Below, in pieces: positions 1-64,000 of a stretch of 64,000 nt of DNA. Every line of letters starts with the position of its first letter. Positions within the stretch are counted from its first letter, which is position 1. A model generated the notes under the pieces. It did not search any database. It was not told the DNA's origin and saw only the letters and a program-made list of their open reading frames with translations. The translations under genes were made by a program, and so were the position numbers. Origin of the DNA: Phoronis australis (taxonomy: Eukaryota > Animalia > Phoronida); the NCBI GenBank assembly GCA_002633005.1, contig NMRA01000014.1, forward strand, positions 459,898 through 523,897. The letters are read 5' to 3'.

Positions 1-533
1 AAATATTTCGTAAACAACATCCCTGTGTTTGCGTTGTTTTATGTTGATTTTTCTAAATTTATACTTTGTGATTACTCTGGTTATTTACCCACAACCCAAC
101 TGATTCGAAGTTTTATGTCCGTGACACAAAATTGCTACTCCTTAAATAATCTTCATCAGTTGGTAAAACTTCATTTTCATTTGTTGTTAAGGATTTATCA
201 GTAATTCGAGTCCGGCTGAAGTTTGACAACCGGTACTTCATGTACGTAGTTCCTTGCGTAATATTCAGTAAACATATCACTCGCTGGCCGCATTACCATG
301 TAAGGGATGGACGATTACGTTATACATCATCGGTCACAAGCTGAAAAATCGAAGCGTTGAGGATTTTCGGGCAGGTTTATTCGCAGCTGTCTTCCAAAAC
401 TTGGTTGGGGAGAAACCCAGATGACACATGGGTATCTTTTGCCTCCAGAGCCCTCAGCATCTCCGGCAGCCCTAATTAGTAGTGAGGGGCACCTTCGGTT
501 GCGCGCCCGTCCGTTGGGCAGATGGGGACTTAA

Positions 534-1359
534 AGGAGAATGCCACCCAAAAAACAACCTATTTTGTATCAATTTAGATCGAGTAGTTCTACTGCGGTTG
601 CGTTACCTGACACCTGACGGCTGACGGAGGTGTTGAAATTATCCAATGATGTACCGGTAATTGGTTTCACACGCAGTCTGTTCAGCAGTTCAGAGCACGG
701 GTCAGTGGTGTCAGCTTATCGTTTGAATTCATCGTTTAACACCAATAAATCATCAAACTTCGATGTAAAACCCTTAAAAATACACCGAATTCTTATAAAA
801 ACGTGCTGTTTTATTTCGCTGTTACGGATTTACTGGTATTAGGACAAACCGTAGCCTACAAAGTTCAGCAGGTCAATTTACCAAGATCCGTAGTAGAGAG
901 AGTAGGAGTTTGGGGTCTGTTCGGAGATAAATTCGAAGTATTCTACCGTGAAACAGGAGAACCTAGATCAGTATTGTTTATACTTGTGATTTTTTTAGTT
1001 CTAAACACACAAAACGCTTGTTATCCCGGCCAGTGGCTCGGAACCCGATCAGGCCCGTCGCGGCCTCCAACAGCATACCTTTCATTCTTCACTACCGCGA
1101 GTCACTTCTTAAGCATTTCGGGCTCTCGAGGTAGTCGAAAAAACGATATACCCTCTTTCTTCGCAGCTTCATAGTTCGGACAAGCGAGAACCGATGCACC
1201 CCAAATAGCGGCATTCACTCTGCAGACGAACCACTGACGTCTCTGCGTCGCTTCTCACCTTCCTCACAGGTTAACCCGACACCTCTCGGCAAGGTAAGGT
1301 GTGGATATAGACCGATTAAAACGATCAAAAAGACTAAATAAATCGGGTGGCATTCTCCT
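534..1359 (-). mobile_element. Non-autonomous Kolobok-type DNA transposon (deletion derivative) with THAP-domain remnant
   Basis: TIRs AGGAGAATGCCACCC (534) / GGGTGGCATTCTCCT (to 1359), flanked by TTAA (530-533) and TAAA. Minus strand ~1070-1185 reads ACPNYEAAKKEGISFFRLPREPEMLKK*LAVVKNERY (THAP N-terminal half). Homologous to 61614-64000 and ~40975-41366. Confidence 0.8.
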
Positions 1360-2433
1360 TAAAGTTTACTTCATTTGGGGGCATGTCGATTGAGAGAAGC
1401 AGTGTCAGAAAGGAAATCTGCAGGAAGATTCCATCGGGTGTTGAATGGTGTTGATGAATTTTAATCTATAGCGTATCAGTCGACAACTGCTGTTTTCTGT
1501 TGACAATGTGGAAGAGTGAAACTTCGGATTCCGAACTTTACTGAAGAGCCACCTGATGAAGCAGCACGGTGCCACCTTCAGATATTGAAAACATTCTGCA
1601 TATGACGGATATTTCGACTCATCATGTTGCTCAATGAATGAAAATGGCGCGAAAAAGTAAAACATGTGCAAATAATTCGAGATGCAGAAGACACTACGAA
1701 CGTGAGTCGCCACGAGTCACGTAAATTCGCACAATCAAGGCAAATAATACGTAATTCAATGTTTACGATATGAAGAATTATGTTCATTCGATAGGTAAGC
1801 GATAAAACAAATGCTCAATTCACTTGCGTCTTCTGACAGAACGTTGAAATATAGCAAACCGTCTCACGGATCTTTCTGCGGAGCAGTGGTTCAGAGCCAG
1901 AAAAATAGCGGATGACGCTTAACGCGAACAAAAAAGTCACAGATGTAAAATTAGGCCTACTTCAATTTTCGCTGGGCATAATAGAAATATAGCGTATGAT
2001 TATAGTGGGTTAAAAGTTTACTAAGAGTACAGATCCCTGGAGTCCAGAAAAATAACACAATAGATAATGAATAGAGAATCCATATTTTTGGAACTTGCAA
2101 TCCAATTACTTTATGCAGCAGCTATCGTTGATGCAAAATTGGAATTGTAGAATCAATTACATAGGTGGGCTTGCTACGCTAAATTTGAGTCTAAAACGCC
2201 ATTGCGTGTTAAGTGTTTTGTGGATAGAGGTAAATTTTCTCCACGGTTAGTCTACCACCCTTGGTAAGGAATTGATTATCACGCCTAGTAGCCATGTAAC
2301 AATTTTGCTTTCCATGTTTTATAGTGATACTTGCCGCATTGAAAATCGTGACAAATGAATCGCGCTCAGGTAAGGAAAGGCTGTTCGATTCTGTGTTGAC
2401 TTGAAACATCTCAGAGGGTGCAGCGTCGTTGCC

Positions 2434-3406
2434 CATAGGCGGATTTAGGGGGGGGNNNNNNNNNNNNNNNNNNNNNNNNNNNNNNNNNNNNNNNNNNNNN
2501 NNNNNNNNNNNNNNNNNNNNNNNNNNNNNNNNNNNNNNNNNNNNNNNNNNNNNNNNNNNNNNNNNNNNNGGCTCAGATCCAATTTCAAGTGTCAAATTCG
2601 GAACACGGCGCATTCGTAACGGAACTATGGCTAAGAATAGGCTCTCGCGCGATATCCCAGGCGACCGGCAGTGGCGCTGCGCACTACGACCCCGTTTCTG
2701 TCGTCTGCTCCACTGTGCTATGAAGAAAATTTACTTCATTTTTCAAAGAAAATGGAACCTTAGTGACGATGAAAAAACAGAAGCTGTTGGTAAGATGTGA
2801 ATTATAATCGAAGCCTTAGTGAATCACTCAGAAACTCATAATTCTCTCTTTGTCAAACCTTAACTTAAGACGATTTCCAAAGCAATCCCGTCATTATTGC
2901 CAACACGAAAAACGGATTTGGTCTTTTGGGCATTTGAAAACTATTTCAATTACAAAAAATTTGTTAAGAACCGATTGCACAAAATATAAAACATGTAATA
3001 AGCATTACAAAAAGAAGTAGATTTCGCGAGCAAACGATGTGGACCGTAAACAAGTAGGTTTCTTAATACAAGATTGGTAGTTAAATCGTGGTGGTGTTGC
3101 GGTAAAGCACGCGCGCTCTTTCCGCCAGGTCGTGAGTTCGAGTCTGTGGATCTTGCAGTTTTTCCTGTTTAACATGTTCTTGTTTTTTTTTGTTTTTTTT
3201 TTGCTTTTTTATTCTTGGATATTACTTCAGGAATCAAGGAAAATGCTTGATTTTTAGAGGAAAAAACAGAAAAATTTCCTGGGCAAACCCCCCTCCCGAC
3301 CTCCCCCCATTCGGTGCTATACGCATCTACAATCGTGATTTGCGCAAATGCTTACAGCCGGACAAAATATTGGGCCCCCCCTTGTGATATCCCAGATCCG
3401 CCACTG
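2434..3406. mobile_element. Non-autonomous CA...TG DNA transposon with 5-bp TSD (hAT5-like)
   Basis: Ends CATAGGCGGATTT / AGATCCGCCACTG. Perfect TSD TTGCC at 2429-2433 and 3407-3411. Inverted copy at 62363-63319 and partial copy from 54521. Contains an N gap (2456-2568). Confidence 0.8.
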
Positions 3407-4042
3407 TTGCCAATGTGACTGGTGGGGCTTTCTACTCGGGCTGTACCCGACATGGGTGCACATTGCCTGAGGAGAGCAGTATAAACAATCCGGTCGGCAA
3501 GAAATTTGAGACAGGGTGGCATCGTTATCTTCCATCCGATGTAGACATATGCTAATAGCTACGCCTCTGCCAACGACGGAATACGAGTCTAATCTTTGGT
3601 TATTTTGCATTGTTTAGCCTACATGCCTTTCGTCGATATGGATCAACAGTATTTAAAAACGCGTAAAACATGTAGCCATACGTCTACGACGTCGACTGCT
3701 GGGATCAGTTTGAAACTGAATATGGACCTTGACATTAACGTTAGTTTCTCGTGTGATTGCTACCAGGAATCCTCCGTAGGCAATTCATAAAATCGACGTT
3801 TTGATGGGCAGGCATTTATACCTGTAAGGTAACATCCAGCGCGGATACCTGAGCATTTATAGAAGAACGTAATAACGTGTGATCTGATGAGATTTGAGCA
3901 GAAAACTTTGGCCGATTTTGTAGTTGAACATTAAAACAATTGGCATGAAACCTAAATTACTGACAGTGATACTACAAAACGAGTTTTCAAAGGTAATAAT
4001 GTTGGAGACTAAAGGTAATTGATGTATTGCATTTCATTTCAG

Positions 4043-4160
4043 GCCCTGAATTCCGAGATGTTTCAGTACAGGGTTCGTACACTTTTAAGGGAAACCTACT
4101 TGAACCAGATTATTTCAGTGACTTAGTAATAGAAGATAGAGGTGTGTTCGTCGGGGGAAG
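4043..4160 (+). CDS. Semaphorin-like gene, Sema module 1, exon A
   Basis: ttcag|...|gtaatc. Translates PEFRDVSVQGSYTFKGNLLEPDYFSDLVIEDRGVFVGGR, matching the Sema N-terminal 'LFVGAR' motif. Phase 1 to 2. Confidence 0.8.
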
Positions 4161-5014
4161 GTAATCGAGTCTCTTACGTTAAATCAGTGTCATTAAAAGT
4201 CCCAAAGCGACCACTGTCGAAGATTTTCGATAACAAAAACTTTTACTTCATGGCGACATTAGTCTTTGGCCAGATGTACATGTATAAGAGGAAGGTGACA
4301 GCGCAAGTGATAACGATGTTCATGATCAACGTTTCAATTTAATGGCTTAAATCATCATCAGGTATGAGTCATGCAACAATCAACTTTATATCAAAGTGCA
4401 AGAGGTAGAGTATCTGTATTCAGCTATTTCAACCATATCCACCCAAATCTCATTTAATTAACTGAATTGTTGCTTCTGGTATCAAGGGTTTTTTCGTTGC
4501 TACCCTCACTCTTACCTTGTTCGTCAATTATTGAACACGCTGGAAACCTTGCACAATTAATTTTAATTGAGAAAAATCAACACCTCGTAATAGACATTCT
4601 CTTCCGATGTCACCATACTCCAGTTTCTTGCGATTAGCTCTTTTATTCTTGTTTCCCGCGGTTTCGCATGTTTAAGAATAATTACCTGCCTCATTGCGTC
4701 CGAAAACAGAAATATTTCTCACCGGAGTACTATCCATAATACGTACCATGTATGGATCGACCCAAATAAGATCGTTGTCAGCATCCCTCGTTTTGGCACT
4801 GATGTCGTATGCTTCTTTACGGGTCACTGAATTCCTATAAATAAGACCTGTTTGCCTTTTTCGAGGTTTCTTCAACGTTTGGTTGCGTGACCTGTAAACA
4901 CATTGTATGTGATACTGTGTGTTGGGAATTTCCCTATGCTCCACGACTAAGGCTCTCACAAGTCATGATATTGGTTCATAACAGTTTTTGAGTTTTTCGA
5001 ATTCTTGTTTTCAG

Positions 5015-5060
5015 GTATTCTTTACATTGGTTGAGCACAGAAGATCTATCCAAGCTATCA
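5015..5060 (+). CDS. Sema module 1, exon B (46 nt)
   Basis: tttcag|...|gtaagc. Reads (R)YSLHWLSTEDLSKLS. Phase 2 to 0. Same length as the paralogous exon 51409-51454. Confidence 0.75.
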
Positions 5061-5599
5061 GTAAGCTATTTTAGTTTTAAATCACTGAAGCTTTGGTTTG
5101 GATACATTTTATGAGCGCAAAGTGCTTCGTACATAACATGGTAAATTTTATGTGTAGTACTGTTTGTTACTTATCACTCGAAGCCACCGACGCTAAGCGC
5201 AGATCGTCAAGCTGATCCACACCTTTGCCCTGTTAGTAGCCTTCTTCATACCATCTAAATTGAATAGACCTATAGAACAACCTAGCCAGCGCTTGAGAAT
5301 GGCACCTGGCCAAAACCTGTCAATTTAGGGAATCTGCTCATTCACGTTGTTGGGGACAGGTGACTCCACTTTAATTACCTTGTAAAATTTTTGCTGCTTT
5401 AAGTCACAGTAAGTCTAGGTGATTTAATCTTGCATCAAGGAAGAATATACACGTGTAGTCAATGTACCTGTTGTTGAGATGCAACCAATACACCATAACA
5501 TCAAGTCTCACAGAAACAGATTGAACCACCTGAGGGTTCAAGTAGTAAAAACAGTAATAGATTCAGACCTCCACGCAGAATGATGAACCCTACTCGCCT

Positions 5600-6705
5600 T
5601 TCATTGCGATCGTCGCCACATCTGCAATACCACTAACTACGAGAACACCCGACATTGTCTGAATCAGCATCACGGTCTACACAACTCAATCCACTTCTGT
5701 CAAGAACTTTGGTTGAATTAAATAACCTTCAAGTAACTCCAAACGTAGTAAGAAAACTGACGGATGAAATTGATTCCAAAAAGATGATGCTTCTGACAGC
5801 ATAACTAGCACCATACTGAAAATGTGTGTCATTAGCAATTCCACTTGCTAAGCTTTTCAACAAACTGCTGCCATCCATCCAGCTGGAAGACTTGGAGTAT
5901 GACCCCCGTTCACAAGAAAGTTTAAACTGCTGGGGTTTCTAAGTACAGACCTGTTAGTCAACTTGTACTCTATCTAAATTGTTCACAATGAATGTTTTCT
6001 CGTCTGTATACAAACTCATGCAGTACAATAATCTATTATATTCAGTCCAGTTCGGTTTTGTGCCTGGGAAAAGTACTGTTATCCAATTAATTGAAATTAT
6101 CCACACCATTCACTCTGAATTTCTGAATGGCAACAACGCCAGGTCTGTCCTTTTGGATTTAGCTTCAGCATTGGACGCTGTACCTCATGACTTGCTATTT
6201 ATTAAATTAAAATCTTATGGAATCACAGGCTATTTGCTCAGGTCATTCACATCTTATCATTTCTATCGCTCCTTTAGGGTCAGAGTTGACGGTGTGTTTT
6301 TTAGTGAAACTCTCGTAGTTTTACAAATACCGGGGGCCTCAAGGTAGTATTTCTGGGGCCATTACTATTCTGCATTTTCCTGAATGATATACCAGACTCA
6401 CTTCATTGCAAGTGTTATTATGTATGCAGACGATGTCTGTATCTTCTATTCATTCCCTAAAGAAAACCTTGAAGAATATTTCCGTTTCCAAACTGATCTT
6501 GATTTACATTGTGGTCCATAAATGGTCCGTGACTTGGTGAACGAATTTCAACCAAAAACAGGTAATGATGTAACATTCATCTCTCGTCTTAGAAAGTTAA
6601 ATTTATCGATATTACCCTCGTTCATAATTTAATACCTAAAAAGTTCTCACCGTCATCTTGGTGCAAATGCACTCCTCGGCATCATTCAGTTGTACCCATA
6701 CCATG
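5600..6705 (+). mobile_element. Decayed CR1/L2-group LINE reverse transcriptase fragment
   Basis: ORF 5979-6347 QFGFVPGKST...LLDLASALDAVPHDLLFIKLKSYGITG, then a frameshifted LGPLLF and YADD (~6423). Interrupted by the gypsy insertion at CCATG. Confidence 0.8.
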
Positions 6706-7602
6706 TGTCAGACGATTAACTGTGGGTTTGTTTAAAAGGTAGCTTTGCTTTGAGATTGTGCCTAGATGGAGAGTGAATAATCGAATCCAGTAATTAATTT
6801 TATTATATGAAAATCCCTGATTAGACAAGTGAAATCGGTTCTTAATTAAGTAATCAACAACAAGGAAGAGTAACTACGCAAGCACACTATTTAAAGATTA
6901 CTTCAATCAATCAACCAAAATAATCAAATGTCGTGTCTGCCATCCAAGCTAGGACTCTCCACTTTTTGGATGACTGCCCTGTTGGTGAATCTTCGAACTA
7001 CAAACCGTGTATAGCGACAGTGTACTTGCTGGTCACCGTCTCTGGTGATGCAACACTTGCAGACAATTTCGTCTACCCGCGATTCTTCCTGCTGGTCACA
7101 GTCTCTGGCTGGTGACCGAACACTTCAGGTAATATCTTACTACCCACGATGCAAGTGCCAAGCTCTTAGTTAACTTCCTGTTCTTTAACCCTTACCCTTG
7201 CCAAGATCCTTTCTAGAATCTTCCACGAGATGGCTGTGTCGTACAATTTCCTCTGTACACCGGAGCAATTCTATATGCTGCAACTACTATAGCTTATCTG
7301 AATTTCATTTTGACTTAAGCCCATATTATATTCTACTTATTTAGTGATTGGTTAATAAAAACACATGGCCATATCCAATAATAACATTGGCTGTTACAGT
7401 TTGTTCTCACAATTTTCTAGAATCTCTAGAGTACTTTGACCCCAGAACCCAAAGTTGTAAACACAATTTAAAAATAGATTTTAACGTCAAAGTACAAGTC
7501 AGCAAGTCTGACCCCATGATTTAAATGTACATATGCACAAAGTTTGGGCACCTTAAAATGGATCTATTCTTACTAATTACTTAATTAATATTTATTCTGA
7601 CA
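6706..7602 (-). repeat. 3' LTR of the gypsy element
   Basis: TGTCAGACG...TTCTGACA, homologous to 12172-13052. Adjacent 7603-7619 is a minus-strand polypurine tract (TGAGGAGGGGCTTATT). Confidence 0.93.
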
Positions 7603-7711
7603 AATAAGCCCCTCCTCAAGAAAATACTTCTTAAGATTTTCTCAACATGGAAGACTTAAATATTGATTAACACTTAGATCTACTACCCAATTTCCATGAA
7701 TCTTCAATACT

Positions 7712-9386
7712 CTAACCGACTCAGGTAATCGGCACCAACATTCTCTGAGCCTTTGATAGCTTCAACCTTAAATCGATAGTTTTGCAATAACAAGGCCCAC
7801 CTTATGATGCGTACATTGACTGTATGTAAGCCAGGCGTTGATGGTCAGTAGGAGTTATAGATTCTTTACCATACAAGTAATTTGCAAATTTTCTGATGGC
7901 AAAAATAATAGCCAAACATTCACCCTCAATGACTGAGTAATTCCGTTCCCGAAGTAACAATCTTTTACTAGAACATGCTAGTGGGAACCTGATATCATCA
8001 CACTCCTGCAACAAAATACAGCCTATACCAGTATCTGACGCATCAGTCTGAACAATAAAAGGTTTACTGAAATCGGATAATCTTAGTATGTGTGCTCTCG
8101 TCAGCACGTCTCGAAGAGTGTCGAACGCATGCTGCTGAGCTTCTTCCCGTTGCACGGTGTTAGGCTGTTTTTTCGTTATGATCCCAGTAAGTGGGAAGGC
8201 GATTTCAGCGAATTTTGGGATGAATTTTCTGTAGTATCTAGCCAACCCAAGAAAAGAACGAACTTATTTCTTCGTTCTGGGTCGTGGTGCATCTCGGATG
8301 CGTCCCAACTTTTCTCCATCCATTGCCAGGGGCCCTTCATCGACCACATGTCCAACCAAATCGACGGATCGAGATCCAACCGAACACTTGGTGGGTAGAA
8401 TCGTTAGTCCAGCCTTTCGCACACGTTGGAAGGTATCTCGCAAGGTGGCAAGGTGTTCAGTCCAGGTCTTATTATGGCACAGAATGTCATCCACATAATG
8501 TTCTGTATTATGTGCTCCTGCCAACGTCTTCCTCATCATGCGGTTGAAGGTCGCTGCCAAATTTACCAGACCAAATGGCATCTTTACGAACTTGTAGCAA
8601 CCACCTGGTACTACAAACGAGGTCTTGGATCGTGATTCTTCGGCGACAATGACTTGCCAGTATCCTTTACTTAGGTCAATTTTCGTAAAATACTGATCTT
8701 TACTGATTCCAGTCACCAGGATTGCCCATAGGTTCCGAGTCGAACTTGGTGATGGCGTTCAATCGACGAAAATTGATACAAAATCGATTTGAACCGTCCT
8801 TCTTCTTCAGTAAGACCATCGGAGAGCTGTAGGGAGCATTGGATGGTACTATGACTCCAAACTTCAACATGTTGCCAATTTCCTCCTGTACAACGGTCCG
8901 TGTGGCACATGGCAGGGGATACGGCTTGACTCTCACCGGCTCTTCACTGATGGTCTCAACCTTGTGCTCAACCAGATGGGTCGTACCTGGTACTTCACTA
9001 AAGATGTCAGAGTTCTCTTCCAGCAGACTTGTCACCTCCCTTCGTTGGCTAGTAGTGAGCTCGTCTGATATCTTGACACCTTTGTACGTTTCTTTTTGGT
9101 TTGTCGATCCCAGCTCTAGAAGATGTTCATCATCGAAAACACCAACTTCATTGTCCATTTCAGGCTGCAGTACAGCTATGGCTGCGATGTCAGAATTCTG
9201 ATCTGCATCACCTTTACTTGCAGCCCCACTTTGATCACGAGATATGTAGAGTTTCAACAGGTTGGCATGGTATGTCTTGGTCTTTCCACCAACCCTTAAT
9301 CGGTAGTCCATTTTATTGAGTAACTCGGTCACTTCATAGGGACCCCTCAACTGGAGTAACAGCTTGTTACTGTGGGTTGGTAACAA
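7712..9386 (-). pseudogene. Gypsy RT + RNase H (frameshifted)
   Basis: ORFs 8700-9386, 8264-8716 (KIDLSKGYWQV, MPFGL, YVDD) and 7802-8245 (VQTDASDTGIG, ECLAIIFAI). The tail reads [27 protein letters not shown]. Confidence 0.92.
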
Positions 9387-9403
9387 TATTAAGACTTGAT
9401 CTC

Positions 9404-10387
9404 CTACTTTGAAGCTACACCAGCATTTCGTAAGTTTTCCCGCACCAGTTCACATGTCTCTTCCATACGATGTCGCAAGTCGAGGACATACTCATAAGTA
9501 TTCCGTACGTCTGGTGCTTCATTGCCAGTCCACAACTCTTTAAGCACCCGCATGTGCCCTCTTACGGTTCTACCATACGACAGTTCAAATGGCGAGAAAC
9601 CTGTGCTCACTTGTGGTACCTCTCGGTAGGCGAACAGTACTGCTGGTAAGTACCGGTCCCAATCTTGTGGACGGTCTTGGCACATTTTCTTAAGCATACT
9701 CTTCAGTACACCGTTAATACGCCCACGCAATCCATTGCATTTCGGATTTTACGGAGTGGTGAACAGTTGCTTCATGGATATCAACCGTGCAACTTCTTAC
9801 AGTACTTCTGAGGTAAACTGTGTCCCACAGTCACTAAGCACCTCTCGTGGAAAGCCAATTCTACAGAAGGTTTCAAACAGTGCTTCTGCGACTCTCTCAG
9901 CTTCTATTCTAGGTAGAGGGACTGCCTCTGGGTATCTTGTGGCATAGTCTACGATAGTGAGAATGTAACGGTTGCCTCTGTCTGTGATTGGCGACACAAG
10001 ACCAATCAAATCAACAGCTATACGCTGGAACGGTTCTTCCATAAGCAGCATCTCGCCCAATGGCATTTTAGAGATCATGTTCTTAGGAGTCGTTCGCTTG
10101 CAGATGTCACATGATCTGCGGAAACGATTTATGTCACTGCCAACTCCTGGACAATAAAAGCTACTGGCTATTCTATCACTGGTCTTGTTCACACCAAGGT
10201 GCTCACCAACGATTGACTCGTGAGCTAGCGTCATAACCTGTTGTCGATATTTGACAGGGACAAGTATCTGACGCAATTCTTTGGGGTTATCAGCATACAC
10301 TCGGTACAGGACCCCCTTCTGCTTCTCATACCAGTATTGATCTCTATCACGTGTTCTTGCTGGTTTGTCTTTCTCAACAAGTTCCAT
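9404..10387 (-). pseudogene. Gypsy integrase (HHCC + DDE), located upstream of RT
   Basis: AHESIVGEHLG...CDIC, IAVDLIG, VDYATRYPEAVPL, LSDCGTQF, and WDRYLPAVLFAYREVPQVSTGFSPFEL. A GPY motif (GPYEV) follows in ORF 8700-9386. Confidence 0.92.
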
Positions 10388-11035
10388 GAGCTTACGTCAG
10401 GAAGGATCATGTTGTTGCTCGTCCTTCAATTTGCTGACGTCGAGACTTTCCACTCCGGATGGAGTCACCGCCAAAGGCTGAATAGGTTTCTCTCTCTTCA
10501 TAGCCTGTGCTCTAGTAGTGACTGCGGACATGACACTATCTCGTGGCTGCCAATTGAAATCTGGATCCTTGCTGACGTCAACAGCACTCCCTATGATGAG
10601 GTCGTACATGGGTGTTCTTATACACAACGCTTTGATTTCACCAAGGAAGTATGGAGTGTCTACCTCAATCTTCGCTATGGGAAAGGATCGTGCTGTGCCA
10701 TCTATTAGCACACATGTGTTGTTTCCCCGTCAGTTGATTTTTTGACCAGGGACGTCTTCACCGCTGCACTACTGCAACCAGTGTCACGCATCATGCGCAT
10801 TTATTTCTCGTTGACGTAACTGTCACTAACGGGCATATTGTGGTCAGCTGGAGGTTCTTTGTGCTTGTCACAGGCTCCTGTCTCTAGGGGTATCGATGTC
10901 CCATCGACTAACTTCAGACAGCCATCAACTATGTGCTGCTCTACCGGGCTACCCGTTGCTACCACAGCTTGACACATTCCTGCCTTCTTGGTGTCTTCTT
11001 TCTTAGTCCGTTCTTGCTGCGTGGAGGACGATTGC

Positions 11036-11949
11036 TCACTTGCAGCGGAACTTTTTTACTGTGGTAGTTTCATCCAGCAGTCCCTGGTTAGATGACCCTT
11101 GCGATGCCATGTCACCCTTGTTTCTGGTCATTGACGGACGAGGAGTCTCTGTCCTTCGTTCTTCTGTGTTGCTTGGCGGTGCCTGTCTTCCCGCTACCTG
11201 TCCCAAGTCTTTCTTTGCAAACCCTTTGCCCAACCAACCAGTACAGTGGGCGTCCATGTACTGTTGAGCAATGGCAGACATCTCGTCGAAGGTCTTCTGT
11301 TTCCGTTCCCTCAGGAATACCGACATCTCAGGATGACATACTCTCGGATCAGTAAGTCTCTGATACCATCATAAGTCACCTCGACCTCCGCCAGTTGTGT
11401 CCATCGGTCAAAGAACCTTTTCAGTTTTGCCCCGAATTGGAACACGTTTTCACCCCTTTCAGGCTTGGACTCTCTGAACTTTCGTCGGAACCCGTCTTCG
11501 ATTAGCTCATACCTATGCAGCAGCGCCACCTTTAGTTGGTCATAGTTGTTGGACGGCATATTGTTGAACACCTGTAGGCCTTAACCCGTCAACAATGGAC
11601 TCAAATCCACAGCCCACTCCAATTTATCACACTTCTGGCTTGTGGAAAATGTCTCAAATCGGGCTGGGAAGGCATCCATGTCGTCGAAGGGCTTGTCGAA
11701 CCTTGGCAGTTTGGGACGACTGGTAAGTACACCACTGCTTGAAGCCCCACCACTAGGTGTCGCTTTGAGCTCAATCTCAATAACTTGGGTCCGCTCTGCT
11801 TGTTCCCGTGCAAGCTCTGCCTTTTCCAGTTCTTGTTTATGGGCACGCTCTGCTTGTTCTTGTGCAAGCTCTACCTTTTCCAGCTCTTGTTCATGGACGC
11901 GCTCTGCCTGTTCCAGTTCTCGTTTAAGGGCACGCTTTTTACGCTCCAA
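11036..11949 (-). pseudogene. Gypsy gag (SCAN-related capsid region, coiled-coil repeats)
   Basis: KLPRFD..DMDAF.ARFE, LSPLLTG, YDQLKVALLHRYEL.EDGFRRKFR. N-terminal 51-bp repeats encode EQAERxHxQELEKxELA. Confidence 0.85.
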
Positions 11950-12150
11950 GGCCTACCGCAAGAACTCCTCTGCGCACTTCCCTAACTCTTCACCGGTATA
12001 ACCAAATTGTTTTGCTTGCGCAATATAATTTTCAAAATCCAGTTTAGATGAAGGGTTTTATTCCTAGAATGCACTTTCTTAATTAATATTCAAACGGTAA
12101 TTACTGAATTATAAACAATTCAACACAATCACGTAAACCTTTATTTAAAC

Positions 12151-12168
12151 TCTCCCGGACTAGCCCCG
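12151..12168 (-). promoter_or_regulatory. Primer-binding site, tRNA-Pro-like
   Basis: Minus strand GGGGCTAGTCCGGGA immediately inside the 5' LTR, resembling the canonical tRNA-Pro PBS TGGGGGCTCGTCCGGGAT. Confidence 0.75.
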
Positions 12169-12171
12169 ATT

Positions 12172-13052
12172 TGTCCGACGCTTGACTATGGGTTTGTTTA
12201 AAAAATAGCTATGCTTTGAGATTGAGCGTAGGCGGAGAGTGAATAATGAAATCCAGTAATTACTTTATTATATGATAAGCCCCAATTAGACATGTGAAAC
12301 CTATTGGTAATTAGCAATCAACTACAAAGAAAAGTAACTACGCTAGCAACCTCTTTAAACATTACTTCACTCAATCAACCAAAATAATCAAATGATTTAT
12401 TTGCTATCCAAGCTTAGACTCTCCACCTGTTGGATGACTGTCCTGTTGGTGAATCTTCGAACTACACAGTGTATAGCGACAGTGTACTTGCTGGTCACCG
12501 TCTCTGGTGATGGCACACTTGCAGGCAATTTCTTCTACCCGCCATTCTTCCTACTGGTCACAGTCTCTGGCTGGTGACGCAAAAATTCAAGTAGTAACTT
12601 ACCACCCACGATGCAAGTGACTAGCTCTTAGTTAACTTCCTGTTCGTTAACCCGTGCTCTTGCCAAGATCCTTCCTAGAATCTTCCACGAGATGGCTCGG
12701 TCGTACAATTTCCTTTGTACACCATAGCAAGTCCTTATGCTTCAACTACTCTAGCTCATCTGAATTTCTCTTTGACTTAAACCCATATTCCACTTATTTA
12801 GTGATTTGTTAATAAAACCACATGATCATATCCAATCATACATACAGTTTGTTCCCAGAATTTTCTAGAATCTCTAGAGTACTTTGACCCCAGAACCTAA
12901 AGTTGTAAACACAACTTAAAAATAGATTTTGACGTTAAAGTACATGTCAACAACTCTGACCCCATGATTTAAAAGTACATGTACATATGCACAAATTTTG
13001 GGCAACGTAAAATGGATCTATTTTTACTAATTACTTAAGCAATATTCTGACA
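12172..13052 (-). repeat. 5' LTR of the gypsy element
   Basis: TGTCCGACG...TTCTGACA followed by TSD CCATG. Collinear with 6706-7602, with many scattered substitutions and small indels. Confidence 0.93.
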
Positions 13053-13069
13053 CCATGCAAGTCTGACAT

Positions 13070-13328
13070 AATTAACAGTTAAACCTGGGTCTTACCAAGT
13101 CTAAAGTTAAACATGGTTAAAGATCTTAATACAGGTCTAAAGAATATAGACCTCGTTGGTGAAATGAAAACTGACTCAGACCAGGTCTAAACTGGAGTTA
13201 AACCAGGTTTTACTAGAACACTGCTCTAAAAGTTAAACCACCTTGATGAAATGCAGACTATCCTTAAACCTGGTCTAAGTCCAGTTTAAACCAGGTTTAA
13301 CTTTAAAGCGTTTTTATGAAATCGGCTG
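13070..13328. repeat. Palindromic MITE remnant (TTAAACCAGG/CCTGGTTTAA motifs)
   Basis: Repeated GTTAAACC(A/T)GG motifs in both orientations, ending TTTATGAAATCGGC. Confidence 0.45.
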
Positions 13329-13668
13329 TTGAAGTCTTCCTGATGATGTATGTACTTGCACATTGTTCGTTAAGAGCTACTTTAAATTAGTTTTCGTAGC
13401 CCTAAATTTTCCGTCGAAAGTGCATCTTTGGTGTGCTTTAAGCGCCTTGTCGCCGGTCTGTTAAGATGACTGATCCCGATCCTTTATTTTCGAAATCACA
13501 TGACTGATCATGTGACTTAAGTTTGTATACGAACAGTTTAAGAACGTTCTTGGTGAATAATTTGAGATTACACAAAGCTCATCCGTCGTGAAAGGCGTAT
13601 GCGCAAGCATTAGGTGAACTTATTGCCCGTGGGTGCTTCGCGCGTACCCTTTTTCTTTCTGTTCGCAG

Positions 13669-13842
13669 AGTTTAAATTGGGAGACGGATGCAGGCATAGC
13701 CGCTGCAAAAGAGCAGTGTGCAAGAAAAGATCGGCCACCTGTAGAATGCCACGATTATGCCAGAGTGGTTCAGAAGAAATCTGATAACGTCATTGTGGTC
13801 TGCGGAACCCAGGGACCCCTCGGATGCCGCGACATTCAAATT
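13669..13842 (+). CDS. Sema module 1, exon C
   Basis: ttcgcag|...|gtaaga. SLNWETDAGIAAAKEQCARKDRPPVECHDYARVVQKKSDNVIVVCGTQGPLGCRDIQI, matching Sema 'C.NYIRVL....VCGT.A..P.C'. Confidence 0.9.
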
Positions 13843-14823
13843 GTAAGATTTTTATTTAGGCTTGTAAACACATATTCATTTGATATTTTGATGGAAACAT
13901 ACCAACATGCTTATCCCTTTCGACAAGTGTACAACGTCCCGCTGGTTTAATAGGTAAGATGAAGGAACTTAATTTAAACTTCTGTAGTTGTTGATATAAG
14001 CTTCACGACGATGTGACGAGCGTAACTATCCGGACTGTGTAAAAATTTCGAGGTCTGTTTGAGCTCAATACACAGTGGCACCTTGCTGCATTTTGAAAAT
14101 AGTCTTCATTGAGATAGCTTGCTAGATAGGAAGGTTCTAGCTTCGAAACGATTTTTACTGCGAAAATGACAACAAATTCAGAATGATGATGGATGATGGA
14201 TGACACTAAAAACCGATCACATTCTAGCGATTTCATGCGCCCATGATCTTAATATCGGCGCTATGTTCAAACCATTGTTTATATCGTTCCTAAAATAAAC
14301 TTGGGTTCTATTGCTGTACCAACATATTAAGAAATTATACAGAAATAAACTATAATTGTCTTTGGTAAAGCGCAATTTACAGCTTGATGAAGTGATGATC
14401 AAGAGCAATAACGGATGAGCGCAAATGCGTGCTGCTTGTTGAGCATTGCGCGCACTTGAGGTCGTAAAACATCTAGCGTTGTATTCTGATTTTTATGCAA
14501 TTTTACTGTAAAATTTCGTGCTTGTTTTTATGCATAATGTACTGTATAAAAAGTCTCATATCTAAAGTTAGAAATTATGCTTCCGCAATATCACTTAACG
14601 TTCGATTTTACCACGCCTTCATTAATTCAACATAAAGTTTTAGGCTGGTGTAATGTCACGCACTTCGTATTTGTAGGTTGATTCGATTTTACCTCCTTTC
14701 AATAGTTGAACAAAAGTTGATAAACCGATATCAAGACCGGAGTTGCCACTGGTGAACGAACAGCGAACAGCTAAATGTTTATTTTTTTGCCAAAGTTCAC
14801 CCGCTAAGTCGTAAAATGGTAAT

Positions 14824-15025
14824 TGCCGACCAAGGACACGTTTAATCCGAATTGGTCGCCTAAGCTAGGCGACCACTTAGCCGACCCAAGTGCCGACCAC
14901 AGAGGCGACTCAGCAGACGGCTCCTAGCCGACCGTTGTTGGTCGGCTGCTGGTCGGCTAGACGACCGGTCGACGGCCGGTCGTCGACCAATTTCCGACCG
15001 GTCGGACAAAAATTCGTGATGTGTG
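14824..15025. repeat. Cluster of short (G)CCGACC / GGTCGG motifs, probable DNA-transposon subterminal repeats
   Basis: About a dozen CGACC/GGTCG motifs in direct and inverted orientation, ending ...GATGTGTG. Confidence 0.45.
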
Positions 15026-15634
15026 CTGTGCAACAGCATTGTGAATAAATCCTTTACACGACATGTCAGCCCAATTAAAATTCATGTGTATTGTCACCGA
15101 GTCATAGACAGCGATTTCGAAAGTGTCGTCCCTGTTACAAGGTAAATATGACAAAATCACTTACTGAGAGACTAAAATTGAAAGGTACTGTTACAACTTT
15201 TCAGTCTTGAGTAGCATTTCATAACCACTCTCCTCGGAGTGCATTTAGCTTTAGCCACTCAAAAACGGAAATACGTCCTGCAAAATTCGACTTAACTGGT
15301 TCCATAAAACAATGCTAGAATTTAGTTTGGGTAACTAGCTTATTTTCCAAACAGAAGAAATACTGTGCCCAATCATACATTTTATCGCACGCGCGTTGAA
15401 TCTGTCGAGGGAAATACGGCCATGAAATAAAGTTTTCCGTATATTCTCCTCCCGCACTACTTCAACAGCGACCTATGACATGGAAAGTTCAAAAGGTAGG
15501 GCAATGTCGACTCGACGGCTTCAGCCGGTTCGATCATCAAACTTTCCGAATGTACGATGAATGTTTTCAGTCATCCAGTTGGGCAGTATACGAAACAATA
15601 AATAAATCTACTACTGGACTTACGCATGTAGAGA

Positions 15635-15675
15635 TGGCTACGTTGCGTCCTACTCTCGAGGACTTCATCAGGCCA
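15635..15675 (-). ncRNA. Minimal type I hammerhead ribozyme motif (variant core)
   Basis: Reverse complement: TGGC CTGATGA A GTCCT cgagagt AGGAC GCAA CG TA GCCA. Confidence 0.7.
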
Positions 15676-16253
15676 CTGAGTTGTCACGTGACTCATGTGA
15701 TCCGTCGTGCAGTTTCCGCGGGATTCTCTTCAGCGCCCTATCCCATGTCCTAGGTAAGTGAAACCGCAGCCCCTCCTGTCTATTGAGGCTAGGATTCTCG
15801 ATTCTCTCGTAGATAGCTTCTTTGACCCCTCTCCGAAACCAATTCTCTTCTCTATCCAGGATCTTCACATCTTCCATGGCGAAAGAGTGGTCTGTGGAAG
15901 CCATGTGAGTAAAAACTGCAGAATCATAGCAGTCCCCATAACTGGACCTCCTGAAAAGTCGTTTCAACAAGCATCGGAGGTCCAGTTATGGGGACTGCTA
16001 TGATTCTGCAGTTTTTACTCACATGGCTTCCACAGACCACTCTTTCGCCATGGGAGATGTGAAGATCCTGGATAGAGAAGAGAATTGGTTTCGGAGAGGG
16101 GTCAAAGAAGCTATCTACGAGAGAATCGAGAATCCTAGCCTCAATAGACAGGGGGGCTGCGGTTTCACTTACCTAGGACATGGGATAGGGCGCTGAAGAG
16201 AATCCCGCGGAAACTGCACGACGGATCACATGACAAGTCACGTGACAACTCAG

Positions 16254-16294
16254 TGGCCTGATGAAGTCCTCGAGAGGAGGACGCAACGTAGCCA
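16254..16294 (+). ncRNA. Minimal type I hammerhead ribozyme motif (variant core)
   Basis: TGGC CTGATGA A GTCCT cgagagg AGGAC GCAA CG TA GCCA. Stem I TGGC/GCCA, stem II GTCCT/AGGAC, palindromic ACGT stem III. Confidence 0.7.
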
Positions 16295-18245
16295 TCTCTA
16301 CATGCGTAAGTCCAGTAGTAGATTTATTTATTGTTTCCTAATGTAGTTTAATGTAATACAGTTGCAACAGTGTAACTAACACTCGACATGCAACCAAGCC
16401 CTAAACGTAAAATCTAGAACGAAATTGTTAATTATAAGACACTTATGTCTCAGTTTTCAATTGCTGAATACTATATCGTCTGCAACTCAGGCGCCGATTC
16501 CTAGGAAATTAAAATATCAAATATTGTTGTTTTTTAACCATTTCCAGGAGATGTTACAAGTTCACTAATCAGTTGCTGTTGTTTTCATCTTTGTTACCTA
16601 TTTTCAATAAATAAATCGTTACTTTTAAAACTGTTTCTTTTACAAGAGAAAACTTAACAACCTAACGCGCAAATACATACATATAGGATGTGATCCGCCA
16701 TGTGAACAGTCTGGCCGGTGAAGTATTTGAAAAATCTGCCGAAAAAATGTAAGAAACTTAGGAATTCGAAGCGCATGGGGTAAATACAGGTCGATACGCC
16801 GAATAATGTCTCGTGGGATATTACTTCATGTACGCCACTATCGGTACGTTTTGTGTAATGTACATTGTTATTTGTATTACACACTGTCGGCCAAACTCAT
16901 TGCATCAAAACTTCATGTCATGCTTTGACACCATTTATGAAATTAACAATCTCAGCTTGTACGAACACAAGTAGTTATAATAACAGCACGTTCAAAGCTA
17001 CATTGTCAACACTGTGTTTTGCAAGATCAAGAGAGCTCAGCATGTGTCTAAATTTGTTTGTTGTCAAGTTTATGAGACGTATTATCATTCAACCAACTGG
17101 CGCAGCCAGATACTCCAAATGCCTGGCTTTCGAAACTGAAGCAACAAAAGCTGAATTAGCTTTGAAAATTGAAGCATCAATTCCGGTTGTAAGTAACCAT
17201 AACATCTTAGGAATGACCTGTTAGGCTCTTTGGTTTTACCCACTTCCGCACCAGACTGCGAACAGATTTTTAGTGGAACGGCGTTCAGCGCCACCTACAA
17301 TCCCATGAAAATGTGCACGGGAAATGTCAACATTCTGGTAAAAACAGCGCTCTAACACAACTTTCCTATGCCGGCTGTCGAATAATGCCCTACGAAAAAG
17401 GCTAACCTCATGAAATACCAATGGATGAAAAGGACATTATGTTCTATCCATTTCCCTCTGCGAAGAAGTATCTGTGACAGAGCCATTGGTTGCGGCTGAT
17501 AAAGGGGGAGAATTTCGTGCTCATCCGGTGTCAAAAAGCTAAACTAAAATAGTGAAGTTAAATTAATAAAATAAGGGGAGAGAATGACAGTTGAATTCAT
17601 TCTCCTGCTTTTGATTAATGAGCTACAATGTATTAGTAGAATTTCTGTCCACCAAATATGAATCGTGGCCAATCGGAAGTTACTTCTGTGCTCTCAATAT
17701 GAACGTCATTACAAAGATTCTCCTGAAGACACATGGTTGATTTTGTGAAATTCTGAGCCCCTTGCCATTGTAGTCAGTACTGTAAGTTTCTGGAAAAAAA
17801 ACCAGTGACAACTCTTCGTTGTCCGACAACGATGGTATGTATACCAGGACGTCATTAACATTCCCGACGGTGGTGTAACTTGCACTGGGAGGTTTCTTGT
17901 TAAACATACCTGGTAAATGGCGTTTAATAGCTGGAAACTGCCCTACTGGAACCTTTAATTGGCGGGTTGCATGGCCACTGAGACGGCGTGTACCTGTTCA
18001 TGGTAGCTATATGTGGTGTTGTGATCGCTATGGACCTGGATAGAGTGCACCACCACTGATAGAGAGGTAACTTGAGCGTGATCTGGTATTACATAAGGGA
18101 GAAAACTGAATAAGTATCAGCGGACAGGACATTTAGCTGATCATGTCAAGACATGGGGGGTGCATGGGGTGAGTGAACGCAAACAAAGTGAGGGACATCG
18201 CCAGTGAGTAATTGGATATGAACTACAATTGGACGAGAGAGCAAT

Positions 18246-18959
18246 TTAAACTTCGCAGTTTTCTAACAGTAGAAGGTCACTTTCTGAGGAAACCTGCTTT
18301 ATCCTACATGTATTATCATGCAGCTGTATCGTTACGTTACCGTCATGCTTCCACGTTTTAGCGATGGTTTTAGATTGCACGAGGCGGTGACAGCGAGCGT
18401 AGAGAAGTGACCGTTGTTTCGTGAGATTTTCATTGATGTAGATTGGGCAAGGTAAGTACATTTTGCGGAGTAGACTTCTGTTGTGAAGGAAAGCAGCTCT
18501 GGTGTTGTATGGCATAAATTTACAGATGATAGGGCGATCTTTTCGCGATTCTTTCTCCATGTTTACGTAGTTTGGGCCCACGTCTGTGGGATCTCCTGAT
18601 TTGTTGGTGGTTAATTTCAAGACCCAGTTTCCGTCAATCACAATGTTGTAGTCTTTCTGGTTAATGATGGACGCGTAGTAGGCCTTTATATGATACAGGG
18701 CAGGCTGGAACAGTTGATCACGGAGTGTTTTAATAACTTGGAGGTTTGCAATGTCCTCATTAGAGTCCGATTCACAAAGGGGCGTGTCCAACTTACGGAA
18801 GTCAAGGGTTGTTTGAGTAAGTATTTTTGCTCTGTCGTTTAAGGATGCACTATCTTTGCTGGCATATCTCTTTCTTGGCTTGTCATCACTCATCGTGGGT
18901 GAAGTATGAGATAACTTAAAACTTAAATATAAGAAAATTAATTGAAAAATCTTCAGCAT
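18246..18959 (-). mobile_element. LINE ORF1-like protein fragment (RRM/C-terminal domain type)
   Basis: RPIICKF..YNTR..FL.NR..LR....IYINENLTKQRSLLYARC.RLV....I.KTW..DGNV is typical of CR1/L2-group ORF1. Internally deleted. Confidence 0.75.
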
Positions 18960-19465
18960 AATTTCAAACGCACATCTGGCGGGAAACAGGTCACGTGATA
19001 TGAGTTAAGTTCGTTATTCGAATACACCAGCAGAAAAATGCGACTTTCTTGTGGATTTGAAATAACTGAAAATCCTGAGTATTCTAGACGAACATCCTTT
19101 GAGTCCGTCCAACCACTTATAAAGAAGGCATTTTGAATAGTAGTCATGAGCATGCTAGTATTACCGCGAGCTAACGCGAGACTGAAACTTCGCGGGACAC
19201 CACCATGGTCTTGCCCAATTCACCGCAGTAGTCTGCAATTACTTCATACGAGACTACGAGATTTTTTGTGCCGATTGTGGGAAGCTTTACGAAATTTTGT
19301 TGCTGGTCGCCACGCCAGTGTTCTGGACGTTGCGCCCGTCACAACAGATTTGCTCCAATGTCGCACAACGCATAATGCACACAATGACTTCTGCTTCTAA
19401 CTGGTAAGTTGTGGAACAAAAATAACGATGACCATTTGAAAAAGTACGACAATTTACATTTTCAG

Positions 19466-19661
19466 GGAACTAACAACACCATGGCGTCTATCAGGCTGTA
19501 CACGGCAGAATTAACAAATCTGGACCTCAGCCCTTGGAGTCCGACTGAGAAATTTGCAGTAATATACGCCGAAGCAAGTCTATTTGTTGCAACACAGGTT
19601 GACGACAAGTTTTCAAAAATTTACAGGCACGATGACGGCATAAACACGGAGATTGAAAACA
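19466..19661 (+). CDS. Sema module 1, exon D
   Basis: tttcag|...a|gtaaga. GTNNTMASIRLYTAELTNLDLSPWSPTEKFAVIYAEASLFVATQVDDKFSKIYRHDDGINTEIEN aligns to 'CPYDP...LYSAT...IYR...RTE'. Phase 0 to 1. Confidence 0.75.
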
Positions 19662-20099
19662 GTAAGAACCTAACACAACATTAGTGTTGTAGAAGATTGT
19701 CTTACACCACGAACTACGAGGCGCTTGCAGTCAAGAAACATTTCCCTCAATAGCATGTATAAAGGCATATTTTGAGCCATGTTGCAATACCAACAATTGT
19801 TTGGTAACGTATTCTGCGCTATACACCTATTTATTTTCAACGATGTTTAAATGTTGGTTTTCAGACCTTTAGCAAAAATACGATGGTGAATGAGGCGAGC
19901 CGTGGTTATTTTCACATTTTAGGGTTCGTAAAGCAACATATTGAACGAGTGTGAGAGTTAAAATTTGTTTTTGTATATAATTACATCCGCTAATCAATTG
20001 ATGGAAGAATGTTTGCGCTTTTGCCCGTATGTCGATCACTCTAACTTAGGAACAGTCCGTTACAATTTTTACCTAAAACGCTGTGGAAAGGTTTTTGCA

Positions 20100-20450
20100 A
20101 AAAACACTTCCAAGAGATGATCGAAATGAATAGGCGGGCAATCGGTTACATTTTGGGAAAGATATAATGTTTTGCTGTCATGCCGTGGCCGTTTTTAACG
20201 AAAAACAGTCGACAGACGACTTTTGATTATATGATGGACTGCAGTGTTGTCCACGATCGACGGTTGTATCAAAGACTATTACAAGTTGTGTATCATTGGA
20301 GATTCTTACATTACCAAACTTCAACATAGAGTGAACGACATGCAACTACATGCCGCTTGTGAAAATGTAGAGTTCTACTCTTCTGCTACTGCCCGCTTTA
20401 CCAAGAACAAGCAAACATCTTTGGTGCAATTTCTTATCCAACAACAAAAA
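20100..20450 (+). mobile_element. Possible highly decayed PIF/Harbinger transposase fragment
   Basis: Frame-broken motifs AIGYILGK, VVHDRRLY and CIIGDSY resemble Harbinger IG.IDG / SVHD.R / .IGDS.Y. Confidence 0.35.
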
Positions 20451-20556
20451 TAGATTAATGGAGGTTTTCTATCTTAAATAATTGCGTAGAATCAGGTATC
20501 AGAATTCTCTTGCACGGAATTTTTCATGAAAACTGCCATCCTACTCAGGACATTAG

Positions 20557-21247
20557 TGTCACCTTTTCCCCGTATATGGGTTTGCGCACGTTGTTACCAA
20601 CCCGGGTGCAAATAGCTTTCGGTGCAGTTATAGACTGAAGAGCTGGTTCGAATTAATAGCTTTATTAATCTCGGCCGTACGTTCGCAAGTCTACTCAAAC
20701 AAAACGTCCGACGTAATGTCAATTCTGTGTTCCAGCCAGTGCTGCGAAGCCTAAGTTGATAAGTTGACTTGTGATGATGTTCTGAGATACTTCCAGCAAC
20801 TTTAACACAGACTCGTTGATCCAATAACTTGCTGTCTCTATAGCTTTCTCTCTATTTACTATCGCTGTAAATGCTGATTATCTTTACAACAACTCAGCAG
20901 TAACTCTCTTGTAACAAACATTCAACTTTAACTCCACTCAACAAACCTGTCCCTGGGTATTTATAGCCTCATACAATGTTCATCAATTCGCACACATTCT
21001 AGAACTTTCCGGAATCTACCCGATTATTCTAAAAATATGTACTAGGCTCTAGAATGTTCTAGATTACACTAATGACTTGCATGCTAGAATCTTCTAGAAT
21101 GTTTCATACTATTTATTTGGTAAACAAATTACACCATCACTAGCCTGACCTAAGGGGTCTTGTCAATCCAATACTACATGGTACTACAAAAATAGACCAA
21201 TGGGAAAAAATAATTAAACTATGCATAGTGTCAGACTATTCATGACA
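20557..21247 (-). mobile_element. Solo LTR
   Basis: TGTCA...TGACA termini, near-TSD ATTAG/ATTAA. Minus-strand TATA (CTATAAATA ~20958-20966) and AATAAA (~20660). TCTAGA-rich region like the gypsy LTRs. Confidence 0.65.
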
Positions 21248-21887
21248 ATTAAATTGCAAATGAAATAGAGAAAAACTTTGTTTCTTAACAAAAATTTGTC
21301 AATTGAATATCACTTGACTAAGCAGTTCAGTTTGACCGGTGCTGGTAGAGGTTGGCCCTTCGCGTACAGAATGTGTGAACATTTAGTCAAGATATCCGTC
21401 AACCTCGTGGACCAAGTGTAGTGAAACCGTACTGTGGATGTCAAAAAACTGAAATTTGGGGTTCCCGATGAGACAGAAATCTTTGGAAAAGAATGTGTCA
21501 GTTAGCAACATGTATGATAGTTTCGTAGGATGCTTGCTAGAATTAGGCCTATAGTCGGTTTCATCACGAAATCATTACAAATAACTTCATACACATTTCG
21601 TGCTCGCTGAAGTTGTTTTATAAGCCTCCTGTGGCCTTCGGACCACGGCCTAAATGTATGGCGTTTACTAGCATATCGCAGTCCTGTATCAACATATTTT
21701 CATGTTTCGATATAAAGCACCAAGAGTCCGCTGCATTATGTCAAAATCAGATGGGAAAATTGCAAAGTAACGGGAAGCGATCCAGCGGCATTTGTATGCT
21801 CCAGGACTCCCACATAATCTAATGACCAGGATTCAAAATACCTTCATGTTCTTTCATCACAAAAGGACGTTTTTTATAAAATCCTAG

Positions 21888-21976
21888 GTGTGGAGTTCAT
21901 TGAATCATTCGAGGACGATGACAAGGTATATTTCGTGCTCAGAGAGGTGGCGGAAGAATACACCTTTTGTCAAAAG
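21888..21976 (+). CDS. Sema module 1, exon E
   Basis: cctag|...|gtgagt. VEFIESFEDDDKVYFVLREVAEEYTFCQK, matching 'P.FV.SF...DKVYFFFRE.A.EY.NCGK'. Confidence 0.9.
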
Positions 21977-23296
21977 GTGAGTACTGATTGTGGATGTGGC
22001 TAGTACGTGCCACCACATACAGCTGATATTTCAATACTTGGCTGGCGTAATGTTTTAACCCAAATTGTGGAAACGTGTCAAATTATCACAACTTCAAAAA
22101 TGTGACAACTTGGGTCAGGGCTTTAGGCTTATATTGTCACAACGGCCCAACTAGTCACAAAAATTAATGTTGTGCTGGCAGACAATTTTAGGTACAGTGA
22201 TGGAAAATTTTACCAAAAAGACGCTATTCAATATAAAACGCGCAAATTAAAAACTCTAAAACAGTTGGCAATTGGGAAAGTAAACGAATAAAATGGTTAA
22301 CATTATGAGTCGATACAGATATCTTAATCTTGAACGGGTGTGGAAATATATATGACAAACATTTTTTAAGGCTGGTCTTCACGCCACCGGTTGGCCACAC
22401 CAAGTTCCCAAATGACTATAAGTCTGAAAATATTTCTGTCCCCTACCGGGACTCGAAATTTCTGCTAGCCGTGCAGATTGCTCAACGAAAGCTCAACAAA
22501 TTGGTGAATTATTACTGCGTTAACTTACGTTTAAGAGTTGTAATAACACCGGAATCTCTAAAACTATATAACATAATTGACCCTAAAGACACCATTTTTT
22601 CGCCAAAAACTTAAGTTTTCAGCGAAAAACTTAAGTTCGTTGTTTGTAATGGGTCAGACAGACAATATTGCAGTTTTTGCGCTTCCAAAAGACCCTAAGA
22701 TATCGCCGTAAAATGGAATAGGTTCGTTCGTGGGGCACGGGTATGGCAGTACACTGTGGAGCACGCGTTCAATTTAGGGGCTCCACTGCGCTCAGCCCCA
22801 TTTTGAAGAATCTTTTTCGGTCCGTCGCAGAAACAGAAATTTGATGAAAATTTCTCCAACGTGTAAGCGCATTAATTTGATGGAGAAATTTTGTAATGTA
22901 TTGTACCGTTGCTAAGAACGTTGTTGTCACAAAATAGAAATAAAATGAGTCTATAAATTAAGGTTTAGCAACTATTATAGCTTACTACACGTATTATCGC
23001 GCTAAGTTGCCACCGAGAAAATATCGTCTGCTAAAGTAGGTTGGCACTAGTAACTGAGTATAAAGCTCAAGTCAAAGGATCCCAACGACACGATACCCGC
23101 ATTCAAATTGGAGATCGGTGATTTACAAGTGAGAGAACACGAGTGAAAAATTTCACTGAATTAAAATATCGTTTTTATGGAAATTATGCGTCTTATTTTT
23201 CATAGCGTATAAATGTCTGTACAATGCCCTTTGCTGAATATGCGATTGTTGCGCGTGCTCATTTAAGTATTCTATTTTCACGTTCGATGACGACAG

Positions 23297-23370
23297 CCGC
23301 TGAGTGGTGTAGTGGTGAAGTCGGTGATTCGAAACTCCTGAGGCCCGGGTTCGAACTCGGCCTCGGTTTC
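23297..23370 (+). mobile_element. tRNA-derived SINE head / tRNA-like pseudogene
   Basis: A box TGGTGTAGTGG and B box GGTTCGAACTC at tRNA-like spacing. No convincing cloverleaf. Confidence 0.55.
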
Positions 23371-23626
23371 CCGCCAAAATGTTATCTCACTAGTGAGATA
23401 ACTTTGTATCTGCCATTGTAATATTGTGGTAGTTATAGATTACGGTAAATCGAGTACAAACAGATGAAACCAAGAAAAATTTCGTTGACTAGGTGGCTGA
23501 TCTGCTAGATTTTCCATATATATAACATGTATTTTCAATATGTGATGTGCATGTACAAGTTCTCGAAGATCCATAGCAAACTTTTTTATTGAAAGTTCCG
23601 CTTTGTTTGTTTATTGTACGTTTCAG

Positions 23627-23777
23627 CGTGTCGTCTCAAGAATTGCCCAGGTTTGCAAGAAGGATAGGGGATATACCCAGCAACTTTTGCCCCGATACGA
23701 GTTTAGCTCATACTTCAAGATACGGTTGTTATGCGCTACGCATGACGTTGTGTCTAGAATATATTTCGACGAAGTCC
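23627..23777 (+). CDS. Sema module 1, exon F (151 nt)
   Basis: tttcag|...|gtaagt. RVVSRIAQVCKKDRGYTQQLLPRYEFSSYFKIRLLCATHDVVSRIYFDEV, the Sema hallmark 'SRVARVCK.D.G...F.KARL.C...YF.E'. Confidence 0.92.
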
Positions 23778-24400
23778 GTAAGTGTCGTTAACATCTGACT
23801 CAAGTCCCTTAACGCAAGGATAATTTCAGGAGCACGCCTCATGTCATTGGCGCCTGGGCATTTTTCTGGTTGATTAAGTAGGGCCAATAAGCGCAAACAA
23901 CGTCAGCGAAAAGGGGTAATGTTGTGAAAGTATAGATCTCAGCTAAAGATTTACTACGATCTAATACAGTTTAGAGCAAGCAGCGATTGCCACGTAACGT
24001 ACATGTACAGTTGAAACAAACGAAATTACACATGAAGTTCCCTCCAAAGAATGGAATACAAAAAGGCAGAAGTACTACTTAAGTTAATTAAGTGCAGTCC
24101 TATAAGCCTATCGGCTCCTAGTCGCGTTTTAAATGATCCCTGGAAACTCAGTGTTATAATTATTGGTAAAAATGTGTTCTTTATTCCTATTACAAACGCT
24201 ATCTAAATTTGACATGAGCTGACTGAGACTAAGTGACATGTGACGGTGGGTTACTTTCAGTCGCACAAAATTTAAAAGAAATGATAAGAACACGATGTCG
24301 TTTGTGTTGCTGTGAACAAAGCTGATAATTTTAATAACCGGGCGTGGTTTAGGAGATTATTGCTGTTCATTGCATTTTCACTACCATCCCATTTTTTCAG

Positions 24401-24491
24401 AATCGATTTCCGCGATAAATTATGGGAACTACGGATCATCAAATACAAAGTCCACGCAAAAGATGTTTTATGCAGTTTTCTCCAGTGCTCG
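24401..24491 (+). CDS. Sema module 1, exon G (91 nt)
   Basis: tttcag|...|gtaagt. (Q)SISAINYGNYGSSNTKSTQKMFYAVFSSAR. Same length and phase as 58907-58997. Confidence 0.85.
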
Positions 24492-24829
24492 GTAAGTAAG
24501 ACAAGGATGGTATATACCCTTGTGTCATTAGGTAAACCAACCTTTCTTCCTAGGTGATAGGTCTCTATCACTCAAAGAAGTCTTCGACATGTGTGCTGGG
24601 GTTTGTCATCACAAAATATCATCAAATGCGGACAACTTCATTTCGTCCTTCTCAGGCAACTTTCCCGGTGGTAGACAAAACGGGGGTAGGCTCCAACGCT
24701 GCTATCGGACCAGTAACAAACCGAAGCCACTCAACTGCCGTTGATTAAATTTATCCTGGAATGGTTGGAAGGAGAGAATATCAATCTTCTACAAGTCCTG
24801 CTGTTCACCAAGCTATCGCTTTTGGCAAG

Positions 24830-25930
24830 GTTTCACTTGAATAGTTTGGATCATACCTCTCAGAGTGGCGTCTGGTTATATCCCTTGGTGGACGTCTGTC
24901 TGAGTCCCGAGGTAGATTTATCACACAAGGGATCCATCCTGGGACCTCGGCTGTTTTTGCCTTTAACAAATGACCCTCTTTGGTTTGAAATAGCACGATT
25001 GACATGAATGCAGACGTTTCTACGTTGTCTGTTGTGGCAAACTCACTGGTGATTGTTATGAACAGACTTCAATATGTTGCCACCTGGTGTGTTGATAACG
25101 AAATGGTAATTAATACTGAAAAAACAAAATCCATGAATATTGCCTCAGAGTAACTTCAGAAGTTAACTTTAACTTAATCTGGCTATTTTGCGTGAGCACC
25201 CCAAACAGGTTGACAGTGAAAAGTTATTGGGTGTCGCTGTTGATAAGACCCTCAGCTGTTCTTGTCATGTTAGTGGGACGGTGTCCAAATTAGACAACTT
25301 CTAGGTCTTTTCCAGTGCATATAAGTATTTCTTCCCACAGTGGGGCGACTGGAACATTTCATTTATTATGTTACTGTGTGGTCAGGATGCAATGCAAAAT
25401 TGGTTTCCTGTCTATTGAAGGCTCAGAAGTAGGCAGCCAAACTTATTCTCGGTGCGCTTTTCGAAACTCCATCAACTCATGTGTTTATTCAAACCATTCG
25501 CCAATGGAACGGTTCACCAAATAGCCGAAAGGGGAGCTGACGGTTACGATGACTTCAGACACAAACCCATCAGTTACTGGTGGATGTGGTCATCATAGCT
25601 GACCTCCCTTCGTTTTCACTCATTTGTTCTCTCTAAAATTCATTGTGTATACCATATCAAAGTTTTAATTTATTTTAAATCCAATTTGTAATTTTAATTT
25701 GTAAAATTTTCATTTAATTTAAAGTAACTTACCGGTAATTTAATCCATCTCAATTTACTTAATGTAATCTATTGCTGTGATAGGACTTCAATTCATTTTC
25801 TATGAATAAGTTTAATATTATTATTACTATTATTATATATCATTATATTATGCTGTATTATTATATTATGCTATTTTAAATTATTACTCTTATTTTATTC
25901 GTACTGTTATTGTTATTATCATTTTTTATT
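24830..25930 (+). mobile_element. Decayed LINE RT 3' fragment with (TAT)n tail
   Basis: KGSILGPRLFL, degenerate ADV (YADD position), NTEKTKSM and KLLGV.VDK.L motifs. Followed by an (ATT/TAT)n tract at ~25815-25930. Confidence 0.65.
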
Positions 25931-26120
25931 ATAAGCTGCTCGTTTATTCTCAACGTAAACACAAAAGGACCGGTCGTCAAGTTGTCTATGGTAACAGGGA
26001 CGGCACGACAAATGAGGTCTTCGCGTTTGGCTCAAAATCTCCATGACTACGAACTCGTGACAAAGCCTTCGTTACGTATTCATCAGGTCCCATCACAATA
26101 ACTCATAAAGGAGTCCTACT

Positions 26121-26189
26121 CATGGGCGGCGCACAATAGGGGGCTGGGGCTGTAGCCCCACCACTTTTTTCAGTGCTATGCCGCCCATG
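26121..26189. mobile_element. 69-bp mini inverted-repeat element
   Basis: CATGGGCGGC...GCCGCCCATG termini with an internal GGGGCTGTAGCCCC palindrome. No TSD seen. Confidence 0.5.
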
Positions 26190-26264
26190 GTCTGTGGGCG
26201 CTGCATCACAGGTGGCTGTAGCCCCTTTTCGCAAGTGGCTTACTTGTAAACATGATGGTATCTG

Positions 26265-26703
26265 CTACCCAGCGTCGTCGTCAGCTAAGAGTCCATCTTC
26301 ATAGTTGGTTTCTACCTTGTCCAAGAAAGCTCTCTTTCTCTGAAGGCTGATCAGACCTCCAGCCGACGCTGGGGTTGCCATTTGTTTTCACGTTGTAGCC
26401 ACAGCCACACAGTTGCTTCCTCCGCTGCTCTTATTGTAGACTTAGACATATCAGCTCGACCTCTTGATGAAACACCCAATAGCTTCGTCCTCCGCCACCT
26501 GCTGCCTGCAATAACCCCTCTGCATCCAACTTCTATGGAAATATAGAAGCACTTCCAGCAATTTGCTGCTTATTTCTGCGATAGCTCTTCGTACTTGAGT
26601 AGTTTCCTCTCGTGAGTCTACTGCACCCTGGTCTCCTAGGGCAAAGTTAACTCAATCAAAATTACTATCTTCTTGCTGTCTGACCACAACAATAAGTCTG
26701 TTC
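26265..26703 (-). mobile_element. 3' end of a restriction-like-endonuclease (HERO/NeSL-type) non-LTR retrotransposon
   Basis: Minus strand DLLLWSDSKKIVILIELTLP*E...HERKLLKYEEL......ISIEVGCRG and AEEATVWLWLQRENKW, a PD-(D/E)xK REL domain. Confidence 0.75.
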
Positions 26704-26905
26704 TAAACAGGGTGACTGTTACATGGCTCGGCAATAAACCCCATTGTTTTCTTTATCATCGCTGCTAAGAAAAGAGCATCGATTTTTGAATAGAATAGAA
26801 CGGGTAAGCGATAGTATGGCCTAGGATCGCTTAGGCGTTGGGGTAATAAAACCCTAAGTGTTAGCATAGGAGTTGTCTCATGCGCAGAGCGGGTAGTCTT
26901 TTTAA

Positions 26906-29900
26906 GAGTCACTGCATGAGAATGTCAGGCAGATGCGGGAACATGACATGTCACGGATGGATTTGTTTGGAATATAGCTTAGTTTTACTCTTAGGTGGAA
27001 CGGTAAACACCTAAAATAATTTTATTTAAAATATCCAACTTCTTCACAGAAAACTGCCCCCTCGAAATTTTTGGCTAGTTTATGGCTTCGGAAACCATGA
27101 AATTTTAGCATTTTTGTTGCATCACTGTGAAAAAATGACAAATTAACAGAAACTAAGAATGACATACTGAATAAAAACAACTTCTGTCTACATGAAAAAG
27201 TTGAAACGTATTCGCAAATTAGCTATTTTTGTTTAACTTACTTATTCCACCCAACTGAGTCAAACTGTGTAACTGGTGGTAATGCCCTTTATTCGATCGT
27301 CAATTCTTTTACCGCGCAAAAACACTCAGAAAAGAAACATACTACATGTGAAAGCTGAGCCGTTGTAGAGTACATATCCATTAAAACATTTGTGGACAGC
27401 GACCTGTGTGTCCTGCATGCTTTGATTGAAACCTTCCACTTTGCTGATATCGGTCGTCCTGTTCGCCATTTCTGTCACACTCTCATTAACAAACCAACAA
27501 AGTTCTAAAGATTTATGAGTAACAAAAAGCGATGTCAACAAGATCGTTAAGATTATTCAAAGCTTGAAATCTGAATTACAATAAAATTTTTGCGGCTGGT
27601 GCTCAGAACTTTACAATTAAATCAAAACGATGGCAATTGTCGGTCCTGTAATGTCTGCGTGACGTCTAGTAACGTTAAGTGGTTCCGAAAAAATAGGAAC
27701 GTATATTAACACGAGGCAAGACAAAAATTAATTCTTGATTGAATGGTTATAGCAAACCATACATTTTAAGTACCGAAGACTCACAGAAAATATCAAGGAA
27801 TCGAACTCACTAGCAACATTACTTCATAGTAATAGAGACACATCATAAGGTGCACAACAAGCATACAGTAACAATGATGATTACGATCTACATGGATACC
27901 GCTCAATATATTCAAACAGAAGTTCTATGATTGTGTCCTGCAGTTCTCGTTTGTTGAGAACACCTCATTGGATTGCTTTTTTGACCAGTTTTCATGCCTT
28001 CGTTGAGCGCATCAGTCAAAAATATCTTTACGCTTTCAGTCATTGTTTCAGACCTTTATGCTGACTTCAGAGCCCACCCCATTGTGTTGTTTGACTCTCC
28101 TGCTGTATGGGTACTAGCTGCCTGCATTTTTACACCTGCAAATGTAAACCTCAGTAAGATAGTATATATTACCTAGTCCATTGGCAGGCTACCAGAACAA
28201 TTGCCAAACACTGGTGAACACCACTCACACAGCTAATTGTAAGCTGATCCCTGTTCACACAAATCAAACACAGCTTTTGCAATCAATAATCAGTTTAAAA
28301 CTCGCGTGACTAAGAATCATGTGCATGAAGAGTGTGTGAGGAGTGTTTAAAGGTAACAAAGCTGGATACAACACCAGGAGCCATGCTTTTTGGATGGGTA
28401 GCCATGTTTTGTGAATTCACAAAATGAGTTTACAAAATCCAAATGCTGTGGTCATAAGTGAGAGAGTTGTGCTGTTTGAGTGGTCTGATTTATACATTAA
28501 TCCACGTCAAAAAATCCAGCCTAAATTTGTGCGAATGTCCAAGCCATGGCTGTATAGGCTTTTGAGTAGCATGTTCCACAACTGCTTCACGTTTTGTTGG
28601 GTTGTAATATAGAACATCACACAGCACATTTCCATGTTGACTATGGATTTGTGATGCCAAATTGAGTTCAACGAGCATGCTGTTAGATCATGAACTTCAC
28701 CTTGTATACCAGTGACTTTGGCAACTCACTTTCCACATCAGCGATTATCTTCAAGTGCTGTTGGCTGTTTATCATGCCAGCCCATGCTAAATTGCTGCTT
28801 GAGTTCGCTTTGAGAGGCAAAAGTGTTGTTGCAGCCATCTTTTGGACACAGGAATATCTTCGTCTTTCGATTGCTGAAACTGATGAAAGGTCTCAATGAG
28901 GATTCAACATGACGTTCCTCAACCACTAGTTCCACTGGTTTGCAATCAGAAGCAGGATTCTTCAAAACCGCCCCATCTCCGATCCCATATGCATTCCAAG
29001 CAACCACTTTTCTAGTTGAAATAGGTAACTTAGTTGTAAGCATTAGAACACAAGTCCTTTTTAAAAATCAAACTATGAAAGAATATTCCATTCCATCAAA
29101 TATTTAACTTTTGTTTCAGACCTCATTCACAGCTGAAACTAGTTCTCAGATGGTATGACTAATCACAGTGATATTTCTGAGAAAAAATATGAATTGTTAC
29201 GTAGCTCACCTTCAAATGAGAAGTTACTAAGTTGACGTAGTCCTGGGATTGAGTGGTTAACATCCTTTGCATTCATGAGGCTGCAAACGTACACCTTGGC
29301 TTACAAACTAGATACCACCACATACGGTGCTTTGGACATATGATCTTTTGTTCTAACAGGCTGGCCAGTTCCTTTGTCTCTCACACTCCCATTAGTGCCA
29401 GATTGCCAATCAACTCCCATTCTTCCAAGTGATCTAGTGCGTTGACAATTTTCAGGTATTTGACAATATCCGTCTTTGTTGTAACACAGCGGCTCGCTGG
29501 ATTTGCCATTTTCCTTCAGAGCTTGACCTATTGTCTTGAACCTCATTTCGTTTCTTAGCTAAATGTCAACAACGCAATGTTTCGCTAAAAGAAAGCTCGA
29601 AGCAATTCTGGCTATCTTGAATAAAATTTAAGATTATTTTTTGTTACGATTTACTTCCAATTTGGATCATATTTTTCATTTTTTCCGCTTTGCCGCCCTC
29701 TATTGGTGGCAGTATGAAACAGATGAAAGTGGTGAAAGTGCCTTCGCTAAAGTGTAAATTCGAAAATTAAAAAAGGTGCTGTCCACGGAAATAACGGTAT
29801 CTTGTCAACGACGAGAGCCGTAGCTATCACAGAACCTATGTGTGGGTGGTGTGCGTTTTTGCGCGCTTGAATTACATAGGCCTTTATATAGGTCTAAATT

Positions 29901-30294
29901 GGTAACTGTATTTGGCCCGTGGAGGCAAGGCATTCAAAAGCTCCTTAAAAATATCAAAATACGTCATTCTGAATTATTTTGGCATTATCAATTACAAAAA
30001 GGATAGTTGTGTATAACTCAATCAATTTTTTATTTTTTAAACGCCCGCAAAGTGGTTTAATTCCCATGGAAACATAGGGCATTTTCAACAGTCAGGCACA
30101 AGGGGTTAGGCCATTTTTTCACCCGATTTAGTTATTCGCTATATATTTACAAACTGACGAATGACAAAGCTAATTTTTATATTTTTGTAGCTAATTCACC
30201 CCAAGTGATACATGTACTATATCAAATTTAAAATTCGTGACATGTCATGTTCCCATAATATTGCAAATTACCGGACATTCTCATGCAATGACTC
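26906..30294 (-). mobile_element. Decayed Sola3-type DNA transposon
   Basis: TTAA TSDs (26902-26905, 30295-30298) and TIRs GAGTCA(C/T)TGCATGAGAATGTC with an inner GGGAACATGACATGTCACG. Minus-strand remnants VAWNAYGIGDG, FLCPKDGCNNTF and GWALK...FL...NEG.KTG.K..P. Confidence 0.75.
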
Positions 30295-30411
30295 TTAACA
30301 TGGAAAAAGGCAGTTACAAACACCATCTGGCGATTTCAATTTGATTTAGTTTATCAGGTACAAGCTTCCAATAGAATTTACTTCACCCTATTTTGATACT
30401 AAACGCAAGCA

Positions 30412-30414
<3 letters not shown>

Positions 30415-30459
<45 letters not shown>

Positions 30460-30501
30460 AACACACACACAAACACACACACACACACACACATACACAC
30501 A
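30415..30501. repeat. (CA)n microsatellite
   Basis: Imperfect (CA)n tract. Confidence 0.95.
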
Positions 30502-30809
30502 TATTTATTGTCATACTCGCTACGTATTGTTGCCGGGCCACGTGTGTCCGTTTCTGTAACAGCATGTACTGTCGCTCTCGGGACATTATGTGCCGAGTGC
30601 AACATTAGTCGCAACATACCAAGCAATATCCGAAATGATGTCTATTGATAAATGTATTCAACCGGAAAAAGATCACAGATTTCGAACTTTAATTCCAGTC
30701 TATTCATGTAGAAATTGAAGCATACGGTGCAGGTACATTTACGATTAGGTAATGGGCCGGTTTTCAGATACAAAACTCACTTATACTTGTATGTACTACG
30801 TGATTACAG

Positions 30810-30957
30810 CAACGGTATTGCTGCATCGGCGGTTTGTGCATACAGCTGGGAGCATGTACTCGAGGCTTTCACGGGTACTTTTGCTGAAGAAACAGGACCG
30901 GACTATTTCTTGACGAATCAGGCAAGAACCCAAGTACCGAACCCCCATCCAGCGCGT
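30810..30957 (+). CDS. Sema module 1, exon H
   Basis: ttacag|...|gtaagt. NGIAASAVCAYSWEHVLEAFTGTFAEETGPDYFLTNQARTQVPNPHPAR, matching 'GSAVC.F....I...F.G.F......VP.PRPG'. Confidence 0.92.
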
Positions 30958-31847
30958 GTAAGTGGATAGCATAAACAGGAACGATATAAGATCGCGAGTT
31001 GGAAAATATATTTTTGCAATGTTCTTTAAGCCTGTGTGGTGTGACGGAACAATGATCACAGTTGCAGTGATACCAAACAGGTCTTGCTTGCAGCATTCCT
31101 CCTTTGTGAGACAAAAGCTTTATTCGAATTAAAAGTACCCCTAGTTTAACTTAAACTGGATTCTGGGATTCGAGGTGTGTAGTTATAAATTGTCTCAAGT
31201 ATTAGACGTAGTTTCAATTCCCAGATTTCACAAGCAGTCTTTAAATTACACCAACCTTTGAACATTGTGGCAATGCTAAACCACACTTCAACAAATAGTG
31301 TGGGTATAGTGACGGGTACATCTGAGTGTTTAAAGCAAAATGATGTCTCATAACAGTCGTATAACGTCGAGATGTAAAACCAAAACCGAGTTTGCGAACT
31401 CGTCATGTGTTATTAGCGTATTATCTGTATTGATCAAAGTTTGTGGACAAAGGAACGCATACTGTGAACCGCTGAATCCAATTTTTGACATGTTCGAACT
31501 TTTAAACGATTCCAAACCCGGTTTTGGCCTATAAATAGATATCATAATTTGGCTTGGCTTTTGTTCCTTAATATGACATCGGAACAGTTATGCATCGTCA
31601 CCCTAGAACAGCCAGATACTGTACGTGCTTTAGCAACGGATTGGTCATGGAAACTGGTTTGGTGTAATCGTCAGGAAATTACAGAGAATTTGAAAACATG
31701 CCCGAGCCGTGTATGGATGGTAAATCTGAAATCCCATTTTCTCCATAAGTTTGACAGTCACACACTTACTTTGCCAAGACATGAAATGAATTCGTTAATT
31801 TGCAAATTATGCTGATGCTAGAATTTATTAAGCTCATTGTTTTGTAG

Positions 31848-32055
31848 TGTCAAGCTTCATACCCTGTAAACCTTCTTTGGGACACAGCAATATTTATACG
31901 AGATCATCAACTTCTTCATCAACCAGCATTTCCTGCCGGCGTCAATCCGATTGTCATTGAGAAATACTCCGACAGAAAGTTTACGCAGATAGCTGTCGAC
32001 TTCCAAGTACAAACGACTTCCGGCGTATTTTATGACGTTCTGTACATAGGTCTCG
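31848..32055 (+). CDS. Sema module 1, exon I
   Basis: ttgtag|...|gtaaga. CQASYPVNLLWDTAIFIRDHQLLHQPAFPAGVNPIVIEKYSDRKFTQIAVDFQVQTTSGVFYDVLYIGL. Confidence 0.92.
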
Positions 32056-32757
32056 GTAAGAACCAAGGCCGCTCGAGACCATTTTCGTATGGCGTTTCCG
32101 TGAACATTACTAACGGAACAATACAAGTTTGTGCAAACAATTTACTGCCACATTCGACCCTTGTCCTTTGCGACAGAATTTTAAGGAGCCAAACAAATTT
32201 TATCAGGTGTTAAACTACCGCATACATATAATATTTAAATTTGTTATTGTCCGCTGTGGCTGCTCCCGACTGACTTTACTACATGTCCTATTTGAATGGT
32301 GAATTGTAGTCACTTTTTATTTTTTACGAACAATAAACCTCTTGTGCACTTTGGATTGACTGACACTTGAAACATCATTTATATCTAGGAAACATGATTG
32401 AAGTAATGGTGTCATTCGTACAGTGATTTCCACTAAAACGATTGAACTTTTTCTCAACGAGTATACTTTCAGACCTCTTTGCCGGGTTGCATAAAAGTCC
32501 CGAATAGGGACTCAACTAAGTCTTTTGCCTATTCGCGTCTTTGTTTACTCACATGTGTAATCTTTTTTCGGTCATTTCACCTTGATTATGAGCTTCTCTT
32601 TGACTAATAAAATTTTCTAATAATATAAGTAAAAAACTGAATCCTAAATTTATTTTAAATCAACTGAACTGGAAGTGGAACATTGGGTGGCGTGACAATT
32701 CAAATTAGTCGATGTCACGTGTTTACAATGAGGTCATACGTAACCTTACAAATATTA

Positions 32758-33849
32758 GAGAGGTTTCGCAAAGCAACGCGAACGTGAATTATCACGCATA
32801 CTTAATTGCCCGTGCCGATTCACGTTGTAGTGACAAAATGGGTTTCGCAACAGCTAAATGTTTACGTGACCGTGAAAGTAAACGTGAACTGAATAACTGA
32901 GCTCAGAGCCCGGTCTCCAATCTTTTTGCACGAAATGGAACTCGAACTTAGAAAATTGGTATTATTCTACTTTTGGGCAAACTCAAGATAAGTGTCTATT
33001 ATTCTATGCTCGAGTACGCAATAACTTACTTAGATAATTTATTGCCCTTAGTTCACAGTTTGTGAACCCAATATCAAACAAATAAGTTCGAGTTTGAACT
33101 CGAAATTTCGAGTTTTTACTCGAGTTTGTAGCACAAATATAAGGGTCTTCAAGGGCAAACTTGAACTAGAAACTCCTATGCATAAACTATAATGTATTCG
33201 AGCACAGTCTGATAACCAATTATCTTAAGTTCGCACAAAAGGAGCAGAGAAATTGCCAAAAATAGTTTCGAGTTCGTTTCGAGTACAAAGATTAGAGACC
33301 AGGATGCCCAGTTACCACAGTACATATGTGCTTCAGATATGCAAGATGGAAATATAAGTTGTGTGAAAACAAGTCATTTCTACGAGCTCCTGTTAGAATG
33401 CGAAATTTATTCGCAGTTTAAAATAAACAGATGCATGTAAATAGAGCACGCAAAAATTTTAAGAACAGGAACCTAAACATGTATTGAAAATCCTTGTTAG
33501 TTCGATGATATCTAGCGAACCCCCCAGAATAAAGATTTTGGAAAAAGTGTTTAATTGCAACTAAACTTTAGAACGTATATAGACAAAAAGTGTTTATTTT
33601 ATACTGAAGCAAAGAAGAAAGACTGAGAACCCTATCAAAATAAAAAAAAATCTTTTCAATATCTTACCAAATAAGAATTAAAAAGAGGCCACAGCTTTCG
33701 CGTCTAAAGCCACGCGAATATCCCTGTATTCTCATAAAATACTCGTACACTATCAAGAATATGTCACAGCCAACAATGGCTTGTATATGTAGGACGCGGT
33801 ACTGTAAAGGCATGATAAATCACGTTCACGTCGATTTGCGAAACCTCTC
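32758..33849. mobile_element. Harbinger-like inverted-repeat element with a nested MITE (~32908-33305)
   Basis: tta-GAGAGGTTTCGCAAA..CG(C/T)GAACGTGA / TCACGTTCACG..TTTGCGAAACCTCTC-taa. The inner element has GGTCTC(C/T)AATCTTT TIRs and TCGAAC/GTTCGA repeats. Confidence 0.6.
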
Positions 33850-34408
33850 TAATGTATCGATTAAGCGTGGTAAAAATTATGATTTCACCACGAACTCCGA
33901 AGTGGAGTTTAAGAAACCAAATCTTGGTAGTTGAATTTATATTGTTAAAGCGTAGGGACTCAGATACATGTATCTGGGACAAAAAGTTCCAACAGTCAGT
34001 AGTGTAAGAGAAGTTACAGTAAGGGCTGAATACCTTTGGCACCGAAGATTTCTCGTTATAAAGAACTAGAATACTATTTACACTCAATAGATGATACAAT
34101 TACGATGGAATTGGAATCACTGGATTAGCCAATGTTCAACTAAAGAAAAGTCAACGTTAAGGTTAAGCAAAATTTAGGGGGGATTATTTTCCCAAAGTAC
34201 AAAATATCCACATCCACCATCAGTCGTGAAGGTTGTTCAAAATTAAGTTTAAGTAAAAAACAAGAAACAGTAGGTCAGATTGGAACCATTGGATGAATGT
34301 GCAAAGAATTTCACACCTCCTAATAAACTCGGATTTTATTTGTTTTCTAAGTTTATACACAATTTATCGGTATAATTTGACTCTCAGAGAAACTCACATC
34401 TTTCACAG

Positions 34409-34780
34409 ATGATGGCGCTGTACGCAAGGTCATCAATGCAGGACCCTCTGCCAGTAACGAGACGTACGCTCAAATAAAACCGTTTATCATTGAAGAGATT
34501 ACGGTTTTCAACGGTGAATCAGTTGATGACTTACAGATTTACAGGCGAGGAGAGAACGTTGGTATTTATGTAGTCTCTTCATCACAAATAAGGAAGTTTC
34601 TGGCCTACAACTGCGATGTCCGTAAAACGTGTAAGGATTGTGTTCGTGCACGTGACCCATACTGTTCTTGGGACCCGTTTTGTGATCAGGAACACTCGGG
34701 CTGTAGCTGCAAACCATCTCATAACCAGACATTCGTTCAGAATTTGGAAACAGGCCTCAGTACAACTGGATGTCAGCCAG
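34409..34780 (+). CDS. Sema module 1, exon J: end of Sema domain + PSI domain
   Basis: tcacag|...|gtgaat. DDGAVRKVIN...IIEEITVF...NCDVRKTCKDCVRARDPYCSWD...FVQNLETG...CQP. Open for 372 nt, phase 1 to 1. Confidence 0.93.
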
Positions 34781-35789
34781 GTGAATATTTGATTCAAGGC
34801 CGGTAGTTGATTTCGGGAAGTGCCCGACTTGTTTCTAAATCCTTGCCTCATCACTTAAAGTGGTATATAACGTGAAAAACGATTAAATTATTACATTGAT
34901 AGGTACTCTGCCACTGAAACAAATATCACATTGTTCACCAGGTATTTTGCAGTTTGTTCGCAAAGATTTTGAATTTCTGCCAAAGCATTTTCCTTTTAGT
35001 TTCGAATTCCAAAAACGACCTGTCAACTGAAAATTTTCTCTCACTCCGCAATTCACATGTTATCATTTGGTCTGGCAAGACATAGACCAGCGTTATATGA
35101 AAAAAGTGAGATTTAACGTTTAATGTTAACGAAAAAATGGCACCTTTCGAGCTGCAGCCAACAGCATACGTGCATATATACCATTAGAATCGAAGAATTC
35201 GAAAACTGTATTGGGATGAAAGATTTTATATTCTTGCAATATTCAAATTGAATAACTCTCTGGTTACCATCCCCAAGAAGCAGATTTGCCACAATTCATT
35301 TTTTTGTTCTTATGTTGATAAATGTTTAGGCTACAAACTCTAAATGGGGATTTATTTGCATTTTGAATACAATTGGTATCTGGTTTAAGGATATTATTAA
35401 ACCTCTCGGTCCCCACTTTCCCTGAGACAACATCTGCCAAACTCAAGCCATTAGCGAGCCCTGTTTTGGCTGTAAAGCAGCTGTTCACCGACTTCAAAAA
35501 AATCCGAATAACTTTGCACTCCCAAAAACATGACAAAGAATCTCAGGGTCCTTTCCACAGAATGTGCAGAGCGATTATACCAATTTTATATAAGAAGCAA
35601 TTTGTAGTAAGGATTCTGAGTGTAAGTCTAATCTGGAACCATTAAGATTCGTGTCTTTAGTGAACGAAGAATACAACCTTAAGACAGTTCTCCACCATTC
35701 ATCTGAAAGCTCTCTATCAGGACAGTCTTCCTACTTATTTTGAAATTTTGTTTTTTTTTGTATAAGCAAGTAACTAACTTATCATACAC

Positions 35790-36560
35790 ACTGTTCTAAC
35801 TTTTACATGTATTGAGTAAAGTGGTAACAAACTATGGGCGGTGAGGAAGAATGAGTTTTGAAGAATCTACATATTTAAGTAAGTTGCAAACAACCCATCG
35901 CACGCCCACGAATACAGTGAATGGTGGAGAAAATGCATAATAATTACGAAATTCTTCGTAAGATATCAAATTACCATTAGAATCTATCAAATCGTAAACA
36001 TATACAATGCCCTTTGCATACCAAACTTCATAAAATATATACTTCTTGTCAATTGAGTCTTTGGGATTGAACCAAATTGGGTGGTGGGACTCATTGACTT
36101 CTTAACAGTGAAAATTCCAAACAATTCTCCAACATTTCGAAAAACTTCTCCCAAAAACTGATTCTTAACCGAAGACTCAAGAGAACGATAATAGGCCTTA
36201 CCAAAATGGGACACATTGTGTACAGATAAGTGGTTTTCTTCTAGGCCCTCTCGTCACGAACCATCAATCTTCTGAACCACGAAATTTTAAGGGATTTGAT
36301 GAATGACTTCAGATGAACCATTTTGCATCTTCCCACCCAAAAATCTTAAATCAAGGTAGTTCTCTTACTTTTGGCAGGTTTATTGTCCCCAATGAAACTG
36401 TAAAATAGTTTGTTAAGGTCAATCTGATTTAACAATAGTTATTAGTTGAATTAATGTAAAAGTCGACACTAAGGGCAGTAAATGAATCTCTATGCCAGAT
36501 CAAATTATGGACACAAGCCTTATACACTGAGTTTCATTGAACCAATTATTGCCATTCAGA
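35790..36560 (-). mobile_element. Decayed L1/Tx1-clade ORF2 fragment
   Basis: Frame-broken minus-strand NKLFYSFI.DNKPAK.KRTTLI...CKMVHLKSFIKSLKISWFRR resembles the post-RT region of Tx1-like elements. Confidence 0.55.
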
Positions 36561-36807
36561 CCAAAATCCAATCTGAAGCCTACTCCGTACAATGGTAACT
36601 TTTGTCTTAGCAGAATTTTACGAAAATGGGGCCCAAAAAGTAGCCTGCTACGCGATGGACCTAAATTGGTATTCTGGCCTAAATGATCAAAATTTACGAC
36701 TATCGTGGCTGTAAACTTATGGAGAACAAATTTAGTTGATCACCTTATGATTTACAATCTTATATCCCTGAACGATTTGAGAACTGGCAAACCACCGTAG
36801 ACACACT

Positions 36808-37000
36808 GAGAGAGAGAAACATTTATTTATTTAATCATATAGATCATACCCTGTTATGTGACTGGGTGGCCAACAAAGGCTAGAGCCGCTACTATCTGAC
36901 CACCGAGTAATAATAAATCAAATACGTATTAACAATTAAAAAGAAAAATATAGATAACAACAGGAAAAGTACTTCTACAATGAAAAAGATAAAATGCACT
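36808..37000 (-). mobile_element. 5'-truncated LINE 3' tail, same family as 47200-49500
   Basis: Reverse complement AGCGGCTCTAGCCTTTGTTGGCCACCCAGTCACATAACA...AATAAATGTTTCTCTCTC matches 49423-49500. Confidence 0.7.
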
Positions 37001-37468
37001 TTTATTTAAAATGCAATGCGGCTTACCTGCACACATGAAATGATATTTCCAGTTATGATGTTCTCACTTGAATGAGATTACAATGGTATACGTGCTGTAA
37101 ATAAATCATCGTTTAAAGTTTCAAGACCACGATTATTCCTGAAACCGTATTTTACACACCACTTAGTGTTGTGAATTTGCGACACGTGACAAAAGCGTAA
37201 TTTGTGTGCTCACCTATTTCATGAACCGAGATAATTTCTGTCTAAAATGAGACGGATAACTGAATTGGCTTTGTGTTCATGAAACGATATTTTCAAAGTT
37301 TTTGTCTTTGGTCGAAATTGTACCCGAATTTTAGTCTTTTTTGAAATATTTTTTGGTCCCAGGACTACGTTTCATGAAACTGTCATGCTGTCATTCCATC
37401 ACATGCCACGTTGCGCTTGTTGAACAATGCTGTTGACTTTACACCAACAAGCTTACTTGAGACCTTAA

Positions 37469-38374
37469 AGGCGAAGGCAACATTTTCATGTCATTTTTAG
37501 CAAAAATAAGATTCGTTGATTATCCCAGAGGTATTTTTCACCTAATTACAACTTTTAGTAATTTAAGTAAGTTAATTAATCATTCATTCTCTACTCCGGA
37601 AGTGACGTTGTGGGAGGCAAGAATTTCGCGTCGATTTCTTTTCATATAGTCTGACTGTGAGAGCTGTCGAATCAGTCATTGATCTGCCTCATTTGTGATA
37701 ATTTCGGTCGTTGTTTGGTTTGGTTTACGAGTCATTCAATAGGAAACACCGTTGCTGCGTACCGGGAAGTACTCATTATCACATGGAGCCTGTCAGCAGC
37801 CCTGCTGCGATGTTGACTATTGAGAATGAATACAGTCCTAGTTCAATACCCAGTGAAGAGGACAGTTCGTCGTTCAATGAACATATTGGTGAACCAAACT
37901 TTGGTAAGTTTATTGTGGACTTGTCTAAAGTATTGTAGCTATTTAGAAGGTGCCAGGTGTGTGGCGAGGGAGTCACACGATGGGATATAAGCAGTTTGCG
38001 TGCTCAGTGGGAGTGTGTCACGGGACACTCGAGTAAATGGGACAGTTGTTCCTCTGTCCATAAGACGATAATGAGTACATCCCGGTATGCAGTAGGCTAA
38101 TAGTGCGGCATGTCGACTGACTCGTAAACAAACGCAAACGACGACCAAACTTATCAAAACCCAGATAAAACAATGACTGACTCGGCAGCTCTCACAGTCA
38201 GACTATATGAAAAGAAACTGGCGCGAAGTTGTTGCCTCCCAAAACGTCACTTCCGGAGTAGGTGACGATTAATTGTTTAAATTACAAAACCTGTAAATAA
38301 CTGAAAATTATGTCTGGGATAATCAACGAACCTTCATTTAGCTAAAAATGTCATGAAAAATGTTGCCTTCGCCT
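37469..38374. mobile_element. Kolobok-type MITE with long TIRs
   Basis: ttaa-AGGCGAAGGCAACATTTT... / ...ATGTTGCCTTCGCCT-ttac. Inverted homology extends about 250 bp (CCGGAAGTGACGTT, TTTCATATAGTCTGACTGTGAGAGCTG). Confidence 0.85.
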
Positions 38375-39151
38375 TTACTATTCATGAAACGGTCTTAAGT
38401 GGTAATTTCTGAGAGATCCTATGGAAAAAAAATACATGACCCGTCACAGAATTGGCTAAATTTTACCACGGTGTTCACATCCACCTCAAACGACACAAAT
38501 CACCATAGTGCACTTGTTGACCTCTCCGTCTATTTTGATGCACCCCTGAAATTTTTACTTAAACGTTAAAAAATCAGCTTGAAATGAACTGTTTTGGTAA
38601 CAACGCTAACCCATGTGAATTAAGGACTGTTCAGGTAAATATAACATTCATCCCCAGTCCAAAAATATAGTTTTTAATGAAATAAAAGCACAACCCTTTG
38701 TAGGGGCACTCATTTTGCCGTACCACCTAATATAGGTACCCAAAATCAAACGAAGTTATAGGTAAGGATATAGCAAACTGTAACAAATATACTCTTGAAA
38801 TTTATAGACAATGAATTAAAATTCCAATAACAAAGCTAAAACGACAGTTTTTGTTGGTTGATTGGCGAGGTTTACAGAACAAATATTTATTGATGTTGTA
38901 TGTTCGTATATTTTGCTTTGTTCAATATCTCATACTGTCACGTGAGTTTTTTCTGTTGTGAAAAGAAGGAAAAAATAGACAAAATACTAGTAATTTTAAT
39001 GTTTGTTACCGTAGTGAAATGAAGCACTTCTTTCGATCAAGCCCAAGAAGGGGGAAGCTATTCCCGACGTACAGCCAGCATCGGAAGTCGGTGCTTATAA
39101 AGAATGGCCAATGTAATTCCCGGGTTTGCTGACTAATTTTGCCGGGAAATC

Positions 39152-39406
39152 CATGCGCGCACCCAGCCTTCAAATGGGGGGGGGGGCTCGAATTCCTGAC
39201 GTTGGGGACCTTTTGCTAACAAAAGAACTGGCGGACTAAAAAAAAAAAGAAAAAAAAAAAAACCCGGGAGCACCACTGTGAAGTGCGCGTTTGCGATTAT
39301 TTAGTGGGCTTTTGTCCAATTTGCTCGGACTTTTTGTCTCTCAGGGATGGACCTTTTGGCCCACTTTGCCAAATGAGCCCCCCGAGCCCCCCTGGGTGCG
39401 CGCATG
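39152..39406. mobile_element. MITE with 5-bp TSD (hAT5-like)
   Basis: Perfect TIR CATGCGCGCACCCAG / CTGGGTGCGCGCATG and perfect TSD AAATC on both sides. Confidence 0.85.
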
Positions 39407-39755
39407 AAATCGCTGGTTTTGTTTGAACAAAAGAAAAAAACTCAAAATGAACCAATGTTATTTGGTTTTATTTGACATCTACAACACTCAACCAAAACTC
39501 AGTGCAACTGGCAACCTGAGATTAACAGCGCTAACTCTCGCGTCTAGTCTCAGTGTCGCAAGCTTCAATAATAGAATGCCCTAGGCAAGTGCAGGAGTTG
39601 GCATTTCAGTGCAAGAATTTTATGAGATAACAAATACAGCCGGTCACTTTTATCTATTTTGCTAGTAAGAATAATATATAATCATATGTGGAGGCGGGTC
39701 TCGGCTTTGTTAATGTCATGCTGTTGCTGTACACAGCCAGTGGTACGAGCCCCAG

Positions 39756-39997
39756 CGCCTGTTCCAAGAAACTGACTTAAGTTTATTTTTACTCAAGTCT
39801 ATGAGTTGTCTTGACTTCAAAACTTTGAAACTTCGTCACCCCGAAAGTTTGTCGATCTTAAGACAAAACTTTAATCAAGAACTAACGTGAACCTTAAGAC
39901 AACTGTCTTGGAAGGGACTCAGACTAATTGGAGTTTCAACTTAAAATTGACTGATAAGATTTTTCTTAGCTAAGTCAGTTTTCTTGGAACGGGCCCC
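39756..39997. mobile_element. PIF/Harbinger-like MITE
   Basis: cag-CGCCTGTTCCAAGAAACTGACTTA / TAAGTCAGTTTTCTTGGAACGGGCCC-ctg, with CWG flanks. Confidence 0.7.
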
Positions 39998-40086
39998 TGA
40001 TATATATCTAGTGACCTTTCACAGTGTCCTCATGTGAGAGAAATTCTTAAAAGCCCCCATTCCATAAACACTCCACAACATTTCAG

Positions 40087-40257
40087 TTAACGGCGGTGAA
40101 AGCGCATGGACGACTTGGACCCGTTGCTCCGTCTCATGCGGCGGCGGAATACACAATAGGTCACGCACGTGCACCAACCCGGTGGCCAGAAACTGGGGCG
40201 CCTACTGTAAAGGACATTTATATGAATCCAACAGGTGCAACACATTCCCTTGCCCAA
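40087..40257 (+). CDS. Thrombospondin type-1 (TSP1) repeat exon
   Basis: tttcag|...|gtaagt. 171-nt phase 1-1 exon VNGGESAWTTWTRCSVSCGGGIHNRSRTCTNPVARNWGAYCKGHLYESNRCNTFPCP. Confidence 0.95.
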
Positions 40258-40974
40258 GTAAGTTTGCTCTGTATAAACCAAAGCAGCCTTTGCGGAACAT
40301 TGCAATTTTCAAACGTCTTTGAAAACTAACTCTAGACGAATCGGTCTAAAACCGCTAAAACGTTGTCTTGTGACTGGTATGACCTCCAATCAGTCTACTG
40401 ACTGCATCCAAAACTTGATTTGTATGTTGAGCAACTCAATGGCACACTACAAGTTTTTTTTTTAATTTGTACTTGAATAATGTGGCAAGAGAGCGCATGC
40501 TAATTCTATGTTTGCTGACAGGAAGCTGTTGTGAAACAATAACTCGACTTTATATCCTATGGTCAGATGTTAGGGGATTCTTTATTTAGATATTCATATA
40601 AGTTATTCGAACCATTGTTAGTGTACAACTTTTGCCCTGACGGTTCTGTCAGTGAAAGGGTAACCTGACTTCGTGGCCCCCGACGAGCTAGTTAGTAGAT
40701 TTGCAGTTTTGCGGCTAATTCACCAAAATAACCACGTGGACATTCTGTTTTTTTTCTCCGGCTCACTAGTATAGTCTTTTCGTGACTGGAAGTTTGGTTT
40801 CTAACATTGGTTGGTTTACATGTATGTTCGTGATGTCTTCAGTCCGGCCGCGATGGGCCCGATCGAGTTCCGAGCCCTTTGCAGCGATAGCAAGCGTTTT
40901 GTGTGTTTAGAATCGCAAGTCTAAAATCACAACACACAGTTATGCTCTCCTGTATCTATTTCACGGACGAATAA

Positions 40975-41366
40975 TTTGAATGTATCACCGAACAGACCCC
41001 AAACTCCTGCGACCTACCTTGGTAAATTGGCTTACTGAACTTTGTAGGCTACGGTACGTTCAAGTACCTAAAATCAGTAACAGCGAAGTAAAACAACACG
41101 TTTCTTCAATATTTCGAAGTATTTGTAAGGGTTTGACATCGAATTTGGATGATTTATTGGGGGGAAATGATGAATTAAAAGCGATAAGCTGACAACGGTA
41201 AGCATGTTGTGAACAGCTGAACAGACTGCATTTGAACCTCTGACGTAATTGGTTAAATTCAATACCTCCGTCTGCCGTCAGGTGTCAGGTAGTAGTTGCT
41301 GTTATTGAGTGGAACTACTCTATCTAAATTGATAGAAACTAGGTTGTTTTTTGGTGGCATTCTCCT
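40975..41366 (+). mobile_element. Truncated inverted copy of the Kolobok-type element
   Basis: Reverse complement of ~534-930, ending GGTGGCATTCTCCT-TTAA. Confidence 0.8.
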
Positions 41367-44052
41367 TTAAGGGTGAGTCCAGGGCGTGGAATCTAATCTC
41401 TGTACTCGAAACGATCTCGAAATTATTTTTGACAATTTCTCTCCTACTTTTGTACAAACTCAAGGTAAGTAGTTATGAGACTGTGCTCGAATACCTTATA
41501 CATGCATGGACTACGTCATGGAATACGGGAAAGTGGGCCCGAAGCGGTATTCCATGGTTGGTATATAGTCTCATGATGAAATATATACATGTATTCACGT
41601 ATCACTACGGCACACTTGATTGCACTTGTTCATTTGAACTACCTTAAACGTTCAGTCAAGACGTACTTCCTGAAAAAGCTGATTCAGTGTTCTAAAATTT
41701 AGAAACCTTCAGCAAAATGTATTACCTATTCCGACTCACGCTGATCAGCCGTTATTTTAAACATAGGTTAGTTGTATACCTAACGACTCCAACAAAATCC
41801 GGCAAAAATCTAATTTCAATCAAGCGGAAATGTTTTGGTATGGATGCTTACCGTATATTAACATTGAGTACTAAGATAACTATAAAATTGCGACCTAATA
41901 TCGAGTAAGAATGGCACCATCGACTGCGTCTTGCATCCTTCGTAGACGGTCCTTTCGCTTGCTGTAACGTAAATTCGGCTTTTCTCGATACAATCTTTAG
42001 TTCCACTTCTGGGAATCAGCAACCTCACAAAACATAATTCCCAGGGTTATTTTTCTGTGCCACGATTTATGTATATCATTGTTTCCATTCCGGGAGCTAA
42101 AACGAAAGCTAGACACAGGAAACGGAAAAATTCATGGAAGGTAAAACGCCAAATTGCTGGACAACTGTTTAGTTAACATTACGAGTTCTAGTATTTTGCC
42201 TGGATGTATTCTTTCTAAGTTTAGGAAAAACTTAATTTTAATGTTATTAATTGGTTCACTTTTTCAACACGTATGATTTACAAACTGAGCATTCTTATCA
42301 ATTCATTATGAGATGAAACTTTACTAAGTATTCCTAGGCTCGCGCTCGACTTTTTAAGGTACATGCACTAGCCAACATAGCTAAAGCATCTGAAATCTTT
42401 TAGCCATTTTCAAAAAATATTAGCCAAATAATATCCCTTTTGCCAACCCCAGAAATTGATGAAATTATCGCTAGACGGACCGAACGCTACTTTTTATGTT
42501 ATAATGCACAGGTCTTTTTTTAGAATATTCTATAAGAACAGACGTTTGCTTTAAGGAAAAAACAAACGATCAATATTCCAAGATCATATAGCAACCTAAT
42601 AAGTTGGAGGACACGTCAACCAACTTGGGTTTTATAATGACCTAAAAAGTTTGGGCGAGTTCTCCCTATCCCCAGATACGACAGGGGTACGCCGGGGGTA
42701 CGCTGGGGCCATGGGTATTTCATTGATATTGACCTAAAAATGGACATTTGATTGATGTTGACCAAAAACAATTAGGCAAGGATTCCCCCTATTCCGGGTT
42801 AGTTCGAGGGTACGATGGCCACGTGGGCATTTTGATGAGCAAGACGTTTAGGTCCTAAAACGTTAAAATAATGTCTACCTTCCTTTCTTTGGGTCGCCAC
42901 CGACATGCAAACGCGTTATAGCATCTCACTAATTTTTTACACTTAAGACATTGAGCAGGCTAACTAGGTATGGCATGTAACGTGATTTTATTTAAAAATA
43001 TATAACAAGCTCGTTCGTCACCGGAGTCGTCCTCAACTTCTACTCTTTGAAAAGAAAACCTGCAAGGTTCAAGTCTCGAATAACATAAGGCACGACAAAT
43101 TATGCGATGAAAATAGGTAATGTTAGTAATGAATTAGGAGAGATCATGTAGTATGAAAATTATGAATTCAAACATTGAGTTTAAGTTACATGGCGTTTGA
43201 GTCAGCTCATCTCAGTTCAGTTTTCCCCCAAAGAAATTTAATACCATCAGATTAGCTCACACCACGTCGCGAATGTAAAAAAATATTGAGAGACTGGATC
43301 GCGTTTGTCGCCCAAATGGTCTTCTATTGAATTTTGTCATTTTGCTGTTGTCACTTGCAGACGGCACGCAGCAGCACCTACACGAAAAATCGCCATTGCC
43401 AGGAGCGCTTAGCCCCTCCTACACATTTAAATATTTCGTTGCGGTGAAAGAGTGACTGTGAGTCGACACGGCAGTAGGTTTCCCGAAATATTTTTATATA
43501 GTCAAGTTGCGAAAACATTAGCCAAGTTGGCAAATGGACTAAGCTCCATCATCGCCAGTGCCGCCCAGAATTTGCCAATAACAAGCTGGCGAGCGGCTTG
43601 TGCGAGCCTAGTACGCACAATAATGACTTCGTTGTAGAAAATCTTGTCACTTAACCGACGCTGGAACTAATTCATTCAACGAAAACTAAGTCGGGTTTAT
43701 AAGATTCTGCTTGGATATGGATGAGTCCTCTCTGTTAAATTATCACGATCAAACAGTTATTTTACACTCTTAACAATGAGTATATTGATGGTCTGTACTG
43801 AACGTATTCCAAAGACGTCAGTAATTTGGTTACGATTGCCAGTACGTGTTACGATAAATAGGCTATTAAAAGTAGAGCCCCTCCAACTGGTTCTATCAAT
43901 TTCTATCCACTATAATGAACGTCTGAAAGTTCATCACTATCGAGTTCATTAAACATGGTTACGAAGTTGTCTACATTTTTGATGTCGTTCGCTTACTTCA
44001 ACATAACAGCTCAACCGGTGTAATCGAAAAGTTGAATACGTTTCCATTCAAG

Positions 44053-44316
44053 CGCTAACGTGTACTCCAAATGCTACCCACAACACCACTACAGTTTGTT
44101 TCACACATACGTCGACAGAGATGACTAGCACTACTGCAACGAATGAACCAACAACATCAATCACTCTATTACGGCAGACGACAGAAGATGCCAAAGCCAC
44201 TAGACGGGTATCTTCAGGACACAATAAAATGACAACCTTCATAGACAAACTAGCTACGACCGAAACTTCATCAATAGCTACGACCGAAACTTCATCAATA
44301 GCTACAGCAGTTGGTG
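44053..44316 (+). CDS. Thr/Ser-rich (mucin-like) linker exon; 5' boundary uncertain (44010 or 44053)
   Basis: Open frame LTCTPNATHNTTTVCFTHTSTEMTSTTATNEPTTS...ATTETSSIATTETSSIATAVG with a strong donor G|GTAAGT (phase 1). Contains an internal 24-bp tandem duplication. Confidence 0.65.
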
Positions 44317-44320
44317 GTAA

Positions 44321-44528
44321 GTGTCGACCGTTGATGGCCAGAGTCGACAGGTGATGATAAATGTTCACATTTTGTAGAAAGTGTCGACAATTGATGCAAT
44401 TATCGACAGTCGGTGGCATCTGTCGACAGTTGATGACCAATGACGACAGGTAGTGCCCAGTGTAGACAATTGGGGGCAAGATTCGACAGCTGATGGCAGG
44501 TGTCGACAGTTGATGCTGAGTGTTGACA
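44321..44528. repeat. Degenerate ~19-20-bp minisatellite (TGTCGACAGTTGATG core)
   Basis: About 11 copies of a GTCGACA-centred unit starting right at the exon donor. Confidence 0.75.
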
Positions 44529-44906
44529 AAAAGACTCTGCATCTTGTAGGCGTACGCACTACAGAGTGTGGGACTGTCTATGTGTGCCGCTTTACACAGG
44601 GACACTTCAATGGTTGAGACCATTTACTGTAGCAAACTTGGTAGCAAGTCCTTCTTTGAGATCCTACTCGAGGCAAAAAGTTGTCCGCCTCGGCAATTTA
44701 ACTTGAAGACCTGAATTGCCAATTTATTGAAGCTTTGAAACCTGCTCTAATGTAACTCTTTTTTAAGTTTAAGCAAAGCATCAATTCTAAAAAATATAAT
44801 GCTTTCTGGCCTCATGGGATTACTATATGAAATCACTCTCTAAAGTCTTTATATATTTGTCAAATATCTATTACTTGTAAATCAGACAATGGCTTCCCTA
44901 TTTCAG

Positions 44907-44991
44907 AGCTAACTTTTGAAGGCGACACTGGCGAGCCGGGCTACTTTCGACATCTAACCATAATGGGTGAATTTGTTTTCGTGGGAGCCAA
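44907..44991 (+). CDS. Sema module 2, exon A'
   Basis: tttcag|...|gtaagt. (E)LTFEGDTGEPGYFRHLTIMGEFVFVGAK, paralogous to 4043-4160 (TFKGNLLEPDYF...VFVGGR). Phase 1 to 2. Confidence 0.85.
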
Positions 44992-47199
44992 GTAAGTCGA
45001 TCACTTCAAACAAAATGTCGCCTTCAGTGCAATTAATCTTAAAAGCTGCATATAACGAACAGATGCTGGAATATCAGGATTCATGTCGTCCTGCAGTGAA
45101 GGAGAAAATTTAGACCGGCGTCGTTCCCGTGCCAGTGAGTCTTAGCGTGTTTTTATGACCAGTTTATTTTGCATTATGTCTCGACATTTCGAAACAACAT
45201 TGCGATATTAACCAGTTGCTGGCACAATAGCCAAACTATCGGAGTCTATTTAGTGAGAGTGGAGCGTACATTCTTTGAATGGACACATCCAGTGCGTGAA
45301 CTCTTACTATAGAATTACTTGCTACGACAAATGATCACATCACTTAGTGTAAGTAACGATACGGGTTATAGAGCGGAATCCAAGAGACTTTTGGACATGA
45401 AAAGGTGATCATTGTTTGTTCCACAGTGATCAATGGGTATCCCAATGCTAGGAAATGACCATCTGGTAGTTTCGCTCCGGTGGGTGTTGTCAAGGGACAA
45501 GCTCTTAAAATAGGCCTACATAGTCATATACTAACCTATTCATTGCGTCAACATAATCCACAGCCAGACACTTTCAGTTGTGGTGAACACCCGCCAGACG
45601 TTTTTAACTGAGGTCCAAAATTAAGCTAGATCTAACCAAGAGGTAACCGCGTTAAAGTAGTTACAAATTATTCAAAATAGACCAATGTATTTATGATGAA
45701 CGCTGCCAGACAAATTCAGTGGTGGGTGCCCTTGCCCTATAAAAGTAATGGGGCACCGAAATCGAACTACTACCCAAGAAAATACCGATGAAATTGGTTA
45801 CAAGTTATTCAACACAACCCCATGGATCATTAATGAACGCTGCCAGACAAATCCAGTAGTGGGTTAACCTCACCAGACACTCCCAGACCTCCGAGTTGCT
45901 TGATCAACCTTTCAGGTAACCAATTAAAAATAAGTGCAACATGTTCCACATCACTTCACAGGTAACAACTATTTCATACCAGACGTTTTCAATGATGTAA
46001 TGCTTCTGCCAAACAAAAAAGGTGAAAGCTCGAAAAAACATTCGCTACAAGGCGCGTTCGCAATGAATACATACATCACGAGACTCGCAACGGTGGACCA
46101 CGCACTTCCATTTTTGAAGCTAAAACGGCTGGGCACCACACTATATGTAATAGGTGGGAGATGTTTGTCCACAAAATTTTCGATGTCACTTCATGCAAAC
46201 AAGTTCTGTGGTTGGCGCGTTTTCCCGGGTAAAACCACGCTTTGCATTTTGGGGTTATTATTGGGTGGGGCAGACTTTATGAAGTTATAAGGTTGGAACA
46301 GTCATATGAAACACCAAAATCCGTTTTTGCGATTGAATACGCTTAAATACTATGCCTACATGTATCAGTGAGATTCATGTGTATATCCACCAGAAGACCG
46401 TTAGGGAGTATTTCCTGAGTTGCCAACTTGTGTTACTCTGCGGCCAGTCTCCACTGGATCGGCTCTCTGGAGAGCAAAACCTGAGATTAAACATTATAAC
46501 TTGATGTATGGTATGAATGCAGGGTAACAAAATGGCGTATTTAATGTAATAATGCAAAACATGATCACATCTGTCGCTGAAGGTCCTGGTTGTGCCCTAA
46601 TGGGCTTCGCCACTCTGATGGTTATCAGTGGCTGTGTGGATGTTTATAAGGTAAGCCTATTGAAATATCATTAAATCGAGGAAGCGTCAAAACGTAAGAT
46701 CACGGTTTTGGAATTAGTAAATTGTGCTAGGTGAACGAGTTTTCCAGCTGCGTGAATTGTGATCGAGGTTTTTTAATAAACCACACGATGAAGTCATCAC
46801 GACCCCAACCCCTTCTCCCTGTCATAAATCGTCATCTTTTCTAACCACCTCGAGTGATGACGTATCACGTGAACGTTTCCCAAGCGCAATTCAAGATAGG
46901 TGCAGCATGTTGCTATAATTTGTACGATGTTTTTCATGAACGATGTATAATAAATATACAGTGCACTGCCATAACAGATTTGTATGGTACAAGAGTCCGG
47001 ACATTTTTCTGGAAAATCGTGTATTAGAGTGATTGAGTGTGTTGTGACGCTGCATCGGACAGGTAATCGTTGTAAACGAGTTTGGGTAAATTAAGAGTAG
47101 TGAACCTCTACGATGGTACTCGTGCAGTGTAAGATGTACAATTTAGATGTCTTTGTGTTTTCATTAAGAGGCCAGTATTGTAAGATGAAATATGGCGCG

Positions 47200-49500
47200 A
47201 GTTAAAATCAATAAACAAATGAAAACCCCATCTCCTGATTCTATTTTTTCTCGCATTTGCTCAATAAAACTGCGAAACTATAACAGTATACTTAAACCAG
47301 TTACGAAAGAATTCAAACCATGAAAAACAGTTCAAACAGCACAGAAATGATATACGCTAAACTTGTCGAGTCATCAGAACGTAATTTATAACTTATCCTT
47401 CAAAACTATTCTCCATCAGTTAATTACCTCTACTATATTTGAACACGTTACTGGTAAACAGAACATAGCTGATTAGTTCAACAACTATTTTATTAACATT
47501 GGTAAGAATTTGGTTTCCCAAATACCGATATACAATGAACGTTTCGAAAATTATCTTCACGATGTCCTGACTAGCTTTAAGTTTAAAACCGTTGCTGACG
47601 ACGAAGTACTGAAGGTAATGAAAAATCTAAAATTCAAATCCACTACAGACAGTGATGGCCCATCATGTTCATTGATCAAAAATTATTTAAACTTATTATG
47701 CAAACCAATTTCTATGTTTATAAACCGATCCCTACTCACAGGTATTTTCCCCGATGGTTTGAAAATAACTAATAAAGGTAATCTTTTTTTTAAAGGTAAT
47801 GACACCAACAGTAACTCTCTTATTAACTACAGACCAATATCTATGCTACCTAAAATTTCCAAAGTTTTTAAAAAATGTTCATCATCAAGCCTATTCTTAT
47901 TTTTCTCATAACAATATTCTATATAAGTCCCAGTGTGGTTTCAGACCCAACCAATCCACTGAACTTGAAGCTATTGAATTCGTCCACTCTCTTTACAGAA
48001 ATTTAGACAACGGTTTGAGTTCCATTTTAGTATTTCATGGATCTTTCTAAAGGGTTTGTTATCGTTGATCACGATAATCTCTTAAAAATCAATTATTACG
48101 GGTTCTCTAATAACGAATTTTCTTGGTTTCAAAGTTACCTTAGAAATAGAAATTAGTTCGTTTGCCTTGTAAGTGTCACTTCGTCCCAACTTGACATTTC
48201 TACAGGCGCTCCACAGCGATCTTTTCTATGACCTCTCTTATTTTTAATATATTTAAATGACATCACCTTCTCCAGCAAGGCACAGTTCATTATGTAGTAG
48301 ACGAAACATTCCTGTTAATTCCTTTCCATTTTAACAAAAATCATAGCCTCAGCGATCAAACCATCAGAATTAATAATACCCTACAAGATGTTTTTGATTG
48401 GCTAAATACATGTACCAATAAATTATTGCTCAACACAAGTAAAACTAAATTTATGCTATTTCGATTTCACCCCCCAAGGTGACATCCCTCTAATCAAAAT
48501 CAACAATGAGCTTATTAACAGAGTTGATTTTTTAAAAAGTTTTAGAGATTTTCATAGACAGCCATCTTTCCTGGAACAAGCTTGTTCAGGAAATTTCTAG
48601 TAACAACATTGCCAAAACTGTTGGCGCCCCCTACATACTGAAACACTTTTTTTTCCAAAACACACAATCCTGATGATAAACAATGCTCTTTTACTATCGC
48701 ATCTATATTTTGGTATAGCACTGTGGGGGTTCAATAATTGTACGAGATTGAAACCTCTGCAGAAAAATAAGTTTTGAGAAATGTTACCAATTCTTGGCTT
48801 TTTTCACACCTAGATGCAGTTTGCAGGGAAATCAAAACACTTCTTCTTGACTACTTATTTAACCACGCTTTTCTAAAATACTTAAATTTTCAAACTCATT
48901 TTTTTTACAAAAACATCATCAATTGCCTATTTACTTGTAAGATAACAATTTTTCCAATTACATGCAGTCAACAACCTATCCTAAAACTGCCCTCCTACAA
49001 CAGAAAAGCTATGATAATTCATTAATGTTCAAAATACTGAATCTAATAAACGACTGTATCCTTCCGCGATATGTAACAGACAAAATCGACACGCATAGTT
49101 TACATAGGTTCTCCTTGTATTTGAAAATACATAGTAAGCACTTACAGCTCTCAGTAAAACGTTCTGATTTTTTGCATGTTCTAATTGAAGTAACCGTGAT
49201 AAACTGCCTGACATCTTAGTCATATGCTTTTCTAACCGTGCGGTCTACCTTGTATCAATAGTCTTTGTGTTTATTCTCAGTAAAAGACATTAATTTCCAT
49301 TTTAAATAAACTTGCATTGTACCTTATTTCATTGTTGATGTACTTATTCCTGTTGTTTTTTATATTGTTCTTCTTAATTGTTAATATCTACTTAATTTAT
49401 TTTTACTCTGTTGTAAGCTATTAGCGGCCCTTGCCTTTGCTGGTTACCCAGTCATATAACAATGCATGTTTTATGCGATTAAAAAATAAAGGTTTCTCTG
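47200..49500 (+). mobile_element. Decayed CR1/L2-group LINE ORF2 with 3' UTR
   Basis: FNNYFINIG, INRSLLTGIFPDGLK, NYRPISML, QCGFRPNQST, PLLFLIYLNDI and LNTSKTKFMLF. Ends AATAAA followed by a (TCTCTG)n tail. Confidence 0.85.
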
Positions 49501-50132
49501 TCTCTGTCCCTGTCTCTGTCTCTGTCTCTGTCTCTGCCTCTGTCTCTCTGTCTCTGTCTCTGTCTCTGTNNNNNNNNNNNNNNNNNNNNNNNNNNNNNNN
49601 NNNNNNNNNNNNNNNNNNNNNNNNNNNNNNNNNNNNNNNNNNNNNNNNNNNNNNNNNNNNNNNNNNNNNNNNNNNNNNNNNNNNNNNNNNNNNNNNNNNN
49701 NNNNNNNNNNNNNNNNNNNNNNNNNNNNNNNNNNNNNNNNNNNNNNNNNNNNNNNNNNNNNNNNNNNNNNNNNNNNNNNNNNNNNNNNNNNNNNNNNNNN
49801 NNNNNNNNNNNNNNNNNNNNNNNNNNNNNNNNNNNNNNNNNNNNNNNNNNNNNNNNNNNNNNNNNNNNNNNNNNNNNNNNNNNNNNNNNNNNNNNNNNNN
49901 NNNNNNNNNNNNNNNNNNNNNNNNNNNNNNNNNNNNNNNNNNNNNNNNNNNNNNNNNNNNNNNNNNNNNNNNNNNNNNNNNNNNNNNNNNNNNNNNNNNN
50001 NNNNNNNNNNNNNNNNNNNNNNNNNNNNNNNNNNNNNNNNNNNNNNNNNNNNNNNNNNNNNNNNNNNNNNNNNNNNNNGCTCTCTCTCTCTCTCTCTCCC
50101 TCTCCCTCTCCCTCTCCCTCTCTCTCTATCTC
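49495..50132. repeat. (TCTCTG)n/(TC)n microsatellite spanning an assembly gap
   Basis: Simple repeat on both sides of the N run 49570-50078. Confidence 0.9.
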
Positions 50133-51408
50133 TGGTAACGTAGCGCTGTTTTTTTTGGTAGATTTGTACGTTTTTCGGAACTGCAGTGGGATATAAATCC
50201 CACTACGTGAAATACATGTAGTTTGGGATGCTTTAATAACTCTTGAACGAGCAAGATTCAAAGAATATGTCATGAACTAAAGTAAGACTTAAGTTTTTCA
50301 AAAAGGTTGGTACATTAATGATATTTGGCATTGATAACGCTTTTAAACTATCGTTTCCAATAAATCTAAATGGAGAAACATACAGAAGAAAGTCAAAGTT
50401 TGTTGAAAAACAAAGATTATTACGATAAGCAAATGAATGAAACGAAGGATAGACCAATGAGGTACACCATTCATACACAGTGACACACGTGCATGTACAT
50501 ATTCGCCGGTGCTAAGCGGAGCGATTTTGAAGAAAACTTTAAAATTACGAACGGTTAACGGTTTTTTTGATTTCCGTAAATTGAGTACATGTATGTGCAA
50601 GAGTGTTTCAAGAACTATGACGACAAAAGCTTTGCTCAAGTCGATAAATTAAGGGTGTATAACTGGAGATAGTAATCAAGTCCATCAAATGATTACTCTG
50701 GGACAAGAATTATATCAGTTGATAGAAGATTGTTACGGTCAACGATTCTATTATTTCATACAGTAGGTGAAATGGTTTTTGGTGTATTTTAGGAGCGAAC
50801 TAGTGTGATATTTGAAACGTGAATTGAAGTTAGGCAGGCGAGAGCGAGCTGTAGAATAAGTGGCAGAACCACGTTTATCAAACTGTTAATTCATCTGCAT
50901 TTTAGTTCTGCTGGAGTTATGCATTGTTTCTGCAGTTGATCATTCGATACTCACCAATCGCAATGAGTCATAGAAGCGATTTGATGGTGTCACAGGCCCT
51001 GTGTATGTCCTTGTCTTGGAAAATTTTTTTGTTATATGTGTAAAGATTTTAATTTAGGTTGACGCCGACTGCATGTAGTTACATCAAAAACATTGAATCA
51101 AAATGCACCACAAAAGTATCATATGCTTTGTTTTCTATAAATCTTCCTAGGCTGACGGTCATGGCCTCTCGTGCCAATTTGTGGAGAGGCACAGTAGTCG
51201 ATTTCCTATAGATACTCAAATGTTACTCCGAAAATATGCCAGTTTGATTTAATTGACTTGTACTGTATTATAGCATTCTTGCGAATGTGAATGGAGAACA
51301 TTTTACGGAAGAATCAACAGGTTTAGTCTCGCTCCAGAAATTTTAAAGCAGAACGACGAATTGACGAGCCTGATGACAAACAAGGCTCAGATTGCTTCTT
51401 AATTTTAG

Positions 51409-51454
51409 GAACACTCTTTACGCACTAAGCGTGGGTAATCTGCGCATCAAATAC
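51409..51454 (+). CDS. Sema module 2, exon B' (46 nt)
   Basis: ttttag|...|gtgagt. (K)NTLYALSVGNLRIKY. Phase 2 to 0. Confidence 0.85.
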
Positions 51455-51735
51455 GTGAGTATTGCAACACCGTAATGGGTTTCATAATGATTTAATGTTT
51501 TGATTCACTGCACGCGTTGACCTTTCCTGTCAATTTCTGAACATGCAAACTCGTTTCACTTCTTGAATTCTTTTTGTTAAACTTCATAGCAATGCTTACC
51601 TTTCAAAAGGTATTTGATTATTTAGCGTAGTCACCATGATCCATTCAATGACATCTGAGTGATTCACAGACTATGGATTCGTCTATTCGCCCCGATATTT
51701 CTCTGTTGGTAGTGATATGTTGGTATTTTTGATAG

Positions 51736-51903
51736 AAATATGAGTGGCAAGTTGACAACGGTACTTATCTTAATTGTACCAATGAAGCAGATGAACCTGG
51801 GATCACGTGTCACAATTTCATCCGGGTTGTACAGCGGCGTCAGAATTTCATTATGGTGTGTGGCACACATGCTCAACGACCGAGATGCCGGCTTCTGCAG
51901 TTG
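51736..51903 (+). CDS. Sema module 2, exon C'
   Basis: gatag|...|gtgatt. KYEWQVDNGTYLNCTNEADEPGITCHNFIRVVQRRQNFIMVCGTHAQRPRCRLLQL. Confidence 0.92.
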
Positions 51904-52366
51904 GTGATTAATACAAGTTAAATTCAGAAACGTTGTTACTATTATACTTTGAAACAATCGTCGAATAAAGCATTCGGTATATTTGGAAGATTGCTACGGT
52001 TTTAAATTTGCATTGTCATGACCTACATCCAACCTGCATAAATGCGCGTATTTAAGCACTTGGGACTATGTTTGAAGCTTAGTTGCATACGTCTAGTTGC
52101 AAATCAATGAATTGCATATTATTTTTGAAAAACACTTTATTTTGAATGGAGGCGAATTTTCCCCAAATCACGCATACAATTAACACTGCGCCTAGTAGAG
52201 GAACATACATTCTGTACCTCTTGTGATAAAAAGTAGATGTGCTACCAAACTTCAGGTACTCTACGCTCCAGCTCGACATAGATTGAAGTGCAATAACTAA
52301 AGTTCATTTTAATTAGCTAATTGAGAATCAACTAATTCTATCCAGTTCTTCTGCCACTCGTTTCAG

Positions 52367-52586
52367 TCGGGTTCAGGATTCCGATTAATTGGAAAGACTA
52401 ATGAAGGGATGTACCTATGTCCGCTAACGATACACGACAGAAACATAATTTATAACAACGGGGACCTACTTATTACCGGGAACCGGGCACACGAAGCAGG
52501 TCAATCCGGCGAAAAAATGGACATTTATACACTACAGAAGGGAGAAATAAGACTGAATCTTAATAAAGGAGCCAAGGTCAGGAATG
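52367..52586 (+). CDS. Sema module 2, exon D'
   Basis: tttcag|...g|gtaata. SGSGFRLIGKTNEGMYLCPLTIHDRNIIYNNGDLLITGNRAHEAGQSGEKMDIYTLQKGEIRLNLNKGAKVRN. Phase 0 to 1. Confidence 0.8.
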
Positions 52587-53621
52587 GTAATAAAACCGAT
52601 TTCACACAGGCTTGCTAATTCGATTTCCCAATCGAAATATTAACCCGTCTTTAGAACAGTTGATAAGAAGCAGTATATTTTGGTGCACCTTTTATTCCAA
52701 TAACATTCTGTCTTGGAGTTTAGGTAAGTAGGCCTAAGTAATCTTTATGGGATTACTCGCAGTGTTGCATCAAAAGTGATATTTCATACCATTTTTTGTC
52801 GTTCTTATATCCCCATGTGGTATTTTTACGGTATTTGAAGAAAGCAAGTATCGCAAGCACAGATTTCGAAAACGTTGACATAGAAATCGATCTTGAGGCT
52901 TTGGTTATTTCGGTTCCCTCGGTACCAGTTTGAAAGGTTTCGATTTAATCTTTGGTCGTGTGTATGGAATCGGTAGAATCTGTTTTTGAAGAATAGTTCA
53001 GCATCGAGCCTTCCAAATGTCATCAGCGGCAACTTGTGTAAGAAAACAATGTGGTCATGATAATTGTTCGAAAGTTTAGGTTAAGGGAGGTAGATAAACT
53101 CTTTGTTTTCCAAGTTCCTTTTTAAAATGTGTAAACTTTAATATAGGCCATGTTAAATATGACCCACAATTTAAGAAAAAGCAAAGGCTAATTTGTTGAA
53201 TAAAACATATTTTAAATTTTCCCAAGAAGCTATTTTTTCGTGATTACTGTTTCAATAGTTGTCTCCAATACACAATTATGACCAAGACCATATAAAGTTT
53301 GGTGTACTTTGTTTTTGTGATTTGACAAATACACATAATTCAGTCAAAATTCTAACTTCATATCAAAATAAATTAATTTATAATCAACTTAAATTAAATC
53401 CTTGGCAAGATTTGAAGTTCATTTGTATTAGATTTCAAATTTTATGTGTCGTTAACATTGATCAGAGTAACAAGTCTATAATTTTCTGTTATAATTCTGC
53501 CCGTTGATATGGTATCAATACAAATTAATACGTTTCTTACACAAGTTATTTCAGCATCATCATGTGTTTGTTAACAAGTTCTTGTTGAAGACTTTGTAGT
53601 AGATTAAATCTGTCCCTACAG

Positions 53622-53761
53622 GAGTAGAGCCTCACTTCGTGACCATTTTCATCGAGGGCCAACACGCTTTATTTCCCTTTGTCGAGCTCGCAGAAGAGGC
53701 CGGCAATTGTGGTAAATACGAGCACACGACCAGACTGGGTTGCTGCAACAGGACGTTCAAG
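53622..53761 (+). CDS. Sema module 2, exon E' (3' boundary uncertain)
   Basis: ctacag|; VEPHFVTIFIEGQHALFPFVELAEEAGNCGK. There is no GT at the homologous position. The first phase-0 donor is AAG|GTGCAG after YEHTTRLGCCNRTFK. Confidence 0.75.
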
Positions 53762-54520
53762 GTGCAGTAGTCAAGGAAAACTGAAAATCAAAACCCACAT
53801 CGCTCAGTTTATGACTCTCTGGAACGGTTTAAGTATTCCATTGCTATTGCTCAAAGAAAACATATTTAGGTCATTTTTAATAGGGTCAATACATTACTCC
53901 TAATATAACATGTTTACGAACAAGAAATGCTGCCCAAACAATAAAAAAACTCGAGACTGTATTGAAAACAATACCATAAAGCAATGAACTTAAAGACCAC
54001 TAATAGCGAATTACATTCTCGATGGTTTTATTCTGATAAAATATGTTTTTTCTCTTAAACAATTCCAAGAATAGGGTTGTTTGAAGATACATGTAGGTAA
54101 TGAGGAAGGTATTATTGATGAAGGTGGGCAATCCAACGAAACTTGCTGCTTGGACAAGAATGACATGGCAAGAATTACACTTTTTATGAACATTTACAGT
54201 GCACAAGCATAATGGATTGTGGTGTTCAAACGTCATGTATTGGCAATAGTAAACAAGAATCTGTGATGTTTAGAGGCGCGACCAGTCGGGAAATACCTGA
54301 AACTTCCATACTGTGAATTTCGGCGCACTATATGAGACTTTGTGGACTATGCATTATTTTGCCATGTAATGAATCAACATGTCATTGTTGTTTTCTTCTG
54401 GTAATCTGCGGGGGTTCTGGTTAATATGTTTATATCTGAAAAATAGACTAATTCAAATATGGTTTTTGACTACTACAACCCAATGTTTTAAGAAATTGAT
54501 GACGTTTATGTAAACTTTGA

Positions 54521-55010
54521 CAGTGGCGGATCTGGGATATACAGTCGCAAGGTGCGCGATTGTAGAGGCGAGTAGTGCCAAATGGGTGAGGTCGGGAGGG
54601 GCTTTTCCCCTTCCGTCCAGGGGAAAATTTTGGTTTGACCTCTGAAAACAAGCATTTTCATTGCTTTCTGAAGTATAATCAGCTCCCGACGGCTCTACTT
54701 TGGCCAGGTCGTTATTTGCGAGTAGCGCGGCAAAATGTTACGAACCCATATCACATTCTAGAATCCAACGTCACTGCACGGCAAATGATCAACTTGCCCT
54801 TGATTATAGACTTTCAAGTTTCACCTGCTTGAGGTTTGAAATAATTTATCATCATAGTGGAGCAGATGAAGGAAATGGAGTGGTAGTGCGCAGCGCCACT
54901 GCTGGCCACCTGAGATATCACGCGCATTTCGATCGGGAGCGGCATTAGTTAATCATAGTCATTGCTACAATTGCGCAGGTTGTGTGATGTCAAATCGTGT
55001 TTCGGCCGTA
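54521..55010. mobile_element. Partial diverged copy of the hAT5-like element
   Basis: Starts CAGTGGCGGATCTGGGATAT and shares AAGCATTTTC and GTAGTGCGCAGCGCCACTG blocks with 62363-63319. Confidence 0.7.
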
Positions 55011-56577
55011 TGATGCAAATTAACGGGGTAAATTAATCATACTTCTTCACGCTTTTGCTTTTTTCTTTGAGGCCTCCAAGGGTGTGGAGGGCTTATCTTT
55101 TAGATAGGTAATCCGGAAGAGTGAGGAAAATAAACGTAATCCAAATTCCATTTATTGTAAACCAAGAACGTGTTTACATTATCTTTCACATCCAATTACT
55201 TAAAAGTTAGTGATTTGGCAAACTGGGTTTACAGCCTTCCAATATGACTACGAGAGAATGCGCCAGTACCTTCGCAATCAAGGATAGTTGTAGAACAGAT
55301 GCATTGCACAAATCACATATGACACTTCTCCGAACCAACGATTTACAGAAATTTGGCAAAATCACTGCAGCTACACTGCATGGGTGATATGAGTAAACAA
55401 CCGACAAAACCTAAGCAATAACAGCGCGTAACATCGTGCATAAAATACAGATAGCGATTAAATGAAAACTGTATTAAAAGGGAGTCAGAAACAAAATTGA
55501 TTTGAGATCCATGCTTGTCGTTATGTCAGCGCTGGGCAATGGTGGACGGTATGTTACGGCTAGCCGGAGGTTGGCATCAACGATTCGGTTTTCCACTCTT
55601 TTACATTGAATTAATCACACGATCATAAACAGTGAGTGAACTACTTGCCCCCATTAATCTGGTGGTTTGACAAGGGAACTAATTTTTCACCTTTGTTTAA
55701 ACAATCCGGCACAGAATCGTGTCGATGCGCCCAGACGCGAGCGAAATACCCAAAGGTATCATACCAATCCATCCTGCGAGTGTGAAAGTCCTTTACGTGG
55801 TCCTAGGATTCATTATGCTTCTTTTCAGCACCGGCTGGAACATTTTAATAGAGATTTCGTTCAATATTTCATTTGAATACACTTGTGTGTATACGGTCAG
55901 TTGAATAAGTTTAAGACTCCCTGCAGAATTAACCACTTAAAAGTGACTAATTCTGCAGGCGACCTTCAGCCTAGTCGTTATATCGAAAACTATAGCAGTA
56001 ACGACTTGCGCCCTCCATTCACTAGGTATGTTGTGGCCTATTTTGCAACCTTATGAAGTGGGATATATAAAAATACCCCGAAAGGCCAAACTCAAACCTC
56101 AAGTGCGTAACATGCTCAAGTCTAAAAAGCGACCTTTTTTCTCTAACCGTTGTTGATGCACAGGTACCCAAGTTTCTGGGTGCCTCGGGCTTAGCCCCCA
56201 AATAAACAGCAACGAAAGTACCCCAATAGCTAAGGGATTGCGAAGTTGGCGACGAGTAGGGTTATAGAAGTGCTGAAGGGCTAGCGATAGAGTGGAACTT
56301 CAACTTCAGACTACGGGTGCACAAGTTTGGAGAAGTCGTATTAGCTTACTACCCTTTCCACCTTCACATATCTCATGGGCATACTAAAGCGAAAGATGGT
56401 GCTGTGTGAAGAGAAAATGTTACCTAGTGGGCAATAACAAATTGTCACTTTTCTCCATTTAAATCTTAAATCACCAGTTTGATCGGAGATCAAAATCAAA
56501 ATCAGATGTCGTTTTTTGTGTCGGAACACTGGTCGCGACTGATTTAAGTTCTCATATAACGCGATTTTTTCCGTCAG

Positions 56578-56728
56578 TACGAACATCGACGGCACTTTCC
56601 TCGAATCGGTCACATCTGCTTGAATGACGACGGAGACTCCAAAATGTCCAAGCGTTTCACTTCGTACATCAAGGCACGGTTAAACTGTTCACTTCCTGGC
56701 GACATGCCGTTTTACTTCGACATTATAG
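56578..56728 (+). CDS. Sema module 2, exon F' (151 nt)
   Basis: cgtcag|...g|gtaggt. YEHRRHFPRIGHICLNDDGDSKMSKRFTSYIKARLNCSLPGDMPFYFDII. Confidence 0.95.
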
Positions 56729-57954
56729 GTAGGTAACTAGTCATAGGATAGGATACTTAACACGTTTATGGAACAACTCATACCGAAAGGTTATCTCAAA
56801 CCTTATTCAAAAAACGTGTTTAGCAAAATACCCTATCCTCATTCCCGGTGAAGTTCAAATACCAAATTTATACCGTGTAGCGAGAAAAAAATAAGCAGAA
56901 CCACCTTGGAACGGCACAACCGCGTGGAATTTGTTTACTACTGATCGGAAGTCAAAGGTTACATGGATGTCGCTCAATACGAATCTCCCGCCAGGTACAG
57001 AGCAGCTTCGTATATACCCTGAGTCCTTTCATTCACAGTCTCCATAATATTAAGTCAACTAGGCGTACATATGATAGATCGGTGCTCGGGAAAATAAAGT
57101 CAAAACGTAGTTTTGATCCTGAGGGAGTTGTTGGTCTACATGCATACGACCGTTGAGAACGAGTGCTCCGAGTCGCCTCACGCACTTGTGTCTGTCTGGT
57201 ATACATGTACGAACAACAAGTTGTGAAAAGAGATAAATTCTCACCCAAATTCCTTACTTCAGTTGGTAATTTGACATTTTCCGTTTCGATGTCATGATAA
57301 CGACGTGCTACAACTACCGACTCGATTACTGTTATCCATTTCTTACTTGGTTTCGTATCAGTCTCCCGTCGCGTGGTGCGTATAACAGTGAACTGTTGAC
57401 CTACGTTTAAGTAGGTGAACAGGTGTTCCCACCTTTTGGCTGGGGATTGTACGTTTGAGCGTTAGTTTAGTTCACACTGCGAGTGAATACTGAAATAGCC
57501 AACATGGTTAAGGCGTGTATGGGTTATATTGACCGAAAACAAGTTTTCATCGAATAACTAACTGAAGACCTTGAGATATTCACTCATCCCAGTTTAATCG
57601 GCTTTTTCTCGGCTTCGGCAAATCGACTTAATTTGAAATTAGGAACTAGGCGAATTTTCAAAAGCGGCTCGGTCGATTTCCCTGAAACTTTCCAAACAAA
57701 TATTTATTCATCAATCTCAAAAATGGCATGGAAATTTTTGACATAAGTGCCTATTTTTTGGCGTAATGTAACACAGACGAATACGACTCCTATTTTTTAT
57801 GAAAATACCTTATAATTTTGCGAATTGATTTGTCATAGAAATCAAAGGTTTTTGAGGTAAGTGGTGAAGTTTTCATTTCGAAAAGGTTTGATTAAAATCG
57901 ATCGAGAGGTTATGTGCTATGAACGTAGCTTTCTTAAAAATAAAGATTTTGACA

Positions 57955-57980
57955 TAATAATAGTAATAATAACAATGACC

Positions 57981-58017
<37 letters not shown>

Positions 58018-58032
58018 AAATGATAATGATAC
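57955..58032. repeat. (ATA/ATG)n microsatellite
   Basis: Imperfect trinucleotide tract. Confidence 0.9.
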
Positions 58033-58906
58033 ATAAAAATAAAACATATTGTTTATTGTCGGATCTTTTCTCTTTCACAGAATATATACTTTTACTAGTT
58101 GACAAAGCTCATGTTTTTGATAAACGAATTAGAATGGAGGCCACTAAATAAGGTTTGAGATAACCTTGAGATGCTTGCCAAGATTTGTCAACAGATAAAG
58201 TGGATAGAATCGTTCGCCATCGAATAGCAAACGCATGACGACCTTCAGGCGGAACTTGCTGGTCGTCTGCGTCAACTTCAGCATGCTTAAGGTGTACAGA
58301 CTTGCCAAAACTCTGTTAGATTGTGCCGAGCTTAGACAAACATTTCCAAAATTAGTTGACAATTTAACAGAAATTTTGACCCAACATTCACCGTGGGTTA
58401 TTAGTCGGACCAACGTGAAGTAATTTCGTATCGCCGCTTATTGTTTATTTGTGAATGGACTGTTGTCACCCGTGTAGAAATTTTGGCGAGAGTTGTTCTT
58501 GACATTGGTTTTAAACGAACACAGACGCAAGCGCGATTTTAAGCGCCGAGGCTTCGTAGAGTTTTGGTGATGACTAATTTCTTTTGAAAATTATAACACA
58601 CCTGCTGTAACTACACGTATTTAAATAATCACGAATTTTGTGATTTGTTCAGCAAATTTCCTGACAGAGAAAGTGAATTACCATGTACTAGACGTTGCAA
58701 GATGGACTGCTTTCGCCTAGAACTATTTAATAGATATTTTGACGAGTATTCGAGTTCCATGTCTCTTTAAGTGACAGACATTCAACATCTACTTTAAATA
58801 TGTCTACATTTGAAGAAATAGGAATGCTACAAGAATCGCTAAAACCATTTTACAACATGAAGAATGCTGCCTGCATATTTCTGTTGTTACCACAATGCTG
58901 TTTCAG

Positions 58907-58997
58907 AATCGGCAAGTGAATTAACATACGGGGTATATCGCGTCTCCTCAAAAGTGGTAAAAGTCAAAATCTTTTACGGAGTGTTTACAACACCCAG
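58907..58997 (+). CDS. Sema module 2, exon G' (91 nt)
   Basis: tttcag|...|gtacgt. ESASELTYGVYRVSSKVVKVKIFYGVFTTP. Confidence 0.9.
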
Positions 58998-59251
58998 GTA
59001 CGTATCCAACAGCTCGCTCGGCAAACGGTTTTCACTTAATAATAAAGCTGCAGAACATGTCAACATCAGGTGCAGGCGGAAATCTGTCGAGGTACTAGTA
59101 GTGCAAAAACTTCGCTTACGGATCCGAAGGAAACATTGAATTTACCGGAACATTCAAAATCGCACCTTCGCCGATCATTCACATCAATTTGCCATTGTTT
59201 TACGAAAGTAAGATCCCATATCTCGCGTAACATTCGCCTTTCATTGACGCT

Positions 59252-61252
59252 AAATCACAATCAAGGCCCATATTCGAGAGTGGACAGTGTTACGGTCTAA
59301 AGTAAAAATTTTTGGTCACTTACCAAATGTCAACTGAATATCATATGGAAAGAGTTATTTGGTTGTGCAAATTAAAAAAGAATCATCAAAATCGTACAAT
59401 GTTTGAGAACTTTATGCATGTCTTTGTCTCTGAATTTCATGCATGTTTAGCGTTAGGAGTGGCCATTTCAAAAATTACAATTTTCACCTGTCAACAGTAG
59501 GAAAGAAATTTGATTTATCAAATAAGCAATTGCTTTGATATGGCTTGGAATAACTTGAGTTACTTTCAGTATCACCTAGATGAAGTTGTGCTTAATCATT
59601 GGGAAATGGCGAGGGTTCGTCATGAAAGAAGCACTCCTTACGAAATTTGTGAATTCTGCATTTCTAACCTTCACCTACTGTAACGAAGGTTAAAAACTAA
59701 AGTTCACACTCTGTAATATAAAGAACTGTAGAATATGTTAGCCTAGGCACCACAGTCAAATATTCAATATCTTAACAAACCAAAAGTTTGGATATTGACG
59801 GGGTTCTGCTATGGTGAAAATGGACCAAAAAGGCTAACAAAATGTAGCGTGCGTACCCCAACGTGGAATTCAATAACACAAATGGTCATTGGAAATGAAA
59901 TTATTGCCTTTTAAATAACAACATGGTGCTTGTTATCACAAAAGAAAAATAAATAGCCGTACAACATTATGTTACCATGTGATGCAGAAATAGTGATGTA
60001 GTGTACGTACCCCTTTTTGTAGTGTACGTACCCCCTTGTTTACCAATGCCGTGAAATTAAAATGGCACTTGGTAAGTGAGCAACATTGGTCATCAACAGT
60101 TTCCCTCCTTAAAATGTTAGGTTAAAAGGGCATTTATTGCAAATGCATTTGTTTTGAGCGAAATATTAGTATTTGTGTAGTGTACGTACCCCATATTTTA
60201 ATTTGTGCCTATTTTCAAAGTATGGCAAGTATGCGCATGAATGTTGTACTTTTTATTTTTCTCTTTGAATTGATGCAGTATATCAACTAATTCTCAGTAG
60301 ATTCTTAGTATTTAGTTACGAACCTGACATGTCATTGAAATGTAGTGTACGTACACCTGTGTAGTGTACGTACCCCGATGTGAACAAATACCATGAAACA
60401 AAAATATTACATAGTAATTATGCGACATTTGTCACAGACAGTTCCCTCTATTAAAATGCTAGGTTAAAAGGGTGTTAATTACAAATGCATTTGTTTTGAG
60501 TTAAATATTGGCATTTGTGTAGTGCACGTACCCCTATATTTTAACATGTGCCAGTTTTCAAAGAATGACAGACAGATATACACATGTATGCTGCACTTTT
60601 TGTTTGTTCCCTTTGAATAGATTTGGTAAGTGAACTAACTCGCAGTAGATTCTAAGTATTTTTATAAACCTGACAAGTCATTGGAATGTAGTGTACGTAC
60701 CCCCCCAACCAGTACCATTTTTTCTGTTTACAAGTTAAACACTGGGTATAACATTGCTTTAACTATTTTGACCAACTGGTGAATGTGTTGAAAACTAGGC
60801 AAATAACACCAATAAAGTTTTTGAAAATAGTAGTTACCTGTAATTTTCTTTTTGTAAAAATCATATTGCAAGAGAAGAAGTTCTCATTACACTGTGTTAA
60901 TACATGTAATGTATTCTCATCTAGAACAACTTGATTAGCACCGTAATAACTTTTCTTACTTTAGTATGTGATACTTCTTCAATTTGATCAAGAACTTACT
61001 AAATTAAAAGCTACCTTATGAATTTTTGCATGATAGAAGTGGGATATGACCACAAGTTGTTGTGTACGTACCCTTTTATGCAACTACGATGCATTAGGCC
61101 ATAACATTTTATTCGGTGGTTCTTGTGCAAAAATATTTTAGATTACAAACCTGAAATGATGGTACTTCAAAATAACCCAGCTTTTACAGTTATATGACAA
61201 ACTTCATTTCTCACCAAAAGTGGCCACGTGATATGGACCTTGATTGTGATTT
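59252..61252. mobile_element. Unclassified 2-kb TIR element with internal tandem duplication
   Basis: TIR AAATCACAATCAAGG(C/T)CCATAT at both ends. Internal ~342-bp duplication (~59998-60710) and 7+ copies of GTAGTGTACGTACCCC. Confidence 0.7.
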
Positions 61253-61613
61253 TCACGTGACAAGAATGTGTTCCAATCAAAAGGTACGTGTATCTTGCGT
61301 GTTGCCAAACTACAAATAAACTAGCTTTACTGAGAGCAACACTAGCTGCAGGACATTACCTTTAATTAGCTTAAATGCGGGGTTGTGTGAGTTCGAGAGA
61401 AGACTGTTGTTTTAAGAACCGGAACCTAATGTAATTTTACACTTATGAGTCTGTCTAAGTAATTCTACATACTAAAGCCACAGCCAGAAGGCTTCAAGCA
61501 GTATCGGTTTCGTATTCTGGGTATTCACGTGGAAGAAAGTTACTTTTTCAACATCGACCGCTCACTCACGACCAGCAGCCTGCTGCATGAAACAGTCCCT
61601 AATAAAGACTTGA

Positions 61614-64000
61614 AGGAGAATGCCACCCAAACAAGAACCTTTTTTCTATGAATTTAGATCGAGTAGTTCTACTCGATAACGACACGTTCGGTGGCGTTAC
61701 CTGACACCTGACGGCAGACGGAGGTGTTGAAATTATCCAATGACGTAATTGGTTTCACACGCAGTCTGTTCAGCAGTTCACAACACGGGTTGGTGGTGTC
61801 AGCTTATCGCTTGAATTCATCGTTTAATACCAATGAATCATCAAACTTCGATGTAAAACCCTTGAAAATACACCGAGTTCTTAAAAAACGTGTTGTTATA
61901 TTTCGCTGTTAAGGATTTACCGGTATTTGGACGTACCGTAGCCTACAAAGTTCGGCAGGCCAATTTACCAAGGTCCGTCGTAGGAGTTTGGGGTCTGTTC
62001 GGAGATAAATCCGAAGTATTCTTCCGTGAAATACAGACCTGATCACCAGGCCCGGGGTTGCGGCCGGACTGACTCGTTATCCCAGCCAATGACTAGGAAA
62101 CCGATCAGGCGCGGCCGCCGGGACTGGCACGAACATAAATCAGGTTGAGTTGGAAACTAAAACTCCAGTCACGAAAAGCCTATAATAATGAGCTAAAGAA
62201 ATAATGTGCACGTAATTATTTATGTGAATTAGCCACAAAACTGGAAATCTAGTATTTACTTGTCGGGGGCGGCGAAGTCGGGTTCCCGTTCCACAGACCG
62301 TCAGAGCAAAGGTTGTACAGTAACAATGCCTTGAATAATGTATTTGTATTTCTAAATAAAGACAGTGGCGGATCTAGGATATCACAAGGGGGGCAACATT
62401 TTGTCTGTAAACAATTGCACAAAGGACAATTGTAGATGCGCATAGCACCAAATGGTGGGAGGACCAGGAATTTTTTCTCTTTTTCCACTAAAAATCAAGC
62501 ATTTTCCTTGATTCCTGAAGTATTATCCAAGAAAAAAGACAAAAAAGGAGAACGTGTCAAACAGGAAAAACTGCATCTACTACAGACTCGAACTCACGAC
62601 CTGGCGGATAGAGCGCGCGTGCTTTAGCACTGCACCACCACGATTTTACACCCATTAAGAGGCCTACTTGTTTATGGCCCACAGCGTTTGCGCGCCAAAC
62701 CTACTTCATTTTGTAATGCTTATTGCACGTTGTATATTTTTTTGCAATCCGTTCGTATCAAATTTGTGTGTTTAAATTTGTCTTCAATTGCCCGAAAGAC
62801 CAAATCCGTTTTTTGTGTCGGCATTAATGACGCGATTGCTTTGGAAAGTTAAACTTTGACAAAGAGAGAATTACGATTTATTTTCTCAGTGATTCACGAA
62901 GGCTTCGATTAAAATTCACATCTTACCAGCAGCTTCTGTTTTTTTTCACGTCACTCAGATTCCACTTTCTTTGCAAAATGAAGAAACTTTCTTCATTGCA
63001 AGTGAAGCAGACGACGGAAACGGAGTCGTAGTGCGGAGCGCCACTGCCGGTCGCCTGGGATATCGCGGGAGAACCTACACTTAGCCATAGTTCGTTAAGA
63101 ATTGCGCCGTGTTCCGAATTTGACACATGAAATTGGATCTGAGCCCCCTCCCAAAAAACACTGAAACTGCACACATTTATATCTTGTTTCAGTCGTATAA
63201 TTTTAATTACCAGGGTTAATTAATAAACTCAACATTCCCCTACACTCTTGCTGTTTTATTTTTTTGCGGCAGCCAAGGGGGGAGGGCAGGCCCCCTGGGC
63301 CCCCCTGAATCCGCTTATGAAAGAACATGTGACCAGAGCATATAAAATCGAGTTATTGTTTTACAACAACTTTCTGTCATCAAACACTGAATAAAGCTTG
63401 CGCTCACACGGCCTCGGATTCCGGTCACTGTTGCCAGCATCGAAAGCCGGTAACGCTACGGTATATTCATTGCTGTTTTCTCAAAACATTTTCACTAACG
63501 AGCACTTACAAAGTGTATCTAATGAGACAGACTTTGTTTCAGTTTCACATATTAAGCAATGGTTAGGATGAGAATAATTCATTTTGAAACAGAACGCAGA
63601 ATAATAAACGTCTACATGGCAACTCGCCCGGCGCCACTCCCCACTCATCCGACTTCACGGATCGGATCGTTAGGTTTCACAGGCTATTATTTCGAACCGG
63701 AATACACTGATCAAGAAATATTAGAGAGGCGCCGTGAACATGCACAGGCAACGGAACGTATGGATAGTTCTTTGGTAAGCCGGAATTCGTCAGAGAAATC
63801 ACTGTCAACGAAATGCCGGCCACAGACGCGGAGATGTTTCACTGCCTCATACTTGCTATTAACAGCATACCTTTCATTATTCACTACCACGACCCACTTC
63901 CTAAGCAATTCGGGCTCTAGAAGAAGTCGAAAAACGATATACCCGCTTTCTTCACAGCTTCATAGTTTGGACAAGCGCAATATAGCGGCATTCACTCTGC
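61614..64000 (-). mobile_element. Longer Kolobok-type element copy with THAP domain, runs off the window
   Basis: ttga-AGGAGAATGCCACCC start, collinear with 534-1060. The minus-strand ORF 63711-63908 LRKWVVVVNNERY...HLRVCGRHFVDSDF is the THAP W...CxxHF signature. Confidence 0.82.
62363..63319. mobile_element. hAT5-like element nested in the Kolobok-type copy
   Basis: CAGTGGCGGATCT...GAATCCGCTTATG, 5-bp TSD AAAGA on both sides. Reverse-complement homolog of 2434-3406. Confidence 0.85.

Follow-up and report, generated by a model that had tools for sequence, protein, structure and literature searches.

A Phoronis australis semaphorin transcript enters the first exon of a second Sema series and most likely encodes a single-Sema protein

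Two Sema exon series on one strand

The window analysed here is a stretch of 64,000 nucleotides of the Phoronis australis genome (contig NMRA01000014.1, positions 459,898 to 523,897 of the forward strand). Its + strand carries two series of Sema exons, hereafter module 1 (4043-34780) and module 2 (44907-58997), and in the interval between them are a single TSP1 exon and a single Thr-rich exon (Table 1). This is the arrangement described by the original prediction, which had been made from the letters alone, and each of its elements was found on that strand. Both series were marked by tblastn with 55 of the 149 proteins of a HMMER search (those of 550-1100 aa), and the exon boundaries were set by hand. 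The module-1 product belongs to the semaphorin family according to Pfam matches to Sema in exons H and I and to PSI in exon J, and to a blastp match with the database protein P0006 (E = 3e-84 over 489 residues). The Thr-rich exon has a Ser plus Thr content of 43% and contains a 24-bp repeat at 44251-44305.

Intron phases agree exon by exon between the two modules, and two pairs of exons, B with B′ (46 nt) and G with G′ (91 nt), are of equal length. Identity between the modules is 29%, which points to an old duplication. As had been predicted, the 19 putative exons can be chained in phase into 975 codons with zero stops, an outcome that depends on the use of a weak donor at 53761, in exon E′. 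No convincing candidate for a leader or signal exon of module 1 was found in 1-4042, and its signal-peptide exon would lie upstream of the window.

Table 1. Features of the locus, with their positions in the window and the basis of each assignment
Feature	Position	Strand	Basis
Module 1 exon A, start of Sema, phase 1-2	4043..4160	+	sequence, phases
Module 1 exon B, 46 nt like B′	5015..5060	+	sequence
Module 1 exon C	13669..13842	+	tblastn
Module 1 exon D	19466..19661	+	tblastn, chain
Module 1 exon E, loop cysteine at its end	21888..21976	+	alignment to the interchain-disulfide cysteine of fly Sema1a
Module 1 exon F	23627..23777	+	tblastn, chain
Module 1 exon G	24401..24491	+	sequence, chain
Module 1 exon H	30810..30957	+	Pfam Sema E 1.7e-7; RNA joint 30957→31848
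Module 1 exon I	31848..32055	+	Pfam Sema E 2.2e-8; RNA joints
Module 1 exon J, end of Sema and PSI	34409..34780	+	Pfam PSI E 1.2e-4; RNA joints
Single TSP1 exon, phase 1-1	40087..40257	+	Pfam TSP_1 E 1.9e-11; joined in RNA at either end
Mucin-like exon rich in Thr/Ser, phase 1-1	44053..44316	+	RNA joints on both sides
Exon A′ (opening exon of module 2), beginning of the putative terminal exon	44907..44991	+	RNA joint 44316→44907
Read-through tail, stop at 44993-44995 and then putative 3′-UTR to ~47500	44992..47500	+	strand-specific depth
Module 2 exon B′, phase 2-0	51409..51454	+	sequence
Module 2 exon C′	51736..51903	+	tblastn E 1e-5
Module 2 exon D′	52367..52586	+	tblastn, chain
Module 2 exon E′, uncertain 3′ end	53622..53761	+	the donor at 53761 is in frame and weak, the one at 53711 stronger but shifts the frame
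Module 2 exon F′	56578..56728	+	Sema6A structures, E 3.3e-11
Module 2 exon G′, 91 nt like G	58907..58997	+	tblastn, chain

RNA joints into exon A′ and the end of the transcript

Transcription of the locus was examined in RNA data under one species label, comprising a contig set and three raw runs (X1 to X4), the data amounting to 18-19% of each run and coming from one study, with joints listed at a minimum of 3 reads per run. Mapping over 30600-49400, for which 15 of 47 joints are among those listed, revealed, in the orientation of the gene, GT-AG joints linking exon H with exon I (6 reads in X1 and 5 in X2) and exon I with exon J (5 and 3 reads), together with joints from exon J to the TSP1 exon (34780→40087; 10 and 7 reads) and from the TSP1 exon to the Thr-rich exon (40257→44053; 4 and 5 reads). 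The last of these placed the acceptor of the Thr-rich exon, for which 44010 and 44053 had both been proposed, at the second position and not at the first, and loose read ends before 44053 match the end of the TSP1 exon (5 reads in X1 and 5 in X2). Among the joints listed for this stretch, the four from H→I to TSP1→Thr were absent from X3 and X4, and X3 is without expression of the gene.

A second mapping, over 43151-47650 (64, 34 and 1 reads in X1, X2 and X3), yielded as its sole listed joint the 44316→44907 junction between the Thr-rich exon and exon A′ that the original prediction had called for (3 reads with 3 starts in X1; none listed in X2). Depth was zero over 43151-44050 and 44351-44800. 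An exon at 43361 (reading ...FVAVKE*), named beforehand as the place where the first transcript could end if the modules were two ordinary paralogues, falls in the former interval; it is unused, and for these samples it was discarded as a possible last exon. Since both predicted junctions are present in the RNA and the 43361 exon is not used, the modules share one transcript up to A′. This mRNA from module 1 into A′ was traced through overlapping short-read joints, with no single read covering all of them.

A tethered pair of Sema domains also needs a splice from A′ to B′, so that the two junctions are not sufficient for it. No read of that splice (44991→51409) was listed at the low depth available and the threshold of 3 reads per run, nor was a loose end listed at 44991 in X1 or X2 within 43151-47650. 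Depth in bins of 150 bases, from which, and not from counted donor-crossing reads, we infer that the A′ donor is read through, was ∼3.1 in X1 and ∼1.7 in X2 over the first half of A′, ∼2.9 and ∼1.4 directly 3′ of the donor, and on average 2.6 and 1.1 across the tail to 47500, after which it fell to 0.21 and 0 on the gene's strand. Because adjacent stretches of intron are at zero depth, the tail signal is unlikely to represent general pre-mRNA. A ribosome reading past the donor would reach the stop within the next four bases (Table 1). The last AATAAA is located at 47263, about 200 bases before the depth ends, and no poly(A) end was listed in the reads over 43151-47650; the 3′ end would be generated by intronic polyadenylation within a composite terminal exon. 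The A′ donor itself is a perfect GTAAGT consensus, at the 99th percentile of the GT sites of the window, which is odd for a site left unused.

Exons H-J were covered at depths of 8-16 in X1 and 6-8 in X2, that is, 3-7 times the depth of the tail. The drop is located inside the Thr-rich exon, near an AATAAA at 44223. As low depth starts upstream of A′, a long form does not account for it, and the drop within the Thr-rich exon is explained neither by the long form nor by the read-through reading.

The proposal that the locus encodes a single-chain pseudo-heterodimer was therefore borne out in part: the common transcript exists up to A′, whereas the sampled RNA appears to read through the A′ donor and would encode one Sema domain. 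Three further points lay beyond the original prediction, namely that module 2 is incomplete in the window, that the weak E′ donor is needed and that a stop follows the A′ donor. Overall, we consider it probable that splicing runs through A′ with its donor skipped, giving a single-Sema secreted product. The Sema-PSI part is spliced to the TSP1 exon, to the Thr-rich exon and then to A′, with which the adjacent Sema copy begins; the A′ donor would be ignored, translation would stop after 29 codons and the transcript would end ∼2.5 kb into the intron. The locus may have originated from an old tandem pair joined via matching phase-1 introns.

Integrity and fate of module 2

How much of the mRNA could extend into the rest of module 2 was simulated under our own assumptions of uniform coverage, 145-nt pairs, 260-nt fragments and 31/20-nt anchors. 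For a long-form share of 0.75 the simulated P was 0.001 in X1; for 0.67 it was 0.015 in X1 and 0.19 in X2, for 0.5 it was 0.13 and 0.41, and for 0.25 it was 0.45 and 0.64. A share of two-thirds or more fits these samples badly, and a share of a quarter or less, as for a minor or tissue-specific form, is compatible with the reads.

Module 2 extends for 299 aa (897 stop-free bases) before the window ends. No convincing candidate for an exon H′ was found in 59000-64000, and the final third of the Sema domain, with its last exons, would lie beyond the window. Judged by its sequence, module 2 looks largely intact: of 61 alignment columns shared by 14 or more of 16 reference semaphorins it keeps 45 and the expressed module 1 keeps 36, and in a simulation of neutral decay 897 bases survived unbroken in 30% of cases at 1% divergence and in 9% of cases at 2%. 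At the position homologous to the phase-0 donor that follows the loop cysteine in module 1, module 2 has no GT. A donor at 53711 shifts the frame and leads to a stop codon at module-2 residue 219, so that the stop-free chain needs the in-frame donor at 53761, 50 bases further on; the two rank at the 95th and 42nd percentiles in a crude splice-site matrix, trained on 12 module-1 sites, that underrates plausible acceptors such as that of F′. No rescuing micro-exon near E′ passed the filters. The in-frame rescue adds ∼19 residues and two more cysteines, placed in the surface loop that holds the loop cysteine. Over the 64 kb the + strand had 4 Met-led hydrophobic candidate exons and the − strand, taken as control, had 5; the only one between the modules, at 38893-38941, was rejected as a leader at this chance-level rate. 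The original prediction had recognised no exon with Met and signal peptide between them.

Three fates of module 2, as part of a regulated long isoform, as a gene with a separate leader or as a recent relic, appear about equally likely. In the first, which we put forward tentatively, the A′ donor would be used in other tissues or stages, and a splice-versus-polyadenylation switch at A′, in itself a doubtful proposition, would yield either the one-headed secreted protein or a two-headed Sema-PSI-TSP1-mucin stalk-Sema chain. The joint from the Thr-rich exon to A′ is real, the A′ donor is perfect, module 2 has a stop-free length that neutral decay at 2% divergence would seldom leave intact and keeps more of the conserved columns than module 1, module 2 has no leader exon above chance, and the reads agree fully with a long share of 25%; however, no A′→B′ read was listed, the in-frame E′ donor ranks far below the frameshifting one with no micro-exon to rescue it, and the final third of the Sema domain would fall past the end of the window.

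Module 2 might also be an ordinary paralogue expressed alone, with exon A′ merely common to both genes and a leader either inside an intron of gene 1 or borrowed from gene 1 by splicing directly to A′. This possibility, to which we give limited credence, would agree with the maintained appearance of module 2, with the opening of both A and A′ in phase 1 and with the existence of one hydrophobic Met-led candidate at 38893-38941, but such candidates occur at the chance rate, the reads listed show no loose end ahead of 44907, and depth is zero over 44351-44800. Equally questionable is a recent orphaned relic that would have lost promoter and leader when A′ was captured, with the E′ donor as its first lesion. 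The missing GT, the stop reached through the stronger donor and the lack of any observed use of the A′ donor fit such a history, while the ∼19 residues of the in-frame rescue would fall in a surface loop and the E′ donor could reflect an assembly slip; moreover, with everything except that donor intact, only a short time could have passed since the loss, which we count against it.

Finally, it is very improbable that the signal over 45000-47500 is a retained intron or unrelated RNA and that a two-Sema mRNA is the main product: the tail has less depth than the coding exons, and a threshold of 3 reads could conceal A′→B′ reads, but low depth starts upstream of A′, depth is level across the A′ donor while other introns are empty, and long shares of 0.67-0.75 do poorly in X1.

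The predicted product and its relation to known semaphorins

Under the preferred reading, in which the A′ donor is skipped, the transcript enters module 2, but what the sampled RNA most likely yields is a protein with one Sema domain and an unusual architecture. The sampled mRNA most likely encodes Sema, PSI, TSP1 and a Thr-rich tail followed by 29 residues, without a membrane helix. Counted from exon A, this short product has 704 residues, the last 29 of them within module 2; its top 19-residue hydropathy is 1.04 and no transmembrane helix was found after the PSI domain. The main product is thus likely to be a one-headed semaphorin and, as no signal-peptide exon was found in the window, we describe it as probably secreted.

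TSP1 repeats of Sema5A bind glycosaminoglycan, and O-glycosylated Thr-rich stretches are stiff. By analogy, tethering to the matrix is suggested, and the TSP1 domain and the likely O-glycosylated tail are predicted to hold the protein on matrix or cell surfaces. In flies, Sema1a, 2a and 2b form dimers that a cysteine of the beta4B-beta4C loop locks together; Sema1b has Phe at this position and is monomeric (PMC6695400). An alignment of PDB sequences shows this Cys/Phe position, and both modules carry Cys in that column, so that the short form would be expected to form a homodimer held by a disulfide at this retained cysteine, with its Sema domain binding a plexin.

The same cysteine in both heads means that a long form could either self-pair or link chains into multivalent strings, and as the stiff 88-residue stalk might separate the heads, linking could occur as readily as self-pairing. 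The long form could then be a built-in heterodimer or could form strings clustering two different plexins. We regard a two-headed form, possibly a tissue-specific isoform, as rather unlikely; if the long splice exists, it would amount to a naturally occurring ligand with two Sema domains on one chain, and would allow the function of semaphorin heterodimers to be tested directly. Two Sema stretches also occur in some database proteins (P0002 and P0010 among 26 scanned, and P0153 among 8), which were not accepted as precedents; P0010 contains a near-identical internal repeat, and the near-identical halves of P0153 match two Lingula models on one contig. Literature searches found no natural single-chain ligand of this kind, their matches on two Sema domains being, in the text seen, antibodies to plexin and an engineered antibody.

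Turning back to the favoured one-headed product, its best protein matches were Sema1A-like proteins of Owenia, Lingula, Haliotis, Tubulanus and arthropods (30-34% identity), module 1 reaching 34% with both the Owenia protein and Lingula Sema1A; in the PDB the best match, found with exon F′, was Sema6A. Module 1 scored 270 bits against Sema1A-like proteins versus 97-113 bits against three bat Sema5B models. In quick trees both modules sat on long, unresolved branches, joined only as long branches, with no close relative. The Sema searches brought up 175 proteins, all of them without the TSP1 motif, and a search with TSP1 gave 16 matches of 41-55% identity with no close orthologue. Searches of a protein word index, whose negatives are weak evidence, gave no match for exons J and F′, and the ESM Atlas returned only generic Sema/PSI clusters.

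Both modules find their best matches in the class 1/6 semaphorins (Sema1A, Sema6A), and the Sema-PSI order and the loop cysteine of these are retained; the short form differs from them in lacking a transmembrane helix and in its extra TSP1 exon, and both modules differ in their long branches. Class 5 semaphorins likewise place TSP1 after Sema-PSI, but the Phoronis product has one TSP1, spliced directly to the Thr-rich exon, instead of an array, and no membrane helix. In the parts covered of a survey that distinguishes Sema-FN, -IG, -SP, -SI and classes 1-7, there is neither a single-TSP1 nor a two-Sema architecture (PMC6374515), and these parts do not describe the make-up of the favoured product, an unanchored class-1/6-like Sema domain that bears a single TSP1 and a mucin-like tail. 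The portions seen of PMC10084454, PMC5446238 and PMC6695400 likewise hold no precedent for the Phoronis architecture. Echinoderm Sema-SP proteins, compared by their description in the covered part of the survey, are also secreted, with Sema and PSI, and form a lineage-specific expansion; unlike the Phoronis product, they are described without TSP1 (PMC6374515). None of the proteins retrieved here, 20 of the 149 having been checked by name, was identified as Sema-SP. Mucin-like S/T stalks are described for choanoflagellate semaphorins in the accessible part of PMC8011033. As to the two-headed idea, its premise that paralogous Sema domains can pair is met with in the fly Sema2a/Sema2b heterodimer, as reported in the sections covered (PMC6695400). 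That heterodimer consists of two separate chains, unlike the one-chain proposal made here.

The locus may represent a gene fusion in an intermediate state, in which the last exon of one paralogue is the first of the next. Secreted and membrane IgM are produced through a composite terminal exon and intronic polyadenylation. Unlike IgM, the Phoronis locus has shown only the short form; the likeness lies in the skipped donor of an internal exon, which leads to a stop and to a shorter, probably secreted product.

RNA depth within the Thr/Ser-rich exon

Binned RNA depth across window positions 44051-44350, which take in the Thr/Ser-rich exon between the TSP1 exon and exon A', revealed an approximately threefold internal drop that was alike in the two expressing runs, X1 and X2 (from 9.3 to ~3 in one run and from 6.8 to ~1.9 in the other). 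A transcript ending at this point would have no in-frame stop. An AATAAA hexamer at 44223 and a 24-bp repeat both lie near the drop, and the exon has short words in common with the minisatellite that opens the following intron.

Transposon remnants, open frames and gaps

Decayed mobile elements, further open frames and the two N gaps noted in the window are listed below. The downstream reverse-transcriptase fragment begins where the RNA tail past the A' donor ends. The 252-codon frame, for which a Pfam search returned no matches, looks to be of transposon origin. The THAP-domain frame is overlapped by an open frame on the + strand, and a stretch near 860-1340 is related to the same region.

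Features of the window outside the Sema exons
Feature	Position	Strand	Remarks
N gap	2456-2569		
Reverse-transcriptase fragment, LINE-like, decayed	5958-6344	+	RVT_1, E 1.8e-5
LTR-retrotransposon remnant, broken	7805-11952	-	Within intron B-C; E 1e-29 for the RT RNase H
Open frame, 252 codons	18249-19004	-	Intron C-D
Degenerate minisatellite	44324-44515		Opens Thr-A' intron
Reverse-transcriptase fragment, LINE-like, decayed	47477-48600	+	Called by eye; RVT_1 score belongs to 5958-6344 only
N gap	49570-50078		Intron A'-B', flanked by microsatellites
THAP-domain frame	63556-63999	-	E 2.5e-5

The E'/F' boundary and database models with two Sema stretches

In-frame Tyr-Glu-His occurs both past the expected E' donor (53700-53770) and at the start of exon F' (56578-56600), which could reflect an old small duplication, loss of the donor or a slip in assembly. 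Among database proteins, two Sema stretches are present in the models P0153, P0002 and P0010, the first of which looks like a merger of two neighbouring, near-identical Lingula Sema1A models.
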